Positions 1 to 64,000 of a stretch of DNA of 64,000 bases are shown here, one piece after another. The stretch is from Armatimonadota bacterium (GTDB taxonomy: Bacteria > Armatimonadota > HRBIN16), in the NCBI GenBank assembly GCA_963677485.1, contig OY781964.1:3520001-3584000 (forward strand). The letters are read 5' to 3'. The position numbers were made by a program, and so were the translations under genes. The number at the start of each line of letters is the position of its first letter. Position 1 is the first letter of the stretch. Below the pieces are notes generated by a model that saw only the letters and a list, made by a program, of their open reading frames with translations, made no database searches and was not told where the DNA came from.

Positions 1-93
1 AATGATCCGATGGCCGATCTTGATGGTGATGGAAGTGTCAACCTGTTCGACTATGTCATCATCGATCAAGGTTTTGGAGCGTTAAGTGAATAA
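1..93 (+). CDS. 3' end of an upstream RCC1-repeat/dockerin-like paralog (partial)
   Basis: Frame 1 reads NDPMADLDGDGSVNLFDYVIIDQGFGALSE*, matching the C-terminal tail of the downstream paralogs. Confidence 0.85.
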   Translation, partial: NDPMADLDGDGSVNLFDYVIIDQGFGALSE

Positions 94-124
94 CAACATG
101 TTTACACACAGAGGAGACATCCAC

Positions 125-2236
125 GTGAAATGGACACACAGCCGTATGGCAGCATGGGTATGGTCAGCACTAGTCATTGTAATGACGTGCAGCATATGTC
201 ACGCACAGAGCGGAACGGTAGAGGCATGGGGTCAACGCCGTGTTCTTCCTGGTAATATTCCTGGGCTTACGGCGGTGCTTGCTGGCAAGAGCCATACGGT
301 CGGGTTGAAAAGCGATGGATCGATAGTGGCTTGGGGAGATAACACATACGGGCAGTGTGATTTCTCTAACTCGACGGAATCTTTCGTGTCGATCGGGGCA
401 GGGGTGTCGCAAACATATGGGGTGACTCAAGCCGGCACCATCGTTTGTTGGGGCGACAACCATGACCTGTTGTGCAACGTGCCTTCGCCAAACAATGACT
501 TTACCAAAGTGGTATCCACTGTGGGTTTTGCAGCCGGCCTAAAGCGAAATGGTTCAGTGATATGCTGGTCAATTATGGGGGCCAATGTCAGCGAACCTAA
601 CAGCGGTTTCATAGACATCATAGCAGGCGACAAATCTATATTTGGCCTAAAGAGCGATGGGTCAGTCGCCATGTTAAGCACACCAATGAATAGCTGGGAT
701 CTGCCAAATCCGAATACGGACTTCATTGCGATCGCAGCAGGTGACAGGCACCGAGTAGGCCTAAAAAGAGACGGCTCGATCGTTTGCTGGGGCGATGTAT
801 GGGGCTACAGTGACAAAGGACAGATGATCGTACCGGAACCCAATACGGACTTCGTGGCCGTGGCTGCCGGTGGCGACTACACTGTAGGGCTTAAGCGTGA
901 TGGTTCCATAGTCTGCTGGGGTGACACCACCTACAATCGGTGCAAAGTGCCCTTACCGAATCATGATTTTGTATCGATATCCTCAATGGGTGGACATTCG
1001 GTCGCCCTCAAGAAGGATGGAACTGTGGCTTGGTGGGGGACCGAATGTAATGTCCCAGTCGTTAACGAGGGTATTAAAGCCATAGCCACAGGCTACGATC
1101 ATGTCGTGATGCTGAAGCAGGACGGTACGGTGGAGTGTATAAGTGCTTTCCCCGATAACATGCCGGCCGTTCCGCTACCTAACAAGAATTTTACCGACGT
1201 CATCGCCGCTAGAAGCTATGCGGCTGGATTGAAATCAGATGGCTCTATCGTCACTTGGGGGAATTTTAGTGCTGCTAGCTCAGTGTCGGGTACCGGCTAT
1301 ACAGCGATCGTAGGCGGAGGGCAACATATCGCCGCGCTAAAGAGCACCGGCGTTGTGAGGAGTTGGGGCGACAACTGGTTAAAACAGACCGAAATTCCAT
1401 CGCCTAATAGTGGTTTCACAGCGATTGCTGCAGGGGAAAATTTCACCCTGGGGTTGAAAACTGATGGTTCGGTGGTTGGCTGGGGTGATAACCTTGCGGA
1501 TCAGTGCACCGTGCCTCAACCTAACCAGGATTTCATGGCCATCGCCGCCGGATATAACCATTCTGCCGGCTTGAAGCGAGACGGATCGATTGTTTGCTGG
1601 GGTGGAAATACCTTTGGTCAGTGCAACATACCAAGCCCTAACCAGGATTTCGTGGCCGTATATGCCAGTGGTGATAACACTGTCGGAATGAAGCGTGATG
1701 GATCTGCCGTTTGCTGGGGTTATGATGTGAATGGTCAAACCCGCGTGCCTGAACCTAACAACGGGTTTATATCTGTCACACCAAGCAAAGGTGCGATTTA
1801 CGCCATCCGCGCGATGCACCCTGTCTCTGGCCAGGTTGTACTTGGAGATTACCTGGGCGATGTATTAAACCGACCACTCATTGCCACAGTGAGCAGCAGC
1901 GTCAATCCTGTACACAGCCAGAAATTCAGCATGTTGCCACAATTGAATGGTGCATATACTCTGTCAAGCTACCTGCTTCCACCATATGACATCTATATAT
2001 CGAGCCCGCATTTTCTTACGGCCAAAGCGGCTAATACGGCCCCGGGGACAGGAGTGAATTTCACGCTCGTGAACGGCGATGCTAACGGTGATGGTCAGAT
2101 CAATCTGTTTGACTATGTGGAACTTGATACCCACTTCGGCGGAAATGATCCGATGGCCGATCTCGACGGCGATGGGGCAGTCAACCTGTTCGACTACGTG
2201 GTCATAGACCAGAACTTCGGAGCAGTCGGAAACTAG
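125..2236 (+). CDS. Secreted RCC1/BLIP-II-repeat beta-propeller protein with C-terminal dockerin-like domain (paralog 1)
   Basis: ~40-aa repeats of type AGxxHxxGLKxDGSxVCWGxNxxGQCxVPxPN; signal peptide ending CHA-Q; tail NGDANGDGQINLFD...DLDGDGAVNLFD. Start moved from 86 to GTG 125 behind GAGGAG (111-116). Confidence 0.9.
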   Translation: MKWTHSRMAAWVWSALVIVMTCSICHAQSGTVEAWGQRRVLPGNIPGLTAVLAGKSHTVGLKSDGSIVAWGDNTYGQCDFSNSTESFVSIGAGVSQTYGVTQAGTIVCWGDNHDLLCNVPSPNNDFTKVVSTVGFAAGLKRNGSVICWSIMGANVSEPNSGFIDIIAGDKSIFGLKSDGSVAMLSTPMNSWDLPNPNTDFIAIAAGDRHRVGLKRDGSIVCWGDVWGYSDKGQMIVPEPNTDFVAVAAGGDYTVGLKRDGSIVCWGDTTYNRCKVPLPNHDFVSISSMGGHSVALKKDGTVAWWGTECNVPVVNEGIKAIATGYDHVVMLKQDGTVECISAFPDNMPAVPLPNKNFTDVIAARSYAAGLKSDGSIVTWGNFSAASSVSGTGYTAIVGGGQHIAALKSTGVVRSWGDNWLKQTEIPSPNSGFTAIAAGENFTLGLKTDGSVVGWGDNLADQCTVPQPNQDFMAIAAGYNHSAGLKRDGSIVCWGGNTFGQCNIPSPNQDFVAVYASGDNTVGMKRDGSAVCWGYDVNGQTRVPEPNNGFISVTPSKGAIYAIRAMHPVSGQVVLGDYLGDVLNRPLIATVSSSVNPVHSQKFSMLPQLNGAYTLSSYLLPPYDIYISSPHFLTAKAANTAPGTGVNFTLVNGDANGDGQINLFDYVELDTHFGGNDPMADLDGDGAVNLFDYVVIDQNFGAVGN

Positions 2237-2323
2237 ATCGAAGCAAATAACCGTTCTGAGATGCCGAAAGACAGGTTATCACGATAACTGGCATCTGAAC
2301 CACCAAACTCGGAGGCCGAAATA

Positions 2324-4471
2324 ATGAAACCAGCAGTTCTACAGCTTAGGAACCAGATCGTCTGTGTGATGTCATTCCTCATGCTTGTGCTTGCCTGTGC
2401 CGCTAGTCATGCCCAGGGCGGAACCCTGGAGGCCTGGGGCAATACACGGATACTACCCGGTGAACAGAATGGGTATGTATCGATATCGGTGGGTGGAGTG
2501 ATCGCAGGGCTGAAACGTGACGGCACTATAGATTGCTGGGGTGCGATATATGATTCTATGCTCCATGTGCCTGAACCGAATGCTGACTTCGTGGCGGTAT
2601 CGGCCGGTCGACAGCAAGTGATCGGCCTGAAAAAGGATGGGTCTGTGGTCATATGGGGGGTGAATGACAAAGGCCAGTGCTCAATTCTAGTGCCGAACAA
2701 CCGATTTGTAGCCGTTCAAGCTGACTTGTGGCACTATAATCTACCGTATGTGGCCGGTGTTAAGGACGATGGGGCGGTGGTCTACTTTGGATATACAGTA
2801 GCGCCCAACCAAGCATTGCATGGGGTTGCATCGCTATCATCTAGTTCGAGCTTCTTCTACCCGCCCTATTCGATCGCCCTTAAAATCGACGGTTCACTTG
2901 ACTACGATGGGTATAGAGAAACGCTTCATGCAACCATACCCCTGCCCAATGAGAACTACGTTGCCGTATCCTGCGGAGCCAGACATGCTGCCGCGCTGAA
3001 AAAGGATGGTTCTATAGTCTGTTGGGGTTACGAAGACAGTGGTCTGTGTGATGTTCCGCTGCCGAACACTGATTTTGTTTCAGTGGTCGCAGGCGAAAAC
3101 TACACCGTAGGATTAAAGCGTGATGGTTCTGTAGTCTGCTGGGGAGATAATGGCTATAACCAGTGTACTCCCCCAGAGCCCAATGAAGGGTTTGTCAGTA
3201 TCCACACGCTTGGGTTCGGCACCGTAGGTATTAAACGCGATGGGTCGTGTGTATACTGGGGGAAGCCTAGTCTCTATTTCATCCCGACAGGAAATAGTGG
3301 ATTCACCAAGATAGCGTGCAACATTAACCGCTTGGTGGGGCTTAAAGATGACGGCAGCATCACATGTTGGGGAGATAATGGGCATCCCGAATTAGGCTTG
3401 AACATCGTTCCAGAACCGAATACGGACTTCGTCGACATCTCCGCCGGCTACCAGCATTCCGTAGGGGTGAAGCGCGATGGGTCTGTGGTCTGTTGGGGCA
3501 GCAATGATTATGGACAATGCACGGTACCGCAGCCGAATACTGACTTTGTCTGCGTTCGTGCCACAGTAAACAGCAATAATGGTCTCAAGAAGGACGGCAC
3601 CATAGTCACTTGGGGGCAAGCCGATCCGGTTCCAGCGCCTAATCGAGACTTCACAGCCATCGCCGTCGGTTACAATCACTTCGTCGGATTGAAGAGTGAT
3701 CATAGTGTCGTTTGTTGGGGGAACAACACCGGCATGCAATGCAATGTGCCAACGCCCAACAGCCATTTTGTCGCCATCGCCGCCGGTCAATATCACACTG
3801 TTGGCTTGAAGGATGACGGCACTGTGGTCTGCTGGGGAGCACGCTCCGACGGGCAATGCACAGTTCCCGAGCCCAACCAAGATTTCGTGGCAATAGCAGC
3901 AAGCGACCAAAACAGTGTGGGCCTTAAACGAGACGGTTCGATAGTCGTCTGGGGATCGGACGCCTCCAAGCAATGTACCGTTCCAGAGCCAAACAGCGGT
4001 TTTCAGAACATCGCAGCGGGCTACCATACTGTTTATGGGATCCGAAGCCAACAGTCATTAGCGGGCCGTATTCTGTTGTCTGGATTAGCTGCTGGTGCCC
4101 CGGTTCGTCCAGTGACCGCCATCATCAACAGCACGTCCAATCCCAGCATCACTCAGTGTCAAGATATCAATCCACTATCGGATGGCACATATTCAGTCTT
4201 CAGTTATCTGAAACCACCGTACCAAATAACACTGTCGAGCCCCCATTTTCTCTCAACGAAAGTGACAGGGGTCGCGCCTGGCACGACCCAAAACTTCACG
4301 CTCGTCAACGGTGATGCGAACGGCGACGGTCAGATCAACCTGTTTGACTACGTGGTGCTGGACACACACTTCAACAGCAGCGATCCGATGGCGGACCTCG
4401 ACGGGGACGGGCAGGTGAACCTGTTCGACTATGTGGTCATCGACCAGAACTTCGGAGCGGTAGGCGAGTAA
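2324..4471 (+). CDS. Secreted RCC1/BLIP-II-repeat protein with dockerin-like tail (paralog 2)
   Basis: Same architecture; GGAGG upstream; signal peptide ending SHA-Q. Confidence 0.9.
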   Translation: MKPAVLQLRNQIVCVMSFLMLVLACAASHAQGGTLEAWGNTRILPGEQNGYVSISVGGVIAGLKRDGTIDCWGAIYDSMLHVPEPNADFVAVSAGRQQVIGLKKDGSVVIWGVNDKGQCSILVPNNRFVAVQADLWHYNLPYVAGVKDDGAVVYFGYTVAPNQALHGVASLSSSSSFFYPPYSIALKIDGSLDYDGYRETLHATIPLPNENYVAVSCGARHAAALKKDGSIVCWGYEDSGLCDVPLPNTDFVSVVAGENYTVGLKRDGSVVCWGDNGYNQCTPPEPNEGFVSIHTLGFGTVGIKRDGSCVYWGKPSLYFIPTGNSGFTKIACNINRLVGLKDDGSITCWGDNGHPELGLNIVPEPNTDFVDISAGYQHSVGVKRDGSVVCWGSNDYGQCTVPQPNTDFVCVRATVNSNNGLKKDGTIVTWGQADPVPAPNRDFTAIAVGYNHFVGLKSDHSVVCWGNNTGMQCNVPTPNSHFVAIAAGQYHTVGLKDDGTVVCWGARSDGQCTVPEPNQDFVAIAASDQNSVGLKRDGSIVVWGSDASKQCTVPEPNSGFQNIAAGYHTVYGIRSQQSLAGRILLSGLAAGAPVRPVTAIINSTSNPSITQCQDINPLSDGTYSVFSYLKPPYQITLSSPHFLSTKVTGVAPGTTQNFTLVNGDANGDGQINLFDYVVLDTHFNSSDPMADLDGDGQVNLFDYVVIDQNFGAVGE

Positions 4472-4481
4472 CAGCAAGTTT

Positions 4482-4504
4482 GTGGCAGCCGTGATGGCTG
4501 CCAC
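4482..4504 (+). promoter_or_regulatory. Intergenic GC-rich hairpin without U-tract (mRNA stability/processing?)
   Basis: GTGGCAGCCG-TGA-TGGCTGCCAC; homologous covarying hairpin at 8926-8944. Confidence 0.5.
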
Positions 4505-4552
4505 TCCGATCAAGCTTGGGTACGATCCGATAGGGTATGAGGAGATCATTCA

Positions 4553-6697
4553 GTGAGTAATCGCAAACGGACACTCGTTTATTTTGTAGTGTGTATCATG
4601 GCATTCCTGGCGAATGTTACAGCGAATTCAGATGCTTTGGTGCCGAAAGGTACCGTCGAAGTATGGGGTTTTTGGAAGCAGTTACCTGGAGAGATGACGG
4701 GCTTTACTCAGGTATCTGCAGGTGGAAACCACTCCGCTGGCTTGAAACGCGACGGGTCCATCGTCTGTTGGGGTGGTAACGCCTACTTTATGAGTACAGT
4801 GCCTGCGCCAAACAGGGATTTTGTGGCGGTGTCAGCAGGGAGGAACCACACAGTCGGCTTGAAACGCGACGGTAGTGTGGTTTGCTGGGGAGATAATTAT
4901 GAAAAGCAGTGTAATGTGCCAGCACCAAATGCCGACTTTACGGCCATTGCGGCAGGGAATGAATTCACTCTTGGTTTAAAACGCGATGGTTCCATTGTGA
5001 GTTGGGGCTGGAGAGTGGGTGACCTTCCTGTGCCGCTGCCAAATTCGGATTTCGTGGCGATCAGCGCTAAAGCAGATCATGTGGCAGCACTAAGGCGTGA
5101 TGGCACGATCGTATGCTGGGGAACAAACCTCTACGGACAGTGTGATGTGCCGGGTGAGAACGCGGAATTTGTAGCTGTAGCTGTGGGCACCAATGTAACA
5201 GTAGGTCAGAAACGTGATGGTTCTATTGTTGTATGGGGTGATTGCTCACCGGGTTGGGCAAGCCCACCGGAACCGAATCAAGATATCTCGACGATCGCGG
5301 CAGGCTACAACGGACTGGGAGCGGTAAAACGTGATGGTTCCGTTATCTGCTGGGCACTATATCCCGTCATCCTGCCAGTACCAAACAAGGATTTTGTTTC
5401 AGTGCAGATAGGTACTGGGAACTTCGTTGGATTGAAACGCGACGGCACGGTGGTGTGCTGGGGGCCTAATGGCAATGGGCTGCCTACGCCGGATTTTCAT
5501 AATGACGATTTTGTTGATCTTGCTGGTCGTGGATCTTTCTGGCTCGGACTCAGGAGTAATGGCACACTGACTAAAGTGGGGTGGGGCGACGCTATCGATA
5601 AAGTACCGTTAGTGCCTGATCCTAATACAGGATTTGTAGATGTCGTGATGGGTAAGGACGGGGTATTTCTGGGGTTGAAGAAAGATAGCACGATTGCATC
5701 ATGGTATTTGGACCATGTTGGACTCTCACCCATGCCTGTTCCTGAGCCTAATAGCGACTATACAGCAATTGCGGCTGGAAATGTCGTACGGGCAGGCTTA
5801 AAAAAGGACGGCTCAATTGTGTGCTGGGGTGACAATACCTATGGGCAGTGTACTGTCCCATCTCCCAATCAAGACTTCATTGGAGTAGCAGTCGGATATC
5901 GTCATACAGTCGGTTTGAAAAAAGATGGAAAGATAATCTGCTGGGGCAGTGCTGATGATAACGCCCTATCGGTGCCATCACCAAACGCGAATTTCGTCTC
6001 AGTCTATGCGAGTGATACCCACTCGGCTGGTCTGAGGAGTGATGGAACTGTTGCATGCTGGGGCAATAATACAGCGGGCCAGCTTATTGTTCCGGTTCCT
6101 AATGCCGACTTTACCAGTGTCGCGTTGGGTTCGTATACTTCGATTGCATTACGTAAAGACGGAACAGTTGCATGCTGGGGTAACAATGACGGTGGCGCCC
6201 TGAACATTCCTGAACCTAATGGTGGGTTCATCGCTGTTGCCGCAGGTGAAAGCACCGTGGCCGCAATACGTAAAACTCAGTTGATATCGGGTACCATGCA
6301 GCTCAGTAATTTCCTTGGTACTACTGCCAATCACCAATTTTCCACTACTGTGACTAGCCTTGCGACCCCCGGAGTCACACAGTATCCAGTCATGCTGCCT
6401 GGTGATGGTGGTATATATGCGATATCCACCTACCTGCCACCGCCGTATAACGTCCGTGTCGCGAGCCCTCATTTCCTTGCGGCTAAGGCATCCGGTGTGG
6501 CCGCAGGTCAAGCAACCAACTTCCAACTCACTAACGGTGATGCGAACGGCGATGGCCAGATCAACTTGTTTGACTATGTAGTGCTGGACACCCACTTCAA
6601 CAGCAGCGACCCAATGGCCGATCTGGATGGGGACGGCAGCGTCAACCTGTTCGACTATGTGGTTATCGACCAGAGCTTTGGTGCTGTAGGTGAATAA
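4553..6697 (+). CDS. Secreted RCC1/BLIP-II-repeat protein with dockerin-like tail (paralog 3)
   Basis: Same architecture; GTG start behind TGAGGAGATCATTC. Confidence 0.9.
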   Translation: MSNRKRTLVYFVVCIMAFLANVTANSDALVPKGTVEVWGFWKQLPGEMTGFTQVSAGGNHSAGLKRDGSIVCWGGNAYFMSTVPAPNRDFVAVSAGRNHTVGLKRDGSVVCWGDNYEKQCNVPAPNADFTAIAAGNEFTLGLKRDGSIVSWGWRVGDLPVPLPNSDFVAISAKADHVAALRRDGTIVCWGTNLYGQCDVPGENAEFVAVAVGTNVTVGQKRDGSIVVWGDCSPGWASPPEPNQDISTIAAGYNGLGAVKRDGSVICWALYPVILPVPNKDFVSVQIGTGNFVGLKRDGTVVCWGPNGNGLPTPDFHNDDFVDLAGRGSFWLGLRSNGTLTKVGWGDAIDKVPLVPDPNTGFVDVVMGKDGVFLGLKKDSTIASWYLDHVGLSPMPVPEPNSDYTAIAAGNVVRAGLKKDGSIVCWGDNTYGQCTVPSPNQDFIGVAVGYRHTVGLKKDGKIICWGSADDNALSVPSPNANFVSVYASDTHSAGLRSDGTVACWGNNTAGQLIVPVPNADFTSVALGSYTSIALRKDGTVACWGNNDGGALNIPEPNGGFIAVAAGESTVAAIRKTQLISGTMQLSNFLGTTANHQFSTTVTSLATPGVTQYPVMLPGDGGIYAISTYLPPPYNVRVASPHFLAAKASGVAAGQATNFQLTNGDANGDGQINLFDYVVLDTHFNSSDPMADLDGDGSVNLFDYVVIDQSFGAVGE

Positions 6698-6773
6698 TCA
6701 TAGCAACTCTATAATCGCAGCAATATCCGGAACCTCGACCGAGCACAGAACGCAGATCCTTGGAGGCAAATTC

Positions 6774-8912
6774 GTGAACCTAGCGGTAAAGAGACTCTTA
6801 CATCAACCTGCATGGCTGATATCTATCGTGATGATATGCATCTGCTGTGCTGCCGTCTTGGCACAGGGCGGAACAATCGAAACCTGGGGGCGGCAAGCGA
6901 TTGTCCCAGGTGAACTAACAGGGTTTACTGACATTTCGGCTGGTCGATATCACACCGCTGGCCTGAAGTTTGACGGTTCTGTGGCCTGCTGGGGATATAA
7001 CTATTACGGGCAGTGTAATATACCTGCCCATAACCAGCACTTTGCCGAGGTTGCAGCGGGAACAAGCCACACTGTAGGGCTGAAAGATGATGGCTCAGTC
7101 ATCTGCTGGGGTGACAACTACTACGGTCAGTGCAACGTGCCGTTGCCTAACCAAAACTTCATCGCGGTCGCCGCGGGGGAACGCCACTCGATTGGTCTGA
7201 AGAAGGATGGTTCCGTAGTCTGCTGGGGTGACAACACATACACCCAATGCACAGCACCATCGGCTAACAGTGACTTCGTATCGATCGCAGCCGGTTGGTA
7301 CCACTCCGTCGGGCTCAAACGAGATGGATCTATAGTATGTTGGGGTGACAACAACCTCGGGCAGGGCACGGTACCTGCGGATAATAGTGGCTTTATCGCC
7401 ATATCCGCAGGAAATGCGTTGACGGTTGGGTTGAAGAGCGATGGGTCGGTGGTTTGCTGGGGACGAAATAACCTCCAGCAGTGCGTGGTACCTGCACCGA
7501 ATTCGGGATTTGCCAGCATCGCCGCCGGTGCCTTCCACGTGGTTGGGTTGAAGGTGGATGGCACAACGGTATCCTGGGGCGACATGGTGCCTACTCTGAC
7601 CATTGGAGATAATCGCAACTATGCGGCGATATCGGCTGGTGGTGATCATTCGGTCGGGCTGAAACGTGATGGTTCTGTGGTCTGCAAAGGGTGGAACACC
7701 TATGGTGAGTGCAGCGTCCCCAGCCCCAACCAGGGGTTTGTCTCCGTCACCGCAGGTCAGAATCACTCGATCGCCATCCGTAAAGATGGATCCGCGGTCA
7801 GTTGGGGACTAAACACCGACAGGCAGTGTTATGTTCCAGAACCGAACCTGGGATACATCTGTGTATCGGCTGGAACATCACATTCCGCGGCCGTGCGGCG
7901 TGATGGAACGGCTGTGGCATGGGGCAACAATAGCTCCCGACAGTGTGATATCTCTACACCTGGTGTGACATTCAAAGCGATTGCTGCTGGCGATCTGTTC
8001 ACCGTTGGCATCAAGACCGATGGCACCGCTGTCAGTTGGGGTTATAGCGGTGACGATCGAACCTACATGAATAATGTCACAAATGCGAATTTCAAAACGG
8101 TGGCCGCTGGTAATCTTCATAATGTGGCTCTCAGGAACAACAAGACCATAGCTTGCTGGGGCAGTAATGTAAAAGGACAGCTCGATATCCCTGGCACCAA
8201 CCAAGACTTCATAGCGGTAGCCGCTGGAGCTTACCACTCCATGGCTTTGAAGTCTAGTGGTTCAGTTTCTTGTTGGGGCAGCAACACATACGGGCAGTGT
8301 GTGGTTCCCATACCCAACACCGGCTTCATAGCAATCGCCGCCGGCTCTGACCATAGTGTTGGATTGAAAGCGGACGGCACGATAGTGTGCTGGGGAAACA
8401 ACGCTTATGGACAGTGCAATGTGCCGAGTCCGAACAGGGGCTTTATTGCGATCGGCGCGGGTGGAAACTACACACACGGTATCCGCAGCATGGGCCGATT
8501 AACAGGCCATGTCCAACTGAATGACTTCAAGGGTAATGTGTTTACCCAGCAAGTGTATGCCATGGTGAACAGCAAAGCCGATCCTGGAACTACACAGTGC
8601 CTTGGCTTACTGCCGCAAACCGATGGCAGCTTCGGACTGTTTACGACACTCTTACCTCCATATGATATCCGTGTAGTCAGTCCCCACTTCCTCGCTGCGA
8701 AGAGCACCGGTGTTGATTCTACGAGCAGCCTCAACTTCGCTCTAGTCAACGGAGATGCCGACGGCGATAACCAGGTCAACCTGTTCGACATAGTGGTGCT
8801 GGATCAGCATTTCGGCAGCAATGACCCGATGTCCGATCTGGACGGCGACGGGCAAGTGAACCTGTTCGACTACGTGGTCATTGACCAGAACTTCGGCGCG
8901 CAAGGCGAGTAG
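6774..8912 (+). CDS. Secreted RCC1/BLIP-II-repeat protein with dockerin-like tail (paralog 4)
   Basis: Same architecture; start moved from 6690 to GTG 6774 behind GGAGG, giving a normal signal peptide (..AVLA-Q). Confidence 0.9.
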   Translation: MNLAVKRLLHQPAWLISIVMICICCAAVLAQGGTIETWGRQAIVPGELTGFTDISAGRYHTAGLKFDGSVACWGYNYYGQCNIPAHNQHFAEVAAGTSHTVGLKDDGSVICWGDNYYGQCNVPLPNQNFIAVAAGERHSIGLKKDGSVVCWGDNTYTQCTAPSANSDFVSIAAGWYHSVGLKRDGSIVCWGDNNLGQGTVPADNSGFIAISAGNALTVGLKSDGSVVCWGRNNLQQCVVPAPNSGFASIAAGAFHVVGLKVDGTTVSWGDMVPTLTIGDNRNYAAISAGGDHSVGLKRDGSVVCKGWNTYGECSVPSPNQGFVSVTAGQNHSIAIRKDGSAVSWGLNTDRQCYVPEPNLGYICVSAGTSHSAAVRRDGTAVAWGNNSSRQCDISTPGVTFKAIAAGDLFTVGIKTDGTAVSWGYSGDDRTYMNNVTNANFKTVAAGNLHNVALRNNKTIACWGSNVKGQLDIPGTNQDFIAVAAGAYHSMALKSSGSVSCWGSNTYGQCVVPIPNTGFIAIAAGSDHSVGLKADGTIVCWGNNAYGQCNVPSPNRGFIAIGAGGNYTHGIRSMGRLTGHVQLNDFKGNVFTQQVYAMVNSKADPGTTQCLGLLPQTDGSFGLFTTLLPPYDIRVVSPHFLAAKSTGVDSTSSLNFALVNGDADGDNQVNLFDIVVLDQHFGSNDPMSDLDGDGQVNLFDYVVIDQNFGAQGE

Positions 8913-8925
8913 ATGCCGATTGTGT

Positions 8926-8944
8926 GGCGGCCGTGACGGCCGCC
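8926..8944 (+). promoter_or_regulatory. Intergenic GC-rich hairpin, homolog of 4482-4504
   Basis: GGCGGCCG-TGA-CGGCCGCC. Confidence 0.5.
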
Positions 8945-8994
8945 CCGCAGTTTGAACACGATAGTGGACCTATGAAGTGTGAGGAGATCATTCG

Positions 8995-11136
8995 TTGATA
9001 CAAGTTAAGCTTCCGCGTGCGTTTTGGGCAGCCGTGCTCGCAACACTGGTGTTGACACTTGGGAATTGCCCCAAGGCCTTTGCCCAGGGAGGCACCATTG
9101 AATCCTGGGGATTATATAAAGTAGTTCCTGGTGGGCTCAAAGGAATCGTGGCCATGGATGGAGGTGGCGTTCACAACGCAGCACTCAGGCGCGATGGGTC
9201 AGTCATTTGCTGGGGTGATAATAGCTGCGCTCAGGGAATGGTGCCCTCTCCCAACCAAGATTTTATCGAAGTTGCCGCTGGGTATCATTATACTGTCGGT
9301 TTGAAACGCGATGGCTCTGTGGTCTGCTGGGGCGAAAACCATGTGGGCCAGTGCACGGTGCCTTCACCTAACAAGGACTTCATCGCTATCTCCAGTAGTT
9401 ACCAGCACACTGTCGGATTGAAGCGTGATGGAACTGTCGTTTGCTGGGGTGATAACACAACGGGTCAGTGCAGTGTTTATGCACCCAACCAAGACTTCAC
9501 CACAGTTTCGGCAGGCGGAGGCCACAGTGCTGGCTTAAAAACGGACGGATCGGTAGTATGCTGGGGAGATAACAGCCTTGGCCAGTACAGTGTGCCTGAG
9601 CCCAATAAGGATTTCGTGGCTATCTCTGCAGGAGAATCCCATACCGTCGGATTGAAAAGAGACGGTTCCGTAGTAGGATGGGGTCAGAACTGGTATAAAG
9701 AGTGTGACACTCCTGCGCCGAATCAAGACTTCATCGCCGTCTCCGCTGGCAAATTCCACACCGTGGGCTTGAAGAAAGACGGAACCATCGTGTGTTGGGG
9801 TAGATACTCCGAAGGACAACTTAGTGTACCCGCACCCAACAAAGATTTCGTTGCTGTGACTGCTGGAGACTGGCATTCAGCTGGCCTAAAACGCGATGGT
9901 TCGGTTGTTGCCTGGGGTGACAACTACTGGATACAGAGCAGTGTTCCTGGAGATAACCAGGACTTCATAGCCGTCAGCGCTAGAAATATGCACGTCTGCG
10001 GGATGAAAAGCGATGGATCACTTGTTTTCTGGGGTGATAAGGGCTCCCATCTGTATGACATACCCACTCCGAATAAGGATTTTATGTCTGTGTCAATAGG
10101 AACCAACCAGGCAGTCGGACTGAAGAAAGACGGCACGGTGGTTTGTTGGGGATATAACGGATATGGCGAATGCAATATCCCTGCGCCCAACAGCGACTTC
10201 ACTGCCGCTGCTGCCGGCGGTTTCCATTCAATAGGATTGAAGAGCAATGGTTCTGTTGTCTGCTGGGGATCAAATACATATGGCCAGTGCAATGTACCTA
10301 GCCCCAATCTAGGTTTTAGTGCACTTGCCGGTGGTGAAAACTTTACTGTCGGGCTAAAGAGCAACGGGACAATCGTGTGTTGGGGTAGAAATGACTTCAA
10401 CCAGTGCACAGTACCGGCACCGAACCAGGATTTTGTGGCTGTGGCAGCCGGTGACAGCCATGTCATTGGGCTAAAATCAAACGGCTCCGTAGTCTGCTGG
10501 GGTAGAAACTACTTCGGGGAATGCGGTGTACCTACTCCAAATACTGAATTTGTTGCGATCTCAGCGAGTCCCTATCAGTCCTGTGGCCTTAAACGTGATG
10601 GATCAATAGTTGTTTGGGGCAGCAACATAAAGTCAGAGAAAACTGTACCAGAGCCAAACAGTGGATTTACAGCAATTGCGATGGGTTGGAGTTTTGTATC
10701 TGCCATACGCAGCAATAACACTATGTCTGGGCAGGTACAACTGAACAATTTCACCGGCAGCTTACCAGGGCAATTGTTCTCTGCGATCGTGAGTAGCACA
10801 GCCGCACCCAGTATCAGGCAGTACCTTAGTGTAGTGCCACAAAGCGACGGTCAGTATTCCCTCTCTACCTACTTGCGACCACCATACGACATACAGATCA
10901 GCAGCCCGCATTTCCTGACGGCTAAAGCTGCGAATGTCGGCGTTGGACAAAGTCCCAATGTCGCACTGGTCAATGGCGATGCAGATGGAGATAACCAGGT
11001 CAACCTGTTCGACTTCGTGGTGCTGGATCAGCACTTCGGCAGCAATGACCCCATGGCTGACCTGGATGGTGACGGGCAGGTGAACCTGTTTGACTACGTG
11101 GTCATCGACCAGAACTTCGGCGCGCAAGGGGAGTAA
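8995..11136 (+). CDS. Secreted RCC1/BLIP-II-repeat protein with dockerin-like tail (paralog 5)
   Basis: Very regular 40-aa repeats; TTG start behind TGAGGAGATCATTC; signal peptide ending AFA-Q. Confidence 0.9.
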   Translation: MIQVKLPRAFWAAVLATLVLTLGNCPKAFAQGGTIESWGLYKVVPGGLKGIVAMDGGGVHNAALRRDGSVICWGDNSCAQGMVPSPNQDFIEVAAGYHYTVGLKRDGSVVCWGENHVGQCTVPSPNKDFIAISSSYQHTVGLKRDGTVVCWGDNTTGQCSVYAPNQDFTTVSAGGGHSAGLKTDGSVVCWGDNSLGQYSVPEPNKDFVAISAGESHTVGLKRDGSVVGWGQNWYKECDTPAPNQDFIAVSAGKFHTVGLKKDGTIVCWGRYSEGQLSVPAPNKDFVAVTAGDWHSAGLKRDGSVVAWGDNYWIQSSVPGDNQDFIAVSARNMHVCGMKSDGSLVFWGDKGSHLYDIPTPNKDFMSVSIGTNQAVGLKKDGTVVCWGYNGYGECNIPAPNSDFTAAAAGGFHSIGLKSNGSVVCWGSNTYGQCNVPSPNLGFSALAGGENFTVGLKSNGTIVCWGRNDFNQCTVPAPNQDFVAVAAGDSHVIGLKSNGSVVCWGRNYFGECGVPTPNTEFVAISASPYQSCGLKRDGSIVVWGSNIKSEKTVPEPNSGFTAIAMGWSFVSAIRSNNTMSGQVQLNNFTGSLPGQLFSAIVSSTAAPSIRQYLSVVPQSDGQYSLSTYLRPPYDIQISSPHFLTAKAANVGVGQSPNVALVNGDADGDNQVNLFDFVVLDQHFGSNDPMADLDGDGQVNLFDYVVIDQNFGAQGE

Positions 11137-11148
11137 GCACACCTTAAA

Positions 11149-11191
11149 TGCACCCACCCCGTCAGCGAAACCGCCGCACGGGGTGGGTGCA
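11149..11191 (+). terminator. 14-bp perfect stem-loop after paralog 5 (terminator-like, no U-tract)
   Basis: TGCACCCACCCCGT ... ACGGGGTGGGTGCA. Confidence 0.45.
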
Positions 11192-11248
11192 GGCGTGCCT
11201 CACTTCGGGTAAACTGCAAGGTAATAACCCTGCAAGGAGCCTGATCAC

Positions 11249-13558
11249 ATGAAGTTATGGTATCAACAACCCGCCGCACGCTGGGTGGAGGCGCTGCCCA
11301 TCGGAAATGGACGACTCGGCGCGATGCTCTACGGATCGCTGCCCACTGAGCGAATCCAGCTCAACGAAGACACATTCTGGTCAGGATACCCCTATGAGAG
11401 CATCAACCCCAAGGCGTTGGCAGCACTGCCCGAGGTCAGACGTCTGATTGCCGAAGGACAGTACCTGCAGGCAACAAAGCTAGCCGACGATTGTATGATG
11501 GGCATCCCGCTGGGTCTGCAGAGCTACCAAACTTTTGGAGAGTTAGCGATAGAACATGAGGGGCTGGGGTCATATACGGACTACCAGCGCGAGCTGGATA
11601 TCGCAACCGCCGTGACCCGAAGCCAGTTCAACAGCCACGGCACCGTGTTTACCCACGAGGCGTTCGCCTCGCACCCGGCACAGCTCATCGTGATGCGGAT
11701 CACCGCGGATAAGCCAGGCCAAATCAACCTGGACATCAATGCCGAATCACCGCTTGCGGAACGATCATCGGCGGAAGGTCCCCGCTGGGAGGTTAGTGGC
11801 CGATGGCGAAGCGGGTCCGGTGAGACTAGCCTGCCGGGCGAGGGGATACGGTTCGTGATGGCCGTGCAGCCTCGTGTGGAGGGTGGAACCTGCGACATCA
11901 CCGATGCGGGGATATCGATACGGAATGCCGACGAGGCCACCCTCTTCATCGCCGCGGGTACCAGCTATCTGAATGCCAAGGATATCAACGGCGACCCTTA
12001 CCGCAACATAGACCCTCAATTGGCGGCTGCGGTCACAAAGAGCTATGATGAGCTGCTCCAACGGCACATTGTCGACCATCAACGTCTGTTTTCTCGTGTC
12101 AGACTGGAACTGCCGCATTCTCCAAACGAGGCATTACCCACTGATGAGCGTCTGCAGAGGCATCAAGAGGGTGAGACCGACTGTAACCTGGCGGCTCTGC
12201 TGTTCCAATTTGGGCGTTACCTACTGATCGCCAGCAGCCGACCCGGCACGCAGCCGGCCAACCTGCAGGGCATCTGGAACGACAATCTGAACCCCGCCTG
12301 GGGCAGTAAGTGGACATGCAACATCAACACCGAAATGAACTACTGGCCCGCCGAAAGCACCAACCTCAGTGAATGCCATATGCCGCTGTTGAAGATGGTA
12401 GACGAGCTGGTAGAGAGCGGTAGCCGCACCGCGCAGCAGCATTACGGCTGCCGAGGCTGGGTGCTGCACCACAATACGGACATCTGGCACGCCACCACGC
12501 CGGTGGATGGCGCCGGGTGGGGTCTGTGGCCAACAGGCGGAGCCTGGCTGAGCACGCACCTCTGGCAGCACTACCTGTTCACCGGTGACCGTGCGTTCCT
12601 GGGCCAGGTTTACCCGATCATGGCTGGTTCGGCCCGGTTCCTGCTCGACTATTTGACTGAGAATGCCGCTGGGCAGTTGGTGACATTGCCATCCTGCTCG
12701 CCAGAGAACTTTTTTGTCACGCCGGATGGCCAGCGGGCCGGGCTGTGCGAGATGCCCACGATGGACATCGGCATCTGCCGTGATCTTTTTACGGCCTGCC
12801 TGGAGGGTGCCAGGGTTCTGGGCATCACCGACCCCATGACCACTGATATGAGCGAGGCTCTTGTCCGGCTGCCAGCCTATCAGATCGGTCAGCATGGGCA
12901 GTTGCAAGAGTGGCTGCATGATTTTGAGGAGACCGAGCCGCACCACCGCCATATGTCACACCTATACCCTCTCTACCCCGGTATGGAATTTGACTGGTCA
13001 CGCAGTCCTGAGCTGATGGAGGCCTGCCGGGTCACGATGGAACGCCGCGGTGATGTGGCCACAGGCTGGAGCATGGGCTGGAAGGTCTGCCTCTGGGCGC
13101 GGTTATGTGATGGCGACCGCGCCGAACGGCTGATCCGCACGCAACTGCATCTGTGTGATGAGAGCGAGGGGGTCGCACTCACCGGTGGCAGCTACCCCAA
13201 TATGTTTGACGCCCACCCGCCGTTCCAGATCGACGGCAACTTTGGGGCCACAGCCGGTATCGCCGAGATGCTGCTGCAAAGTCATGGCGGGGTGCTGCGC
13301 ATTCTACCCGCGCTGCCGTCGTTGTGGTACAGCGGAGAAGTGCGCGGCCTAGTCGCCCGTGGGGGGATCAGGGTGGACATTCGGTGGCGGGAGGGCAGGT
13401 TGGTGTCTCTGAAGCTGGGCTGCGACCACGTCCAGGAGCTAACGCTGCAGCTTCCCGGTGGTGCCAGACCGAGCGGTGATACGCCACTGAGCGCCAACGC
13501 TGATGGTCTGTGGCACGGCATGTTACCGGTGGGGGACAATCCGTTTATGTTTGCGTGA
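11249..13558 (+). CDS. Glycoside hydrolase family 95 (alpha-L-fucosidase-like), no signal peptide
   Basis: Motifs [23 protein letters not shown], [44 protein letters not shown]. Confidence 0.93.
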
Positions 13559-13574
13559 GGTGGCGCTTCACCAT

Positions 13575-14125
13575 ACCCGTCGACGCGGGGATGGTGGTGT
13601 AGGTCGCGGTGATCTCCCCGTTGCCGCGGGTTTAGTCATTCGCAACCCGCAAGCAGGCGCAGGTGGCCCTCCGCCAGCGCCCGCAGGAGCGAAGCGACGC
13701 GGGCAGCAACCTGATCAGCGGCGGGTGATGGAGCCCCCTGGGGCGATGGAACCCGTCGACACGGGGCTGCTCACCCACATCGCAGGATGTCAGCCCCGCT
13801 GCCGCGGGTTTAGTCACCCCACGGGACTGGCGTCCCTTAACGGGGTTCCTGCACCGCGCGGCTGATCATTAGCGGCCGGCGTCGCTTCGCTCCGGCCGGC
13901 GCATGGGGAGGGTGGCCTTCCCGACGCCCGCCGGAACGCGGGCCGGTACTGATAAGCGATGGGTGACAGTGCCCGTACCGGGACGAAGTCACGGACGGGC
14001 CGCCGAACCCGTCGCCAGGGGCCACTGGCATAGGAGCGTAGGGGCGATTCGCGAATCGCCCTCATCTACGTAACACCTGGCCCATGGAACCCGTAGACAC
14101 GAGGCCGGCCAACCCCTATCGAAGC
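13575..14125. repeat. GC-rich mosaic of short direct/inverted palindromic repeats incl. a GTAG-type REP (14038-14061)
   Basis: ACCCGT(C/A)GAC(G/A)CG x3; CCCCG(T/C)TGCCGCGGGTTTAGTCA x2; GGAGCGAAGCGACGC and its inverse; GTAGGGGCGATTCGCGAATCGCCC. Confidence 0.7.
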
Positions 14126-14230
14126 AGCTAATCTCACGCATTCCGCAAGCGAGCTGCCCGCAAAGAAGGTATCACCCTACCAATCACCGAAACAAGGTAT
14201 GCATACACAAACCAAGACCAAGGAGCGACC

Positions 14231-15373
14231 ATGTTGACCACCCCAACAACCCAAACAGCACAGCTCGCGATGGACACCATCATGCGCAAACCGGTGAAGG
14301 GCATACCCACCTGGTTGCTGAATATCATGGAACATGACCACATCGACCCCCTGGCGGGGGTACCACAAGGAACCTACCGCGCGAACCCTGAGCCGACCTA
14401 TCTCGCCATGCAGCGCAACATCGGTGTGTGTATGCTGGACCAGTATATCTGGGACAACCCATTGAGCATGGGTCAGGCCGGTTACGAAGGCGCTGTGCAT
14501 GGGGCGACCACAGGCGCAGAGCAGATCATTCTTGACGGGATGTTGATTGACTCCCCGGAAGCGGTGATCGAGCATATGGAGCGATTTGTGTTCCCTGCAC
14601 TCAAGGGGTGGATAAGCAACTTCAACGAAGATGCCCAGTGCCGCCTTATCATCAACCAGGAGATGGCCATCCAAGAAAGCATCGGCCCCGCGATGCTGAA
14701 AACGGGGTATGGGTATATTTCATTCCCTGTGTTTTCGTATGGTCCGTATGGCTATGTGAACTACTTCTCCGCCTATGCGCTCTACCTCGAAGTGATCGAA
14801 AAACACTTCTCGCTTCAGGCCGATCTGGCCTTATTGAACAACCGGGCTGCAGCTCGGGCCATCACTGAAGGTGGCCTTCCGCTCCTCTATCGCCTTGATT
14901 TCGACATGGCGGATTCCCGAGGTACGCTGGTGAACATCAAGTCGCTGGATAGGATCTGGTTCCCGCACTTTGCACGCTGTCTTGAGCCGATACTGAGCAC
15001 TGACATGAACCTCATCTGGCACTGCGATGGCAACCTGATGCAGATGGTGTCGAGGCTGCTGGATGTGGGTATTCGGGGTTTTCAAGGCTTCCAGTATGAG
15101 GACGGGATGGACTACGAAAAGATCTGCCAGATGAAGACGCGAGACGGCGAGGAGCTCATCATTATCGCCGGAGTCTCTGTCACGCGCACGTTGCCGATGG
15201 GCACGCCAGCCGATGTGAAGCGTGAGATGGAGTTCCTGGTCCAACATGGACCCAAGACCGGCTTGTTCCTGGGAGGTTCCAGCTCCGTGGCACCGGGTGT
15301 GCCTTGGGAGAACCTGGAGACCTTCGTGCAGGGGTTGCAATATTACCAAGCCAACGGTCGCACGGGCGATTGA
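14231..15373 (+). CDS. Uroporphyrinogen decarboxylase (UroD/MtaA/CmuA) superfamily protein
   Basis: WHCDGN, GVSVTRTLPMGTPADVK, GGSSSVAPGVPWEN; AGGAG RBS. Confidence 0.75.
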   Translation: MLTTPTTQTAQLAMDTIMRKPVKGIPTWLLNIMEHDHIDPLAGVPQGTYRANPEPTYLAMQRNIGVCMLDQYIWDNPLSMGQAGYEGAVHGATTGAEQIILDGMLIDSPEAVIEHMERFVFPALKGWISNFNEDAQCRLIINQEMAIQESIGPAMLKTGYGYISFPVFSYGPYGYVNYFSAYALYLEVIEKHFSLQADLALLNNRAAARAITEGGLPLLYRLDFDMADSRGTLVNIKSLDRIWFPHFARCLEPILSTDMNLIWHCDGNLMQMVSRLLDVGIRGFQGFQYEDGMDYEKICQMKTRDGEELIIIAGVSVTRTLPMGTPADVKREMEFLVQHGPKTGLFLGGSSSVAPGVPWENLETFVQGLQYYQANGRTGD

Positions 15374-15430
15374 TACGCTGATATTCGTTACATACCTATG
15401 TCAAGTTCGCCTTAGTTTGGTTGACTATTT

Positions 15431-15463
15431 CTAGTCGGTGCCGCGTAAAAAGGCACCGACTAG
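15431..15463. terminator. 12-bp perfect inverted repeat downstream of the UroD-family gene
   Basis: CTAGTCGGTGCC-GCGTAAAAA-GGCACCGACTAG. Confidence 0.45.
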
Positions 15464-15887
15464 TATCGCCCGTTTCAGGCAGGCACCCCGCAAATCAGCA
15501 CCATTTAGATGTAAATCGGCACTGAGAAGATTAGCCTCTATCAAATGGTCTAGGTGCGCCGTGGCAGTGTCCTACATCAACCTGTATCCGCCACTGAGTA
15601 TGATTTTACCGGCCAGGTTTCGTCTATCTATCTTTGCATATGGTCACTCTGTCGATCGACTAGTATCGGTGCGTAATCATGCTTGTGAGCACATCAGCTA
15701 CTCAGCATTGTAGTATCTGGTTCATATTATCTTGGAGGCGATATCCGACGCATACCCCCTGAGAAGACGCGGGTAATGCGGTAAACTCGGAATGGAAGTG
15801 AACTTATCCATAAACGCATCGATATTTCATACTATTTAGGTACAATAGGCTAATGATCTGTATGATCTGACTCACAGGAGGCAGTCG

Positions 15888-18029
15888 ATGGCTAGTATTC
15901 AAGACTCTCGCATTCAAACAACTCCCATGACGATCTTAGTTTTGCTGATGGTTATCTGCAGCGGTCCATTATCCGCCCAATCGGGCACCATAGAAACCTG
16001 GGGGGCACGGCGCACTCCGCCTGGTGATCTGACGGGGTTTGTATCGGTTGATGGCGGATACCAGCATAACGCAGGCCTCAAGCAAGACGGCTCTGTGGTC
16101 TGCTGGGGCCGAAACGACCAAGGCCAGTGTACAGTGCCCGGCACGAACAGTGATTACATAGCCGTCTCTGCAGGGGACTTCCACACGGTTGGCTTGAAAA
16201 AGGATGGAACCATCGTCGCCTGGGGTTCCAACAGCAATGGACAGTGCAACCTTCCGGCACCCAATCTAAACTTCAAAGCTGTGTCCGCCGGTTACGCATA
16301 TACGGTTGCCCTAAAGAACGATGGTTCTGTGCTTGTGTGGGGTGATAACACCTATGGACAACGCACTGTGCCTGCCCCCAACCAGGATTTTGTAGCCATT
16401 TCCGCCGGTAACAGCCACGTGGTGGGACTTAAGAGCAATGGCACTGTGGTTTGTTGGGGTTCCAACTATTACACTCAGTGTACCGTGCCCGCTCCGAACG
16501 CCAACTTCGTAGCAATTAGTGCGGTTTTGGACCACACTCTCGGGTTAAAAAGCGACGGAACGGTTGTGGCTTGGGGTAAAAACTACAATGGCGAGTGCGA
16601 TATCCCCTTACCTAACGAGAATTACACTGCGATAGCGGCAGGGAGCTTCCACTCTATGGGATTGAAGAAAGATGGCATGGTTGTCTGCTGGGGATATCCA
16701 ACCGAGGGTGCGTTGAATATACCTGCACCGAACCAGGATTTTGCATCTGTCTCAGCCGGGGTGCATTATTCGATCGGCATAAAGCATGATGGCAGTGTCG
16801 TGGCGTGGGGTAACAACTACCATGGGGAGTGCAACCTTCCGGTACCCAATAGCGACATTAAAGCCATTTCTATTGGTGCAAACCACCTTGCAGCACTGAA
16901 GACCGACGGCAGTGTGGTGTGCTGGACCGAAAACATCAAGGGCCAGTGCGATGTGCCTGTCCCCAACCAGGGCTTCACTGCCGTGTCTGCGGGCGGGTTA
17001 CATACGGTAGGATTGAAGACAGACGGCTCCATCGTCATCTGGGGCGATAATGGCAAAGGTCAGCTCAACGTGCCCGATCCGAACAGTGGGTTCACAGCAG
17101 TTGCGGCTGGATATCAACACACAGTGGGGCTCAGGAGTGATGGTTCGGTGTCGTGCTGGGGATACAACTCCTACGGACAGTGTACTGTGCCCGCACCTAA
17201 CCAGGATTTCGCTGCCATTGCTGCCTCCCACAACCATACAGTGGGTTTGAAGCAAAATGGGTCTGTCGTGGCCTGGGGCGACAACAGCAGCGGCCAGTGC
17301 GCTGCGCCAGCATCCAACCAGGATTTCACAGCAGTCGCAGCGGGATGGGCCCATACTGTGGGATTGAAATCCAATGGAACGGTGGTCTGCTGGGGTGATA
17401 ACAGTTATGGGCAGACATCGGTTCCGGCTCCTAACCAGGATTTCATCGCCATTGCTGCCGGTGACTTCCACACAGCCGGGCTTAAGATCGATGGTTCCGT
17501 GGTGGTCTGGGGGTTGCGGCCCGATGGACAGAGCTCAGGACCTGCACCGAACAGCGGGTTTATGGGTATAGCAGCAGGGGCCAACACCACCGCTGCCATA
17601 CGGGGCATGCAGATTATGTCCGGCAATTTGCAGTTGGGCGACTTCGGCGGTGGATTGTCATCGACTCTGGTCACTGCATCCATAAAGAGTGCAGGCATAC
17701 CCGACATCACCCACTGCCTCAGCCTGCTGCCGCAGCCGAACGGGAATTACTCCTTCAGCACCTACCTGCAGCCGCCGTATGACATCCGCGTGAGCAGCCA
17801 GCACTTCCTGACAGCCAAAGCGACGAATGTGGCTGGTGGGCAAAGTGCCAATTTTGCTCTGGTGAACGGCGATGCGGATGGTGATGGCCAGGTCAACCTG
17901 TTCGACTTCGTGGTGTTGGACTCCAACTTCGGTAAATCCATTCCGATGGCAGACCTGGACGGCAACGGGCAGGTGAACCTGTTCGATTACGTGGTCATCG
18001 ACCAGAACTTCGGTGCCAAGGGGGATTGA
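15888..18029 (+). CDS. Secreted RCC1/BLIP-II-repeat protein with dockerin-like tail (paralog 6)
   Basis: 13 full repeats plus N- and C-terminal half repeats; AGGAGG RBS. Confidence 0.9.
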   Translation: MASIQDSRIQTTPMTILVLLMVICSGPLSAQSGTIETWGARRTPPGDLTGFVSVDGGYQHNAGLKQDGSVVCWGRNDQGQCTVPGTNSDYIAVSAGDFHTVGLKKDGTIVAWGSNSNGQCNLPAPNLNFKAVSAGYAYTVALKNDGSVLVWGDNTYGQRTVPAPNQDFVAISAGNSHVVGLKSNGTVVCWGSNYYTQCTVPAPNANFVAISAVLDHTLGLKSDGTVVAWGKNYNGECDIPLPNENYTAIAAGSFHSMGLKKDGMVVCWGYPTEGALNIPAPNQDFASVSAGVHYSIGIKHDGSVVAWGNNYHGECNLPVPNSDIKAISIGANHLAALKTDGSVVCWTENIKGQCDVPVPNQGFTAVSAGGLHTVGLKTDGSIVIWGDNGKGQLNVPDPNSGFTAVAAGYQHTVGLRSDGSVSCWGYNSYGQCTVPAPNQDFAAIAASHNHTVGLKQNGSVVAWGDNSSGQCAAPASNQDFTAVAAGWAHTVGLKSNGTVVCWGDNSYGQTSVPAPNQDFIAIAAGDFHTAGLKIDGSVVVWGLRPDGQSSGPAPNSGFMGIAAGANTTAAIRGMQIMSGNLQLGDFGGGLSSTLVTASIKSAGIPDITHCLSLLPQPNGNYSFSTYLQPPYDIRVSSQHFLTAKATNVAGGQSANFALVNGDADGDGQVNLFDFVVLDSNFGKSIPMADLDGNGQVNLFDYVVIDQNFGAKGD

Positions 18030-18259
18030 GGCGAACTTGGGTGGTAACGATGATGATCTCTTGCCACCCGTATACGATGACCCATAATGTGGTGCATACA
18101 TGGAATTGGTAAGTCATAATGCCAGTATTTCATGTGTACATGAATTAGTTCATCACTAGCAGCAGGTATCTTACACACGCAAGAACAATATCATACAATC
18201 AGGTGGCATGAACTGTAATACAACCTACAATGGTCGTTCGGAACGAGCGGAGGGAAGTC

Positions 18260-20383
18260 ATGGATATCAGTTCAAGACTGTTCGTTGCGCGCTTTACATC
18301 ATGGATTATTGGGGTTTCACTAGCTTTATGTGGCTCCATATCCATTGCTCAAGGTGGCACCGTCGAATCGTGGGGTATCCTACGCATTCCGCCCGGCAGC
18401 CTTAATGGCTTTACCTCTGTGGATGCGGGCGACTACTACTCTGTGGGCCTGAAACAAGACGGGTCTATTGCCTGCTGGGGGAGTAACAGCATAGGGCAGT
18501 GTAACGTGCCTGCCCCTAACAGCAGCTTCACTGCGGTCACCGCAGGTTTCGACCATACCGTGGGACTGAAACGGGATGGCTCGGTAGTCTGTTGGGGAAA
18601 TCCTGAAAATGGGCAGCGTAATGTGCCGCTACCGAACCAGAACTTCATCGCAGTGAGTGCCGGACTTCACCATACGGTCGGGTTAAAAAGCGATGGCACC
18701 GTGGTCTGCTGGGGTGAGACCACGCTTGGTGCCAGTTCCTTACCCAACCCGAACCAGGACTTTACCGCTGTGGCGGCTGGTGACTACTTCAACGTGGGCC
18801 TGAAGCGCGACGGCTCGATCGTGTGTTGGGGCTACCTCGTCTACGGCATTGAGAACATTCCAGCTCCCAACAACGACTTTGTGGCGATTGCAGCCGGAAC
18901 GTATCACGCAGTAGCCCTGAAGCGTGATGGCACGATTGTGTGCTGGGGATACAATGCCTACCAACAGTGTGTGGTGCCTGGGACAAACCAAAACTTTGTG
19001 GCGGTGGCCGCAGGTAACTACTATTCCACAGGAATCAAGCGCGACGGCACCATTGTCAGTTGGGGACAGGATGATGCCGGTCAGTGTGGCCCACCAGTGC
19101 CGAACCAGGACTTCATAAACGCCGCAGGTGGACAGTGGCACTCGATCGGCTTGAAACGCGATGGTTCTGTGGTCTGCTGGGGTGACAACGAGTATAGCCA
19201 ATGCAGTATGCCATCTTCAAACCGCGATTTCGTTGCCCTTAAAGCAGGGGGGCAGCATGGAGTCGGGCTGAAGTCGGACGCGTCTGTAATCTGCTGGGGC
19301 TCCAACTACTATAGCCAATGCAGTGTGCCTGCACCAAACACGAATACTGTCGCTATCGATGCTGGGCTAAATTTCACTGCTTTGCTAAAGAGTGACGGCT
19401 CTGTTCGTTGCTGGGGTGATGACATCTACGAGCCTGCATCCAATCAAGGCTTCACTACCATTGCCGCTGGACACAGCTTCTGCGCCGGGTTAAAAAGTGA
19501 CGGCTCCATTGAGATATGGGGAGGGCCTTTTGCGCCACTGCCTCCGGTTGGTTCGATGAACACCAACTTCGTGGCGATCGCGGCAGGATATGATCAGCTC
19601 ATCGGGCTTAAAAAAGACGGCACTGTCTGGACTACAGAATATAACTCTACGCCATCAATGCCAGTTCCCAACCAGGGTTTTACCGCCGTCTCTTCGGGTG
19701 CCTACCACTATTTAGCACTGAAGACCGACGGTTCCATAGTCTGCTGGGGACGTCAAGGCGATGATATTCAACTGGTGCCTGAGCCAAATACGGGCTTCGT
19801 GGCCATCTCAGGAGGTGCTGACCACAGCGTTGGCCTCAAGAGTAATGGTTCGTTGGTGTGCTGGGGGCTCAATGATTACGGCCAGTGCGATGTCCCGTTA
19901 CCAAACAGCGGATTTACCGCGATCTCTGCTGGTGAGCAGTTCACGCTTGCGATCCGGGGTGAGCAGCCGATTTCGGGGCAGGTGCAATTGAGCAAGTTCC
20001 TAGGCAGTATCAGCTCGCAACGCATCACTGCGTCAGTGAACAACCACCAAGATACAACAATCACCCACTGCCTCAGCCTGCTTCCGCAACCGAGCGGGAA
20101 TTACTCCTTATCCACCTACCTGCAGCCTCCGTATGACATCCGCGTGAGCAGCCTGCACTTCCTCACCGCCAAGGCGACGAATGTGGCTGGTGGGCAAAGT
20201 ACCAACTTTGCGCTGGTAAACGGCGATGCAGATGGGGACGGGCAGATCAACCTGTTCGACTTCGTGGTGCTGGATTCCAACTTCGGCAAATCCACCCCGA
20301 TGGCTGATTTGGATGGCGACGGACAGGTGAACCTGTTCGATTACGTGGTCATCGACCAGAACTTCGGAGCCAAGGGGGAGTGA
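18260..20383 (+). CDS. Secreted RCC1/BLIP-II-repeat protein with dockerin-like tail (paralog 7)
   Basis: Same architecture; start moved from 18230 to ATG 18260 behind GGAGGG. Confidence 0.9.
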   Translation: MDISSRLFVARFTSWIIGVSLALCGSISIAQGGTVESWGILRIPPGSLNGFTSVDAGDYYSVGLKQDGSIACWGSNSIGQCNVPAPNSSFTAVTAGFDHTVGLKRDGSVVCWGNPENGQRNVPLPNQNFIAVSAGLHHTVGLKSDGTVVCWGETTLGASSLPNPNQDFTAVAAGDYFNVGLKRDGSIVCWGYLVYGIENIPAPNNDFVAIAAGTYHAVALKRDGTIVCWGYNAYQQCVVPGTNQNFVAVAAGNYYSTGIKRDGTIVSWGQDDAGQCGPPVPNQDFINAAGGQWHSIGLKRDGSVVCWGDNEYSQCSMPSSNRDFVALKAGGQHGVGLKSDASVICWGSNYYSQCSVPAPNTNTVAIDAGLNFTALLKSDGSVRCWGDDIYEPASNQGFTTIAAGHSFCAGLKSDGSIEIWGGPFAPLPPVGSMNTNFVAIAAGYDQLIGLKKDGTVWTTEYNSTPSMPVPNQGFTAVSSGAYHYLALKTDGSIVCWGRQGDDIQLVPEPNTGFVAISGGADHSVGLKSNGSLVCWGLNDYGQCDVPLPNSGFTAISAGEQFTLAIRGEQPISGQVQLSKFLGSISSQRITASVNNHQDTTITHCLSLLPQPSGNYSLSTYLQPPYDIRVSSLHFLTAKATNVAGGQSTNFALVNGDADGDGQINLFDFVVLDSNFGKSTPMADLDGDGQVNLFDYVVIDQNFGAKGE

Positions 20384-20391
20384 GGCGGACT

Positions 20392-20426
20392 AAAAAGGGG
20401 CAACCACGGGGGGTTGCCCCTTCTTT
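20392..20426. terminator. Bidirectional intrinsic terminator between convergent genes
   Basis: AAAAA-GGGGCAACC-loop-GGTTGCCCC-TTCTTT. Confidence 0.75.
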
Positions 20427-20456
20427 GGATGGTCAGCATACTATTTAGCGGTCATA

Positions 20457-20870
20457 CTACCGTTGGATACCGGTCATATTGGCACTGGTGAAGTCCGCAC
20501 CCAGCAGATTCGCTCCCGTGAGGTTGGTCCGGCTGAGGTTCGCACGATACAGTATCGCCCCACTTAAGTCGGCTCCACTCAGGTCCACCCCACTCAGGTC
20601 AGCACCGGTTAAATTGGCTCCTGATAGGTTGGCCCCTCCCATATTTGCCCCGGTAAAATCGGCATCTGTCAGATTGGCTCCCTGCATGTTCGCCTCACTC
20701 AGTTCCACGGCTCCAAGGAAGCCTCCGCTGAGGTCGGCCTGTGCCAGGTTGGCACCAAACAAGTTCGCAAATTCCAGATTCGCCTTACGGGCTTCTATCA
20801 CCGACCTTGTGTCGGCAAAATCGCCGGAAATGATGACCTCACCACGTCTGCTTCTGATTTCGATTTGCAT
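20457..20870 (-). CDS. Pentapeptide repeat protein
   Basis: Tandem A(N/D)LxG repeats over ~105 aa. Confidence 0.9.
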   Translation of the reverse strand: MQIEIRSRRGEVIISGDFADTRSVIEARKANLEFANLFGANLAQADLSGGFLGAVELSEANMQGANLTDADFTGANMGGANLSGANLTGADLSGVDLSGADLSGAILYRANLSRTNLTGANLLGADFTSANMTGIQR

Positions 20871-21052
20871 TGGATATTGCCCCTTTTACCGGAAATTCAC
20901 TTCACTATCTGCATCATACCCCACATGGCTTGCTAATCGCGTGAATTTGTCGTTGGCTGACCCTATCGTGCCCATCAATGTGTCTCAGCGGATACTATGA
21001 ATGTGGTGTATGGCACTCGGTCCTTCCGCTAACCACCGAAAGGAATATCATC

Positions 21053-22081
21053 ATGACATCGAAAGAACGCGTCTATGCGGCCATCAGGCGACAGAGTGTC
21101 GACCGTGTGCCCCGTTATCTTTGGTTCCATCCCGACATTCTTATAGAAGCCGGCAGACGGCTTGGCACCAGTGGTTTTGCCACTGAAGCAGCATTGGGGA
21201 ACGATATCCTCCAGCCATGGGTGTCGATCAACGGCTCGATGGCCCGTCAGGTGGCGGAAGGGGTGGAGTTCACGGATGACTTCGGCATCACCTGGCTCCG
21301 CAGAGGGCTGTACAACACCGTGATCCACCATCCCCTCAAGGATGCGGACATTGCGATGATTCAGAGCTATCCCATGACTGATGCTACAGGGAGTTCGCGG
21401 TATTCGGTTCTTGAAGAACTGATGGCTCAATTTGGACATGAAAAGTTCATCGGTGCTGATGTGTCTGGCTCGATATTCGAACCAGCCTACCACCTAAGAA
21501 ATATGGAAAATCTGCTGATAGATATGATGACGGGGGCCGAAGAGGCCGAAGCCATATTCGACAAGACAATGGAGTTCACCATCCTCGCCGCGAAGGAATC
21601 CCTGCGCAGAGGGGTGGACTGGGTGTGGCTGGGCGACGATGTGGGCACGCAGACCGGCATGATCATGAGCCCGCGGATCTGGCGTAAGATGCTGAAGCCC
21701 AGGATGAAGCAGATCATCGACGAGTTAAGGTCGGTCAAGTCGGAGGTGATCATCGCGTATCACTCATGCGGATCCATTCACCCGATCATCGGTGATCTCG
21801 TGGAAATTGGCATCAACGTCTTAAACCCGCTGCAACCGATGGCGGCAGATATGGATAACCTGGAGATCAAGAGAGAGTATGGATCGGTTCTCAGCTTCAT
21901 GGCAGGCATAGACACGCAGGGCTTCCTACCGAACGCATCTCCGCAGGCAGTGAAAGACGAAACCAGAAGGATTATCGACACCATGGGTGAAGGCGGTGGG
22001 TTGATATTTGCAGGCTCGCACACCATACAGACGGATGTACCATGGGGCAATATCGAGGCCATGCTCGAAGCACTGGAATAA
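21053..22081 (+). CDS. Uroporphyrinogen decarboxylase (UroD/MtaA/CmuA) superfamily protein
   Basis: MTSKERV..DRVP, GDDVGTQTGMIMSP, YHSCG, LNPLQP, HTIQTDVPWGN; start moved from 20978 to ATG 21053 behind AAGGA. Confidence 0.85.
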   Translation: MTSKERVYAAIRRQSVDRVPRYLWFHPDILIEAGRRLGTSGFATEAALGNDILQPWVSINGSMARQVAEGVEFTDDFGITWLRRGLYNTVIHHPLKDADIAMIQSYPMTDATGSSRYSVLEELMAQFGHEKFIGADVSGSIFEPAYHLRNMENLLIDMMTGAEEAEAIFDKTMEFTILAAKESLRRGVDWVWLGDDVGTQTGMIMSPRIWRKMLKPRMKQIIDELRSVKSEVIIAYHSCGSIHPIIGDLVEIGINVLNPLQPMAADMDNLEIKREYGSVLSFMAGIDTQGFLPNASPQAVKDETRRIIDTMGEGGGLIFAGSHTIQTDVPWGNIEAMLEALE

Positions 22082-22261
22082 GCCGGGGTTATGTTTTTTT
22101 CCGTGGCAGTCCCCATCTTGATGGACAGGTGGCCTTGGGCCCGATATCATCGGGTGGCAACGGTGCATGTCGGTAACTGGATTCGCATAATCCCAGTCTA
22201 TAAGTAAGAATAGATTCATAATGATTAGCGTCGATCGCGATGTTACCTGAAGGAGTATTCG

Positions 22262-23488
22262 ATGACCTTGATCCGAAAGTGTTCGCTTGTCTGCGCTGCG
22301 GCCCTCATGGCGGTGCTGCTCACGATGAGCCTCAAAGCTGCACCGCTGCTCAAAGCTGGGCAACGGCTGGTGTTTCTAGGCGATAGCATCACACAGCAGC
22401 GGATATACACACGCTATGTGATGAACTACTTCACGATGCGTTACCCGGGCAGCAGTTTTAGCTTTCGGAACGCGGGTATAGGCGGTGATCAGGCCTCATG
22501 GGCAGTCGATCGTATCGACCGCGATGTCTTGAGCTTGAAGCCCGATGTGGTGACCATATGTTTCGGGGTCAACGATGTCGGTTATAAGCCGTTCACCCAG
22601 GAGGCGTATGACGCCTACATCGGCAGCCTGAAGGCGATGATTGTGAAGTTGAAGCAGGCCGGTGTTCAGGTCGTGCTCTTGACATCGACCGTAGTGGATG
22701 ATGATACCGTTGCTAGCTTCAAGCCTTTCCTGAATGAGGCACTTAGTCAGTTCAGGGACGGCCTGATGGCTCTTGCTCGCGAAGAAAGGGTGCCCATTTA
22801 CGACTTGTATGCGCTGATGATGGATATCCAAACCCGGGCTAAGGCCGACGATAAGTGGTTTACCATGTTCCTGGATGGTGTCCATCCTAACAACGCAGGG
22901 CATTCGTTGATCGCTCTGGCTTTGTTGAAGGCGCTGGGAGCGATCGAGCAACCGGCGACACTTACGGTGGATGCCAGCAGCAAGCAGTTCAGTGCAGAGA
23001 AGTGCAAGCTGACCAATCTGCGGGTATCTGAACGTAGGCTAAGTTTCACGAGAACTGATGATGCGCTGCCGGTTTGGTTTGATGCCAATGCGGCGGTCAT
23101 CCGCAAATATATCGACCTTACCAATGAGATCAACAGGTACATGTTCAAAGTCTCCGGGCTGTCAAAGGGCAACTGGAGGTTGAAAGTGCAGAATACTGTC
23201 ATCGGCACATTTTCCAACGAGGCCCTGGCGGCAGGGGTAAACCTGGCCACATATGATGGCCCCTGGATGCAGATGGGCAAGTCGGTGAACGCCATCTCGC
23301 AGGCGCAGGAGGATTTCTACCTGAATAACTGGCGCATCTCGAGAGATCAGCTTCCTGACACCGTGTTGACGTCCGACCAGACTGCCACAGCTAAACAGCA
23401 GATGGGTACCCTGGCAGCCCTGATGGAGACAACCCGTCTGGAAGCCGTAGCACATCGGTGCTGGAACTGGAACCTGGAGAAGCAATAA
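22262..23488 (+). CDS. Secreted SGNH/GDSL hydrolase
   Basis: Signal peptide; blocks FLGDSIT, GIGG, GVND, DGVHP all intact. Confidence 0.9.
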   Translation: MTLIRKCSLVCAAALMAVLLTMSLKAAPLLKAGQRLVFLGDSITQQRIYTRYVMNYFTMRYPGSSFSFRNAGIGGDQASWAVDRIDRDVLSLKPDVVTICFGVNDVGYKPFTQEAYDAYIGSLKAMIVKLKQAGVQVVLLTSTVVDDDTVASFKPFLNEALSQFRDGLMALAREERVPIYDLYALMMDIQTRAKADDKWFTMFLDGVHPNNAGHSLIALALLKALGAIEQPATLTVDASSKQFSAEKCKLTNLRVSERRLSFTRTDDALPVWFDANAAVIRKYIDLTNEINRYMFKVSGLSKGNWRLKVQNTVIGTFSNEALAAGVNLATYDGPWMQMGKSVNAISQAQEDFYLNNWRISRDQLPDTVLTSDQTATAKQQMGTLAALMETTRLEAVAHRCWNWNLEKQ

Positions 23489-24751
23489 ATGAAAGCACAA
23501 CACATCAACTACATCAAACGTGGCGTAGTCCTCTGTATTGCGTTGGTCATGGGCACGATCCTAACTACACCTATACAGGCTGATCCGCTGCTTAAGCCGG
23601 GTCAGCGGATGGTCTTCCTGGGTGACTACATCACAGAACAAAACATGTATACACGATATGTTGCCAACGCCTTCTCCCTGCGCTACCCCGGGGTTTCGTA
23701 TAGCTTCCGTAACCTGGAACGGCGCGGCGACACGGTGCAGGCTGGAACCGCCAGGATACAGCACGATGTGCTGATTCTAAAGCCGGATGTGGCGGTCGTG
23801 CTCTGCACCAACTATGAAATCAAGACCGTGCCGTTTGTCAGCTTCTGGCCATTCACCAGTGCCACCATCGGCCCATATATAGCCGGCATCAGGTCGCTTG
23901 TTCATGAACTCCACAACGATGGCATTAAGGTAGTGCTCATCACCCCACCATGCATGGAGCTCGGTAAAAACTGGCGGTTCAAGGGCGATTACAATACTAA
24001 CATCGTGGCAGGGCTGGCAGATGCTGTGAAGAAGATCGCAGCCGACGAAAAGCTGCCCTGCGTTGACCTCTATACTCTGATGCTTGATGTGATGACGAGA
24101 ATGAAGGCGGATGACTCCAGCTACACTTTCATCCCCTGGGGTAATGAGCCTTCTCATGCAGCTCAGTCGGTGATGGCGTATGCGGTGCTCAAGGGTCTTG
24201 GCTTCGGTGATCAGCCTGCCTCCTTAAATATCAACGTGCGGTTCGGCAGGATGTCGGCCGCGAAATGCACCGTGAGCGGACTACACATAACCGACAACAA
24301 AGTCGTGTTCATCCGTACCGATGCGGCGTTGCCAACCTACCTCGATCCTGAAGCTGACAAGATGAAAGCCTACTTGCCATTCTCGAAGGAATTAAACAAC
24401 TACCCGCTGACCGTGTCAGGACTATCTGAGGGCAGGTGGAAGTTGACGGTGCAGGGCATTGAGGTGGGCGTCTTTACCGCTGATGAGCTGGCGGCTGGCG
24501 TGAACCTGACTGATAAGCCCGGTCCATGGACGGAGATGGGGAAGAAGGTCAACGCCATCACCAAGCTGCAGGATGACATAGCCAATAACAACTGGCGGAT
24601 CTATACCCAGCAGATACCAACGTCTGACTTCCCTGAGGCAACCATCGAAAAAGCCCGGCAGACGGTGGATGCGCTGATCAATACATTTGAGCAAGCCCGT
24701 ATCAAGGCTACATCTCAAAGAACCTGGAACTGGTTGCTGGAGAAGCAATAG
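23489..24751 (+). CDS. SGNH/GDSL-fold paralog with degenerate catalytic residues
   Basis: Colinear with upstream gene but FLGDYIT and WGNEP replace GDSIT and DGVHP; TAAATG junction. Confidence 0.8.
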   Translation: MKAQHINYIKRGVVLCIALVMGTILTTPIQADPLLKPGQRMVFLGDYITEQNMYTRYVANAFSLRYPGVSYSFRNLERRGDTVQAGTARIQHDVLILKPDVAVVLCTNYEIKTVPFVSFWPFTSATIGPYIAGIRSLVHELHNDGIKVVLITPPCMELGKNWRFKGDYNTNIVAGLADAVKKIAADEKLPCVDLYTLMLDVMTRMKADDSSYTFIPWGNEPSHAAQSVMAYAVLKGLGFGDQPASLNINVRFGRMSAAKCTVSGLHITDNKVVFIRTDAALPTYLDPEADKMKAYLPFSKELNNYPLTVSGLSEGRWKLTVQGIEVGVFTADELAAGVNLTDKPGPWTEMGKKVNAITKLQDDIANNNWRIYTQQIPTSDFPEATIEKARQTVDALINTFEQARIKATSQRTWNWLLEKQ

Positions 24752-24782
24752 GAAGTCAAATAACAGCCAATACCTTAGTCAG

Positions 24783-25892
24783 CTATGACTTATACACCCG
24801 TGGCACCATTGGGCTGGTGGGGATGCGAAACGCGGGGACATCCACAACGCTGCCGAGTTGGATGTCAGGGTGGTTGGTGACGTCCAGCACAGTAAACTGC
24901 ATGGCCACACGGCCAAGCACTGGGATGGCCTTGCCGTCATGTAACACATGCAAACGGCCTTGGCTTCTTTTAGCAATCAGCTTGAATACATTCTGTCGGT
25001 AGAAGGGGCCACTTGGCATCATCGTGTATCCATCGGCGTAACCGACAGGTAACACCGCGGTGCGGGTCGGCCGGCGCGTTTTTACATCAGCACCATATCC
25101 TACGCCACAGCCAGTGGGCAGCAGTTTGACCTCGCAAACCCGCGACTTAAATGCCCAGGTGGGCTTCAGATTGAGCTGTGTCGTACAGCCTGATACCGGG
25201 CATTGGCCGAATAGTACGGTGCCGATGCGTACCATATTCAATCTGGTTTCTGGATGTTTGAACATGGCGGCACTGTTGGCTATATGGGTTTTGGTGGAAG
25301 CAGGCAGTGGCTGCGAAAGGTCTGCCAACATATTTTTGAACTTCAAGAACTGTTTACTGACACCAGCCCCCGAGATCTCGGATGCTGTGGCAAAATGGGA
25401 ATAGACACCGTCAAGCTGCACAAACTTGCACATCAGGGCCATCTCGATAATGTCGTTGACCTCTGCCGGTAACGCCCCAAGACGGCTCATACCTGTGTCG
25501 ACTTTAATATGTATCCGGGCGGTTTTCTGCATCTTCACAGCGATCTCCGTTGCCTTTGAGACAGCGGTCTTTCGCGTTACGGTGATGCTGATATCTCGGT
25601 TGAATGCCTCGCAGAGTTCGTCATCAAACAGGGGAGTAAAAACCAGGATTGGTGCGGTGATGCCGGCTTCACGCAGAGCGATCGCCTCGCCAAGCCGAGA
25701 CACAGCGAGGGAATTGGCTCCAGCCTTGATGAGGCTGATGCTCGGTTCAACGAACCCGTGTCCATAGCCATTGGCTTTCACCACGGCCATGATGGCAACA
25801 TCAGGCCCGATGAGCTGCTGTACCGATATCAGGTTCGCTGCGATGGCTTTTAAGTCTACCTCAACCCAAGTGTCTTGTGGCGTCCAGGTCAT
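24783..25892 (-). CDS. alr: Alanine racemase family protein
   Basis: AVVKANGYGHG (PLP Lys), HIKVDTGMSRLG, SHFA, VGYG, GYADG; start moved to ATG 25892 just after the femABX-family stop. Confidence 0.85.
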   Translation of the reverse strand: MTWTPQDTWVEVDLKAIAANLISVQQLIGPDVAIMAVVKANGYGHGFVEPSISLIKAGANSLAVSRLGEAIALREAGITAPILVFTPLFDDELCEAFNRDISITVTRKTAVSKATEIAVKMQKTARIHIKVDTGMSRLGALPAEVNDIIEMALMCKFVQLDGVYSHFATASEISGAGVSKQFLKFKNMLADLSQPLPASTKTHIANSAAMFKHPETRLNMVRIGTVLFGQCPVSGCTTQLNLKPTWAFKSRVCEVKLLPTGCGVGYGADVKTRRPTRTAVLPVGYADGYTMMPSGPFYRQNVFKLIAKRSQGRLHVLHDGKAIPVLGRVAMQFTVLDVTNHPDIQLGSVVDVPAFRIPTSPMVPRVYKS

Positions 25893-25897
25893 CACCG

Positions 25898-26983
25898 TTA
25901 CTCCTGTTGTTTTTGAGCCCGTCGTTTGATAATTGATTGAATTTTGGGCATACCAACGTTCCATAGCCAATACCATGCTGGTGATAAGACCATATCATAT
26001 TCACCAAGATATTCTACGAACCTTGGGTTAAACCCCTCTTTAAAGCGATTAAGCCCTTCAAGGTGAGCATCTCCCGCCCCTTTTTTAGGGCTCACACCGC
26101 GGAAGTCATACCACTTGCATCCGGCTTCCTGGGCCCATTGGATGAGGCTCCATTGCATCAGGTGGTTAGGCATCATATTGCGGTGTTCATTGGAGCTTGC
26201 ACCATAAGTATACATCGCCCGGTCACCAATAATGTATACCAAGGCGCCTGCTAGTGGTTGGCCGTTGTAATAGGTTAAGGCCATGCGCATCATACCTGCG
26301 GGTACAAGCAAGTCCCACATCTGTTCGAAGTAGCTGATCGAGCGTACCAGGAACCCATCGCGGGCGCAGGTTTCCTTCAAGAGCTCGTAAAAGACGGGTA
26401 GCTGTTCACGGCTGCAGTTGTTGTCTACAGTGACACCCTTACGGGCCGCCAGCCGGATGTTATAGCGCCATTTTTCCTTAAAACTGGCCAGAAGCTCATC
26501 GGCAGGCAGTGCCAGGTCAAGCTGCATCACGCATTTGGGTTGCGTACCGCCAAATCCACCTGCGTTGACAGGTTGAAATCCTGCATCTGCGATATTCTCT
26601 GCATCGGTGGTCTGCTCAATAGTCACCGGTGGATCGATCTTCAATAGTATCGCACGCTGTTGCCGTGCCACTTCGCGCAAATGGTCCATGAACTGAAGGG
26701 TGAGTTCGCGGTCTGATGAATCCCAGACTGGACCTCGGGAGGCATATAGTATGCATCGTCCGGTTTTAGGGATATTGCGGCGTAACAGAGAGGCGACGGC
26801 GACAACCTTACCGTCTTGGTGAGCCATCACACGGATGGGCTTCCATCCCGACTTGGCCTTTAGGTCGCCCCATTCGAAACTTTGCATGAGGTCGCCGGTA
26901 GGGAAATCTGCAATGAAACGGTTAAATGCTTCCCTTTCATTCTCTGTAGCAATGGTATATGTAAGTTTGGAATTTATGCTCAT
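25898..26983 (-). CDS. FemABX-family peptidoglycan bridge aminoacyltransferase
   Basis: LMQSFEWGDLK, RGPV, LKIDP, WRYNIRLAARKGV, YGASS, YDFRG, GLNRFKEGF. Confidence 0.9.
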   Translation of the reverse strand: MSINSKLTYTIATENEREAFNRFIADFPTGDLMQSFEWGDLKAKSGWKPIRVMAHQDGKVVAVASLLRRNIPKTGRCILYASRGPVWDSSDRELTLQFMDHLREVARQQRAILLKIDPPVTIEQTTDAENIADAGFQPVNAGGFGGTQPKCVMQLDLALPADELLASFKEKWRYNIRLAARKGVTVDNNCSREQLPVFYELLKETCARDGFLVRSISYFEQMWDLLVPAGMMRMALTYYNGQPLAGALVYIIGDRAMYTYGASSNEHRNMMPNHLMQWSLIQWAQEAGCKWYDFRGVSPKKGAGDAHLEGLNRFKEGFNPRFVEYLGEYDMVLSPAWYWLWNVGMPKIQSIIKRRAQKQQE

Positions 26984-26996
26984 ATCAATATTGTAA

Positions 26997-27025
26997 CTCT
27001 ATGGCCGTCATTTTCGGCCATAGAG
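26997..27025. promoter_or_regulatory. Intergenic hairpin between rluB and femABX-family gene
   Basis: CTCTATGGCCG-TCATTTT-CGGCCATAGAG. Confidence 0.45.
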
Positions 27026-27053
27026 CCATCAAGAGGTAGTGATAGTGGTTAAA

Positions 27054-27788
27054 CTAGAGTCCGACTTGCTCCAGCAAATCTTTGATTTCGCCCGTTTGAA
27101 GTGGCCGGTAATCTCCCGGAGCGAGCCCTTTTATGCTGACATTACCGAATGCACTACGGTGCAGCCGCACGACGTTGCCGCCTACCGCGGAGATCATGCG
27201 CTTCACCTGGTGGTTGCGTCCTTCATGGATGGTGATTTCCAGGTGAGTCGGGTTTTTGTCAAACCACACACGTGCGGGTGATGTCCAGCCGTCCTCCAGC
27301 TCCACACCTTGACGCAGGGCGGTGATCTGTTCCCGGTCCAGCGGTCTGTCGATCAAAGCCAGGTAGGTTTTATTGACACCGTAGCGCGGGTGTGTCAAAC
27401 GGAAAGCCAGTTCGCCATCGTTGGTTAGCAGCAGGGCACCAGTGGTGTCAATATCAAGCCTGCCGACGGGGTAAACCCGAAGCTTCACATTCTTCATGAG
27501 GTCAATCACCGTAGTCTGCTCTTGCTGGCCGATACAGGTTGTGACCACACCCTCTGGTTTGTTCATGATGTAGTAGACCAGCCGGTCGGCAAACTTGGCC
27601 AGAACGCCGTCCACCACCACTTTGTCACTGGGCAGCGCTTTACTGCCAAGTTCAGTCACGACCTTGCCATTCACGGTGACACGGCCATCGGTGATGATCT
27701 TTTCGCAGGCTCGCCGCGAGCCGAAGCCCGCCTCTGCCAGCAACTTTTGAAGCCTCATTGGCTCTTGGGGAGTATCATTCTCGGTCAT
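27054..27788 (-). CDS. rluB: 23S rRNA pseudouridine synthase (RluB/RsuA family, S4 domain)
   Basis: RLQKLLAEAGFGSRR, NKPxGV, YPVGRLD, GRNHQVKRM. Confidence 0.85.
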   Translation of the reverse strand: MTENDTPQEPMRLQKLLAEAGFGSRRACEKIITDGRVTVNGKVVTELGSKALPSDKVVVDGVLAKFADRLVYYIMNKPEGVVTTCIGQQEQTTVIDLMKNVKLRVYPVGRLDIDTTGALLLTNDGELAFRLTHPRYGVNKTYLALIDRPLDREQITALRQGVELEDGWTSPARVWFDKNPTHLEITIHEGRNHQVKRMISAVGGNVVRLHRSAFGNVSIKGLAPGDYRPLQTGEIKDLLEQVGL

Positions 27789-27793
27789 TGGTT

Positions 27794-28087
27794 TTATCCT
27801 TCTATCGGATGCATCTGGGCTGCCTGCAGTTTACACTCGCTGATGACATCAGCAGGGATCATTCTATAAGCGAACCATATGGTACTTGGCACTATGAGTA
27901 GGTCATCTAGGTAGCCCAAAACCGGGATAAAATCCGGAATGATATCTATGGGCGAGGCTGCATAGGCCAGCGCTGCTAGAAGCATAATTCGGGAGAGCCA
28001 AGGAGTGCGTGGATGTGAAGCAACTAGCTTCACCACGGTCAGTTGTTGTTTGATATTCTGTAGTTTTTGCTTGATTTTAGGGTTCAT
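27794..28087 (-). CDS. YkvA/DUF1232 family membrane protein
   Basis: YAASPIDIIPDFIPVLGYLDD; start moved to ATG 28087. Confidence 0.88.
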   Translation of the reverse strand: MNPKIKQKLQNIKQQLTVVKLVASHPRTPWLSRIMLLAALAYAASPIDIIPDFIPVLGYLDDLLIVPSTIWFAYRMIPADVISECKLQAAQMHPIEG

Positions 28088-28097
28088 ATGAGGTGAT

Positions 28098-28123
28098 GAA
28101 GTGGGGGCTGATGCCCCCACTTC
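28098..28123. promoter_or_regulatory. Hairpin downstream of dnaN, related to 60555-60583
   Basis: GAAGTGGGGGC-TGAT-GCCCCCACTTC. Confidence 0.45.
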
Positions 28124-28138
28124 GCTTCAGTTCAATGC

Positions 28139-29260
28139 TCAACCTGACGCCATGGGCATCATCACGCATAGGAACGCATCATCATCGACTGGTCTGACGA
28201 TGAACGGCCGTAGTGGCTCTGTCAGCTCGATCTGAACACCATCCGAATCCAGCACGTTCAGTAAGTCCACCAGATATCGGCCGTTGCAGATCAAAGTGAT
28301 GTCATCGCCTTCGCGTACCATGTCCACTTCATCATGAGCGCGACCTGACATCGGGCTTTGGGCCTCCAGCATCAGATACTCGCCGCTGGTGCTCAGGGTG
28401 ACTCGGTTCATGTCATCGCGCGAGACGATGTTCACACGTTTGCACTTGCTGAGCAGCGACGCCGTCTCCATGGTCAGCTTGCGTGTGCAGTTGGCCGGGA
28501 TGATGCGCTGATAGCTGGGGAACTGCCCTTCGATCAGCCGGGCCGTCATCAGCACCTGACGTGGGCTGTCGGCCAGACGGAAACATATGTGTGTGTTGCT
28601 GAGGGTGATCGAGACATCACCGTCATAGTCGTTGATGATCCGCAGCAGTTCATTCAAAGCTCTGGCGGGTACGACAGCTGATACGATGTCGTCCAGAGCA
28701 TTGGTGCCTATGATGGCAGAACGAACCGCCATACGGTGCGTATCGGTGCCAACAAGACGAAAAGTCACGCCATCATACTCCAGCAGCTCCCCCGCCAAAA
28801 TCGGGCGAGTGTCGTCGCTGGCTACGGCGAAGCTGGTCTGCTTGATCATCTCTTTCAGAGTGCCAGCCGGCACACTAATCGCTACCCCTTCAGTGGGTGC
28901 AATCAATGGGGTGTACTCTTCAGGGTCACGGCCCAGAAGTTTGTATTCGGAGCGTTCGGCGGTGAGGCGGGTGCTAAATGAAAGATCGCTCTCTAAAGTA
29001 ATGGTACCGTCCGGCCATGTGTTCAACACTTCATTGGCGGTTTTAGAGGGGATAGTGATCTGACCCTCTTGATCCACCGTGCATGGAACCAGGCACTCGA
29101 TGCTCATTTCAAGGTCTGTGGCTGATAAATAGATGCCATCTTGTCGCGTCGAAATGAGTATGTTCTGTAGAATTGCCATAGAGCTGCGCTGACTCACTGC
29201 GTGAGACACCGTGCTAACGCCTTCTTGCAGGTCTTTCCGGATAGCGGAAACTTTCATCAT
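28139..29260 (-). CDS. dnaN: DNA polymerase III beta sliding clamp
   Basis: ATDLE, DDTRPILAG, GTDTHRM, LIEGQFPSY, C-terminal VMMPM; 373 aa. Confidence 0.93.
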   Translation of the reverse strand: MMKVSAIRKDLQEGVSTVSHAVSQRSSMAILQNILISTRQDGIYLSATDLEMSIECLVPCTVDQEGQITIPSKTANEVLNTWPDGTITLESDLSFSTRLTAERSEYKLLGRDPEEYTPLIAPTEGVAISVPAGTLKEMIKQTSFAVASDDTRPILAGELLEYDGVTFRLVGTDTHRMAVRSAIIGTNALDDIVSAVVPARALNELLRIINDYDGDVSITLSNTHICFRLADSPRQVLMTARLIEGQFPSYQRIIPANCTRKLTMETASLLSKCKRVNIVSRDDMNRVTLSTSGEYLMLEAQSPMSGRAHDEVDMVREGDDITLICNGRYLVDLLNVLDSDGVQIELTEPLRPFIVRPVDDDAFLCVMMPMASG

Positions 29261-29340
29261 CGCCTCCGTAGGGTATATGTGAAATTTGTTATATTCATAT
29301 TGATTTTACGTGATATTTCCGATAGTCACAAGCAGGGCTG

Positions 29341-30270
29341 CTATCTGTGACTTTTCAGTTTGTTCAACATCTCGTCGATGATGAGCTTCAGCGATTCGAG
29401 GGTGTCGATTGTTTCAACCCTGGTCTGCTCGTTCATCTCCATGCCTTCCACGTTCGCTACCAGCATGATGGCATCTCTGACGAGTTCATCTGCGGAGCGG
29501 GGTGCTGTCATGGCTCCCATGGGCACAGCGGGCGGCTGTGTTGGCTGTGCATTGCTGGCATACCCATCAACAGGGGGCAGCTCGGGGTTGATCCACTCGG
29601 CCCAGTCGATTTTTGGCGACCTTAACAGGTCACTGGCGTGCTCAGGGTTGTCCTTCATCGCCTTCACAAGCTTGGCGGTGTCGTCGGTATTCAGCTTCTC
29701 AGCCTTAATCTTTTCTACAACCTGGGTCTGCAGCTCCGGCTCATCATTCAGCTGGGTAAGGTATCGCGCATGTTTCGGGGTGATGGCTCCATCGCTAGGG
29801 CGATTGGGGCGGCTCTCCACCTCGTTGGCGATATCCTCCGGCAGATTGAGCAGCTCTAGCGTGTAGCTCAGCATCCGTTCGGAAATCCCCAGCCGACTAG
29901 CCAGCTCTTTGTTGGTCAGTGCCAGCAGCTCCTTGGCCTTTGTCAGCGCTTTCGCCTTGTCAAACGGCTGCAAGTCTTCACGCTGCATGTTCTCAATCAA
30001 CTGGTCGGTGACAATCTCATCGGAGGCCACATCGCGCACGATGCAGGGCAGCTCATACATCCCTGCTAATTGTGCGGCGCGCCAGCGTCGTTCGCCAACC
30101 ACCACCTGGTACATATTGACATTGTGTAGAGGACGTACAAGAAGCGGCTGCAGCAATCCATGTTGTTTGATGCTGTCCGCAAGGCCTTGAAGTGCCTCTT
30201 GATCCATGCTCTTTCGGGGCTGCTCGACGTCTTCCACAATGAGCTGCACCGGTATGAACTGGATTTCCAT
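29341..30270 (-). CDS. ParB/Spo0J family protein
   Basis: QPRK, SIKQHGLLQPLLVR, GERRWRAA, IENMQREDL, HTH. Confidence 0.88.
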   Translation of the reverse strand: MEIQFIPVQLIVEDVEQPRKSMDQEALQGLADSIKQHGLLQPLLVRPLHNVNMYQVVVGERRWRAAQLAGMYELPCIVRDVASDEIVTDQLIENMQREDLQPFDKAKALTKAKELLALTNKELASRLGISERMLSYTLELLNLPEDIANEVESRPNRPSDGAITPKHARYLTQLNDEPELQTQVVEKIKAEKLNTDDTAKLVKAMKDNPEHASDLLRSPKIDWAEWINPELPPVDGYASNAQPTQPPAVPMGAMTAPRSADELVRDAIMLVANVEGMEMNEQTRVETIDTLESLKLIIDEMLNKLKSHR

Positions 30271-30394
30271 TGGCGAATCCCTCCGAAACTGGTAATGTAA
30301 TTCATGATAGAGTGACGAATGAAGCCACTACTCTAGTAGTCTACACCAACAGGGCTGTGTGATGATGGTTCTGTATGGTATTTAAGGATATAAA

Positions 30395-33121
30395 ATGGTC
30401 AACGGACAGCTACCACTATTGTTACTGGTCGATGGGTACAGTTTGCTTTTCAGAGCATTCTTTGCCTCTCGATATCTTAGCACGTCGCAGGGGGTTCCTA
30501 CCAATGCGGTGTATGGGTTTGCGAACATGCTCATCGGACTGTTGGGCCGTTACCATCCTGAGTCTGCGATCGTAGCGTTTGATTTGCCCGAACCGACATT
30601 TAGGCATATCGAGTACCCAGCGTATAAGGCTCACCGGCCACCCACACCTGAAGAGTTTGTGACACAGATTCCTTACGTCAAGCGTCTGGTGGAGGGGCTG
30701 GGGTTTGGGCAATCTGTGAAGCCTGGGTTCGAAGCCGATGACATCATAGGAACCTACTGCCGTATCGCGGTTGAGCAGGGCTATCGCGTGGTGGTGCTGA
30801 CGGGTGATGGCGACAGCTTCCAACTGGTGAACGACAACGTGAGTATCGTGATGCCCCAGAAGGGGTTTCAAGAAACGACCGTATATGATGCCGCCCAGGT
30901 GATGGAAAAGACGGGTGTGTGGCCGCACCAGATACCAGACCTGAAGGCAATGAAAGGGGATAGCAGCGATAACATCCCTGGGGTGCCCGGAATTGGTGAC
31001 AAGACGGCGGCAGGTCTGCTGGCCAAATGGCCCACGCTGGAGGATATCTACCTGCATGTTGATGAGGTCAAACCGGAGCGGATCAAGAATCTACTTATAG
31101 AACATCGCGAACAGGCGGAACTGAGCAAACGGCTGGCCACCATCATCTGTGATGTGGATGTGGATCCTGTCTTACCAGCCAGGCTAATAAGTCCAGAGGC
31201 TGGCACCCAGCTCGTTGGTTTGATGAATGAGCTGGAGTTCCGCTCAATGGCCCGGAAAGTGGATGCGTTGATCAACGCCCCCTCCTCGCAGTCAGCCTCC
31301 GCAAAACCACTGCCGGAATCGGCACCTAATCCGAGTGTGGCTCTACCTCAGGAGCCGCCTGCTTTGCCAACAGTGATCACCTCGATGACCACAGCAACAC
31401 ATCGTGTGGAGACTACCGCTCAGTTCAACGCGCTGATGAAGCAGCTAGATGATGCAGCAGTGGTGGGTTGTACCATACGCTGGCAGAATACCTCAATACT
31501 TGACATCCACCCAGAGTGGCTGGCGGTGAGTTTGAAACCTGGTGAGGCCTGGCTGCTTTCGTTAAGCGAAGGGGGAGGGCTGTTCGCAGAGCCCTCGCCG
31601 TTTATGCCCATCATGAATAAGCTGGCGAAGACCGCCCGTGTTTGTATCAGCAACAGTAAAAATCTGGCAGCATATCTGCTTCGCGAAAAGATGCCAGTGC
31701 CTCCGCTTTTTGATCCGCTGCTGGCCAACTATGTGCTTGACAGCTCCCGTGGCGGCAACACCATCCAGCAAATCTCGGAAAACTGGCTCTACCAAGAGCT
31801 GCCCACGACTGCGGACCCTATAAACCTTGGGGCGGAAGCTGATGCCACGATGAGGTTGATGCCGCTGCTGCTGGACAGCTTGACGCAGCAGAAAGTGATC
31901 AATGTCTATGAGGATATCGACCTACCGCTAGTGCCTATATTGGCTGAGATGGAGTTGAACGGCATCGCTGCAGACCGCGACTACCTCTTTAAGCTTTCTG
32001 ATGAGTTTCAGCTACAGATCACTAAATGTGAGAAAGGCATCTTTGCCGAGGCTGGCCAAGAGTTTAATGTGGCATCGCCGAAGCAGTTGGGACAGATTCT
32101 ATTTGAGAAGATGGAGCTGCCTAGCGGTCGGAAGACCGCCAAAGGCGCATGGTCTACCGATTCCGATGTGCTGGAGGCTTTGGCGGAGAAGCATCCCATC
32201 GCTCGGTTGCTGACAGAATACCGCGAGATCAGCAAGTTGCGCAGTACCTACGCAGACTCGCTGCCGCGGTTGCTGCATCCGTCGGACGGGCGGATTCATA
32301 GCAAGTTCAACCAAATGGTGACGGCCACTGGTCGACTGAGCAGCAGTGACCCCAACCTGCAGAATATCCCTGTGCGCAGTGAAATGGGTATGAAGATCAG
32401 ACAAGGCTTTGTCGCGAAACCCGGATATCAGCTCATCTCTGCAGACTATTCGCAGATTGAGCTGCGTCTGCTGGCCCATGTTTGTGAAGAGCCCCGCTTG
32501 ATCGAAGCTTTCGAAACCGGGCAGGATGTTCATACAGCGACGGCCTCGATCCTGTTTGATGTACCGGTCTCGGAGGTTACGGGGGCTCAACGCCGGAGGG
32601 CGAAGACAGTGAACTTCGGGGTGCTTTACGGGCAGAGCGATTTCGGGCTTAGCAACGCCTTGGGTGTTTCTCGTACAGAAGCTAAGACGTTTATCACCGA
32701 CTATTTTGCGCGTTTACCGATGGTAAAGACATACATAGAACAGACGGTGGCTTTCGCGCGTCAAAATGGATATGTGCAGACGATATTTGGCCGAAAACGG
32801 ATGATGCCGGATGTGAGGCACAGTAACCATAATGTGCGAACAGCAGCGGAAAGAGCTGCTGTGAACAGCCCATTGCAGGGAGCCGCCGCCGACTTGATCA
32901 AGCTGGCGATGATCAAACTCAATCCTGAACTGGCAGGCAATGGGTATAAACTATGTTTGCAGGTACACGACGACTTGATGCTGGAAGTTCCTTCCAGCAA
33001 AATTCACGATGCGGCTGCGCTCTTACGCGAAGCGATGACTCAAGTGACTAAACTGCGGGTTCCGCTTGAGGTTGATGTGAAGGCTGGCAGCAACTGGGCA
33101 GAGATGGAACGATGCCCTTAG
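30395..33121 (+). CDS. polA: DNA polymerase I
   Basis: 5'-3' exonuclease (VDG, EADD, GDSSDNIPGV); motifs DYSQIELR, KTVNFGVLYG, VHDD. Confidence 0.97.
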   Translation: MVNGQLPLLLLVDGYSLLFRAFFASRYLSTSQGVPTNAVYGFANMLIGLLGRYHPESAIVAFDLPEPTFRHIEYPAYKAHRPPTPEEFVTQIPYVKRLVEGLGFGQSVKPGFEADDIIGTYCRIAVEQGYRVVVLTGDGDSFQLVNDNVSIVMPQKGFQETTVYDAAQVMEKTGVWPHQIPDLKAMKGDSSDNIPGVPGIGDKTAAGLLAKWPTLEDIYLHVDEVKPERIKNLLIEHREQAELSKRLATIICDVDVDPVLPARLISPEAGTQLVGLMNELEFRSMARKVDALINAPSSQSASAKPLPESAPNPSVALPQEPPALPTVITSMTTATHRVETTAQFNALMKQLDDAAVVGCTIRWQNTSILDIHPEWLAVSLKPGEAWLLSLSEGGGLFAEPSPFMPIMNKLAKTARVCISNSKNLAAYLLREKMPVPPLFDPLLANYVLDSSRGGNTIQQISENWLYQELPTTADPINLGAEADATMRLMPLLLDSLTQQKVINVYEDIDLPLVPILAEMELNGIAADRDYLFKLSDEFQLQITKCEKGIFAEAGQEFNVASPKQLGQILFEKMELPSGRKTAKGAWSTDSDVLEALAEKHPIARLLTEYREISKLRSTYADSLPRLLHPSDGRIHSKFNQMVTATGRLSSSDPNLQNIPVRSEMGMKIRQGFVAKPGYQLISADYSQIELRLLAHVCEEPRLIEAFETGQDVHTATASILFDVPVSEVTGAQRRRAKTVNFGVLYGQSDFGLSNALGVSRTEAKTFITDYFARLPMVKTYIEQTVAFARQNGYVQTIFGRKRMMPDVRHSNHNVRTAAERAAVNSPLQGAAADLIKLAMIKLNPELAGNGYKLCLQVHDDLMLEVPSSKIHDAAALLREAMTQVTKLRVPLEVDVKAGSNWAEMERCP

Positions 33122-33317
33122 AAAGCCGATCAGGTGGCCATTTCAGAAATTGTTACGCATTTGCAATGAAAATTTGATAATATGAGGCAGGAATGCGTCT
33201 TATCCCTGCATAATATAATAAGAGGCGTACAATATATGTCGGACGCCCAATCAACTTGGCTAGTTGGGCGTTATAACCAAATGATAGCCATGTCAACCTA
33301 GGAGAGTTCATACGACC

Positions 33318-34673
33318 ATGTTGGACGACAACAACGTTCAGTCTACTCACAGCGACAGTATGTCGCAGATGAGTGACGCCGACCTTTTTGCTCAAGCGAT
33401 GGAGCAACCCGCTGATGGGCTGAGCCGCAGCGTGCGCCCAGGCCAGATCGTTCGCGGTACCGTAGTTAAGGTAGACCGTGAAGGAGTATTGGTGGACATC
33501 GGGTATAAATCCGAAGGCTTCATTAGACCTGACGAGCTAAGCCTGACTAACGAAAATCCCGAAGACGTCGTTAAAGAGGGTCAAGAAATTGACTGCTGCG
33601 TGCTTCGAATGCACGGCGACGAGGGACAGATTCTGCTGTCTAAGCGAAAAGCAGATTTCGATGTAGCCTGGAAGCGGCTTGATGAGCTTCAGCAGGCCAA
33701 CGCCACTATTGAAGGCGAAGTCAAGCAACACGTTAAGGGCGGATTGATCGTTGACGTAGAGGGTGTTCGCGGTTTCGTTCCTGCTTCACAAGTGGGAACT
33801 GCTCGCGGACGCGTGTCCGACTCCGCTCTCGACAGTATGGTTGGCAAGACCGTACCACTAAAAGTGCTTGAGATTGACCGCATGAAGCGGAAAGCGGTCT
33901 TCAGTAACCGCCAGGCAGAGGAAGAGCAGCGCGAAGCTCGCCGTAAAGAGGTGATGACCAACATCGCCGAAGGCGTTGAGCTTGATGGTGTGGTACGCCG
34001 CATCGTCGAATTCGGTGCTTTCATCGACCTGGGTGGTGTGGACGGCCTTCTGCACAAAAGTGAAATCAGTTGGAAGCGAGTGAACCATCCCAGCGAAGTG
34101 TTGAAAGAGGGCGATACCGTGCGCGTGGTTATCCTGCGCATGAACTCCGATTCTAATCGCATCTCACTGGGTATGAAGCAGCTGATGAGTGATCCATGGA
34201 AAGACGCCGAGCACGCTTACTACGTGGGGCAGAAGATTCATGGTCACGTCGTCCGCTTTGCACCGTTCGGAGTGATTGTGGAGCTTGAGGGCGATATCGA
34301 AGCCACCATCCACACCTCTGAACTCGCTGACAAAAAAGTGAAGCATCCCAGCGAAGTCGTAAATATCGGCGACGATATTGAAGCGATCGTGACGAATGTC
34401 AACGCCAATGACCGCCGCATGAACCTCAGTCTGCGCCAACTCAAGAAGCAGATTGAAGAGAAGCAGGAGCATGAGGTCGTTGCCACCTACGCCGCGAAAG
34501 TGGGCGAAGCGGGAGCATCAACCATAGGTGAGCGCATGGCTCAACTCCGAATCGACGCAGCAGCGGCTGAAGCCGAAGCTGAAGCAGAGGAGGCCGTTGA
34601 AGCGGCTGAGCCTGTTGAGGCCGTTGAGGCTGTCGAAACCGTTGAGGCCCCTGAAGAGCCGAAAGAGGCCTAG
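33318..34673 (+). CDS. rpsA: 30S ribosomal protein S1 (four S1 domains, acidic tail)
   Basis: VDIGYKSEG, RGFVPASQ, FGAFIDLGGVDGLLH, RMNLSLR. Confidence 0.92.
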   Translation: MLDDNNVQSTHSDSMSQMSDADLFAQAMEQPADGLSRSVRPGQIVRGTVVKVDREGVLVDIGYKSEGFIRPDELSLTNENPEDVVKEGQEIDCCVLRMHGDEGQILLSKRKADFDVAWKRLDELQQANATIEGEVKQHVKGGLIVDVEGVRGFVPASQVGTARGRVSDSALDSMVGKTVPLKVLEIDRMKRKAVFSNRQAEEEQREARRKEVMTNIAEGVELDGVVRRIVEFGAFIDLGGVDGLLHKSEISWKRVNHPSEVLKEGDTVRVVILRMNSDSNRISLGMKQLMSDPWKDAEHAYYVGQKIHGHVVRFAPFGVIVELEGDIEATIHTSELADKKVKHPSEVVNIGDDIEAIVTNVNANDRRMNLSLRQLKKQIEEKQEHEVVATYAAKVGEAGASTIGERMAQLRIDAAAAEAEAEAEEAVEAAEPVEAVEAVETVEAPEEPKEA

Positions 34674-34678
34674 CCTCT

Positions 34679-35305
34679 GTGAGTGAGCACCCCGGTGTAT
34701 CATCGCGAGTTCTTGCGGTGACTGGCAGTATCGCCAGCGGGAAAAGCAGGGTAACCAGCTTTTTAAGCGACCTGGGTGCGCACTCAATCAGTTTAGATGA
34801 TATATCTCGCGATCTGAGTGAACCGGGCGGCCTGATAGAAAAGGCCGTCGCAGATCACATGGGCCGCGAGTTCCTGAATCCGCGGGGAGGGCTAAACAGG
34901 GTGCGTTTAGCCGAGTTTGTATTTAGCAGCACCCGAAACCGGAAACGGCTGAACAGCATTACGCATCCGTTGATAATGGCAGAGTGTCACCGCCAATTGG
35001 AGACAACTGGCGCTGAGAGTGGAAAACCACTGGTAGTTGAAGTACCATTACTTTTTGAATGTGGTTTGCATTACCAGTTTGGTGGCAGTTTGCTTGTGTG
35101 TTGCAGTCAGGAAGTGCAGTTACAAAGACTGACACAACGAGGACTCAACCTTCGCGATGCGCAATTAAGAATAGACAGCCAGTTATCAGCACGTGTGAAA
35201 AGATACCTTGCGGATTTCGTAATAGAAAATAGTGCCGATTGGACCCTCACCGAACATCAGATTCGATCAGTATGGGAACCGTGGATCACAACACAGCATT
35301 ACTAA
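34679..35305 (+). CDS. coaE: Dephospho-CoA kinase
   Basis: TGSIASGKS, LNSITHP, EVPLLFE, ADFVIEN. Confidence 0.93.
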   Translation: MSEHPGVSSRVLAVTGSIASGKSRVTSFLSDLGAHSISLDDISRDLSEPGGLIEKAVADHMGREFLNPRGGLNRVRLAEFVFSSTRNRKRLNSITHPLIMAECHRQLETTGAESGKPLVVEVPLLFECGLHYQFGGSLLVCCSQEVQLQRLTQRGLNLRDAQLRIDSQLSARVKRYLADFVIENSADWTLTEHQIRSVWEPWITTQHY

Positions 35306-35351
35306 AGCTGAGTCCGGTGAAAACAAGTGACACTAGCTACCGGTCTAACAG

Positions 35352-37037
35352 ATGACATCTAAGTGGAGGAACCGTCTTTTGAAACGCAATCGGGAAACCA
35401 ACTCAAGCCGGGTTAAAGGCTGGTTGGCAGCACTGTGCGGCCTGGTGGTCGGAATGGTTGCTGTGTCTGCTCAGGCTCAGACCGAGCAGACCCAAGTGGC
35501 TGTAACCGAATTCACCGCCCGCACCAGCTCCCAACAGACCCTACTCGCCAGAGCTGCTACAGATGCAGTGGCCTTGGAACTCTCTCGAAACGGGTTCGTG
35601 GTGATGTCCCGCAGCCAAGTTCAGGCTGCGATCAGTGACCTGAGCCTTGACACTCCTTTAGATAAGGTGGGCGTCTCTCAACTAGGCCAGAAGCTGGGCG
35701 CCACGTCCATCGTGCAAGGCACCGTGATGAACCTTCGGCTGGAAGGCGAGCCACGGCGCGCCAGTGTCAACATCATTGTTCGCATGACCGACCCGCTTTC
35801 GGGCGAAGATGTGAATGGTGCCGTTGTCAGCGGACGAAGCAATCAGCGCGTAGGCTTTAACGGCGATGACCAGCAAATAATCCGTGAAGCTGTTAGCAAC
35901 GCTGCTTATGAAGCTGCCAAAACCATGGCATCATACAACATTCCTACAGCCACCGTGTTGAACACGATTGGTGGGGACGAAATACTTTTAAATGGTGGTG
36001 CCCGTGGTGGTATCGCTACTGGTATGGAGATGCTTGTTCAAAACCACGGACAGAACATCGGCCGTGTGCGCGTCATCCGCGTAAGCGACACCGATGCAGT
36101 GGCTAGAGTCATCACTTCAACCCGTGGGATTAAACCTGAAGATCGTGTCCGTGCGATTTTTGCGATTCCTGAAATTACCACTGTGAAGGGCAACACCGTT
36201 CTTAAGCCAGCTAAAGTAGCCAAACCAAGTGTTTGGAGCAGCATGGGCAAGATCCTGTTGATTGGCGCAGTGATATATGGTGTGTCTATGATCGGTGGGG
36301 GCGGTAATAACGGCGTTGATAATGTAACCGCTGTTGCCACATTAGGCCCAGCTGGTCTCCCTGCCATCGTGGTTAACTGGGAGCCAAGCAAGTTTGCTCA
36401 GGGTAATGCAGACCGTCTACAGTTCTACATCATCCGTGATGACGTGCTGTATGAAGGAAACACAACTGACAAAACCGGCTGGATCGCCACTGGTGATCCG
36501 AATGCGAAGAACTACATCGACACAACCGTTGTTGCCGGTGCAGCTCACAGTTACCGAGTTGTTCTAGAATACAACTATGTGAACCCCTCAAGTGCAGAAG
36601 TGACAGTGAAGCTGAGTGACCCTGTGTGGACCAACCGCGTGACTACTGTTGGTGCACCTAGCTGTCTATCGCCGTTCACTGGATCTGATACCGAAGACCT
36701 GACCAAGATGAAGTTCATCATCAACACCTCGTTAGGTGCTGACCAGTACCAGGTTCAAGTATCAACAGACCCAATGTTCCCAGCATCTGGCAGTTACAGC
36801 GTGATCATGCCTGCAGGCAAGACCACCACGGATGAGATCAATCTGATCTCCAGTGGCGTGGTAGGCAGCACGATGGCCGCCAGGTTCTTAGCTGCACAAA
36901 CTCAGCGCTTGCCGATCTATTGGCGAGTAGGGGCCAGACACCTTGGTGATCCAGAGCCATCTCCGAATGGTTGGATTTACGGCGAAAGGTTCCTGTTTGT
37001 ATCATCGGATACACCACCTCCGCCCCCCTCGAACTAA
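35352..37037 (+). CDS. Exported protein: CsgG/TolB_N-like domain + FlgT_C-like domain + hydrophobic/Gly-rich segment + beta-rich C-terminus
   Basis: Signal peptide (AQA-Q); VAVTEF..LGQKLGATSIVQGTV..VRMTD; ILLNGGARGGIATG..GRVRV; Pro-rich end. True start may be TTG 35379. Confidence 0.6.
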   Translation: MTSKWRNRLLKRNRETNSSRVKGWLAALCGLVVGMVAVSAQAQTEQTQVAVTEFTARTSSQQTLLARAATDAVALELSRNGFVVMSRSQVQAAISDLSLDTPLDKVGVSQLGQKLGATSIVQGTVMNLRLEGEPRRASVNIIVRMTDPLSGEDVNGAVVSGRSNQRVGFNGDDQQIIREAVSNAAYEAAKTMASYNIPTATVLNTIGGDEILLNGGARGGIATGMEMLVQNHGQNIGRVRVIRVSDTDAVARVITSTRGIKPEDRVRAIFAIPEITTVKGNTVLKPAKVAKPSVWSSMGKILLIGAVIYGVSMIGGGGNNGVDNVTAVATLGPAGLPAIVVNWEPSKFAQGNADRLQFYIIRDDVLYEGNTTDKTGWIATGDPNAKNYIDTTVVAGAAHSYRVVLEYNYVNPSSAEVTVKLSDPVWTNRVTTVGAPSCLSPFTGSDTEDLTKMKFIINTSLGADQYQVQVSTDPMFPASGSYSVIMPAGKTTTDEINLISSGVVGSTMAARFLAAQTQRLPIYWRVGARHLGDPEPSPNGWIYGERFLFVSSDTPPPPPSN

Positions 37038-37154
37038 TAGAGGGTTAGGAGACCCGAATAGAGTAATATGGCCTGTCCGACAAGATTTACAGGACAGGCC
37101 GGCTCCTTGTGACGAAGCCGGATTTCGTAGGTTAGATTACGCGGGAGGATACCT

Positions 37155-40100
37155 GTGATAAACATCATACGGCGGATAGCTCAGTGGTTCGCACCATTAG
37201 CTTTGCTGTTGGCAGTTGTGTTTGGTAGCGCGGCTATGGCGGCAACTGAGCATGCACCCAACGAGGCCATTGTGTGGGCCAATGCTGGCGTAACTCGTCA
37301 GCAAATTGCCGATCTGGCAACTCAGAACGGCTATACCGTTATTCCATTATTAATGGATGACGTGTATCGGATCGTAAAGCCGGTATCGAAAACCCGAGGC
37401 GGTTCCGATATCGTGGACGGATCCGGGGAAATCATCACCCGGTACAAAGATTCTGGTCTTTGTAGATATACCGGAGAAAACCGCATGCATAGGATTTCTC
37501 AGGTTAGCCCTGTCATCCCCAATGATGCTAGGTATTCTGAGCAGTGGGGCGTACCCCTGATGAATGTGCCAAAAGCCTGGTCCGTTGAAAAGGGTAAGAG
37601 TAACGTCGTAGCCGTTGTGATGGATACAGGCGTTGTTTTAACACATCCTGATCTTGATTCTCCGCGGCTCATCAAGCGGCTGAAAGACGACGCTGGTACC
37701 GACGTGATGCTCGATACTGGTGACAATGACGCAGACCCGAGTGCTGTGTACCGTACTGATGATACTGGCTCATGGTTTCACGGCACTCACGTAATGGGTA
37801 TCATTGGAGCAACTGCGAACAATACCATAGGTGTTGCTGGCGTTACCTATGAGAATGTAACTCTTCTGCCGATTAAAGCCGCCAGATTTGAAACCACAGT
37901 TCTAGCGTGGGTGTTTTTCGACGACTCGGTTATAAACGGTATAAAAGTCTGTATGAATGCCAAGCGTTATATAGCCACCCAACTGGGTGTGCCAGACGTT
38001 AAAATGGTTGTTAATATGAGCTTTGGTGGTGCTGCCCCATCTGATGAACCGGATCTGACGGATCCTTACAACACCATATTGCTTCAAGCTGCAAACGAAT
38101 ATGGGATAGTATTCACTATAGCTGCTGGAAATTCAGCTCAAGAGGGAAACCCACCGTCACATCCAGCGAATATGGCATCGAAGAGCAAAAATATCCTATG
38201 TATCGCGTCGGTAGGACCTAAAGGCAAGCGCGCATACTATAGCTCTTATCGATCCTACACCACCGTGGCCGCACCGGGCGGTGAGATGTATAGTTCAACC
38301 GACACTAACGGCATTCTAAGCACAGGCCCTAACCGGCTAGGTGCTGGGATAGATGACTATATTTTTGAACAAGGCACCTCAATGGCCAGTCCGATGGCCG
38401 CAGGTGCAATTGCGATCATGCTTTCCCGCGGTATTCCAGCTAACCAGATCAAAGACGTGCTCATTGCAACGGCGAACCCGGTGGGTTACACCGTACCGAA
38501 CGCCGAAGTGGGATACGGTATGATTGACCTTTATAAAGCAGTGACGGCATCGTCTGTGAGCTTAACTTTACAAGATAGTGGCATTGGTAAAGTTGCTGGC
38601 AAGTACACAATGCGAACAAAGAAAGTGCAACTCAACTTTGTCGCAGGTAATACGACGAAAAAGTTGATGAAAGCTAAGATTGATGGCGATGTGGTACCGG
38701 CTGACAGCATCACTTACACGTCTATCGACGCAGATAGTGCCATAGCGGCTATCACACTTGAGTTGGAAGTTGGCAGCCACAACCTGGTTGTCACGGCCAC
38801 TAATAAACAAGACGCGACCGATACGACAACGAAGACGATCGCTTTTGACGTGACACCTTATCGTTACGACGTCAACAATACCCCCGCGAAAATGCGCCTA
38901 ATGTCGCTGCCGATCTTCGAAGCGGCTGAAGGCTCAACAACCAGCTTGTCTGCTGACAACATACTGCGTGGAAGCCTGGAAGGTGACCAACCGGCCAACT
39001 TCACGCTTCTGCGATGGATGAACCAGGACACCAACGGCTCATGGGCGTCATGGCAGAGCAACGGATCACGGAAAGACGCTGCAGCATCATTTGATGCTAA
39101 CAGCTGGATGACTGGCTATCCCGTTGATGTCGCCGCTGGCAAATCATCAAGCCCTGTAGGTCTTGGCTTCTTTGTACGCAGCGATGCGAACCTGTATGCC
39201 GTATCTTCGGGTTCTGAGACCAACGCTGTTCCGTTTGAAGTGCAGCTTGTTAAGGGATGGAACCTCATTGGTAATCCATATACCTATGATGTCGCGTGGA
39301 ATGGCTGTCAGTTCATCACCTATGATGATAAAAGCTATACCGTGCAAGCAGCAGCATCCGCAAATGTCATATTGCCGAATGTCTATGGTTACGACAATGG
39401 GTCATACTATTGGCTGACAGCTCCGTTTGGCATGCTAAGAGCATGGGAAGGTTACTGGATCATGGCGCTGCAACCTTGCCGCATGATCTTTAACCCAGTA
39501 GTCGGCGATGCGGCGAAAGCAACCGTCGCTGCAGAGAACTGGACAGTAAACTTCGCGTTGAAATTAGACGGTGGGGCGGCCGGTAATGTAGTGATCGGTA
39601 CCTCCAACAATGCCTCTGACAGTTTGGACCTCTTGGATGTCTTGGCTCCACCAGCCATCAACCCGAACTTGAAGTTGATGGGTGTTGAGAACGCACTATT
39701 GAAGGATGTTCGAAGCAACTCGGGCAAACAAAAATGGTACATTCAAGTCCCAGAAGGCGCACAGAAAGCCAACCTGAGTTGGAAATCCGCAGGCGTAGTG
39801 CCCGTGCGAAGCCGACTATTGTTGACCGATCTGAGCACCGGTACTAAGACTGGCATCAGTCGCTCCGGCGAAATTGTTGCTCAACCTGGCAGCCGCCTGA
39901 TGGTGGAACAAGTTGATAACAGCACTGGCAGTCTACGCGTGAGCAGCATGAGAGTGCGAGCCACACGTGGAGGTTCTATCAGTGTGGACTACACGTTAAG
40001 TGCTTCCGCTAATGTGACCGCGACTGTTTATGACGCCGCGGGTAAATCTGTGACCGTGATACCTGTAGGTGCCAAGAGCAGCGGGCCTGGCTCGCTGAGT

Positions 40101-40223
40101 TGGAACGGCAAGAACCGCGAAGGCGTGTCGTTACCGGCAGGCGTATACACCATGACCCTAGACGTAACAAACGACGAGGGGAACCGAATAACGGCATCTC
40201 AGCCCGTGGTTCTCGTCAGGTAG
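37155..40223 (+). CDS. Secreted S8 subtilase with C-terminal FlgD-Ig/CTD-like module
   Basis: Triad VMDTG, HGTHVMG, GTSMASP; oxyanion AAGN; C-term WNGKNREGVSLPAGVY. Confidence 0.9.
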   Translation: MINIIRRIAQWFAPLALLLAVVFGSAAMAATEHAPNEAIVWANAGVTRQQIADLATQNGYTVIPLLMDDVYRIVKPVSKTRGGSDIVDGSGEIITRYKDSGLCRYTGENRMHRISQVSPVIPNDARYSEQWGVPLMNVPKAWSVEKGKSNVVAVVMDTGVVLTHPDLDSPRLIKRLKDDAGTDVMLDTGDNDADPSAVYRTDDTGSWFHGTHVMGIIGATANNTIGVAGVTYENVTLLPIKAARFETTVLAWVFFDDSVINGIKVCMNAKRYIATQLGVPDVKMVVNMSFGGAAPSDEPDLTDPYNTILLQAANEYGIVFTIAAGNSAQEGNPPSHPANMASKSKNILCIASVGPKGKRAYYSSYRSYTTVAAPGGEMYSSTDTNGILSTGPNRLGAGIDDYIFEQGTSMASPMAAGAIAIMLSRGIPANQIKDVLIATANPVGYTVPNAEVGYGMIDLYKAVTASSVSLTLQDSGIGKVAGKYTMRTKKVQLNFVAGNTTKKLMKAKIDGDVVPADSITYTSIDADSAIAAITLELEVGSHNLVVTATNKQDATDTTTKTIAFDVTPYRYDVNNTPAKMRLMSLPIFEAAEGSTTSLSADNILRGSLEGDQPANFTLLRWMNQDTNGSWASWQSNGSRKDAAASFDANSWMTGYPVDVAAGKSSSPVGLGFFVRSDANLYAVSSGSETNAVPFEVQLVKGWNLIGNPYTYDVAWNGCQFITYDDKSYTVQAAASANVILPNVYGYDNGSYYWLTAPFGMLRAWEGYWIMALQPCRMIFNPVVGDAAKATVAAENWTVNFALKLDGGAAGNVVIGTSNNASDSLDLLDVLAPPAINPNLKLMGVENALLKDVRSNSGKQKWYIQVPEGAQKANLSWKSAGVVPVRSRLLLTDLSTGTKTGISRSGEIVAQPGSRLMVEQVDNSTGSLRVSSMRVRATRGGSISVDYTLSASANVTATVYDAAGKSVTVIPVGAKSSGPGSLSWNGKNREGVSLPAGVYTMTLDVTNDEGNRITASQPVVLVR

Positions 40224-40238
40224 TGGAGGAGTGCAGGC

Positions 40239-42944
40239 GTGAATAGTACCTGTAGAAATAACGGCATTGTGCCTAAATGGGCACGTAGTTTAGCCGCAGC
40301 GGCAATGCTTCTAGTAGGCTTGGCCAATTGCGCATGGGCGGTTATGCCGCCCATAGACTATCCGATCAAGGTATCCGATACCAACCTTGGAGAAGGTGCA
40401 TATCGCATCATCTTCAACAATGAAAAAATCGAATATGCCCAGGGTGTGGGTCATCAAGTTGCCCACTTCATGGACGGAACCACTGCGATCATGGAAGACA
40501 CCGCAGGGCGGTTTTCCATGGGTACGAAGGCTGGAGCTGGATTTTCATCGGCCGATGATAATGTGGCTCTGCACGGAATGCACGGATGGCCCGGTGGTAA
40601 CGCCAGCTATTTCGATGTAGGAATTGGTCTGACCGCTGATGCATTAACCTGGGCCAAATACGCAGGTGATGGTGAGTGGACCACCGCTCCTTTCATCGAC
40701 ATCACCGGCCGCATCATGAGCAGCCGTTGGACGACCGATGGCGTTCTCATTACCCAGAACGTCGAACTGATTGGTTCTTGGGCCAAAATATCTTGGTCAT
40801 TTAAGAACACTAATGCAGTAGGCCGTTATGTTGACATGCGTATGGTTCTCAGCCAGATGCTCAACATCTTCAAAGTGCCTTATGTGAGCGTTCCCGGTTG
40901 GGGAATCATTGTTAGTGACACCACGATCACTGGTACCGTGCCGGATGATCTGAGTTTCCTACCAACTCAGCAGTCCCTTGCTCCTGAGCTTAAGGTCCTG
41001 CTCAAAGGCAATGGTTTGACCGAACCCAATTTGATCCAGGTTGGTGACCACGCGCTGCCCGGTGGTGGTCGTTTGGGCGTAGATATGGACCCCAACGGTG
41101 CAGTACCTTCTCGTCCTGTGAACTGGATGGGTAGTATGATCACCTACAAGCCCATTACGATTGCGGCTGGTGCTACCCAGACCATGAGCATGATGCTTGG
41201 ACTTGGTTCCAGTACACTGAACGCGCCAGCGGGTTCGAAATTCACGGCTGAGACGGAATGCCAACGGTCATTAAGCCTGAATAGCTCGATGCCAGGCAAG
41301 TATGATCCGGCTTCGTTTAGCATATATGGCTACACGACCAACCTTCATGACGAGACACTCGATCGATCTCTTGATAATGTCACCATGACGATCAGTCTGC
41401 CTAAGGGTTTGGAACTCTTGGCTGGTGAGTCTGCTACCAAGACGATTGCTTCAGTAGATAGAGGCAAGACGGTTGGAGTGAACTGGAAAGTCAAGGCGAA
41501 TACTCAAGCGTTTGGCGATCTTCAATATACAATCAGTGTGAAGTGGGATCAGATGACATACACCGTGACACGCAAGGTGTTCGTGCCTATGGTGCCCATC
41601 ACTGATATCACCGAGAACTACCAACTTAAGAGCTTCGGCTTCAAGTTTAGCAACCCTCTACCTACCTCGGTACTGGGTATCGCTGATGGTGCACCTGTTT
41701 CAGACACATATGATATGTTCGGCTGGGATGTAACTAGTCAGAAATATGTGACTGGCGACGCTTTAGCTGAAATTTCGCCAGCTACTGGGTACTGGATGCG
41801 CGTTAAGAACGTGGCTGATGCAGGGTCAAAAACCCTGAATGGAGCCATAGCCGCCGAAGACCCGTTTGGCACGACCCCCTACAGGGTAAATCTGCCTGCT
41901 ACGATGAAGGGATGGATACTCATAGGTAACCCATACCCATTCAGCGTGGCAATCGGAAACCTGAAGATATTCGACCGCACGACACAGAACACCTTGACTA
42001 TAGCTCAGGCTATCGCTCAGAACAAAGCTCGAGGAACCATCTTCAGATGGCAGCCTAAGGCTGGTTCGTATCCCGGTGGTTACCAGGCCCTTTCCTTTGT
42101 TTCACAACAAGGGGAGCTTCTGAAACCAGGCGATGGATATTGGATGTATATCGACGGTAAGTATCTGGCCCTCGAGTTCTACAGCAGCAGCGTCACTGGA
42201 GCCACTCAGACCTGGCCAAACAAGTCTGCTGCCAACGGATGGAGGATCAGCCTTAACGGCTCATCAAATGGAATCTGCAGCGGAACCGCGGCAATAGGCG
42301 GTAATGTAGATGCCAGTGATTCAGAAGACGGTATGGACACACCAGTACCTCCAAAGAGCCCTGACACGGGAGTGCAGATCAGTTTAGCCGGTGGTTTAGC
42401 TGAGGATATCCGCAGCATGAGCGGCCGCAAGAGCTGGGATCTGTTCGTCAACGTGCCTGCTGGAACCAGCAGTGTGGAGTTGAAGTGGGATGGCAGTCGG
42501 AATGTGCCAAGTAATGTAAGGCTGATGTTAGTCGATGCATCTGCTGGTCGCAACCGCGATATGCGCGGAACCAGCAGCTATGTGCTCGACATGGCCGGAC
42601 AGACTACGAAGACACTTAAGATAGTTGCCGAACCCGCCGGAAGCTCCGCATTACGCATCAATAGCGTTCGAGTTGGACGGAGCCGTGGCGGCTCAGTTCA
42701 GTTGAGTTATAACCTATCCGATAACGCAACCTGCAGCGTGCGGGTGATGGGAGCCAACGGTAGTGTAGTGAACACCCTAGCTACTTCAGGTTCTGCATCC
42801 CGCGGTGTAAACACCGTCACTTGGAACGGGCAGGATGCTAATGGTATCAACGTGCCGGCAGGAATATACCTGATGGAAATTGCCGCCAGCACAGAAGACG
42901 GCCAAACAGCAAAGACCGTTCAACCCGTAGTAATGACACGCTAA
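40239..42944 (+). CDS. Secreted beta-rich protein with the shared C-terminal FlgD-Ig/CTD-like module
   Basis: Signal peptide (AWA-V); GWILIGNPY; WNGQDANGINVPAGIY. Confidence 0.8.
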   Translation: MNSTCRNNGIVPKWARSLAAAAMLLVGLANCAWAVMPPIDYPIKVSDTNLGEGAYRIIFNNEKIEYAQGVGHQVAHFMDGTTAIMEDTAGRFSMGTKAGAGFSSADDNVALHGMHGWPGGNASYFDVGIGLTADALTWAKYAGDGEWTTAPFIDITGRIMSSRWTTDGVLITQNVELIGSWAKISWSFKNTNAVGRYVDMRMVLSQMLNIFKVPYVSVPGWGIIVSDTTITGTVPDDLSFLPTQQSLAPELKVLLKGNGLTEPNLIQVGDHALPGGGRLGVDMDPNGAVPSRPVNWMGSMITYKPITIAAGATQTMSMMLGLGSSTLNAPAGSKFTAETECQRSLSLNSSMPGKYDPASFSIYGYTTNLHDETLDRSLDNVTMTISLPKGLELLAGESATKTIASVDRGKTVGVNWKVKANTQAFGDLQYTISVKWDQMTYTVTRKVFVPMVPITDITENYQLKSFGFKFSNPLPTSVLGIADGAPVSDTYDMFGWDVTSQKYVTGDALAEISPATGYWMRVKNVADAGSKTLNGAIAAEDPFGTTPYRVNLPATMKGWILIGNPYPFSVAIGNLKIFDRTTQNTLTIAQAIAQNKARGTIFRWQPKAGSYPGGYQALSFVSQQGELLKPGDGYWMYIDGKYLALEFYSSSVTGATQTWPNKSAANGWRISLNGSSNGICSGTAAIGGNVDASDSEDGMDTPVPPKSPDTGVQISLAGGLAEDIRSMSGRKSWDLFVNVPAGTSSVELKWDGSRNVPSNVRLMLVDASAGRNRDMRGTSSYVLDMAGQTTKTLKIVAEPAGSSALRINSVRVGRSRGGSVQLSYNLSDNATCSVRVMGANGSVVNTLATSGSASRGVNTVTWNGQDANGINVPAGIYLMEIAASTEDGQTAKTVQPVVMTR

Positions 42945-42966
42945 CGGAGACGAGGAGTAACCACAC

Positions 42967-45900
42967 GTGAAGAATTTGACCAGAAATCTCTGGCACCGAC
43001 TGAGGCCCATATTGGGCCTCTGTGCGGTGATTGCCGCTGCCGTGGCCCTCACCGGAGGGCCAGCTACGGCTGCGCCTACAGTAGTCTTTCCCTCTAAGTG
43101 TTTTGTACCCAGCCATGCGGATGTAGACGTTGGGTGGGGTGAATTTGCTCCAGGGCAGTTCTGTGATGGCACAGTCGCCTCATATTTCATGTTCCCCAAG
43201 CCTAGCATCACTGTAGGGGCTACAGAAGTCATTACAAAACTGGGACTTCGATTCAATCAGAATGAATTCGAAAATCAGTCCTCTGGTTCAGATGCATATT
43301 TCTACGATGGTGCAGGTTGGGTCATTAGAGGCAACCGTCTGTTTGCTGGTAATACTATTTATCAAACAGTAGTGTTGCGAGTTTATTGGAGAGCTGCTAC
43401 TGCCACAAACGACACAATTACGGATTTCCCGTATCCTGTCCCATATTCGACGATCAACGTCACGAATATACTGCCGCAGGTGTTCCGGCAGGCTTTATGG
43501 CCTGACCGACCATCATTTTCGTCACCTCAGCAGCATGACCCATTGCTTGTGATTAACAATGGACAAGATGATGCTGCTCATGATGAAGGCACTAGCTCTT
43601 CAATATATGAATTCCGTGTTCGTTACCAACATCCCCGTGGACTGCCGCCAATTGTCAATGGCTTATTCGAGTCATCAGACGCCAGTGCGCCACTGGTTGG
43701 ATTTAGATACCGTGATGGCTACAATTCCGGAACTGTTCCAGAAGCCGGCTTCAAACGCTGGATCGTGGACAACGTAACAGGTAACGGAGCGCGGCCAAAC
43801 ACACGTATCAACGTCAACGGATCACTGAGGGGCGCCGCTGAAACAAACGGTGTTGCCGTCATATTCGGTGACCGTAACGCCAACGTGGTTGCGAAAAAAC
43901 AGGGCACTTACCATTTCATGGAACCTGTGTCTATGTCTACAGGCGGTGTTGTATCGAGATATTCACCGACTGCTGCAGAATATGCTAATACAGCCGGTGT
44001 TCTTTACCGCTGGAGATGGGAGCCATCTCATGCGGAAAATGACAACATGCAAGCCGTCAGACCGATCTACCATCCTGGATCGATTGACAACCGCTTTGGT
44101 GTAGGGTTTGAAAACCTGGATGGCAAAGACTTTGTGAATACCGTAGATGGTTATCGCTTTGCCGCCAGCGCCGAGTATTTCCCGGCTTACGACGCCTTCA
44201 TGCCTGAGGCTGTTTTCTACCGACAGATCAGGCCTGGTGTTCTAGATGATAACCCCGATTCAGGTGAGCCTTGGGATCCCAGAGTGGCACCAAATGCCGC
44301 CGTGATTCCGACCTACCCAACAGACAGCCGTCAGTATCCTAAGGTACAGAGCGCTCTCTGGGGTGTTGACTGGACCAACAATATATCCAACTGGCTGTAT
44401 TCAGGAACCATCGCCGCGGGGGCGAAATCTACCCGTGACCTGGTTAATCCTGACTTGGATCTCGTGACTCGTCAAGGACCTTTCCATCCTCAGGTCAACG
44501 GATATGCTCAGATGGCCAGAGATGTCCAATTTGATACGAGGAACGAAACTAACGAGAGCCGACAGATATCCTTGCTTAAAAACCAGGTTCCTGTATTTTA
44601 CGGAACCAAGGCTGGAACATATGTCTTTAGTATTCGATACTGGGGACAGAACGTGCCAGCTTCTATTAACGTGATCGTAAAAAACAGAGTCACAAACCTA
44701 ACGAAGACAATACCGCTGACACTTACTGCTGTCCCGGGTGGAATCATCCTGGATTCAGTGAACGCGCTCGCGGCATTAATACCCAGCAACGCGGGCGACA
44801 CCTATTCGGCAGAGGTTAACCTCAGCGATATGGTCGGCTCAAATGAGTATTACTTCGAAGCTAGAGATGGCGAACGCGTCATCACTTTCCCGGTAAGAAA
44901 TGATAAGGATCCATTGTGGCCTGGCAAGAATGCTTTTGTCGGCCCATATGTAAACAATGCTCCTACCATCAGTGCCATTAGTGTCACACCTTCTACCGTC
45001 ACTTATCGCGACAAGGTCAGCTTCAAAGTGACCTATAAAGACCCTGATAAACAGCGTCCGCAGCGATATCGCCTATGGCTGAAGGTCAAACCATATACCT
45101 TCGTTCAAAACGGCAATACCGTGACATCAGAATGGCGATCATACATCATGAATCCGGTGGATCCGATTCCGGGCACACCTGATAATGAAGTGCTTTCTAA
45201 TCCAAATCTCGTGGCATGGGATGAAGGTGTTCAATTCGAATACACCATCGACGCCACTAAAGAACTATGGGACATCGGCTCTGGAAAGAGCATGACAGGC
45301 AAGTATTTCTTCGAGTTCATGGACAGTTGGGGCGACCCGGCTGATCCAGCTTGGAAAAACCCGCTTGACTACCTGACTTCCAACGTTCCTGGAGAAGTAG
45401 TTACAAGCCCAGCAGGCGTGTGGGTCGATACTAATAATGACAACCGCATCAACTATCTGATTTCCGATGGCGAAATCAAACCGGAAATCGCAGCTGCAGG
45501 TCCGACGATTCAACTCGAAGTTAAGCCTTTCGTCGTGATGCCAAGTACAGCAGTAGGCAGCGAGATAGATTGGGCACCTGACGCTGTGGACCAGGGCGGT
45601 GATGAGAAATCAGAGCTGGTATCTGGAACACCTCGCGTGGCAATCACCACGAAGTACGTGCAAAAGAACGGACGCGCTCCACGAACAGTAACGGTAGAAT
45701 CCGCTCCCATGACTCAGATGGAAATTCTGAACCAGAAGTGGAAAGATCCTACCTGGAACCCAGTGAGTGCCTCCAGCACTATCAACGCAGCCGAGATCGA
45801 TACGACAGTTGATTACGTCAATGGCAAGGGCTATAAAGGGCTCCTTCCTGAAGTTGTCAACATCGGTTATGTCTATCGGGTGAAAGCATCGAACGACTAC

Positions 45901-48264
45901 GACAGCGTAGTTGCTCCATGGCAGCCCATTACTAAAGCTGTGACGATTGTTGAACCAGTTCTGAGCTTGAAAGATGCACAGGACCTGGATGTAATCGACG
46001 CTGCGCCAACATCCGGTGACGACACAACAACATACACCTTCCGAGTGGTCTACAAAGATACTCTCGGTCTAGGACCTGGCACAAAAGACGGAGCAGCGGT
46101 TAAATTGCTGTTCGGCATCGCTAAAACCGAGTTTGCCATGTCTGCTGTTAAAGCAGATGGTACGTCTTACGTCCCAACAACCGACGACTATATTGCTGGT
46201 GTGATTTTCCAAGTGAAGCTCACCCCAGAACAGATAGCTGCCGTTGGTCTTGGCCTACATGACTACTCATTCGAAGCCACCAACGGTTCGAAGTTGGCGG
46301 TTCCGTTAGCTGGAGCCAGTAAAATCACAGTCAACCAGTTCAGTAAGCTGAGCAAGGCTGGAGTGTTGGTTATGCGTGATCAAGCTAACGCTATCACGGG
46401 ATACACATTCCGCGCGACCTTTACTGACAATCAAGGTAACAAGCCAATCGGCGGTATCGGCGAAGTCAACGTCACAGTAGGTGGTTTGACCTTCCCAATG
46501 GATACCGAAGTTCTCGGTACTGACTATACGACCGGTGGCGTGATGACCAAGATAATCATGGTCAACGAACTGCCAGCGAACGTAAGTGTCAGTGACGCGA
46601 TCTTCCGGTTCGGACAAGGTGCTGGACAACTCGGTATTACCGGATTGGCCTCATTCGTGAAGGTTGGATCACCTGTAGCATTTACGGTCAACCAGAACCA
46701 GTTACCTGTGAAGTTCCAAGTGAAGTATGTGGGCGGATCATCAACTGATGCACCGACCGCTGATAGCATGAAGGTCGCCATTAAGACTGGTGAGCTCATC
46801 AAGAACTTTGCACTCACACAGGATGCACCTCCAACCGGTGGTGACTACACCAAGGGTGCGATTTATAGCACCACGATTACTAGCGACCCATTCCTTGCTG
46901 CTGGAGACTATACCTTTAGCTTCATCGGCATGGATAACAACGGACTGAATATTGAACTGACGAACGCAGCGTTCAAGTTCAATTTGAAATCAGCACCTAC
47001 TACGACATTCGACCTGGCCGCAGGGCTGGATTTGGTGTCCTTCCCAATGGTGCCAAACACGACAGTGCTGGCTGACCTACTTGGTGTAGACCCTGCTACC
47101 CTTAAAGCGATGAGCTTTACCGGTAACAACAATGCACCATATGCTGCAGCTACCGTCGCTGACGCCAACGCCGGTTATTGGGTAAAACCCGACGCCGCGA
47201 CGTCATTGACGCTGAACGGATACCTATTTGATCAGACTGCCACGCAGGTATTTACACTGCGTCAGGGCTGGAACCTGATAGGCACTCAGTTCAGTGCAGG
47301 AGCGAATCTTGCCAATGCCACAGTGGAAATCGGTGGCGCTGTCATGACACTTGCTCAAGCAGGCACACAGGACAAAGTTGGTAACTGGGCATGGGGTTAT
47401 AACAAAACCACAGGCGCTTACCAATTAGTTGATGGACGAAACGGTGCGACCGGTGCTTTGGGCAACGGCCGAGGTTACTGGATATATAGCTGGGTTGATG
47501 GGGCCAAACTGAATTTGGTTGCTGCTTCATCAGCTGTAGTTGCGACCTCAGTCAAGTCAAACGTCACCGTGGATTGGTCTGCTAACATCCGTGTCAACAG
47601 CGGAGACAGATCAGACACAGCAACCATCGGTGTGGCATCTCAGGCAAGCCGCGTATTGAAACCCGCAGCGATGGCTGAGTATGTGCAAGTGAACCTGACA
47701 TCAAACGGAACGGCAGTCGGTGAGGACATTCGCCGAACAGGCAGCCTGACCAACGAGTATACCTTCGACGTGATTACCGACCAGAAGAACCAGCCCGTAA
47801 CTGTTCAGCTTGAGGGCATTGCCCGACTAGCTGGCAAGTATAACGTGCTGCTTACAGACATCTCCGGTAACGTCACTCGCAGCCTGACAGGCGCAGGTAG
47901 CTACTCATTCAACAGCGGAACCACCGGGAAGCGCAGCTTCAAGATGACCGTTGCACCGAGAAGCAACCAGAGCCCGATGATTACTGGCCTCCGTGTGGCG
48001 AAAACCCGTGGTGGTGCGGCGCAGATCAGCTTTGGGCTGAACACCGATGCGACCACCAGCGTTGAAGTGATGGATGTTGCCGGCAAGCTTATACGCACGT
48101 TAAGTTCAAGTGCAGTGAGCAAGGGCAGCAACACTATCACATGGGATGGTCGCGATCTGGCCGGGGTCTCCGTGCCCGCAGGTGCTTACCTTGTTAAGGT
48201 ACGTGCTGACGCAGAAGACGGAAACTCCAGTCAAGCGATGAGCCCCTTCGTGGTCGTTCGCTAG
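42967..48264 (+). CDS. Large secreted protein with tandem Ig-like modules and the shared C-terminal FlgD-Ig/CTD-like module
   Basis: 1765 aa, signal peptide; recurring FxVxYxD / DYxxG / YxFEA motifs; GWNLIG; WDGRDLAGVSVPAGAY. Confidence 0.8.
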   Translation: MKNLTRNLWHRLRPILGLCAVIAAAVALTGGPATAAPTVVFPSKCFVPSHADVDVGWGEFAPGQFCDGTVASYFMFPKPSITVGATEVITKLGLRFNQNEFENQSSGSDAYFYDGAGWVIRGNRLFAGNTIYQTVVLRVYWRAATATNDTITDFPYPVPYSTINVTNILPQVFRQALWPDRPSFSSPQQHDPLLVINNGQDDAAHDEGTSSSIYEFRVRYQHPRGLPPIVNGLFESSDASAPLVGFRYRDGYNSGTVPEAGFKRWIVDNVTGNGARPNTRINVNGSLRGAAETNGVAVIFGDRNANVVAKKQGTYHFMEPVSMSTGGVVSRYSPTAAEYANTAGVLYRWRWEPSHAENDNMQAVRPIYHPGSIDNRFGVGFENLDGKDFVNTVDGYRFAASAEYFPAYDAFMPEAVFYRQIRPGVLDDNPDSGEPWDPRVAPNAAVIPTYPTDSRQYPKVQSALWGVDWTNNISNWLYSGTIAAGAKSTRDLVNPDLDLVTRQGPFHPQVNGYAQMARDVQFDTRNETNESRQISLLKNQVPVFYGTKAGTYVFSIRYWGQNVPASINVIVKNRVTNLTKTIPLTLTAVPGGIILDSVNALAALIPSNAGDTYSAEVNLSDMVGSNEYYFEARDGERVITFPVRNDKDPLWPGKNAFVGPYVNNAPTISAISVTPSTVTYRDKVSFKVTYKDPDKQRPQRYRLWLKVKPYTFVQNGNTVTSEWRSYIMNPVDPIPGTPDNEVLSNPNLVAWDEGVQFEYTIDATKELWDIGSGKSMTGKYFFEFMDSWGDPADPAWKNPLDYLTSNVPGEVVTSPAGVWVDTNNDNRINYLISDGEIKPEIAAAGPTIQLEVKPFVVMPSTAVGSEIDWAPDAVDQGGDEKSELVSGTPRVAITTKYVQKNGRAPRTVTVESAPMTQMEILNQKWKDPTWNPVSASSTINAAEIDTTVDYVNGKGYKGLLPEVVNIGYVYRVKASNDYDSVVAPWQPITKAVTIVEPVLSLKDAQDLDVIDAAPTSGDDTTTYTFRVVYKDTLGLGPGTKDGAAVKLLFGIAKTEFAMSAVKADGTSYVPTTDDYIAGVIFQVKLTPEQIAAVGLGLHDYSFEATNGSKLAVPLAGASKITVNQFSKLSKAGVLVMRDQANAITGYTFRATFTDNQGNKPIGGIGEVNVTVGGLTFPMDTEVLGTDYTTGGVMTKIIMVNELPANVSVSDAIFRFGQGAGQLGITGLASFVKVGSPVAFTVNQNQLPVKFQVKYVGGSSTDAPTADSMKVAIKTGELIKNFALTQDAPPTGGDYTKGAIYSTTITSDPFLAAGDYTFSFIGMDNNGLNIELTNAAFKFNLKSAPTTTFDLAAGLDLVSFPMVPNTTVLADLLGVDPATLKAMSFTGNNNAPYAAATVADANAGYWVKPDAATSLTLNGYLFDQTATQVFTLRQGWNLIGTQFSAGANLANATVEIGGAVMTLAQAGTQDKVGNWAWGYNKTTGAYQLVDGRNGATGALGNGRGYWIYSWVDGAKLNLVAASSAVVATSVKSNVTVDWSANIRVNSGDRSDTATIGVASQASRVLKPAAMAEYVQVNLTSNGTAVGEDIRRTGSLTNEYTFDVITDQKNQPVTVQLEGIARLAGKYNVLLTDISGNVTRSLTGAGSYSFNSGTTGKRSFKMTVAPRSNQSPMITGLRVAKTRGGAAQISFGLNTDATTSVEVMDVAGKLIRTLSSSAVSKGSNTITWDGRDLAGVSVPAGAYLVKVRADAEDGNSSQAMSPFVVVR

Positions 48265-48365
48265 ACAGAAACAACGGATGGCCGGGTTCACTCGGCCATC
48301 CTACCAAATGCAATCATCATACACGAGAGTGGTGTTTAACCTCTCATCGGCAAGGAGATATCTGG

Positions 48366-49133
48366 ATGAAAATCAATCGACGGTCAACCTGTTCCCATTT
48401 GACCATCACAATGGCTATGGGCGCGTTGCTCGTTCCGCTGTTCGCTTCTACGGCTGTGACAGCGGCTCCTAAGCCTGCTCCTGAGGTGACAAAGAGCCTG
48501 CTGGTGATGCCGGTCGAAAAGAACTACACGGAAGAGAGTACCGAATCATTCCTTCAAGATTTTGGCCGCTCTCTACGCGGTGCAGTCACTTTGAACTCCA
48601 ACATGGAAGTGGTGGAATTCACAGAGAAGGACCCCTCAGTCCAGCGCGCTTTGACTGAAAGCTCAATCCGACGTGAAGATGTCAAGCGGGCCAGTGAAAA
48701 TGCCTCAGTTACCGCTCGAATCGCCACTGAACTTGGCGCAGACTTTGCACTAACCACTTCGGTAGACGAGTATACCTATGATGCAGATAAAGGCACTCTG
48801 AGTGCGTCCGTCAGCTGTCAAGTGGTTGATGTTCACAGCAAGCGTGGTGTCAAGGTAGTGGTTTCGAAAGCTGATGTCTCAGGAGACCGTTCTGTGTTTC
48901 AGGCCGATCTAGAGGCATCGTTGCGAGCGAAGTTGGCTAACAAAGTCGCCATCGAACTTTATGGTGCGATGCCTGCAGTAGAGGCAACAGCACCCAAAAT
49001 CAAGAAGAAGAACAATAACAACGTGATATGGTGGATGTTGGGTGCAGGCGTGATTGCCGCGGTTGCTGGCAGCAGCAGTGGCGGTGGTAGCGGTTCTGGG
49101 AACACTATCGTCAATCCTCCAGGAACCCCATAG
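48366..49133 (+). CDS. Exported CsgG/TolB_N-like protein with basic-hydrophobic-Gly-Pro C-terminus
   Basis: LLVMP..IATELGADFALTTSV..QVVDV; tail KIKKK..WWMLGAGVIAAVAGSSSGGG..PPGTP. Confidence 0.55.
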   Translation: MKINRRSTCSHLTITMAMGALLVPLFASTAVTAAPKPAPEVTKSLLVMPVEKNYTEESTESFLQDFGRSLRGAVTLNSNMEVVEFTEKDPSVQRALTESSIRREDVKRASENASVTARIATELGADFALTTSVDEYTYDADKGTLSASVSCQVVDVHSKRGVKVVVSKADVSGDRSVFQADLEASLRAKLANKVAIELYGAMPAVEATAPKIKKKNNNNVIWWMLGAGVIAAVAGSSSGGGSGSGNTIVNPPGTP

Positions 49134-49145
49134 CGCGAACAGTTA

Positions 49146-51095
49146 GTGCTATTGTTTCATCGAAATAAGCTCCGCCGCCTTGCAGTTTACTGCTGGGCGG
49201 CGATTCTATTGCTTTTGTGCACGATGTGTATGGCCGCACCTGTGAGCCTCGAAATCAGGCCTGAACCTCCTCGTATGGTTGCCGATGGAAAGAGCGTGGG
49301 TATTATCAATATCAACGCGAGAGATGCCAGCGGCCGTCCCGTTTCCGATGGAACCACCGTGCAGCTTACCGCTACATTGGGCCAACTCCGCGATAATTCA
49401 GTATCGACCACAAACGGAATGGCCACAGTAGAAATTGTCAGTGCCGCCATAAAGGGTAAAGGCACTATCACCGCCAGTATCCCGGGGCAGGCGATTGCCA
49501 GTGTGCAGATAGCATTTGTGGATGAAGCTGATGCCTCCGTTGAGATTCCAGATTACTTTTCGCTCGATGGTGGAGGTTATCTCGCCTACAGTAGTGACTA
49601 TAGGATCATCGAAGCCTTCAGTGAAAAAGAAGCTACATTTTCGGGAGGACAGGTTTCTGTTATGTCACTATCCTGGCAGTATGATACGCGCAGTAATGGT
49701 TTGGTTGCACATCAAGCTGTCTTAACGAGACGCGGCAAGACGCAGAACTATTATCGACTGTTATATTACCCCTTGAGCGACAGCGGTATCGGGCTCATTG
49801 AAAAAGATGATGGATCTATTGAGACTGTCATGCTCGAGCAAGGCGAATTGAAAAAGCCTGATGCAATCGTTAGCCCACACCTGTTTGACCTCAAGGAAAT
49901 GTCTGACAGCCAGGTGCTCTTCAGTATGAGCCGTGGCGTTTTGGTTCCAAACCAGCGGATTCAGATGTTCAAAGTGCGAATGTATGTGTCAGGGATGAAG
50001 GCGGTGTCTATTCCGCTGTATGACATGTCGCTGCAAAGTCAAGAGCCACTTGGTCAGTCGTTCCTGGGAGCATCCAGCAATGGTCTCACCGTCGATCTGC
50101 CCATATATTACAGTATGCGGCCTGGCAGCGTCGGTGCATTACACATCCGCAGAGGACAGGTTTATTCCAGCGCCGCTGATGGTGGTGAAAAAGTATGGTC
50201 CTTGGATCTTGTGCAGAACTACTCCAAATCGGGCAAATCGCAAGGCGAATTTGGCATTTACAGAGCGAACCGAGATGACTGGTCAGTGCGCTGGAACCAC
50301 AACGTCACTTTCAACAAGAAGTCCTCTGGCTACATATATCTTGATACACCCTCGAATAGCGCTGTGTTTGGTAATACCGGCTATTCGCTACGGACGAACT
50401 CTGGCCGACTTGGGCTTAGCTTGAGCGGCAATAGCGAGTTCTCAGGCGATGAAGCACGCTCGGCGAGGGGACAGGCGTTCTGGGAAACCAAGCCGATAAA
50501 CCTGACCTCAAGGCTGCGCATGACGGTGTCACCAAGCGTTAGCTACGAGTGGATGCAGATGCTGAGCACCATCCGGCAACAGACTTTATACGGAACGACC
50601 GCCAGATTTTACACGGATCCTTACCGTGCTCTAGGTTTTAGGTTCATACCAACCGCCAGCATTGGTTATCGTGATGGCAATGAAAGCAATCGTGGTGTCA
50701 CACAGGATGCCACGATAATGGGCATTCGCGACCTGGGCAACCTGGGGGCTCTGAGCCTTGTCTACAACTATCATGACAGCCCACAGGAGACATACACTAG
50801 TAAACAAATGTTGAGTGCCCAACTTAGCCTGATGCCAGTAAAGTGGATGAACCTTAGCGTGGGCGGAAGCAAAGCTCTCGATATCCAAAATGACTCGCTG
50901 GTGGGAAGCCTGGCGTTTAAGCTGGGTGATGCGTTGCTGTTGGGTGCGGACTATTCGGGCAGCAGATATCTTGAAGACCAGTATGATGAACTGGTGATGT
51001 GGCTGGGCTACCGTCTAGGGGTGAGGCAAATGAACTTCAGTTGGAGCAACAAGACCCACACATGGCGGTTTGATATCTTGAACGCTAGCTGGTGA
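49146..51095 (+). CDS. Invasin/Big_1-type Ig domain + probable outer-membrane beta-barrel (LptD-like layout)
   Basis: ADGKS..RDASGRPVSDGTTV..ATLG..TTNGMA; LTVDLPIYY; alternating aromatic-rich strands; terminal Trp. Confidence 0.6.
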   Translation: MLLFHRNKLRRLAVYCWAAILLLLCTMCMAAPVSLEIRPEPPRMVADGKSVGIININARDASGRPVSDGTTVQLTATLGQLRDNSVSTTNGMATVEIVSAAIKGKGTITASIPGQAIASVQIAFVDEADASVEIPDYFSLDGGGYLAYSSDYRIIEAFSEKEATFSGGQVSVMSLSWQYDTRSNGLVAHQAVLTRRGKTQNYYRLLYYPLSDSGIGLIEKDDGSIETVMLEQGELKKPDAIVSPHLFDLKEMSDSQVLFSMSRGVLVPNQRIQMFKVRMYVSGMKAVSIPLYDMSLQSQEPLGQSFLGASSNGLTVDLPIYYSMRPGSVGALHIRRGQVYSSAADGGEKVWSLDLVQNYSKSGKSQGEFGIYRANRDDWSVRWNHNVTFNKKSSGYIYLDTPSNSAVFGNTGYSLRTNSGRLGLSLSGNSEFSGDEARSARGQAFWETKPINLTSRLRMTVSPSVSYEWMQMLSTIRQQTLYGTTARFYTDPYRALGFRFIPTASIGYRDGNESNRGVTQDATIMGIRDLGNLGALSLVYNYHDSPQETYTSKQMLSAQLSLMPVKWMNLSVGGSKALDIQNDSLVGSLAFKLGDALLLGADYSGSRYLEDQYDELVMWLGYRLGVRQMNFSWSNKTHTWRFDILNASW

Positions 51096-51155
51096 TGTAG
51101 TTCCTCAGCATTTATTGTGTCATGATCCCGTTTGACCATGAAGTAATAGAAGCAC

Positions 51156-51180
51156 AAGAGGCGCAGTATCTGCGCCTCTT
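51156..51180. terminator. Terminator hairpin between convergent genes
   Basis: AAGAGGCGCAG-TAT-CTGCGCCTCTT followed by CGTTGTTT. Confidence 0.7.
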
Positions 51181-51186
51181 CGTTGT

Positions 51187-52671
51187 TTACTGGCTTTTCG
51201 CCTTTTGAACATCAAGCGCGCGATGGTAGAGCTGCTCATATTTACCGGCGGGCCGATGCCAACCAAAGTCGCTGTTCAGGGCCGTGTGAACCAGATATTT
51301 CCAGACATCCGGCTCGTTTTGGTAGGTGTGAACGGCACGCAGCAGCGTCTTCTGAAGCTCCTCGGCAGTCGGCACGTTGAAGGTGAAGCCATTGCCGATG
51401 CGGGTGGAGGGGGAGTAGTCGATGATGGTATCAGCCAGTCCTCCTGTGGTGCGCACAACGGGAATGGTGCCGTATCGTAAAGCCATCAACTGACCAAGCC
51501 CGCAGGGTTCAAACCGGCTGGGCATCAGGAATATGTCGGCGGATGAATAGATGCGGTGGGCCAGGGGCTCATCAAACCTGATGAGTGCTTTCATCTGACC
51601 AGGCATCCGCCGTTCGAGAGTCAATAAGTAGTCCCGGAAGTGCTCATCACCGATGCCCAGTGCCACAAACTGCGCACCCGTCTCTTTCATCACGGGTTCG
51701 ATGGTCTCTTCGATGAGATCAAGCCCTTTTTGCTCTGCCAGCCGGCTGATCATGCCGATCACAGGAACATCAGGGTTGATCTCAAGGCCACATTCCTTCT
51801 GAAGCGCCTCTTTACAGACCGCTTTGCCTGAGATATCGTCCGTGTTGAAATGAGCCGCGATCTCATGGTCATTGGCGGGGTCGTATACTGTGTCATCTAT
51901 GCCGTTGAGGATGCCGAACAGCCGATCCTCGCGATGAAGATTGCCCATCACGCCATCTAGACCGCAACCATATTCTGGGGTGAGTATCTCACGCGAGTAG
52001 GTCATGCTGACCGTATTTACAGCATCCGAACCGGTCAGGCCAGCCTTCAGGAAATTCAACTGACCATAACACTCTACGCCATCGATGCCCCACAGACTGT
52101 TTGGTAGCCCCGATGTTTGAAATATCTCCCAGTTGAACTGTCCTTGATAAGCCAGGTTGTGAATGGTATAGGCTGTGGCGACATCCTTCAAGCGGGGACG
52201 GGAATCACGCAACTGATTGAGGTAGTGAGGTAGGAGCCCAGTGTGCCAATCGTTGATATGAATGATATCCGGGGTCCAGCCGAGTATATCAGGCAGTTCC
52301 AGTGCGGCGCGGTCGAGGAATAAGTAGGCGAGGGGGTCACTGGTGTAGACCTTAGTGCTGTCTGAGGCATCGGTGAAATACTTATAGTGCCCGAGCATAT
52401 ACACAGGGGTTCCGTCCGATAAATAAGTCACACTCACATGCGCGTGGGTCTGCCACTTGTCACTTATCTGAACGGGTATCCGATTCTGTATAGTCTTTGG
52501 CGAAACCTTTGGATCTTTTTCATTCATGCTGTAGGATGGCATGAGGATACGCACATCATGCCCCATCGCCCGGAGTGCCTTCGGTAATGATCCTGCGACA
52601 TCGGCAAGACCGCCGACTTTAGCTAACGGGGCGACCTCGACGGACACGAATAGTATTTTAAGTGAATCCAT
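51187..52671 (-). CDS. glgA: Glycogen synthase (GT5)
   Basis: KVGGLADV, HINDWHT, TIHNLAYQG, SRLAEQKG, PSRFEPCGL, TGGLADT. Confidence 0.95.
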   Translation of the reverse strand: MDSLKILFVSVEVAPLAKVGGLADVAGSLPKALRAMGHDVRILMPSYSMNEKDPKVSPKTIQNRIPVQISDKWQTHAHVSVTYLSDGTPVYMLGHYKYFTDASDSTKVYTSDPLAYLFLDRAALELPDILGWTPDIIHINDWHTGLLPHYLNQLRDSRPRLKDVATAYTIHNLAYQGQFNWEIFQTSGLPNSLWGIDGVECYGQLNFLKAGLTGSDAVNTVSMTYSREILTPEYGCGLDGVMGNLHREDRLFGILNGIDDTVYDPANDHEIAAHFNTDDISGKAVCKEALQKECGLEINPDVPVIGMISRLAEQKGLDLIEETIEPVMKETGAQFVALGIGDEHFRDYLLTLERRMPGQMKALIRFDEPLAHRIYSSADIFLMPSRFEPCGLGQLMALRYGTIPVVRTTGGLADTIIDYSPSTRIGNGFTFNVPTAEELQKTLLRAVHTYQNEPDVWKYLVHTALNSDFGWHRPAGKYEQLYHRALDVQKAKSQ

Positions 52672-52873
52672 ATCGTACCTCTCGTTCCTGTGTTCTGACC
52701 ACTATTTCCAGTTTACCCGCTATGAGCATACAAACAACCATCGCCGCCACTCTCGAGGTTCTGGCTTAAACATATCTCCTTTGTCCGGCGAGTGCCTGCA
52801 TAGCTATGCTTGCAATGGTTCTATAATGGTGCTAAAATAGCCGCGTTACTAATGAAATCTATGGGAGGGTGAT

Positions 52874-54793
52874 ATGAATTATTTCATGACCTTAGGATTG
52901 GTAGTGTTGGCCGCGGTTGTTCATGCCGCACCCGTGACAGTGCCATTAAGTAGTCTGCAAATTGAACGTATCGAACAAGGCTGGGGCACACCACACGCCA
53001 ACCAGTCGGTGGAGGGCAACCCCATCAAACTAGGTGGTACACGCTATTCGTCAGGGATCGGAACTCATGCCAATTCGATCTTCGCGGTGAAGCTAAGCGG
53101 CAAGGCAGTTCGCTTTACCAGCGCTGTCGGCATTGATGATGAAAAGACCGGACCTGGACACGCGGTGTTTTCGGTCTGGGCGAACGGCAAGAAACTGGCT
53201 GAATCGCCAATGATGCGTTACGGCCAAAAAGCGCATATCTTTGACCTTGATGTCAGCAAATTGGATGTCATCGTGCTGAAGGTCGATACGGACAACGTCG
53301 ACTCGGCTCATTCCGACTGGGCTGACGCCATGGTCTCGATGGTTGATGCCAGCGTGAAGCCGGAGATCATCGCCACACCGGCGGACAAGTCGGTACCGGC
53401 GATAGCACACATCGTGCCCGGAAAACCCCGCATCAACGGTCCTTCAGTGGTGGGCTGCACGCCTGGATATGATTTCGTCTATCTGGTGCCGGTCTCCGCG
53501 GCATGCCCAGTGACCGTCACCGCCAAGGGGCTACCAGCAGGGCTGACCATCGACTCAAAGACCGGTATCATCACGGGCAAAGTGAAATCGGCTGGTGATT
53601 ACAATGTGAGCCTGAAAGTAAGCGGTGCTCTAGGGAGCAACCAACGCATTCTGAAGATAGTGGCTGGCAAAGACAAATTGGCTTTGACCCCACCCATGGG
53701 CTGGAACAGTTGGAACTGCTGGGCAGGTGCTATCGATGACGCCAAGGTTCGCGCCGCTGCGGATGCCTTCGTGAAAAGCGGGCTGGCATCTCACGGCTAT
53801 CAATATGTCAATATCGACGACTGCTGGCAGGCTGGACGTGATGCCAACGGGAACGTCGTGGCAAACTCGAAGTTTCCTGACATGCCCGCGCTGGCTGATT
53901 ATGTGCATAGCAAAGGCTTGAAGGTCGGTCTCTACTCTTCACCCGGCCCACAGACCTGCGGCGGATATGAAGGCAGTTATCAGCACGAAGAGCAGGACGC
54001 AGCAACATGGGCAGCCTGGGGATTTGACTATGTGAAATACGACTGGTGCAGTTATGGCAACATCGCCAAACCCGGCCTGGCCGAGATGATCAAACCCTAT
54101 CGTGTGATGCGTAAGGGCCTCGATAAGGCACCACGCGACATCGTCTTCTCCTATTGTCAGTATGGCATGGGTGAGCCATGGAAGTGGGGTCCAAAAGAGG
54201 GCGGTAATCTGTGGCGTACCACCGGTGATATTACCGACAGTTGGAGCTCAATGACCGGCAATTTGTTATGGCAGTCCAACATTGCGCAGTACTCATCACC
54301 AGGCCACTGGAATGATCCTGACATGCTGGTTTTGGGTTGGGTAGGATGGGGCCCATCATTGCACCCCACACGCATGACAGCTCAAGAACAACTGACGCAC
54401 ATGACGCTGTGGTGCATGAATGCCTCACCGCTGCTTATCGGCTGTGATTTGAACCGTCTTGACGGCTACACACTGGATCTGCTGACAAACGACGAAGTGC
54501 TGGCTGTCAACCAAGATGCGCTTGGTAAGGGTGGGAAGATAGTGCTCAAGCGGGACGAAGTCCAGGTTTGGATGAAGCCGCTGGCAGATGGCTCAACCGC
54601 CATTTCTGTGACCAACCTGAACTGGACAGCTGTGAATTTCGCGTTCACTATGAAGGAGTGTGGCCTGTCCGATGGGATGAGTGCGCGCGACCTGTGGAAG
54701 CAGAAATCGGCTGGTAGCCAGTTGAAGGCAATGAACGTGAAACTCGGCGGCCATGGTTCCGCCATGTATAAGCTGACCAAGCCGAAAAAGTAG
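52874..54793 (+). CDS. Secreted GH27 alpha-galactosidase with NPCBM and Ig-like domains
   Basis: GIGTHA..DWAD (NPCBM); GLPAGLTID; TPPMGWNSWN, IDDCW, KYDWC, WRTTGDI, WNDPDML. Confidence 0.93.
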   Translation: MNYFMTLGLVVLAAVVHAAPVTVPLSSLQIERIEQGWGTPHANQSVEGNPIKLGGTRYSSGIGTHANSIFAVKLSGKAVRFTSAVGIDDEKTGPGHAVFSVWANGKKLAESPMMRYGQKAHIFDLDVSKLDVIVLKVDTDNVDSAHSDWADAMVSMVDASVKPEIIATPADKSVPAIAHIVPGKPRINGPSVVGCTPGYDFVYLVPVSAACPVTVTAKGLPAGLTIDSKTGIITGKVKSAGDYNVSLKVSGALGSNQRILKIVAGKDKLALTPPMGWNSWNCWAGAIDDAKVRAAADAFVKSGLASHGYQYVNIDDCWQAGRDANGNVVANSKFPDMPALADYVHSKGLKVGLYSSPGPQTCGGYEGSYQHEEQDAATWAAWGFDYVKYDWCSYGNIAKPGLAEMIKPYRVMRKGLDKAPRDIVFSYCQYGMGEPWKWGPKEGGNLWRTTGDITDSWSSMTGNLLWQSNIAQYSSPGHWNDPDMLVLGWVGWGPSLHPTRMTAQEQLTHMTLWCMNASPLLIGCDLNRLDGYTLDLLTNDEVLAVNQDALGKGGKIVLKRDEVQVWMKPLADGSTAISVTNLNWTAVNFAFTMKECGLSDGMSARDLWKQKSAGSQLKAMNVKLGGHGSAMYKLTKPKK

Positions 54794-54978
54794 GGCACGG
54801 CGTGCCGTGCCCAGATTTTCGGTGGACATAATGGTAGGGGCATCGCGTGCGGTGCCCCTGTCCCCCGGGAACGCCAATCTCCCGATTGGCCTCCCTCCCC
54901 ATCCGCGTTTATCCGCGTCCATCTGCGGTTTTTAATCCGGCTAGGGCGTCCGATTGGGCGGGGAGACCCCGCCCCTAC
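54790..54978. repeat. Cluster of REP-like palindromes between convergent genes
   Basis: GTAG+hairpin at 54790-54812, 54834-54859 and (minus) 54956-54978; GCCAATCTCCCGATTGGC; 10-nt tandem ATC(C/T)GCG repeats 54901-54930. Confidence 0.7.
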
Positions 54979-56018
54979 GAGCGTGCGATCATTTCACGTA
55001 TCCGGCCGTGTATCGCCTTCGCATCGTCCACACTGCCGGCCCACGGGTTGAACAGGTAACGGGTGCCTGGCAGAGCCATATCAAGCAGGTTCCGTACCAT
55101 CGCTTCGTCAGTCCATAGCATCAACACCGACTTGTTTTCAAACGCCTCAACAGCAGGACGGGCGCCTGGTGACTGGAACATGCGGTTGATGGCGCGCAGA
55201 TTCTTGAGCCGTGTGAAGTTTTCATACTGATGGTCTGCTGTGGCGCAGCAATGGATGAACAGGCCTCCAAACCGCTCGCTCAGCTTGTTCAGGCTGGGAG
55301 CCGTGAACTGCTCGAACATGGCCGTGGAGATGCTCCCCACCTCATCTTCCGACAGGCAGATGCCCATGTTGTCCGGCGTCCAGACATACGGCACGTGGCT
55401 CAAACAGCCGGTGGGGTTCTGCCGCAGGAACTCGGCGGTGAACATCTCCACTAGCCTGCGGCACTTGTCGATTAAGCGGCTGACGGACTCCGGTTCCTCA
55501 TGCATAGCCGGGAACATATCTTCTTTTCGCCATATCAATGCGGCGATATCCAGCGGGCTTTGCACATCGGGTACGGCTATGATGGCGTCCTTACCCAGCC
55601 TCTGCTGCAGCGCGGCGGCCATCTCGAAAACCCTGTCCAGGCACCTAGCATTCAGAGAGGGTTCAGGCAGCGCATCCGCCTGTTCTGCCGTGGTGACCAG
55701 CGGCAGGGCGCAGGGGATGTTGTTGGGGTAGACATGCACCTCACAGCCATAGGCGTCTGCAAAAAGCTGCGTGCCTGAGACGAGGCTGGCGATGGGCACG
55801 CTGTCGTCACCGGTTTGCTCGTGCCAGTCCATGCGCTGTTCATATAGCCGAACCATTTGGGGGATCCACTCCGCGATCGGCATGGCTGATGTGGTGAAGT
55901 CGCCATCTGACCAGTCCACCGGGCCGTAACCCGCGTCCATAATCACACCATAACGCTCAAACTCTCCGGTAAACAGGTTCGTCAGGAACTTTTTGTTCTC
56001 AGGGATTCTGGTGCTCAT
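54975..56018 (-). CDS. Divergent UroD/MtaA superfamily protein
   Basis: PDVQSPLDIAALIW, SEDEVGSIS..MFEQF..P, IHCCA. Confidence 0.7.
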   Translation of the reverse strand: MSTRIPENKKFLTNLFTGEFERYGVIMDAGYGPVDWSDGDFTTSAMPIAEWIPQMVRLYEQRMDWHEQTGDDSVPIASLVSGTQLFADAYGCEVHVYPNNIPCALPLVTTAEQADALPEPSLNARCLDRVFEMAAALQQRLGKDAIIAVPDVQSPLDIAALIWRKEDMFPAMHEEPESVSRLIDKCRRLVEMFTAEFLRQNPTGCLSHVPYVWTPDNMGICLSEDEVGSISTAMFEQFTAPSLNKLSERFGGLFIHCCATADHQYENFTRLKNLRAINRMFQSPGARPAVEAFENKSVLMLWTDEAMVRNLLDMALPGTRYLFNPWAGSVDDAKAIHGRIREMIARS

Positions 56019-56250
56019 GCGGCTTCTCCAAGCTTAATGCGAATGATGATATCCGGTCTGGTGATGCTATGTATATGAACTGTAACAACAACAGGGCTAT
56101 TTGTCAAAATACCAAAATGCAGTCTCCGGGCAGTCTGAACTCGTGGCTCATCTATTACTGGCGACACCCAACCTCGGTCCGTTACAGGATTATAACAGCT
56201 GCGCGTTGAATACCTATAGCAGTAAAAGCTATTCCACTTTGGAGGCCACT

Positions 56251-58209
56251 ATGAGCGCACCGCCACAGCCACCCTCACATGACACCGCCCAGCCGAAAGT
56301 GCGGCTGGGAGCCATCATACTGGCCTTGTTACTAATCCCGGTCAACAGCTATTGGATTGTGCGCAGCGAGGCGATGGACTACAGCGGCTTCCCAACGATC
56401 ATCTCGCTGTTTTACAACGTCATCTTCAGCATCATGGTCCTGCTGGTATCCAATATGGTTGCCAGGAAAGTGGCCCCAAAGCTGGCCCTGAACCAGTGGG
56501 AGCTGCTGGTGGTCTATGCGATGGTGGCCACCGGCAGCAGCTTTGCGGGGCATGACTACCTGCAGATGTTGGTGCCCAGTCTGGCGCATCACACGGTGTT
56601 TGGTACCTCGTTTAATCACTGGCATGAGATGGTGTCCTCCAATCTACCCGACTGGATGGCCATCAACCACGACAGCGAGGCCGTGCGCGCATTCGAACGC
56701 GGGCACTCTACGCTCTACCGCTGGGATCACATCAAGATATGGCTGGTGCCGATGGGCACTTGGGGCATCTTTCTGATGTGTACCGCGATGGCCACGCTGA
56801 GTATCTGCGTGCTGCTGCGTCGGCAGTGGATAGAGAATGAGAAACTCAGCTTCCCGATAGTGCAGATCCCGTTGTTGATCACAGAAGAGGGTGGGGCTGG
56901 GCCGATTTTCAAAAGCAAGCTGTTTTGGATCGGATTTGCGATTGCAGCCTACCTGGATATTCATAACGGCCTGGCGGCTTTGGTTCCTACCATACCGGCT
57001 ATCATGGTCAAGCAAAAAGACATCGGCACCTGGGTCACGTTCAATGCGCCTTGGAATGCGATCGGGCCGACCAATATCAGCTTCTACCCGTTCGCCATTG
57101 GGTTGAGCTATTTCATGCCCACAAACCTGGCATTTTCAAGCTGGTTCTTTTTCTGGGTTCGTAAGCTTCAGCAGGTGGCCTGCAGTTCGCTGGGTTGGAG
57201 CGGTCTGGACGCGAATATGCCGTATGTGAAAGAACAGTCATTTGGTGCCCTGATGGTGATTGTCATCTTTGCGCTATGGATGAGCCGGGGGCATCTGAGC
57301 ACACTGTGGAAGATGGCCTGGAGCGGCGCGGGTAGACAGGACAGCGAGGGGCGGGAGTACCGTGGCGCGTTGGTCATGTTGGGCGCCAGTCTGCTGGGCA
57401 TGGTGCTGTTTCTGGCCGTTGGCGGGATGAGCTGGTGGGTGGCTGTGTTGTATGTGACGCTGTATATTCTCTTATGCACCTCCATCGGACGGATCAGGGC
57501 GGAACTGGGTGCCCCTGCGCACGAATTCGGCAGCATGGGCTCGTCACACATGATGGTCTACAGCCTGGGCAGCACGCTGCTGGGTCCGCATAACCTGACC
57601 ATACTTGGGATTCTATGGTTCCAGAACCGAATGTACCGCGGACTGTTGATGCCCCAACAGGTGGAGTGTTTGAAGGCTGCACACCATGTTGGAATGAAGC
57701 CCCGTTATATGGTGGGGGTGCTGGCTGCAGCGGCCTTCGTGGGCATCCTGGCGGGATACTGGGCATTACTGCATCACAGCTACGCCCGCATATTGCCGGC
57801 GTATATTCATCCCGGCGCACCCGGCAGCGCGTTCGCCGCGGAGTACCTGATCATCTTGAATAGCTGGATGGGAGCCCCTATTGAGCCGAAGGTGGCCAAC
57901 ATGACGGCGATAGGCGTGGGAGCCGCCATCACCCTCTTACTGACTAAGCTGAGTATGATTTGGCATGGAAACCCCTTCCACCCGGCAGGATATGCGCTGG
58001 GCATGGCTTTTGGTTTGGATTACATCTGGTGCCCCATCATGATTAGTTGGGCGCTGAAGAGCTTCATACTGCGCATTTACGGGTTGAAAGGCTATCGCTG
58101 GGCGATGCCGTTCTTTGTGGGCCTGGTACTTGGTGAGTTTGCGGTAGGCGGGTTGTGGAGCTGTATCCGTGGGCTAAGCGGTATCCCAACTTACTCGTTC
58201 TACCTGTAG
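56251..58209 (+). CDS. Polytopic membrane protein, DUF6785/DUF6784-like (putative transporter)
   Basis: Many TM segments; LRRQWIENEKLSFP, RIRAELG, PFHPAGY, PFFVGLVLGE; start moved to ATG 56251 behind GGAGG. Confidence 0.75.
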   Translation: MSAPPQPPSHDTAQPKVRLGAIILALLLIPVNSYWIVRSEAMDYSGFPTIISLFYNVIFSIMVLLVSNMVARKVAPKLALNQWELLVVYAMVATGSSFAGHDYLQMLVPSLAHHTVFGTSFNHWHEMVSSNLPDWMAINHDSEAVRAFERGHSTLYRWDHIKIWLVPMGTWGIFLMCTAMATLSICVLLRRQWIENEKLSFPIVQIPLLITEEGGAGPIFKSKLFWIGFAIAAYLDIHNGLAALVPTIPAIMVKQKDIGTWVTFNAPWNAIGPTNISFYPFAIGLSYFMPTNLAFSSWFFFWVRKLQQVACSSLGWSGLDANMPYVKEQSFGALMVIVIFALWMSRGHLSTLWKMAWSGAGRQDSEGREYRGALVMLGASLLGMVLFLAVGGMSWWVAVLYVTLYILLCTSIGRIRAELGAPAHEFGSMGSSHMMVYSLGSTLLGPHNLTILGILWFQNRMYRGLLMPQQVECLKAAHHVGMKPRYMVGVLAAAAFVGILAGYWALLHHSYARILPAYIHPGAPGSAFAAEYLIILNSWMGAPIEPKVANMTAIGVGAAITLLLTKLSMIWHGNPFHPAGYALGMAFGLDYIWCPIMISWALKSFILRIYGLKGYRWAMPFFVGLVLGEFAVGGLWSCIRGLSGIPTYSFYL

Positions 58210-58679
58210 CTCTTGATTACCGGACGGATCATGCTCGATGGGTGACGACTGACCAATGTGGGGGTAGTTTGAGATGGCCGCGAATCGAGAATTACAGTAA
58301 AAATACCAGATTATTTGGTAGGTTTGCTTGTATATGATCTTACGAATTCGTGCTCAGGTGCTTGATAGAATCATACATACTGGCTGTGAAACACTTCCTA
58401 ATCCGTGCTTGATAGTGGACGAACATGTAGCTATCTTGTTTCCAGCGAGACTATCACGTCGAATTCTTTATACATTGCACAATGGACGTGGCTCTGGCAT
58501 ACTGACTTTACCCCGGAAGGGATGCTGCCTGTGATATAGACGAGGCGAATTACCTTCCACGCAATATGCAGTAAAAGCCTTCATTTGGACGCTCATCATG
58601 AGCGTTAGGTTATTGCGGTTCGCCAGGTACTAACCTGGGGTTACGCGATTTATTGTAAGGAATCGAGAGAGGCCAATGC

Positions 58680-58877
58680 ATGACATTTAAGGATCCGATT
58701 TCGCTGTCTGATAAGCAGACAGAGCCCAAGAACCTGGCCAACTGGTTACTAGATATCATGGCCAGATCGTTAAAGAGCGGTGACGGCATGTTGCTCCATC
58801 GCAAAGAGAACGACAAGTCAGTAGATGTCACCCGAGTGGGTGTTCTTCATGATGAGGCTGAACTAAGCCTGAATTAG
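58680..58877 (+). CDS. Small hypothetical protein (65 aa)
   Basis: GAGAGAGG upstream of ATG and a terminator downstream; no motif recognised. Confidence 0.45.
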   Translation: MTFKDPISLSDKQTEPKNLANWLLDIMARSLKSGDGMLLHRKENDKSVDVTRVGVLHDEAELSLN

Positions 58878-58900
58878 TTCGCAGTTGTTATATAGTTGGG

Positions 58901-58929
58901 AGGCTCCCGCATTAGGTGCGGGAGCCTTT
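58901..58929 (+). terminator. Intrinsic terminator candidate
   Basis: AGGCTCCCGCA-TTAGG-TGCGGGAGCCT-TT. Confidence 0.6.
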
Positions 58930-58959
58930 ACGATTCGGGGGTCTTTCTTACAGGCATCC

Positions 58960-59415
58960 GCTCGTGCTGGCACGGTAGCCTATGGTGTAACTTACGCGTC
59001 ACATTGAGGTGACCGATGGTATGCGAATGGCTGTCCGCCTTTATTGCAGCCACATATTGCCTATGTCCGGGGCGGTCTGTGCGTAGGCTAATGGCTACAG
59101 AAGGCTCAAGACCGCGCCGGTCTGGCGGATAGCCCTGAAAGATCCGTGTCAGGAACAAGCAACCGCCCGTGAAGGTACGGCAACCAGTATTGTAACGGAT
59201 ACGGTCGTAGGTGCGTCCCTTGTCGGCGCCCTACTCGATTGTTTATTCGATAGTAATTGTTTAGGGCGCCCACAAGGGACGCCCCTACGACCTGCTACAT
59301 AAAACGCCGGCGCGGTTTATAGACAGTAGCCACCGCAAGCGTACTGACAGACCGCTCCGGATAGTGCCAACCAAGTTACTTGCCAGCACATGCCCGTGCT
59401 GGCACGGCAACCCTT
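58960..59415. repeat. Composite palindromic repeat block X (modules A, B1, B2 plus a GTAG REP doublet at 59207-59288)
   Basis: Homologous in inverted orientation to 62004-62230. Confidence 0.8.
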
Positions 59416-59449
59416 ACGGCCAGTTTCTTACATATCTCTACCCATTACC

Positions 59450-59479
59450 AAAAAAGGCCTCGCTGGTGGGCGAGGCCTT
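59450..59479 (-). terminator. Intrinsic terminator of the minus-strand gene pair
   Basis: Minus strand: GGCCTCGC-loop-GCGAGGCC-TTTTTT. Confidence 0.8.
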
Positions 59480-59507
59480 GGAAGACTGGTGGCTTGAGCT
59501 TCGAACG

Positions 59508-60515
59508 CTACTTGCTCTTCTTAACGGTTGGCTTGGCCTTAGGGGCCTGTTTAGGTGCAGGTTTGGGTGTTGGCTTGACTGCGGGTTTTACCGTCGGTTT
59601 TACGGCCGGTTTCGTGGCCTCAAGATATTCCGCTGCTGTTAATACCTTGATAGTAGCCTTCATATGGGTGTTTATTTTGATGTCCATCGAGGCTTGGTTG
59701 TTCTTGTTGTCCGGCATCGTCATGTTCATCACCATGTCGATATCGCCTCCTCCGCCGACTGCCAAGCCGGTCGCGAGATCGATATCGGATACCATGTCTA
59801 TCGTGCCTTCACCAGTGGCCTTCATTGCGGCTACCATGGGGTTTCCTTTGGCTGCAGCTTCAAGCAGTTTCGTCATATCCATGATGCCTCTACTGCGGAT
59901 ACTGGCGATCTGCTTACCGTTGAGCTCTTCAACCTTCTCAAGCGTGTTTGTCAACTTCATCGCTGGGCCATCGGTTTTTGTCAGGGCGAATTCATTATTC
60001 CAAGAGTCACCCACTTTGATGGGTTCTTTAGGAAAGTAGGTCATGCCAGACTGTTTCATCAGGCTGTTCAGGTCCATGGTTTTCGGCATGTTGGGAATGT
60101 CGACCTTGTCCATAGAGACAATTTCTATGGGCTGACCGAATTCATTCATTTTCATGGTGATGCCGATTTTGAGGTTCTGAATGGGTATGGGCATCGGCTG
60201 ATTGTTCATCATCATCTTGCCGTAGGTGATAGTGGCCTTAACGGTGTAGATTCCGGCTTCGTCTTTAGATAAGTAGTCTGTTTTGGTATACGTGTCCATC
60301 TTCATATCGAAGGGAGTTGAATTTTCACCGATGGTCGAAACGATGTTCCCGGCAATGGAAACACCGATGTAGTGCTGGGTTCCTGCGGGGACATTAAGGC
60401 GAATCTGGTAAGTAGGGGCTGCCGACGGCTGAACGGCGTCCTGAGCCGACATAGCTAGGGGCAGGGCAGTCATCGCTACGCACAACAATGACGCCATCTT
60501 TATGGGAAAACGCAT
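59508..60515 (-). CDS. Secreted beta-rich protein (DUF6263-like) with Lys/Pro/Ala-rich C-tail
   Basis: Signal peptide (MSA-Q); FPKEPIKVGDSW; tail KPAVKPTVKPAVKPTP.. Confidence 0.7.
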   Translation of the reverse strand: MRFPIKMASLLCVAMTALPLAMSAQDAVQPSAAPTYQIRLNVPAGTQHYIGVSIAGNIVSTIGENSTPFDMKMDTYTKTDYLSKDEAGIYTVKATITYGKMMMNNQPMPIPIQNLKIGITMKMNEFGQPIEIVSMDKVDIPNMPKTMDLNSLMKQSGMTYFPKEPIKVGDSWNNEFALTKTDGPAMKLTNTLEKVEELNGKQIASIRSRGIMDMTKLLEAAAKGNPMVAAMKATGEGTIDMVSDIDLATGLAVGGGGDIDMVMNMTMPDNKNNQASMDIKINTHMKATIKVLTAAEYLEATKPAVKPTVKPAVKPTPKPAPKQAPKAKPTVKKSK

Positions 60516-60592
60516 GAACGAGCCTCCTCAAACTATTCTTGTGATACAGCGTGGAACGTGGGGGCATCAGCAACCCCCACGTTAATACAGAG

Positions 60593-61573
60593 TTATTTTT
60601 TGACGGGTTTCTTAGCGGGTTTGACAGCCTTCTTCGCAGGGGCTTTTGCTTTGGCAGGGGCCTTTGCAGGAGCGGCCTTCACAACGGGCTTTGCAGCGGG
60701 CTTTGCGGCTTCCATTTCGGTAGCTGTGACGATGCCGCTAAAGGCCATCGAGAGCTTGGCATTGGTGTCTTCACCACGAAGATCACCGGTGACAGTGATG
60801 TCCGTGTTTAGGTCTAAACTGGAATCAATCGTCATACCAGTGGCCAAGTCGACATTACTTGTGCTGTTGCCAGTGATGGTACCTGTCAGGTCCAGGCCTG
60901 CGGGCATGTTGGCGGGAACCAGACCAGATAGGCTGCGGATATCGATGTTGAACTTAGATGCGATGCGTGCGATCTTCTTACCGCCCATCTCATCTACCGA
61001 TTCAAGCTTGTTGGTGGCGACGATCTTGCTGCTGGTGGTGTTGGGTACATTGATGGCGGCTTCCCAACTGTCGCCTACCTTAACGGCCTGTTCAGGATAA
61101 GCCGACACGCCACTCTGGCCCATCAGGCTGTTCATAAATCCCTGGACGTTACCGTTCGGCATCAATCGAGTGATACTTTCCATGCCGGAGGCTTGGATGG
61201 GTACACCGAGCTTGTTCACCTTGAGCAGCATCGAGATATTCTGTGCAGGCGGTGTGCTGACGGGAGATCCGTTGGCAGTGATCTGCAAGCCTTCAAAAAT
61301 CAGTTTAATCTGTGTATTACCGTCAGCATCTACGCTTGCTATGTTCTGCCGCATTGACATTGACATCTGCATATTGAAGGGCATCGGTTGAGTGCTTTGA
61401 GCCGTTAAGATGGTGCCTTGCCCATCTATCACAGACCGAACTTTATAGGTAACTCCTACCTTAGGCGTCATACGCAGTAGGTAGCCTTCTGTGGCATCCT
61501 GGGCACATACAGGGGCTGCTAACATCGCACCTGCGACGGCCAGCATCAATACCCGTGATACGGAAAGTTTCAT
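60593..61573 (-). CDS. Paralog of 59508-60515 with Lys/Pro/Ala-rich C-tail
   Basis: Signal peptide (VCA-Q); YPEQAVKVGDSW; KIARIASK; DLATG; tail KPAAKPVVKAAPAKAPAK.. Confidence 0.7.
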   Translation of the reverse strand: MKLSVSRVLMLAVAGAMLAAPVCAQDATEGYLLRMTPKVGVTYKVRSVIDGQGTILTAQSTQPMPFNMQMSMSMRQNIASVDADGNTQIKLIFEGLQITANGSPVSTPPAQNISMLLKVNKLGVPIQASGMESITRLMPNGNVQGFMNSLMGQSGVSAYPEQAVKVGDSWEAAINVPNTTSSKIVATNKLESVDEMGGKKIARIASKFNIDIRSLSGLVPANMPAGLDLTGTITGNSTSNVDLATGMTIDSSLDLNTDITVTGDLRGEDTNAKLSMAFSGIVTATEMEAAKPAAKPVVKAAPAKAPAKAKAPAKKAVKPAKKPVKK

Positions 61574-61717
61574 GAGGAAGCACCTCTCAATGTGTAGTTT
61601 CGCTTAATTGTACCCCAGTTTACTGTTAAGGTGGTGAACATGGTAACGAAAATGGAAAATGATGAAGTAGAGGCTAGAAAAATCACATAAAACCGCCATT
61701 TCGCATGATGCATCAAC

Positions 61718-61846
61718 AAAAAAGGACCCGGGTGTAAACACCCGGGTCGTACCCAGCGGAGTTCACCGTGGGTCGCGTAGTCATCCGCTTTCGCGGAGCT
61801 ACAACCTGTTTCTGTATCATCCACTTGTAAGTGACATTACAGACTA
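61718..61846 (-). ncRNA. Structured RNA / attenuator candidate, copy 1
   Basis: GAAA-capped hairpin, second hairpin, terminator GACCCGGGT..ACCCGGGTC-CTTTTTT; 73/78 identical to copy 2 with compensatory changes. Confidence 0.7.
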
Positions 61847-61851
61847 TCTTT

Positions 61852-61880
61852 ATAATACCCTCCCATGCAGAATATGTCCA
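61852..61880 (-). promoter_or_regulatory. Candidate sigma70 promoter for RNA copy 1
   Basis: Minus strand TGGACA-17 nt-TATTAT. Confidence 0.5.
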
Positions 61881-62003
61881 CAGTGTGGTGATGAATTTGA
61901 TGGAGCTCATATTATTACAGTAGAAATACTGGATATTGGCATCAACACAGAGCTCTCGCGGCAGGGTGATTTACTGTTCTCTGGCATTAATAAAAGCTTG
62001 AAA

Positions 62004-62230
62004 ATAACTTGGTTGGTTATGTCCGGGGCGGTCTGGCGGTACACTTGAAATGGCCGCTGTCTATAGACCGCGCCGGTCTTGTTCCCGACATATATCATTC
62101 GTGGCTATCCGCCAGACCGGCGCGGTCTCGAGCTTTCTGCATACGCTAGCGTACGCACAGACCGCCCCGGACTTTGCCAATTGAAGGGTACGAATCCGTT
62201 ACACTATGGGCTGCCGTGCCATCACGGGCA
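62004..62230. repeat. Composite palindromic repeat block Y (inverted homolog of block X)
   Basis: B2 at 62021-62079, inverted B1 at 62078-62172, inverted A at ~62195-62230. Confidence 0.8.
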
Positions 62231-62280
62231 GTTTCTTGTAATGGTAGATCCATGCAACGGAGCAGATGCGGTGGTTCTAC

Positions 62281-63075
62281 CTATCCAGTCAAGCCGGAGA
62301 TCAGCCGATACAGTTCAATCCGGTCAGGGTCGATCAGTTCCAGACCATATGCATCCTTGAAGGCCTGATCATACCGATCGGTGTGCAGGTTGTAGTTGAG
62401 TGTCCAGATGCCCCAGAACAGGTCGTAGTGCCTGTCGCCAACACCGCCATACCCCACATCGATGAATGCGTTGAACTGCCAGTTATGAATGATGATATTG
62501 GGCAGGCAGTAGTCGCCATGAATCACCACATTATCGCTGTGGTTGTGAAACAGGTGGTGGCAGGATTCGACCGCGTCATCAGCGGGCATCTGCAGTATCT
62601 GCTGGTCGCCTGATGGGAATGGCTGCGGTGCGTCAGGAGCATATAGGCAGTCAATATCCTGCATCATCTGTGCTGTGCGGTTGGGGAATGGGCAGCCGGT
62701 TGTTGGAAGCTCATGAAGGAGTCGAAGCTGATGGCCGAATAACACCGCTAGCCGCTCAGGGTGTGCGAGGTGATCGGGGTGGATGCCGTCTTCGCCATCT
62801 GCCGCTTGAGTTAAAAGATAGTCATACCCATTCTCAGTTTCGAAGCTCAGCATTTCAGGTGCCATCTGGTGGCTGTGCAGAAACTGCATCATGGCAGCCT
62901 CCGGTTGTAGCGTTTCGGCAGGTGCCTGTTTGAGATAGCATGGTATATTTCCATCCGCGAACCAAACCCGGGCATCAGTGCTGCAATGGCTGTCATACCA
63001 CACTGCATCTTTCACGATGCCGCGAATCGTGTGTGGTAGATCAGGCAGCGGCCTGGTGATGAGTGTGCGTTGCAT
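62281..63075 (-). CDS. Aminoglycoside 3'-phosphotransferase-like kinase (APH family)
   Basis: YLK, HGDYCLPNII, FIDVG..GVGDRHYDL; start moved to ATG 63075 behind GGAGG. Confidence 0.85.
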   Translation of the reverse strand: MQRTLITRPLPDLPHTIRGIVKDAVWYDSHCSTDARVWFADGNIPCYLKQAPAETLQPEAAMMQFLHSHQMAPEMLSFETENGYDYLLTQAADGEDGIHPDHLAHPERLAVLFGHQLRLLHELPTTGCPFPNRTAQMMQDIDCLYAPDAPQPFPSGDQQILQMPADDAVESCHHLFHNHSDNVVIHGDYCLPNIIIHNWQFNAFIDVGYGGVGDRHYDLFWGIWTLNYNLHTDRYDQAFKDAYGLELIDPDRIELYRLISGLTG

Positions 63076-63091
63076 AGATGACTGCCTCCAG

Positions 63092-63225
63092 AACAAGAAA
63101 TGACCCGGGTAAAAAATCTACCCGGGTCGAACCCAGCGGTGTTTACCGTGGGTCGCGTAGTCATCCACTTTCGTGGAGCTACAACCTGTTTCTGTATCTA
63201 CCACCAAAGGCTATAGACCAGACTG
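63092..63225 (-). ncRNA. Structured RNA / attenuator candidate, copy 2, in the 5' leader of the APH-like gene
   Basis: Same fold as copy 1; terminator hairpin followed by ATTTCTTGTTCT then the GGAGG RBS. Confidence 0.7.
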
Positions 63226-63230
63226 TTTTA

Positions 63231-63260
63231 AATATACCCTCTACCGTAAAGAGAATGCAA
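63231..63260 (-). promoter_or_regulatory. Candidate sigma70 promoter for RNA copy 2/APH
   Basis: Minus strand TTGCAT-18 nt-TATATT, same position relative to the RNA as in copy 1. Confidence 0.5.
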
Positions 63261-63399
63261 TCCGAATCTACAGCAGATGTTAAAACTAGCAAAAATACGG
63301 ATATGCTCGCCGTATAGTAGGGGATACCCAGTCGCAGTATACTAATCTGAGGGGAACTATCCTTCAAATCGCCAGTTCAGAATGTGTGAGGTCGATTCG

Positions 63400-64000
63400 A
63401 TGAAAATGCTCATTTTAATGATGTTTGTGGTCGGTATGGCCGTGTTCCAAGCCAGGCCCGTATACGCTGCCAACCCGATACTGCGAGGCTTGGGAGTGTG
63501 TGACCCGCATATCCGCATCTACAACAATCGAGCATGGTTATACGCTACCCATGACGCCTCGGTCAACAACACGGGCTTCACAATGCATGACTGGTGGGTG
63601 TGGTCCTCAACTGACCTTGTGAACTGGACACATGAGAGCACACTACGGCCGGAGGATACTTACCACAAGGCTCCATCGACGACCTGCTGGGCTACCGACA
63701 GTTTGAAATCTCACGGCAAATACTACTTCTATTTCTCAATGGGTGTCACTGATGTGGGTGTGGTCGTTGGCGATACACCCAAAGGGCCATGGCGTGACCC
63801 ATTGGGCAAGCCGCTTCTACCATCCACATTGACGCCAACCGAAGAGCGTGATCCAGGCATCATCATGGATGATGATGGGAACGTCTACATCGTGTTTGGG
63901 GTGTGGGACTTCTATATTGCACGATTGAACAAGGATATGATCTCATTGGCGGAGGCACCCCGGAAGATCGAACTCGATCAAAAAGATGGTCCATATGGTC
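63400..64000 (+). CDS. Secreted glycoside hydrolase family 43 (5' part; runs off window, absent from ORF track)
   Basis: My translation: MKMLILMMF..YAANPILRGLGVCDPHIRIYNNRAWLYATHD..WSSTDLVNW..CWATD..GKYYFYF..PKGPWRDPLGKPL..RDPGIIMDDDG. Confidence 0.88.
   Translation, partial: MKMLILMMFVVGMAVFQARPVYAANPILRGLGVCDPHIRIYNNRAWLYATHDASVNNTGFTMHDWWVWSSTDLVNWTHESTLRPEDTYHKAPSTTCWATDSLKSHGKYYFYFSMGVTDVGVVVGDTPKGPWRDPLGKPLLPSTLTPTEERDPGIIMDDDGNVYIVFGVWDFYIARLNKDMISLAEAPRKIELDQKDGPYG

Follow-up and report, generated by a model that had tools for sequence, protein, structure and literature searches.

BLIP-II is among the tightest protein binders known. It is secreted by Streptomyces exfoliatus (PDB 1JTD, 3QHY, 3QI0) as one free seven-bladed propeller, built of three-stranded blades of ~39 aa and directed at one target class. 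Apical turns and inter-blade loops are used for binding according to the accessible part of bioRxiv 10.1101/2024.08.26.609822, and RCC1/BLIP-II ranks third among the groups of highly repetitive propellers in the available portion of PMC9218822. The ectodomains of the plant receptor kinases CRINKLY4/ACR4 (PDB 7A0J, 7A0K) are likewise extracellular propellers of RCC1 type, each with a single propeller and without dockerin.

Environmental genomes often encode dockerins but no cohesins. The X-dockerin II of the cellulosomal scaffoldins CipA and ScaA (PDB 2B59, 5G5D, 4U3S, 4WI0) consists of a beta-sandwich X-module followed by a two-repeat Ca2+ loop-helix dockerin, whose residues 10, 11 and 17 are symmetric and differ from lineage to lineage. 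Positions 10, 11, 17, 18 and 22 are given as known determinants of dockerin specificity in the accessible part of PMC5748583. In the GC-type dockerin (NCBIfam NF041540), a dockerin-like tail is named as an anchor. Neither cohesin nor dockerin occurs in Fervidibacter sacchari as far as the available portion of PMC11535203 goes. General background was drawn from the accessible parts of PMC6121496, PMC11557425 and bioRxiv 10.1101/2023.11.21.568195.

The locus described here lies in the window, i.e. the whole stretch of 64,000 nucleotides that was analysed, taken from an Armatimonadota genome assembled as one contig and 97% complete (designated G000; G001 is its congener and the other G-numbers are other Armatimonadota genomes). 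Positions 1-20383 hold an array of seven complete ORFs (713-740 aa) and the tail of an eighth, all on the + strand and laid out as 6+2 genes. Between the two groups are genes for a GH95 enzyme and a UroD-like protein, which hold the same place in the congener. The features are as follows.

1..93, + strand: 3' end of paralog 1 (second dockerin repeat); the rest of this intact 721-aa gene is upstream of the window
86..2236, + strand: paralog 2, with signal peptide, 14 blades, X-module and dockerin (ORF list, domain scan); the real start is probably slightly downstream of 86
2324..4471, + strand: paralog 3 (ORF list, domain scan, congener comparison)
4553..6697, + strand: paralog 4 (ORF list, domain scan)
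6690..8912, + strand: paralog 5 (ORF list, domain scan, congener comparison)
8995..11136, + strand: paralog 6, whose structure was modelled; residues ~33-573 form 14 three-stranded blades and the foot comes after them (model)
10714..11133, + strand: foot of paralog 6, an X-module beta-sandwich of ~82 aa and a 58-aa dockerin made of two Ca2+ loop-helix repeats (profile, model, Foldseek)
11249..13558, + strand: GH95 glycoside hydrolase gene, without foot (domain scan)
14231..15373, + strand: UroD-like gene, without foot (domain scan)
15888..18029, + strand: paralog 7 (ORF list, domain scan)
18230..20383, + strand: paralog 8 (ORF list, domain scan)

A terminator-like hairpin was also seen by eye 3' of paralog 8, at ~20391-20425. 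The full gene of paralog 1 (G000:C1:3517928-3520093, 721 aa) is intact and starts 2072 bp ahead of the window. Long stretches of the array are identical in contigs from three public sequencing runs (no mismatch over 4708-11100, for example), and the array is therefore not an assembly artefact. Each paralog displays, in order, a signal peptide recognized by eye, 14 repeats of ~39 aa and a 140-aa foot. Of the 21 family members whose start motif can be recognised, 17 have Gln after the likely cleavage site. RCC1_2 was matched in all seven paralogs scanned (E 6e-61 to 6e-120), and the at least eight secreted-type RCC1/BLIP-II paralogs announced by the sequence-only reading of this DNA are indeed present, the eighth being complete upstream. 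Dockerin_1 matched weakly, being listed for five of the seven paralogs and above the cut-off in two.

The solved structure nearest to the head by sequence is BLIP-II (E 5e-37), at an identity of ~32% that reflects the repeat core, and CRINKLY4/ACR4 provide the next matches (E 5e-23). The head model of paralog 6 (pTM 0.76) displays 14 three-stranded blades, and its residues 51-338, the first propeller, superimpose on BLIP-II 3qi0_C with Z 31.5 and rmsd 2.9 over 260 aligned residues. As modelled, the head has the BLIP-II-like RCC1 propeller fold, with seven three-stranded blades of ~39 aa per propeller; the second propeller is also predicted to be BLIP-II-like, mainly from its repeat sequence. 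Intact footed members usually have two propellers, with a range of one to three. This head module is abundant, 26,045 representatives matching it with E values no higher than 1e-30. Cys22 and Cys31 tend to occur together in the same blade (p 2e-6) and not across blades, a pattern suggestive of a disulfide that would hold the variable loop in place.

Variability was computed per position over 496 blade matches from the 32 propeller ORFs of the genome. The five positions of highest entropy are those of AG-x-x-H (8, 9) and WG-x-N-x-x-G (25, 27, 28), at 3.6-3.8 bits, all other positions being at 3.1 bits or below. Phe, Trp or Tyr occupy 453 of 2213 residues at these five face positions (20.5%) versus 19 of 2109 (0.9%) at five other variable positions, and the commonest face residues are Tyr, Ser, Asp, Asn and Gly. 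Variation is accordingly concentrated in the aromatic-rich loops that had been pointed out from the letters, and is not spread evenly over the fold. The BLIP-II interface residues are listed in PMC10817188, in whose accessible part 21 are visible, one with an evidently misprinted number. Of these 21, 17 map to blade positions 8, 9, 25, 27 and 28 in a hand count on sequence alignments. The apical turn and loop positions by which BLIP-II binds TEM-1 thus correspond to the most variable positions of the paralogs, which places the variable residues on the predicted binding face.

The likeness to BLIP-II has limits. In contrast to its one free propeller and single target class, the paralogs mostly comprise two propellers and a foot, have frequent paired blade cysteines, number ~30 with differing faces, and have no complete aromatic ring. 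Position 9 is aromatic in six of the seven BLIP-II blades, as read from the alignment, whereas no seven-blade run in the 32 proteins reaches six (five in four proteins; median two). Since this ring is not kept, beta-lactamase inhibition is unlikely as a general role.

The region that follows the blades had been read as a ~90-aa spacer ahead of a nearly invariant EF-hand tail. The region is real, and it is a folded beta-sandwich X-module rather than a mere spacer. A foot profile built from 42 sequences matches the X-dockerin chains of cellulosomal scaffoldins (E 1e-13 to 7e-10; 4wi0_B at E 1e-13, 2b59_B at E 2e-11). The foot model (pLDDT 95) retrieves X-dockerin II chains exclusively among its top ten Foldseek matches (E 1e-10 to 2e-6, TM 0.71-0.76). 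On profile and model, spacer and EF-hand tail are one module homologous to the X-module/type II dockerin pair, and the dockerin-type nature proposed for the tail holds. The near-invariance is restricted to the 58-aa dockerin, whose pairwise identity is 69-95% (median 80); the X-module (33-70%, median 46) is as variable as the head (40-57%, median 47). Over 68 copies, the Ca2+-ligand positions of both repeats are kept at D1 in 100%, N9 in 94-97% and D12 in 99-100%, and the aligned residues agree with the type II dockerin signature of D/N at Ca2+ positions 1, 3, 5, 9 and 12 in two repeats. Unlike the scaffoldin X-dockerins, this foot is found on 70 ORFs rather than on a scaffoldin, no cohesin is detectable, the host looks diderm and the linker between the repeats is shorter. 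Membership in the GC-type dockerins was rejected, the foot scoring 14-19 bits against the NF041540 cut-off of 29.

The notion of a variable head on a shared foot is supported. The foot is not confined to the array, most of the 70 foot-bearing ORFs of the genome being without propellers. Blades are present in 28 of them, four are feet left over or detached from propeller genes, and the remaining 38 are other proteins. The foot is terminal in 63 of the 70 ORFs; it is internal in seven, and is then followed by an FGE-sulfatase-like domain. Among the non-propeller carriers, 36 of 38 were scanned with Pfam and include two S8, one M6 and two C1 peptidases, one alkaline phosphatase, six FGE-sulfatase-like proteins and seven TIG-only stalks, along with others of other or no known family. 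One non-propeller carrier resembles a Bacteroides cell-surface protein (7biz_A, E 3.5e-7). No catalytic glycoside hydrolase family was matched in these 36 carriers, a single weak glucanase match being far below the cut-off. A cellulosome was consequently rejected, for want of dockerin-bearing glycoside hydrolase catalytic families and of a sequence-detectable multi-cohesin scaffoldin.

Where homologs of the foot are named, they come from Armatimonadota. All 17 genomes of the family carry it, in 17-84 copies each. In the survey of 301 phylum genomes, whose copy numbers are lower bounds, it was matched in 48 and reached at least eight copies in 26 'tail-rich' genomes from three families; five genomes counted in full have 28-102 copies. 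The foot would serve the whole exported proteome and not the array alone. In other lineages, 21 of the 120 head homologs listed carry a sortase domain or a tail of the SLH, PEP-CTERM, T9SS or FlgD-Ig type (PF07589 and PF18962 being among the families behind these tail labels). Homologous heads elsewhere carry export or anchor modules, and the foot therefore occupies the place of such modules. The genome has four tandem SLH genes, one of which encodes a protein that combines SLH with a beta-barrel, and the host envelope looks diderm from its gene content.

The residues at the dockerin specificity positions form a lineage-specific code. L10, F11 and D17 are fixed at 99-100% in both repeats of the 68 copies of the present genome. 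The residues repeated twice at 10/11/14/17 are LF-L-D in G004 and G006, LF-G-V in G011, IG-A/S-S in G166, IA-L/V-R in G174 (less uniform), SS-T-I in G148, VD-T-L in G051 and SS-D-V in G293. Identity at these four positions, of which 14 was added post hoc after the data had been seen, is 0.89 within genomes and 0.12 between six genomes, five of them represented by their best-scoring 5-10 copies. The corresponding values are 0.59 and 0.34 for other variable positions, and 0.89 and 0.65 for the Ca2+ ligands. Genomes with fewer than four copies and the close kin G001, G002 and G006 were excluded from the comparison. A lineage-specific code repeated twice points to a co-evolving receptor.

The partner of the foot was searched for extensively. 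The statement that no cohesin is recognisable in the window could be extended to the entire genome and to all 17 family genomes, with 0 matches to Pfam Cohesin. Pfam Cohesin also has no match in the 26 tail-rich genomes, as against 43 of the 301 phylum genomes with one, kin genomes not being independent in this count. A profile of 50 Armatimonadota cohesin domains, all of them first found by Pfam and sharing its bias, picked up every one of 36 held-out loci and gave no match in the genome under study. A scan for internal repeats in 1007 predicted exported proteins of this genome gave no recognisable cohesin-like array, and 25 receptor candidates scanned in Pfam (E up to 1) gave no Cohesin match. 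As 177 of 538 ruminococcal cohesins were visible by structure only according to bioRxiv 10.64898/2026.02.05.704116, the genome may encode a cohesin hidden from sequence searches. With no partner found, the common scaffold of the sequence-only reading is a putative one.

Other receptor candidates were rejected. TIG/IPT domains were rejected as the universal receptor, as none was found in nine of the 23 tail-rich genomes searched, including G004, G006, G174, G226, G273 and G293. Among the 188 neighbours of foot genes in the genome, only pilin-like genes, hydrolases and transposases are recurrent, and no candidate was found beside the foot loci of other genomes. By profile, the lipoprotein G000:1145146-1145853 is present in 37 of 40 genomes, tail-rich and tail-poor alike, and the lipoprotein G000:4271564-4272430 is restricted to the genus (2 of 40 genomes).

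The repertoire had also been described as interchangeable and, by implication, actively diversified; this does not agree with the comparison of relatives. Orthologs of all eight genes are found in the congener, in the same order and 73-91% identical. The set is fixed in part only: the same locus comprises 19 propeller genes in total in the congener versus eight here, and 21 of the 32 propeller ORFs have a match of at least 70% in the searched part of the congener genome, 11 being without a close match there. In the draft genome G002, a single ortholog of paralog 8 adjoins the GDSL genes. A second genus has a propeller set of its own, with best matches mostly 37-50% identical to those of the genome under study; in a tree, one of its 17 proteins grouped with a protein of that genome (support 0.9), and none matched at ortholog level. 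In a third genus, RCC1 matches were obtained in one of 13 genomes.

The dN/dS ratios were derived from 18 ortholog pairs with a pooled dS of 0.54. The pooled value of the variable face is 0.31 (CI 0.28-0.35) versus 0.30 for other variable positions, about 0.09-0.10 for the blade core, 0.17 for the X-module and 0.08 for the dockerin. A face evolving like the other variable positions is evidence against fast diversification. Diversifying selection was not detected, the pooled face ratio not exceeding 1; among single propellers, one of 38 reaches 1.07 and five more are at 0.7-0.8. Per propeller (n=38), the face ratio extends from 0 to 1.07 with an SD of 0.25 vs 0.13 (Levene p 0.004), a test that overstates the spread by treating neighbouring loop residues as independent though they change together. 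With respect to the congener orthologs, 15 of 32 face positions are changed in the second propeller of paralog 3 (dN/dS 0.72), and 0 of 31 in the first propeller of paralog 5. Some faces accordingly appear frozen and others free to change.

Relaxed constraint can account for much of the face variation, and the aromatic bias of the face may go back to the ancestral blade. The feet of paralogs 7 and 8 are 90% identical in DNA over 320 nt. More generally, DNA identity between the feet of tandem neighbours is ~90%, as against a protein identity of about 55-60% between their heads, a pattern indicative of gene conversion or of a shared foot on which heads are replaced. A stop or an insertion sequence disrupts three long members of the genome. 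A DGR origin was rejected, no second near-identical copy of the 3' ends of the 11 FGE-domain regions being found. The heads share no DNA stretch of at least 80 nt at 88% identity, and five RT matches in the genome, judged by eye only, were counted as no DGR signature. The evolution of the repertoire is best described, from these comparisons, as birth and death with paralog-specific faces and slow, uneven remodelling, and would involve no diversifying machine.

The analysis gives direct support to the architecture, to the folds of head and foot in models, to where the variable residues lie and what they are, to the presence of the foot on 70 ORFs, to the lineage code and to gene gain and loss. 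The balance of evidence leans modestly towards exported double-propeller proteins that dock through a Ca2+-loaded dockerin on a species-matched surface receptor, each propeller exposing a binding face of its own. The eight array genes would belong to a genome-wide set of ~30 likely exported and likely non-enzymatic binding proteins. Export would proceed by Sec, given the signal peptides seen by eye, and be followed by crossing of the outer membrane. The dockerin would bind Ca2+, and its conserved hydrophobic helix face would dock to one receptor common to all 70 footed proteins, either a cohesin too divergent for sequence searches or another fold. Every propeller face would bind its own macromolecular ligand, such as foreign enzymes, cell surfaces or polymers, and the repertoire would change through duplication, loss and slow, uneven remodelling of the faces.

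Several alternatives concern the foot or the heads. In one of them the foot would be an export signal, which a secretion apparatus reads a single time as with a T9SS tail, and the proteins would be released instead of docked. This view agrees with a foot that ends 63 of the 70 ORFs despite very different heads, with homologous heads elsewhere ending in T9SS-type or FlgD-Ig tails and with tail-rich genomes devoid of cohesin, and the lineage-specific code would equally fit a co-evolving secretion component. However, the internal feet of seven ORFs are ill-suited to a cleaved terminal signal, and the full X-dockerin II fold is kept with its two-fold symmetric binding face, so that this explanation is considered improbable. 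The X-dockerin of CipA self-associates, and the foot might similarly bind itself in a Ca2+-dependent manner, yielding mixed oligomers or a surface mesh without separate receptor. Such self-binding would account for the absent cohesin and for a code uniform within the genome and repeated twice, and seven ORFs consist of TIG stalks and a foot only. The top solved fold matches are nevertheless all heterotypic cohesin complexes or cellulosome parts, and self-binding alone would provide no cell attachment; it is judged rather improbable.

The heads could also be passive coat or decoy domains, in which loops vary through exposure and weak constraint and not in response to distinct ligands. The equality of the face dN/dS with that of other variable positions, well below 1, the commonness of the head module (26,045 representatives) and the three broken members are in line with this view, which is made quite improbable by the aromatic content of the face (20.5% vs 0.9%), by several faces more conserved than the remaining surface (0/31, 1/35 and 2/35 changes) and by one-to-one orthologs retained under purifying selection at dS ~0.5. 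Heads acting as true BLIP-II equivalents, inhibiting the beta-lactamases or penicillin-binding proteins of competitors, are very improbable: BLIP-II is the nearest solved structure and the same face is variable, but the position-9 aromatic ring is incomplete, with at most five of seven blades in any of the 32 proteins.

Docking of exported propellers on a surface receptor, the preferred reading, can be widened to a tentative and on the whole unlikely proposal. The X-dockerin would be a general, species-coded plug for the exported proteome of several Armatimonadota families, inserted in a receptor other than a cohesin, and two genera would display a germline-encoded set of 30-45 antibody-like double propellers, with paratope-like faces of their own, to capture or neutralise proteins of foreign origin on the cell surface. 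The open-access literature searched yielded no account of this system. Both modules are known; what goes undescribed in that literature is their use across whole lineages, under a species code and in the absence of any visible cohesin, as well as the library of paralogous binders.

The heads constitute a natural library on the BLIP-II scaffold with its variable positions mapped, a library that is old and under purifying selection rather than an immune-like fast diversifier. The missing receptor is sharply defined, as it must co-vary with a code carried by up to ~100 copies per genome. A new receptor, if found, would provide orthogonal Ca2+-dependent docking pairs and a route for surface display in a diderm phylum.

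Propeller genes, which join a head of BLIP-II-like/RCC1 blades to the C-terminal X-module/dockerin foot, are also clustered elsewhere on C1, the single contig of the source genome G000.

G000:C1:3060001-3074745, second propeller array, six genes

The feet of five of these six members share approximately 90% DNA identity, and the counterpart array in the congener G001 comprises ten genes versus six. In a further set of proteins, the foot is located mid-protein and is followed by an FGE-sulfatase-like domain.

G000:C1:865175, 1422057, 1674913, 1896684, 2040499, 3193926 and 379284, seven foot-internal FGE-sulfatase-like proteins

The FGE-sulfatase-like fold is a frequent target of diversity-generating retroelements; a template repeat for these proteins was searched for in G000 and was not found. 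They possibly constitute a second binder family.

Other predicted exported or envelope proteins were recorded in the window and elsewhere on the contig.

Window 35352-51095, second group of predicted exported proteins
G000:C1:1145146-1145853, lipoprotein L224, 235 aa
G000:C1:1641600-1652529, four SLH genes in tandem, 609-665 aa

The first group contains three tandem genes, each with a C-terminal FlgD-Ig (T9SS-like) tail, a second tail family in G000 beside the foot. One of the three products is an S8 peptidase, and the trio is flanked by two proteins of unknown family and an Ig-domain protein. L224 matched no Pfam family; it is present in 37 of the 40 Armatimonadota genomes searched, nearly always as a single copy, its Atlas neighbours are for the most part from Armatimonadota, and it is possibly a phylum-signature envelope protein. 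The one SLH protein scanned also displays a weak outer-membrane beta-barrel match, an architecture resembling that of OmpM-type tethers.

Mobile and repeated elements were listed as well.

G000:C1:42912, 1898265, 3220025, 4242332 and 4499974, transposase of 511 aa, five identical copies
Window 13560-14230, GC-rich intergenic palindromic repeats
G000:C1:591756-592892, divergent reverse transcriptase (RVT_1, E 3e-9)

The transposase copies represent a recent insertion-sequence burst; all five lie at most two genes away from foot-bearing genes and at least one disrupts a propeller-family member. The palindromic repeats, a REP-like element with many occurrences, are covered to a very high depth by contigs from public runs. 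The reverse transcriptase is followed by a 549-aa ORF and, judged by eye, looks more like a defence-type enzyme than a group II intron.

G000:C1:2087547, 3219965 and 3247421, long broken propeller genes

All three are interrupted at most about 30 codons from the head/foot junction, by a stop (two genes) or an insertion sequence (one), each leaving a nearly complete head without its foot. In G001, a stop interrupts the final blade of one gene and a second gene is broken mid-head; G006, another foot-rich Armatimonadota genome, has a single gene frameshifted earlier. Propeller heads free of the foot are possibly tolerated or useful.

Follow-up and report, generated by a model that had tools for sequence, protein, structure and literature searches.

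Two closely related copies of a structured module lie on the minus strand of the window (the whole stretch of 64,000 nucleotides that was analysed), one directly upstream of the ribosome-binding site (RBS) of an APH-family kinase gene and one downstream of that gene. Judged by comparison of sequences within the genus, the module is a real, conserved and genus-restricted RNA element under selection, and what appears to be a leader originated by duplication and capture of the groEL 3' end. The preferred reading, to which a probability of roughly one half is given, is that of a genus-specific module of about 135 nt derived from the groEL 3' end, which would give rise to a short terminated RNA and the leaky terminator of which would gate the kinase gene.

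The repeat search of the window returned an 85-nt direct repeat (family D12; 61740-61824 and 63120-63204, 92% identity), within which 5 of 78 nt distinguish 61741-61818 from 63121-63198, as claimed in the first-pass annotation (positions 61750, 61760, 61764, 61787 and 61794). These are the only two close copies that BLAST finds in the whole 5.22-Mb genome (next match E = 0.34). On the minus strand each copy has the same order of parts (Table 1), i.e. a promoter-like site, a variable 5' hairpin, an A-rich linker, P1, P2 and a GC-rich intrinsic terminator, and the module folds as three separate hairpins, at −52.9 and −52.0 kcal/mol for the two copies (z −5.2 and −4.95), with 0 of 200 shuffles folding as well. 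The compensatory change in P1 that had been noticed, from a G-C to an A-U pair (UCCGC/GCGGA versus UCCAC/GUGGA), is indeed there, the terminator stems of both copies extend differently while keeping their pairing, and the idea of a structured, RNA-level element with compensatory changes was borne out. The 5' hairpin closed by UCUG/CAGA is likewise real, although one closing pair has been lost in the sister species. As for the promoters proposed for both copies, that of copy 1 passes the consensus scan (as the only such site in 61400-63500), whereas the copy 2 and sister-species sites remain under the threshold. The copy 2 site can be aligned with the other two and is situated inside a 150-nt gap common to the module and a divergent GH43 gene.

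Table 1. Positions of the two module copies, their parts and their neighbours in the window.
Feature	Position	Strand	Basis and details
Promoter-like site of copy 2	63231..63260	(-)	TTGCAT, 18-nt spacer, TATATT; read from sequence
Copy 2 of the RNA module, candidate leader 5' of the APH(3')-like gene	63089..63228	(-)	Covariance model, fold, terminator scan
Copy 2, 5' hairpin	about 63191-63222	(-)	Followed by the A-rich linker
Copy 2, P1	63156-63183	(-)	
Copy 2, P2	63131-63153	(-)	
Copy 2, terminator stem	63102-63128	(-)	
Copy 2, eroded U-tract	63092-63101	(-)	AUUUCUUGUU
APH(3')-like phosphotransferase gene	62281..63075	(-)	264 aa; ATG 63075; GGAGG 63085-63089
MITE-like dispersed repeat	61996..62239	(.)	Between APH and copy 1, outside the RNA module; genome matches
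Promoter-like site of copy 1	61852..61880	(-)	TGGACA, 17-nt spacer, TATTAT; 10/12 consensus
Copy 1 of the RNA module	61715..61848	(-)	3' of APH, 5' of the putative DUF6263 promoter; covariance model, fold, terminator scan
Copy 1, 5' hairpin	61811-61843	(-)	Followed by the linker
Copy 1, P1	61776-61803	(-)	GAAA loop
Copy 1, P2	61751-61773	(-)	
Copy 1, terminator stem	61725-61748	(-)	
Copy 1, perfect U6 tract	61718-61723	(-)	
-10-like box of DUF6263	61607..61612	(-)	TACAAT, 34 nt before ATG; read by eye, no tool score
First of two DUF6263 genes	60593..61573	(-)	3' of copy 1; signal-peptide-like N-termini; Pfam PF19777, 1.2e-9

Between this genome and that of the sister species, 212 of 264 amino acids of the kinase and 43 of 93 four-fold sites (46%) are identical, compared to 83-94% of the module core (80/85 for copy 1 and 73/88 for copy 2), while the flanking intergenic DNA is not alignable. 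Copy 1 is the best-conserved copy, with 31 of 39 positions identical in its 5' part, and has 90.8% identity to the APH leader of the sister species over 141 nt. With regard to the helices, 94% of the cells in the alignment are paired and 11 of the 38 pairs have changed on both sides, versus 5.4 in shuffles (0/500 of which reach 11) and 0-2 in slid controls, where the underlying alignment consists of six sequences in two tight groups and was fitted to the model. It is this combination of core identity, relative to the four-fold sites, and helix covariation that argues for a module under purifying selection. Beyond the pairing, even the sequence of P1, P2 and the linker hardly varies between species in which neutral sites have reached saturation, which points to a partner, being either a protein or an RNA.

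A covariance model built from the three leader copies only (R1) scores copy 1 at 165.8 bits and copy 2 at 147.9 bits (111.6 and 112.1 bits with a second model, R2), and also matches the groEL 3' UTR of each of the three genomes in the genus, at 56.4, 53.4 and 41.8 bits (E 1.7e-12 to 1.5e-8 per genome), with the matches starting at the groEL stop codon. Plain BLAST of the module against the groEL 3' end, from TGTAG/TGTAA through the terminator, gives 67/97, 63/91 and 62/88 identical positions. The gene in question, identified as GroEL by an atlas score of 0.98 and by PF00118, lies on the same strand some 3 kb upstream, a short way beyond the edge of the window. In the third species, a pseudo-copy of its own groEL coding tail is found upstream of APH (72/88 identical, E 3e-20). 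For the other two species, the likeness of the 5' hairpin region to the groEL coding tail is suggested by MAFFT and covariance-model alignment only, BLAST giving no match. It is from the groEL 3' UTR members and the groEL-tail pseudo-copy of the third species that the leader is concluded to be a captured duplicate. A second groEL was considered as the source of the duplicate and rejected (the genome has only one), and a literature search for a groEL 3' UTR element of such kind found none.

The gene order GH43, module, APH, DUF6263 is common to this genome and that of the sister species, and the annotated position of one copy directly 5' of the RBS of an APH-family kinase was confirmed, as was the distance of 12 nt between the end of the copy 2 terminator stem and the GGAGG. 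The kinase matches Pfam APH (PF01636) with 96.2 bits (3.3e-27; threshold 23.2) and the NCBIfam APH(3') model NF033068 with 146 bits (E 1.4e-42), which is under the cut-off of 205 bits for the latter. It is an APH(3')-like, putative aminoglycoside kinase. Orthologs exist in both other genomes of the genus (80% and 55% identity). The copy upstream of APH in the third species has a decayed P1/P2 part, from which it follows that the P1/P2 domain is not generally needed for APH expression; a 12-bp GC hairpin without U-tract, not flagged by the terminator scan, still abuts the RBS. The distance from the end of copy 1 to the DUF6263 ATG is about 142 nt (~145 nt according to the first-pass annotation), and a role for copy 1 as DUF6263 leader is not supported, since the gene's own conserved -10-like box lies in between. 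This box and its flanks are the same in all three species (a reading of the sequence, without a tool score), so copy 1 does not seem to be required as a leader there. The MITE-like repeat on the other side of copy 1 has 83 matches in its own genome, dozens of them at 80-92% identity over 170-250 nt, and a second copy in inverted orientation at 59056-59387; the corresponding gap in the sister species does not contain it.

Intrinsic terminators, i.e. a GC-rich stem-loop followed by a U-tract, are recognised by the terminator scan in copy 1 (10 pairs, 8 GC, then CTTTTTTGTT), in copy 2 (12 pairs, then ATTTCTTGTT) and in the sister species (10 pairs, then CTTTAGATTC). Standalone copy 1 has a U6 tract and the groEL copies have tracts of U5-U7; in copy 2 and the sister species, where the APH RBS follows immediately, the tract is interrupted. 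The nascent RNA is predicted to fold the 5' hairpin, P1 and P2, leaving the 5' strand of the terminator free, and the terminator fold is better by 11.0, 14.3 and 13.5 kcal/mol than the best fold in which this strand pairs upstream. With alternative folds that are 11-14 kcal/mol worse, the chain of mutually exclusive pairings and the terminator/antiterminator logic that had been read into the element are not supported. One of its links, GGUUG:CGACC, is weakened and not compensated in the sister species. The element had also been regarded as possibly novel, and it fits no Rfam family: at gathering thresholds there were 0 matches in the whole window (Rfam 15, 4227 models), and a relaxed search of 2 kb (E up to 10) gave nothing significant, with E above 1 for everything except anti-hemB (RF02837, Burkholderia RNA 7). 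The latter, which shares the arrangement of two hairpins and then a GC-rich terminator, matched copy 1 only (26.5 bits, E 0.0016 on the 2-kb search, gathering score 49.5), but its score derives from the generic terminator and hairpin shape. An aptamer with conserved unpaired nucleotides, such as riboswitches have 5' of functionally related genes in diverse taxa, was not found, and a riboswitch is an unlikely reading of the module.

According to the preferred reading, the unit would comprise a sigma-70-like promoter, the variable 5' hairpin, a single-stranded A-rich linker, P1 (with a GNRA-type loop), P2 and the intrinsic terminator, and would have arisen by partial duplication of the stop-codon region, 3' UTR and terminator of the neighbouring groEL. 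Copy 2 would then be the kinase leader, a leaky and probably unswitched attenuator with an eroded U-tract. There is no room for a promoter between its terminator and the RBS, so the kinase must be expressed by read-through. Transcripts from the promoter-like site that do terminate in copy 2 would yield a small stable RNA, while copy 1 most likely serves as the terminator for kinase transcripts and as an insulator for DUF6263, and is a further source of that small RNA. Transcription, termination and read-through, as well as any role of P1 and P2, are in this respect predictions from the DNA. What speaks against the leaky-terminator reading is the near-invariant sequence of P1, P2 and the linker, which leakiness alone leaves unexplained.

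That sequence conservation would be accommodated by an independent trans-acting sRNA gene with its own promoter and terminator, in which the seed would be supplied by the conserved single-stranded A-rich linker or by the P2 loop and the place before APH would be incidental or secondary, as conservation of linker and loop at the sequence level is typical of sRNAs. Moreover, the duplicated unit spans exactly from promoter-like site to terminator end, copy 1 is standalone, with the best promoter match, a perfect terminator and the best conservation with the sister species, and DUF6263 has its own -10 box 3' of copy 1. However, the terminators of copy 2 and the sister species lie 12-20 nt before the APH RBS and have eroded U-tracts, from which it seems that read-through into APH has been selected. 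In addition, a duplex scan with the 24-nt linker against 7058 crude translation-start regions gave a best value of −23.8 kcal/mol, which is not an outlier and falls inside the range of ten shuffled seeds (−20.9 to −26.2 kcal/mol), and such a gene is considered rather unlikely. The probability is lower again for a conditional attenuator or riboswitch, where a ligand, antibiotic or protein binding P1/P2 would switch the leader terminator and thus control the kinase. Its place as a leader whose terminator immediately precedes the APH RBS in two species, the strongly conserved sequence of P1, P2 and the linker, and the lack of a fitting Rfam family would suit such a switch, but no competitive antiterminator exists (given the energy penalty and the free terminator strand described above), and the substitution that weakens GGUUG:CGACC in the sister species is compensated inside the terminator. 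Furthermore, the unpaired linkers are not conserved between leader type and groEL type, and three of the six family members lie at 3' gene ends as groEL 3' UTRs, which equally speaks against a dedicated 5' cis-regulator. Finally, among the genomes scanned the module turned up in a single genus, in the third species of which APH does without P1 and P2.

According to another explanation, the repeats would be an inert scar of local duplication or insertion, in which rearrangements have left the groEL 3' end behind as direct repeats with no RNA function beyond the inherited terminator. Three related modules occur within 5 kb on one strand, at gene-block boundaries that differ between species, a MITE-like element has inserted beside copy 1, and the copy in the third species is decaying, all of which would fit a scar. 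An unselected scar would have decayed, however, so the conserved core (against the divergence at four-fold sites, between unalignable flanks and with compensatory stem changes) makes this explanation very unlikely. Hardly credible is a leader-peptide attenuator, in which an upstream ORF from an AUG in the 3' strand of P1, running through P2 and the terminator, would by its translation control terminator formation: each of the three leader copies has this frame open (over 23, 50 and 21 codons) and one variable site (G, A or U) is at a third codon position, but the AUG is buried in P1 and not preceded by a Shine-Dalgarno sequence (clear ones are present for both APH and DUF6263), length and C-terminus are unlike in every copy, most other substitutions alter the amino acid, and the other sense frame and an antisense frame are open too, without consistent starts or stops. 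An antisense small protein was rejected: its frame is open in all three copies, but a start codon is missing from copy 1, and of the 5 substitutions that separate the two copies 3 alter the amino acid. An integron attC site was rejected as well: it would be a single imperfect hairpin bounded by the core sites RYYYAAC and GTTRRRY, and no suitably spaced core-site pair is present on either strand of the three leader copies.

Leaders with an intrinsic terminator (transcription attenuators) precede antibiotic-resistance genes, as found by Term-seq. The module resembles these in having a promoter-like site, a structured leader and a GC-rich hairpin with U-tract directly before the RBS of a resistance-type gene, such that read-through is required, but differs in that neither a leader peptide with Shine-Dalgarno sequence nor a competitive antiterminator was found and in that it is a paralog of a 3' UTR. 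A second comparison is with sRNAs derived from 3' UTRs, such as the one described for Salmonella adiA (bioRxiv 10.1101/2025.06.06.658255): the groEL-type members are structured 3' UTRs ending in the gene terminator, and the leader type has the same architecture. Unlike such sRNAs, the 3' end has here been duplicated and has apparently gained its own promoter. For the leader of integron aac/aad cassettes, an aminoglycoside riboswitch has been argued for (PMC7588185) and against (PMC9410878). This, too, is a structured leader before a gene of the aminoglycoside-modifying-enzyme type, but it is set apart by gene family, genomic setting and architecture.

If the preferred reading is right, the module would be a natural example of the birth of a 5' leader or small-RNA gene by duplication of a 3' UTR and terminator, followed by conservation and reuse in front of another gene. 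It would also mark out an APH(3')-like kinase gene of environmental origin that can only be expressed across a terminator, a prediction for which a cultured organism is at hand. The practical significance is limited, as it concerns one genus and a predicted function, with nothing linking the module to ligand sensing. It is doubtful that one may go further and see a newborn riboregulator, for which the groEL 3' UTR and terminator would have been duplicated, have gained a promoter, been co-opted as a conditional kinase leader and re-duplicated as an sRNA, and in which a factor recognising P1/P2 (the domain in common with the groEL 3' UTR) would couple the kinase to stress or antibiotic.

Six members make up the covariance-model family, and every one of them comes from the three genomes of a single genus. 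The 3' end of groEL accounts for three, two lie before APH, and copy 1 stands alone. The module was found in 3 of 18 genomes of the family with R1, and among 151 genomes of the phylum only the three of the genus exceeded 40 bits with R2. An exact P1-P2 pattern scan of genome contigs returned the sister-species chromosome only, and a degenerate pattern of 21 bases fitting all six members had 0 matches in JGI metagenomes. Among the differences listed for contigs of four metagenome runs are fold-keeping ones (a P1 loop change from GAAA to GCAA, a change in the P2 loop and a terminator G-C to G-U); these belong to a few natural variants of copy 1, and low-depth contigs may hold errors. In the 148 other genomes of the phylum R2 matches had 22-31 bits, with none above 36.7, and the six low-scoring loci that were examined are GC-rich terminators with unrelated upstream hairpins and not members. 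A 36.7-bit match elsewhere in the genome of copies 1 and 2 is a terminator after a 3D-domain gene, without P2, and was rejected as well. This terminator has 22 nt in common with that of groEL.

The two repeats, which the first-pass annotation had read as copies of one structured RNA, indeed differ at 5 of 78 positions (window 61741-61818 versus 63121-63198), and a repeat search of the window returned the same pair as an 85-nt direct repeat with 92% identity (family D12). The 5.22-Mb single-contig genome contains only these two copies, the next BLAST match having an E value of 0.34. On the minus strand both fold into a common architecture, with energies of -52.9 (copy 1) and -52.0 kcal/mol (copy 2) and z-scores of -5.2 and -4.95, respectively, and 0 of 200 dinucleotide shuffles fold as well. 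The compensatory pair proposed earlier for P1 (the first of two conserved hairpins) is found in the sequences and folds of both copies, the terminator stems are extended differently in the two, and the proposed spacings hold: 12 nt separate the copy 2 stem from the GGAGG preceding the kinase ATG (at 63075), while ~142 nt lie between the end of copy 1 and the ATG of DUF6263, the first gene of the downstream pair.

Features of the module and its surroundings
Feature	Location	Strand	Description
Copy 1	window 61715-61848	minus	RNA module
Copy 2	window 63089-63228	minus	RNA module
Kinase	window 62281-63075	minus	APH(3')-like
DUF6263	window 60593-61573	minus	first of gene pair
groEL-type member, source genome	G000:C1:3586264-3586410	same as both repeats	~2.3 kb past window end
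groEL-tail pseudo-copy, third species	L026 2341-2428 (G002:C8)	minus	last ~64 nt of groEL coding sequence
MITE-like dispersed repeat	window 61996-62239 and 59056-59387	inverted to each other	~175-245 nt
Pentapeptide-repeat gene	L022 34-978 (G000:C1:3584797-3585741)		just past window end
Terminator after 3D-domain/DUF348 gene	G000:C1:1989015-1989036 (L040 1200-1273)		22-nt stem-loop
Repeat-gene array	window 1-20400
DUF6785 + DUF6784 gene	window 56101-58209
Module consensus, part 1			promoter-like site
Module consensus, part 2			5' hairpin, variable
Module consensus, part 3			A-rich linker, fully conserved
Module consensus, part 4			P1: 11 pairs, one internal loop, GAAA loop
Module consensus, part 5			P2: 8 pairs, one bulge
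Module consensus, part 6			GC-rich stem of 10-12 pairs, then T-tract

Among 61 related genomes, BLAST found one further copy, in the sister species G001, where it sits directly 5' of the kinase ortholog; the order of divergent GH43 gene, element, kinase and DUF6263 is common to G001 and the source genome (G000). A covariance model (R1) built from these three sequences and run over 18 genomes of the family recovered three more divergent members, one in each genome of the genus (56.4, 53.4 and 41.8 bits), all of which begin at the groEL stop codon (i.e. they are the groEL 3' UTR and terminator). All six members are colinear in a model-independent MAFFT alignment, and BLAST of the module against the groEL 3' ends gives 67/97, 63/91 and 62/88 identical positions, in matches that open at the groEL stop (TGTAG/TGTAA) and run on across the terminator.

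In the third species of the genus (G002), the kinase ortholog (55% identity) lies ~2 kb downstream of groEL. Upstream of it is a pseudo-copy of that genome's own groEL coding tail (72/88 identical, E 3e-20), at a distance of ~1.9 kb from the true groEL end on its downstream side. Between the pseudo-copy and the ribosome-binding site, directly adjoining the latter, is a GC hairpin of 12 pairs without a T-tract, and P1 and P2 are decayed in this kinase-upstream copy. G002 thus supplies the missing link; since the source genome has a single groEL gene, the region 5' of the kinase in the genus is a copy of part of the groEL 3' end. The pseudo-copy hints that duplication or gene conversion has recurred at this end in the genus; the history may comprise an old, single duplication with later gene conversion in G002, or several duplications. 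For G000 and G001, alignments also suggest a resemblance between the 5' hairpin of the leader and the end of the groEL coding sequence, for which BLAST gave no significant similarity. The block separating the groEL 3' UTR from its duplicate includes, between groEL and GH43, a gene whose 314-aa product is a pentapeptide-repeat protein (Alr5209/HetL-like by NCBIfam, and more weakly Qnr-like). Elsewhere in the genome, the terminator after a 3D-domain/DUF348 gene carries a 22-nt stem-loop identical to that of the groEL terminator, the stem motif of which occurs at only three sites.

The Rfam search proposed earlier was run, and nowhere in the window did a family attain its gathering score. The best match at relaxed thresholds, anti-hemB (26.5 bits versus a gathering score of 49.5, copy 1 only), was rejected as reflecting a generic shape of hairpins plus terminator, and an integron attC site fails on the core sites. 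By type, the module belongs with intrinsic-terminator leaders or small-RNA units; it is restricted to the genus and has no Rfam family. What sets it apart is that it arose as a duplicated groEL 3' UTR, and a limited literature search found no description of a groEL 3' UTR element of this kind. The disputed integron aminoglycoside riboswitch (PMC7588185 and PMC9410878) is something else.

Between G000 and G001 the kinase is identical at 212/264 protein and 626/792 DNA positions, and only 43/93 of its four-fold degenerate sites match, so that these are nearly saturated. In the module core, by comparison, identity is 80/85 positions for copy 1 and 73/88 for copy 2 versus G001 (77/88 between copies 1 and 2), and the flanking intergenic DNA on both sides does not align at all between these genomes. 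The module is under selection. When the six members are aligned with the model as a guide, 94% of cells are paired, and 11 of 38 pairs are changed on both sides, compared to 5.4 in shuffles (0/500 reach 11) and 0-2 in slid-partner controls. These figures come from six sequences in two tight groups and from an alignment that was itself fitted to the model, and the two 5' helices, which in three rows lie within the coding sequence of groEL, are to be ignored. Bioreactor and digester metagenome contigs carry copy 1 joined to DUF6263 at ~93% identity. For one of them, 21 of 23 differences are listed, 14 within the 141 nt between element and DUF6263 and 7 within the 134-nt element, including GCAA in place of GAAA at the P1 loop, one change in the loop of P2 and a terminator G-C pair turned into G-U, at a low depth at which individual calls may be errors.

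The terminator/antiterminator chain of the first-pass annotation did not survive refolding: with each of the three leader copies, the fold with the terminator formed beats the best one pairing the terminator 5' strand upstream by 11-14 kcal/mol, and the GGUUG:CGACC pairing loses one pair in G001 through an A-to-G change that is compensated inside the terminator. In the predicted nascent transcript the 5' hairpin, P1 and P2 form and the terminator 5' strand stays free, so that termination would be the default. U-tracts are perfect where the module stands alone (U6, copy 1) or ends groEL (U5-U7), and interrupted where it runs into the kinase ribosome-binding site (copy 2 and G001). As the space between the copy 2 terminator and this site is too small for a promoter, the kinase would have to be transcribed through the module. 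The module is best read as a short promoter-to-terminator unit, the terminated product of which would be a small structured RNA, with a leaky copy 2 terminator setting the level of kinase expression.

That the module regulates the kinase by sensing a ligand or a condition appears improbable. P1, P2 and the linker are kept in sequence beyond what pairing would require, which points to a partner and thereby keeps alive both an sRNA and a factor-dependent attenuator, although for the former a crude target scan of the linker gave nothing above shuffled controls. A leader peptide is unlikely, given that a Shine-Dalgarno sequence is lacking, the AUG lies inside the P1 helix and the frame ends differently from copy to copy.

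Copy 1 is not the leader of DUF6263, because that gene has its own -10-like box downstream of copy 1, 34 nt 5' of the ATG, in all three species; copy 1 is positioned as a terminator of the kinase gene and an insulator of DUF6263 would be. Its arrival coincided, at least roughly, with a MITE-like insertion that is absent from the syntenic gap of G001. This repeat is partly self-complementary, has 83 matches in the genome, and two inverted copies flank the block of copy 1 and both DUF6263 genes. Upstream of this gene pair, a 702-aa membrane protein with DUF6785 and DUF6784 (E 8.7e-137) is encoded. The kinase belongs to the APH family (Pfam) and is closest to APH(3'); as it scores 146 bits, below the NCBI cut-off of 205 bits, aminoglycosides are at most its candidate substrates.

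R1 finds members in 3 of 18 genomes of the family/order, and a six-sequence model (R2) exceeds 40 bits only in those 3 of 151 sampled genomes of the phylum; the weaker R2 matches inspected were unrelated hairpins followed by similar GC-rich terminators, and a pattern scan of JGI metagenomes gave 0 matches. Among the genomes searched, the module family was found only in one genus. At the other end of the window lies a long gene array built of 117-nt (39-aa) tandem repeats (families D1-D11), each gene of which ends in a conserved ~300-nt C-terminal module with a D-x-D-G-D-G / NLFDY motif; with seven to eight such modules ~2.2 kb apart, the array resembles a set of paralogous genes for secreted proteins rich in repeats.
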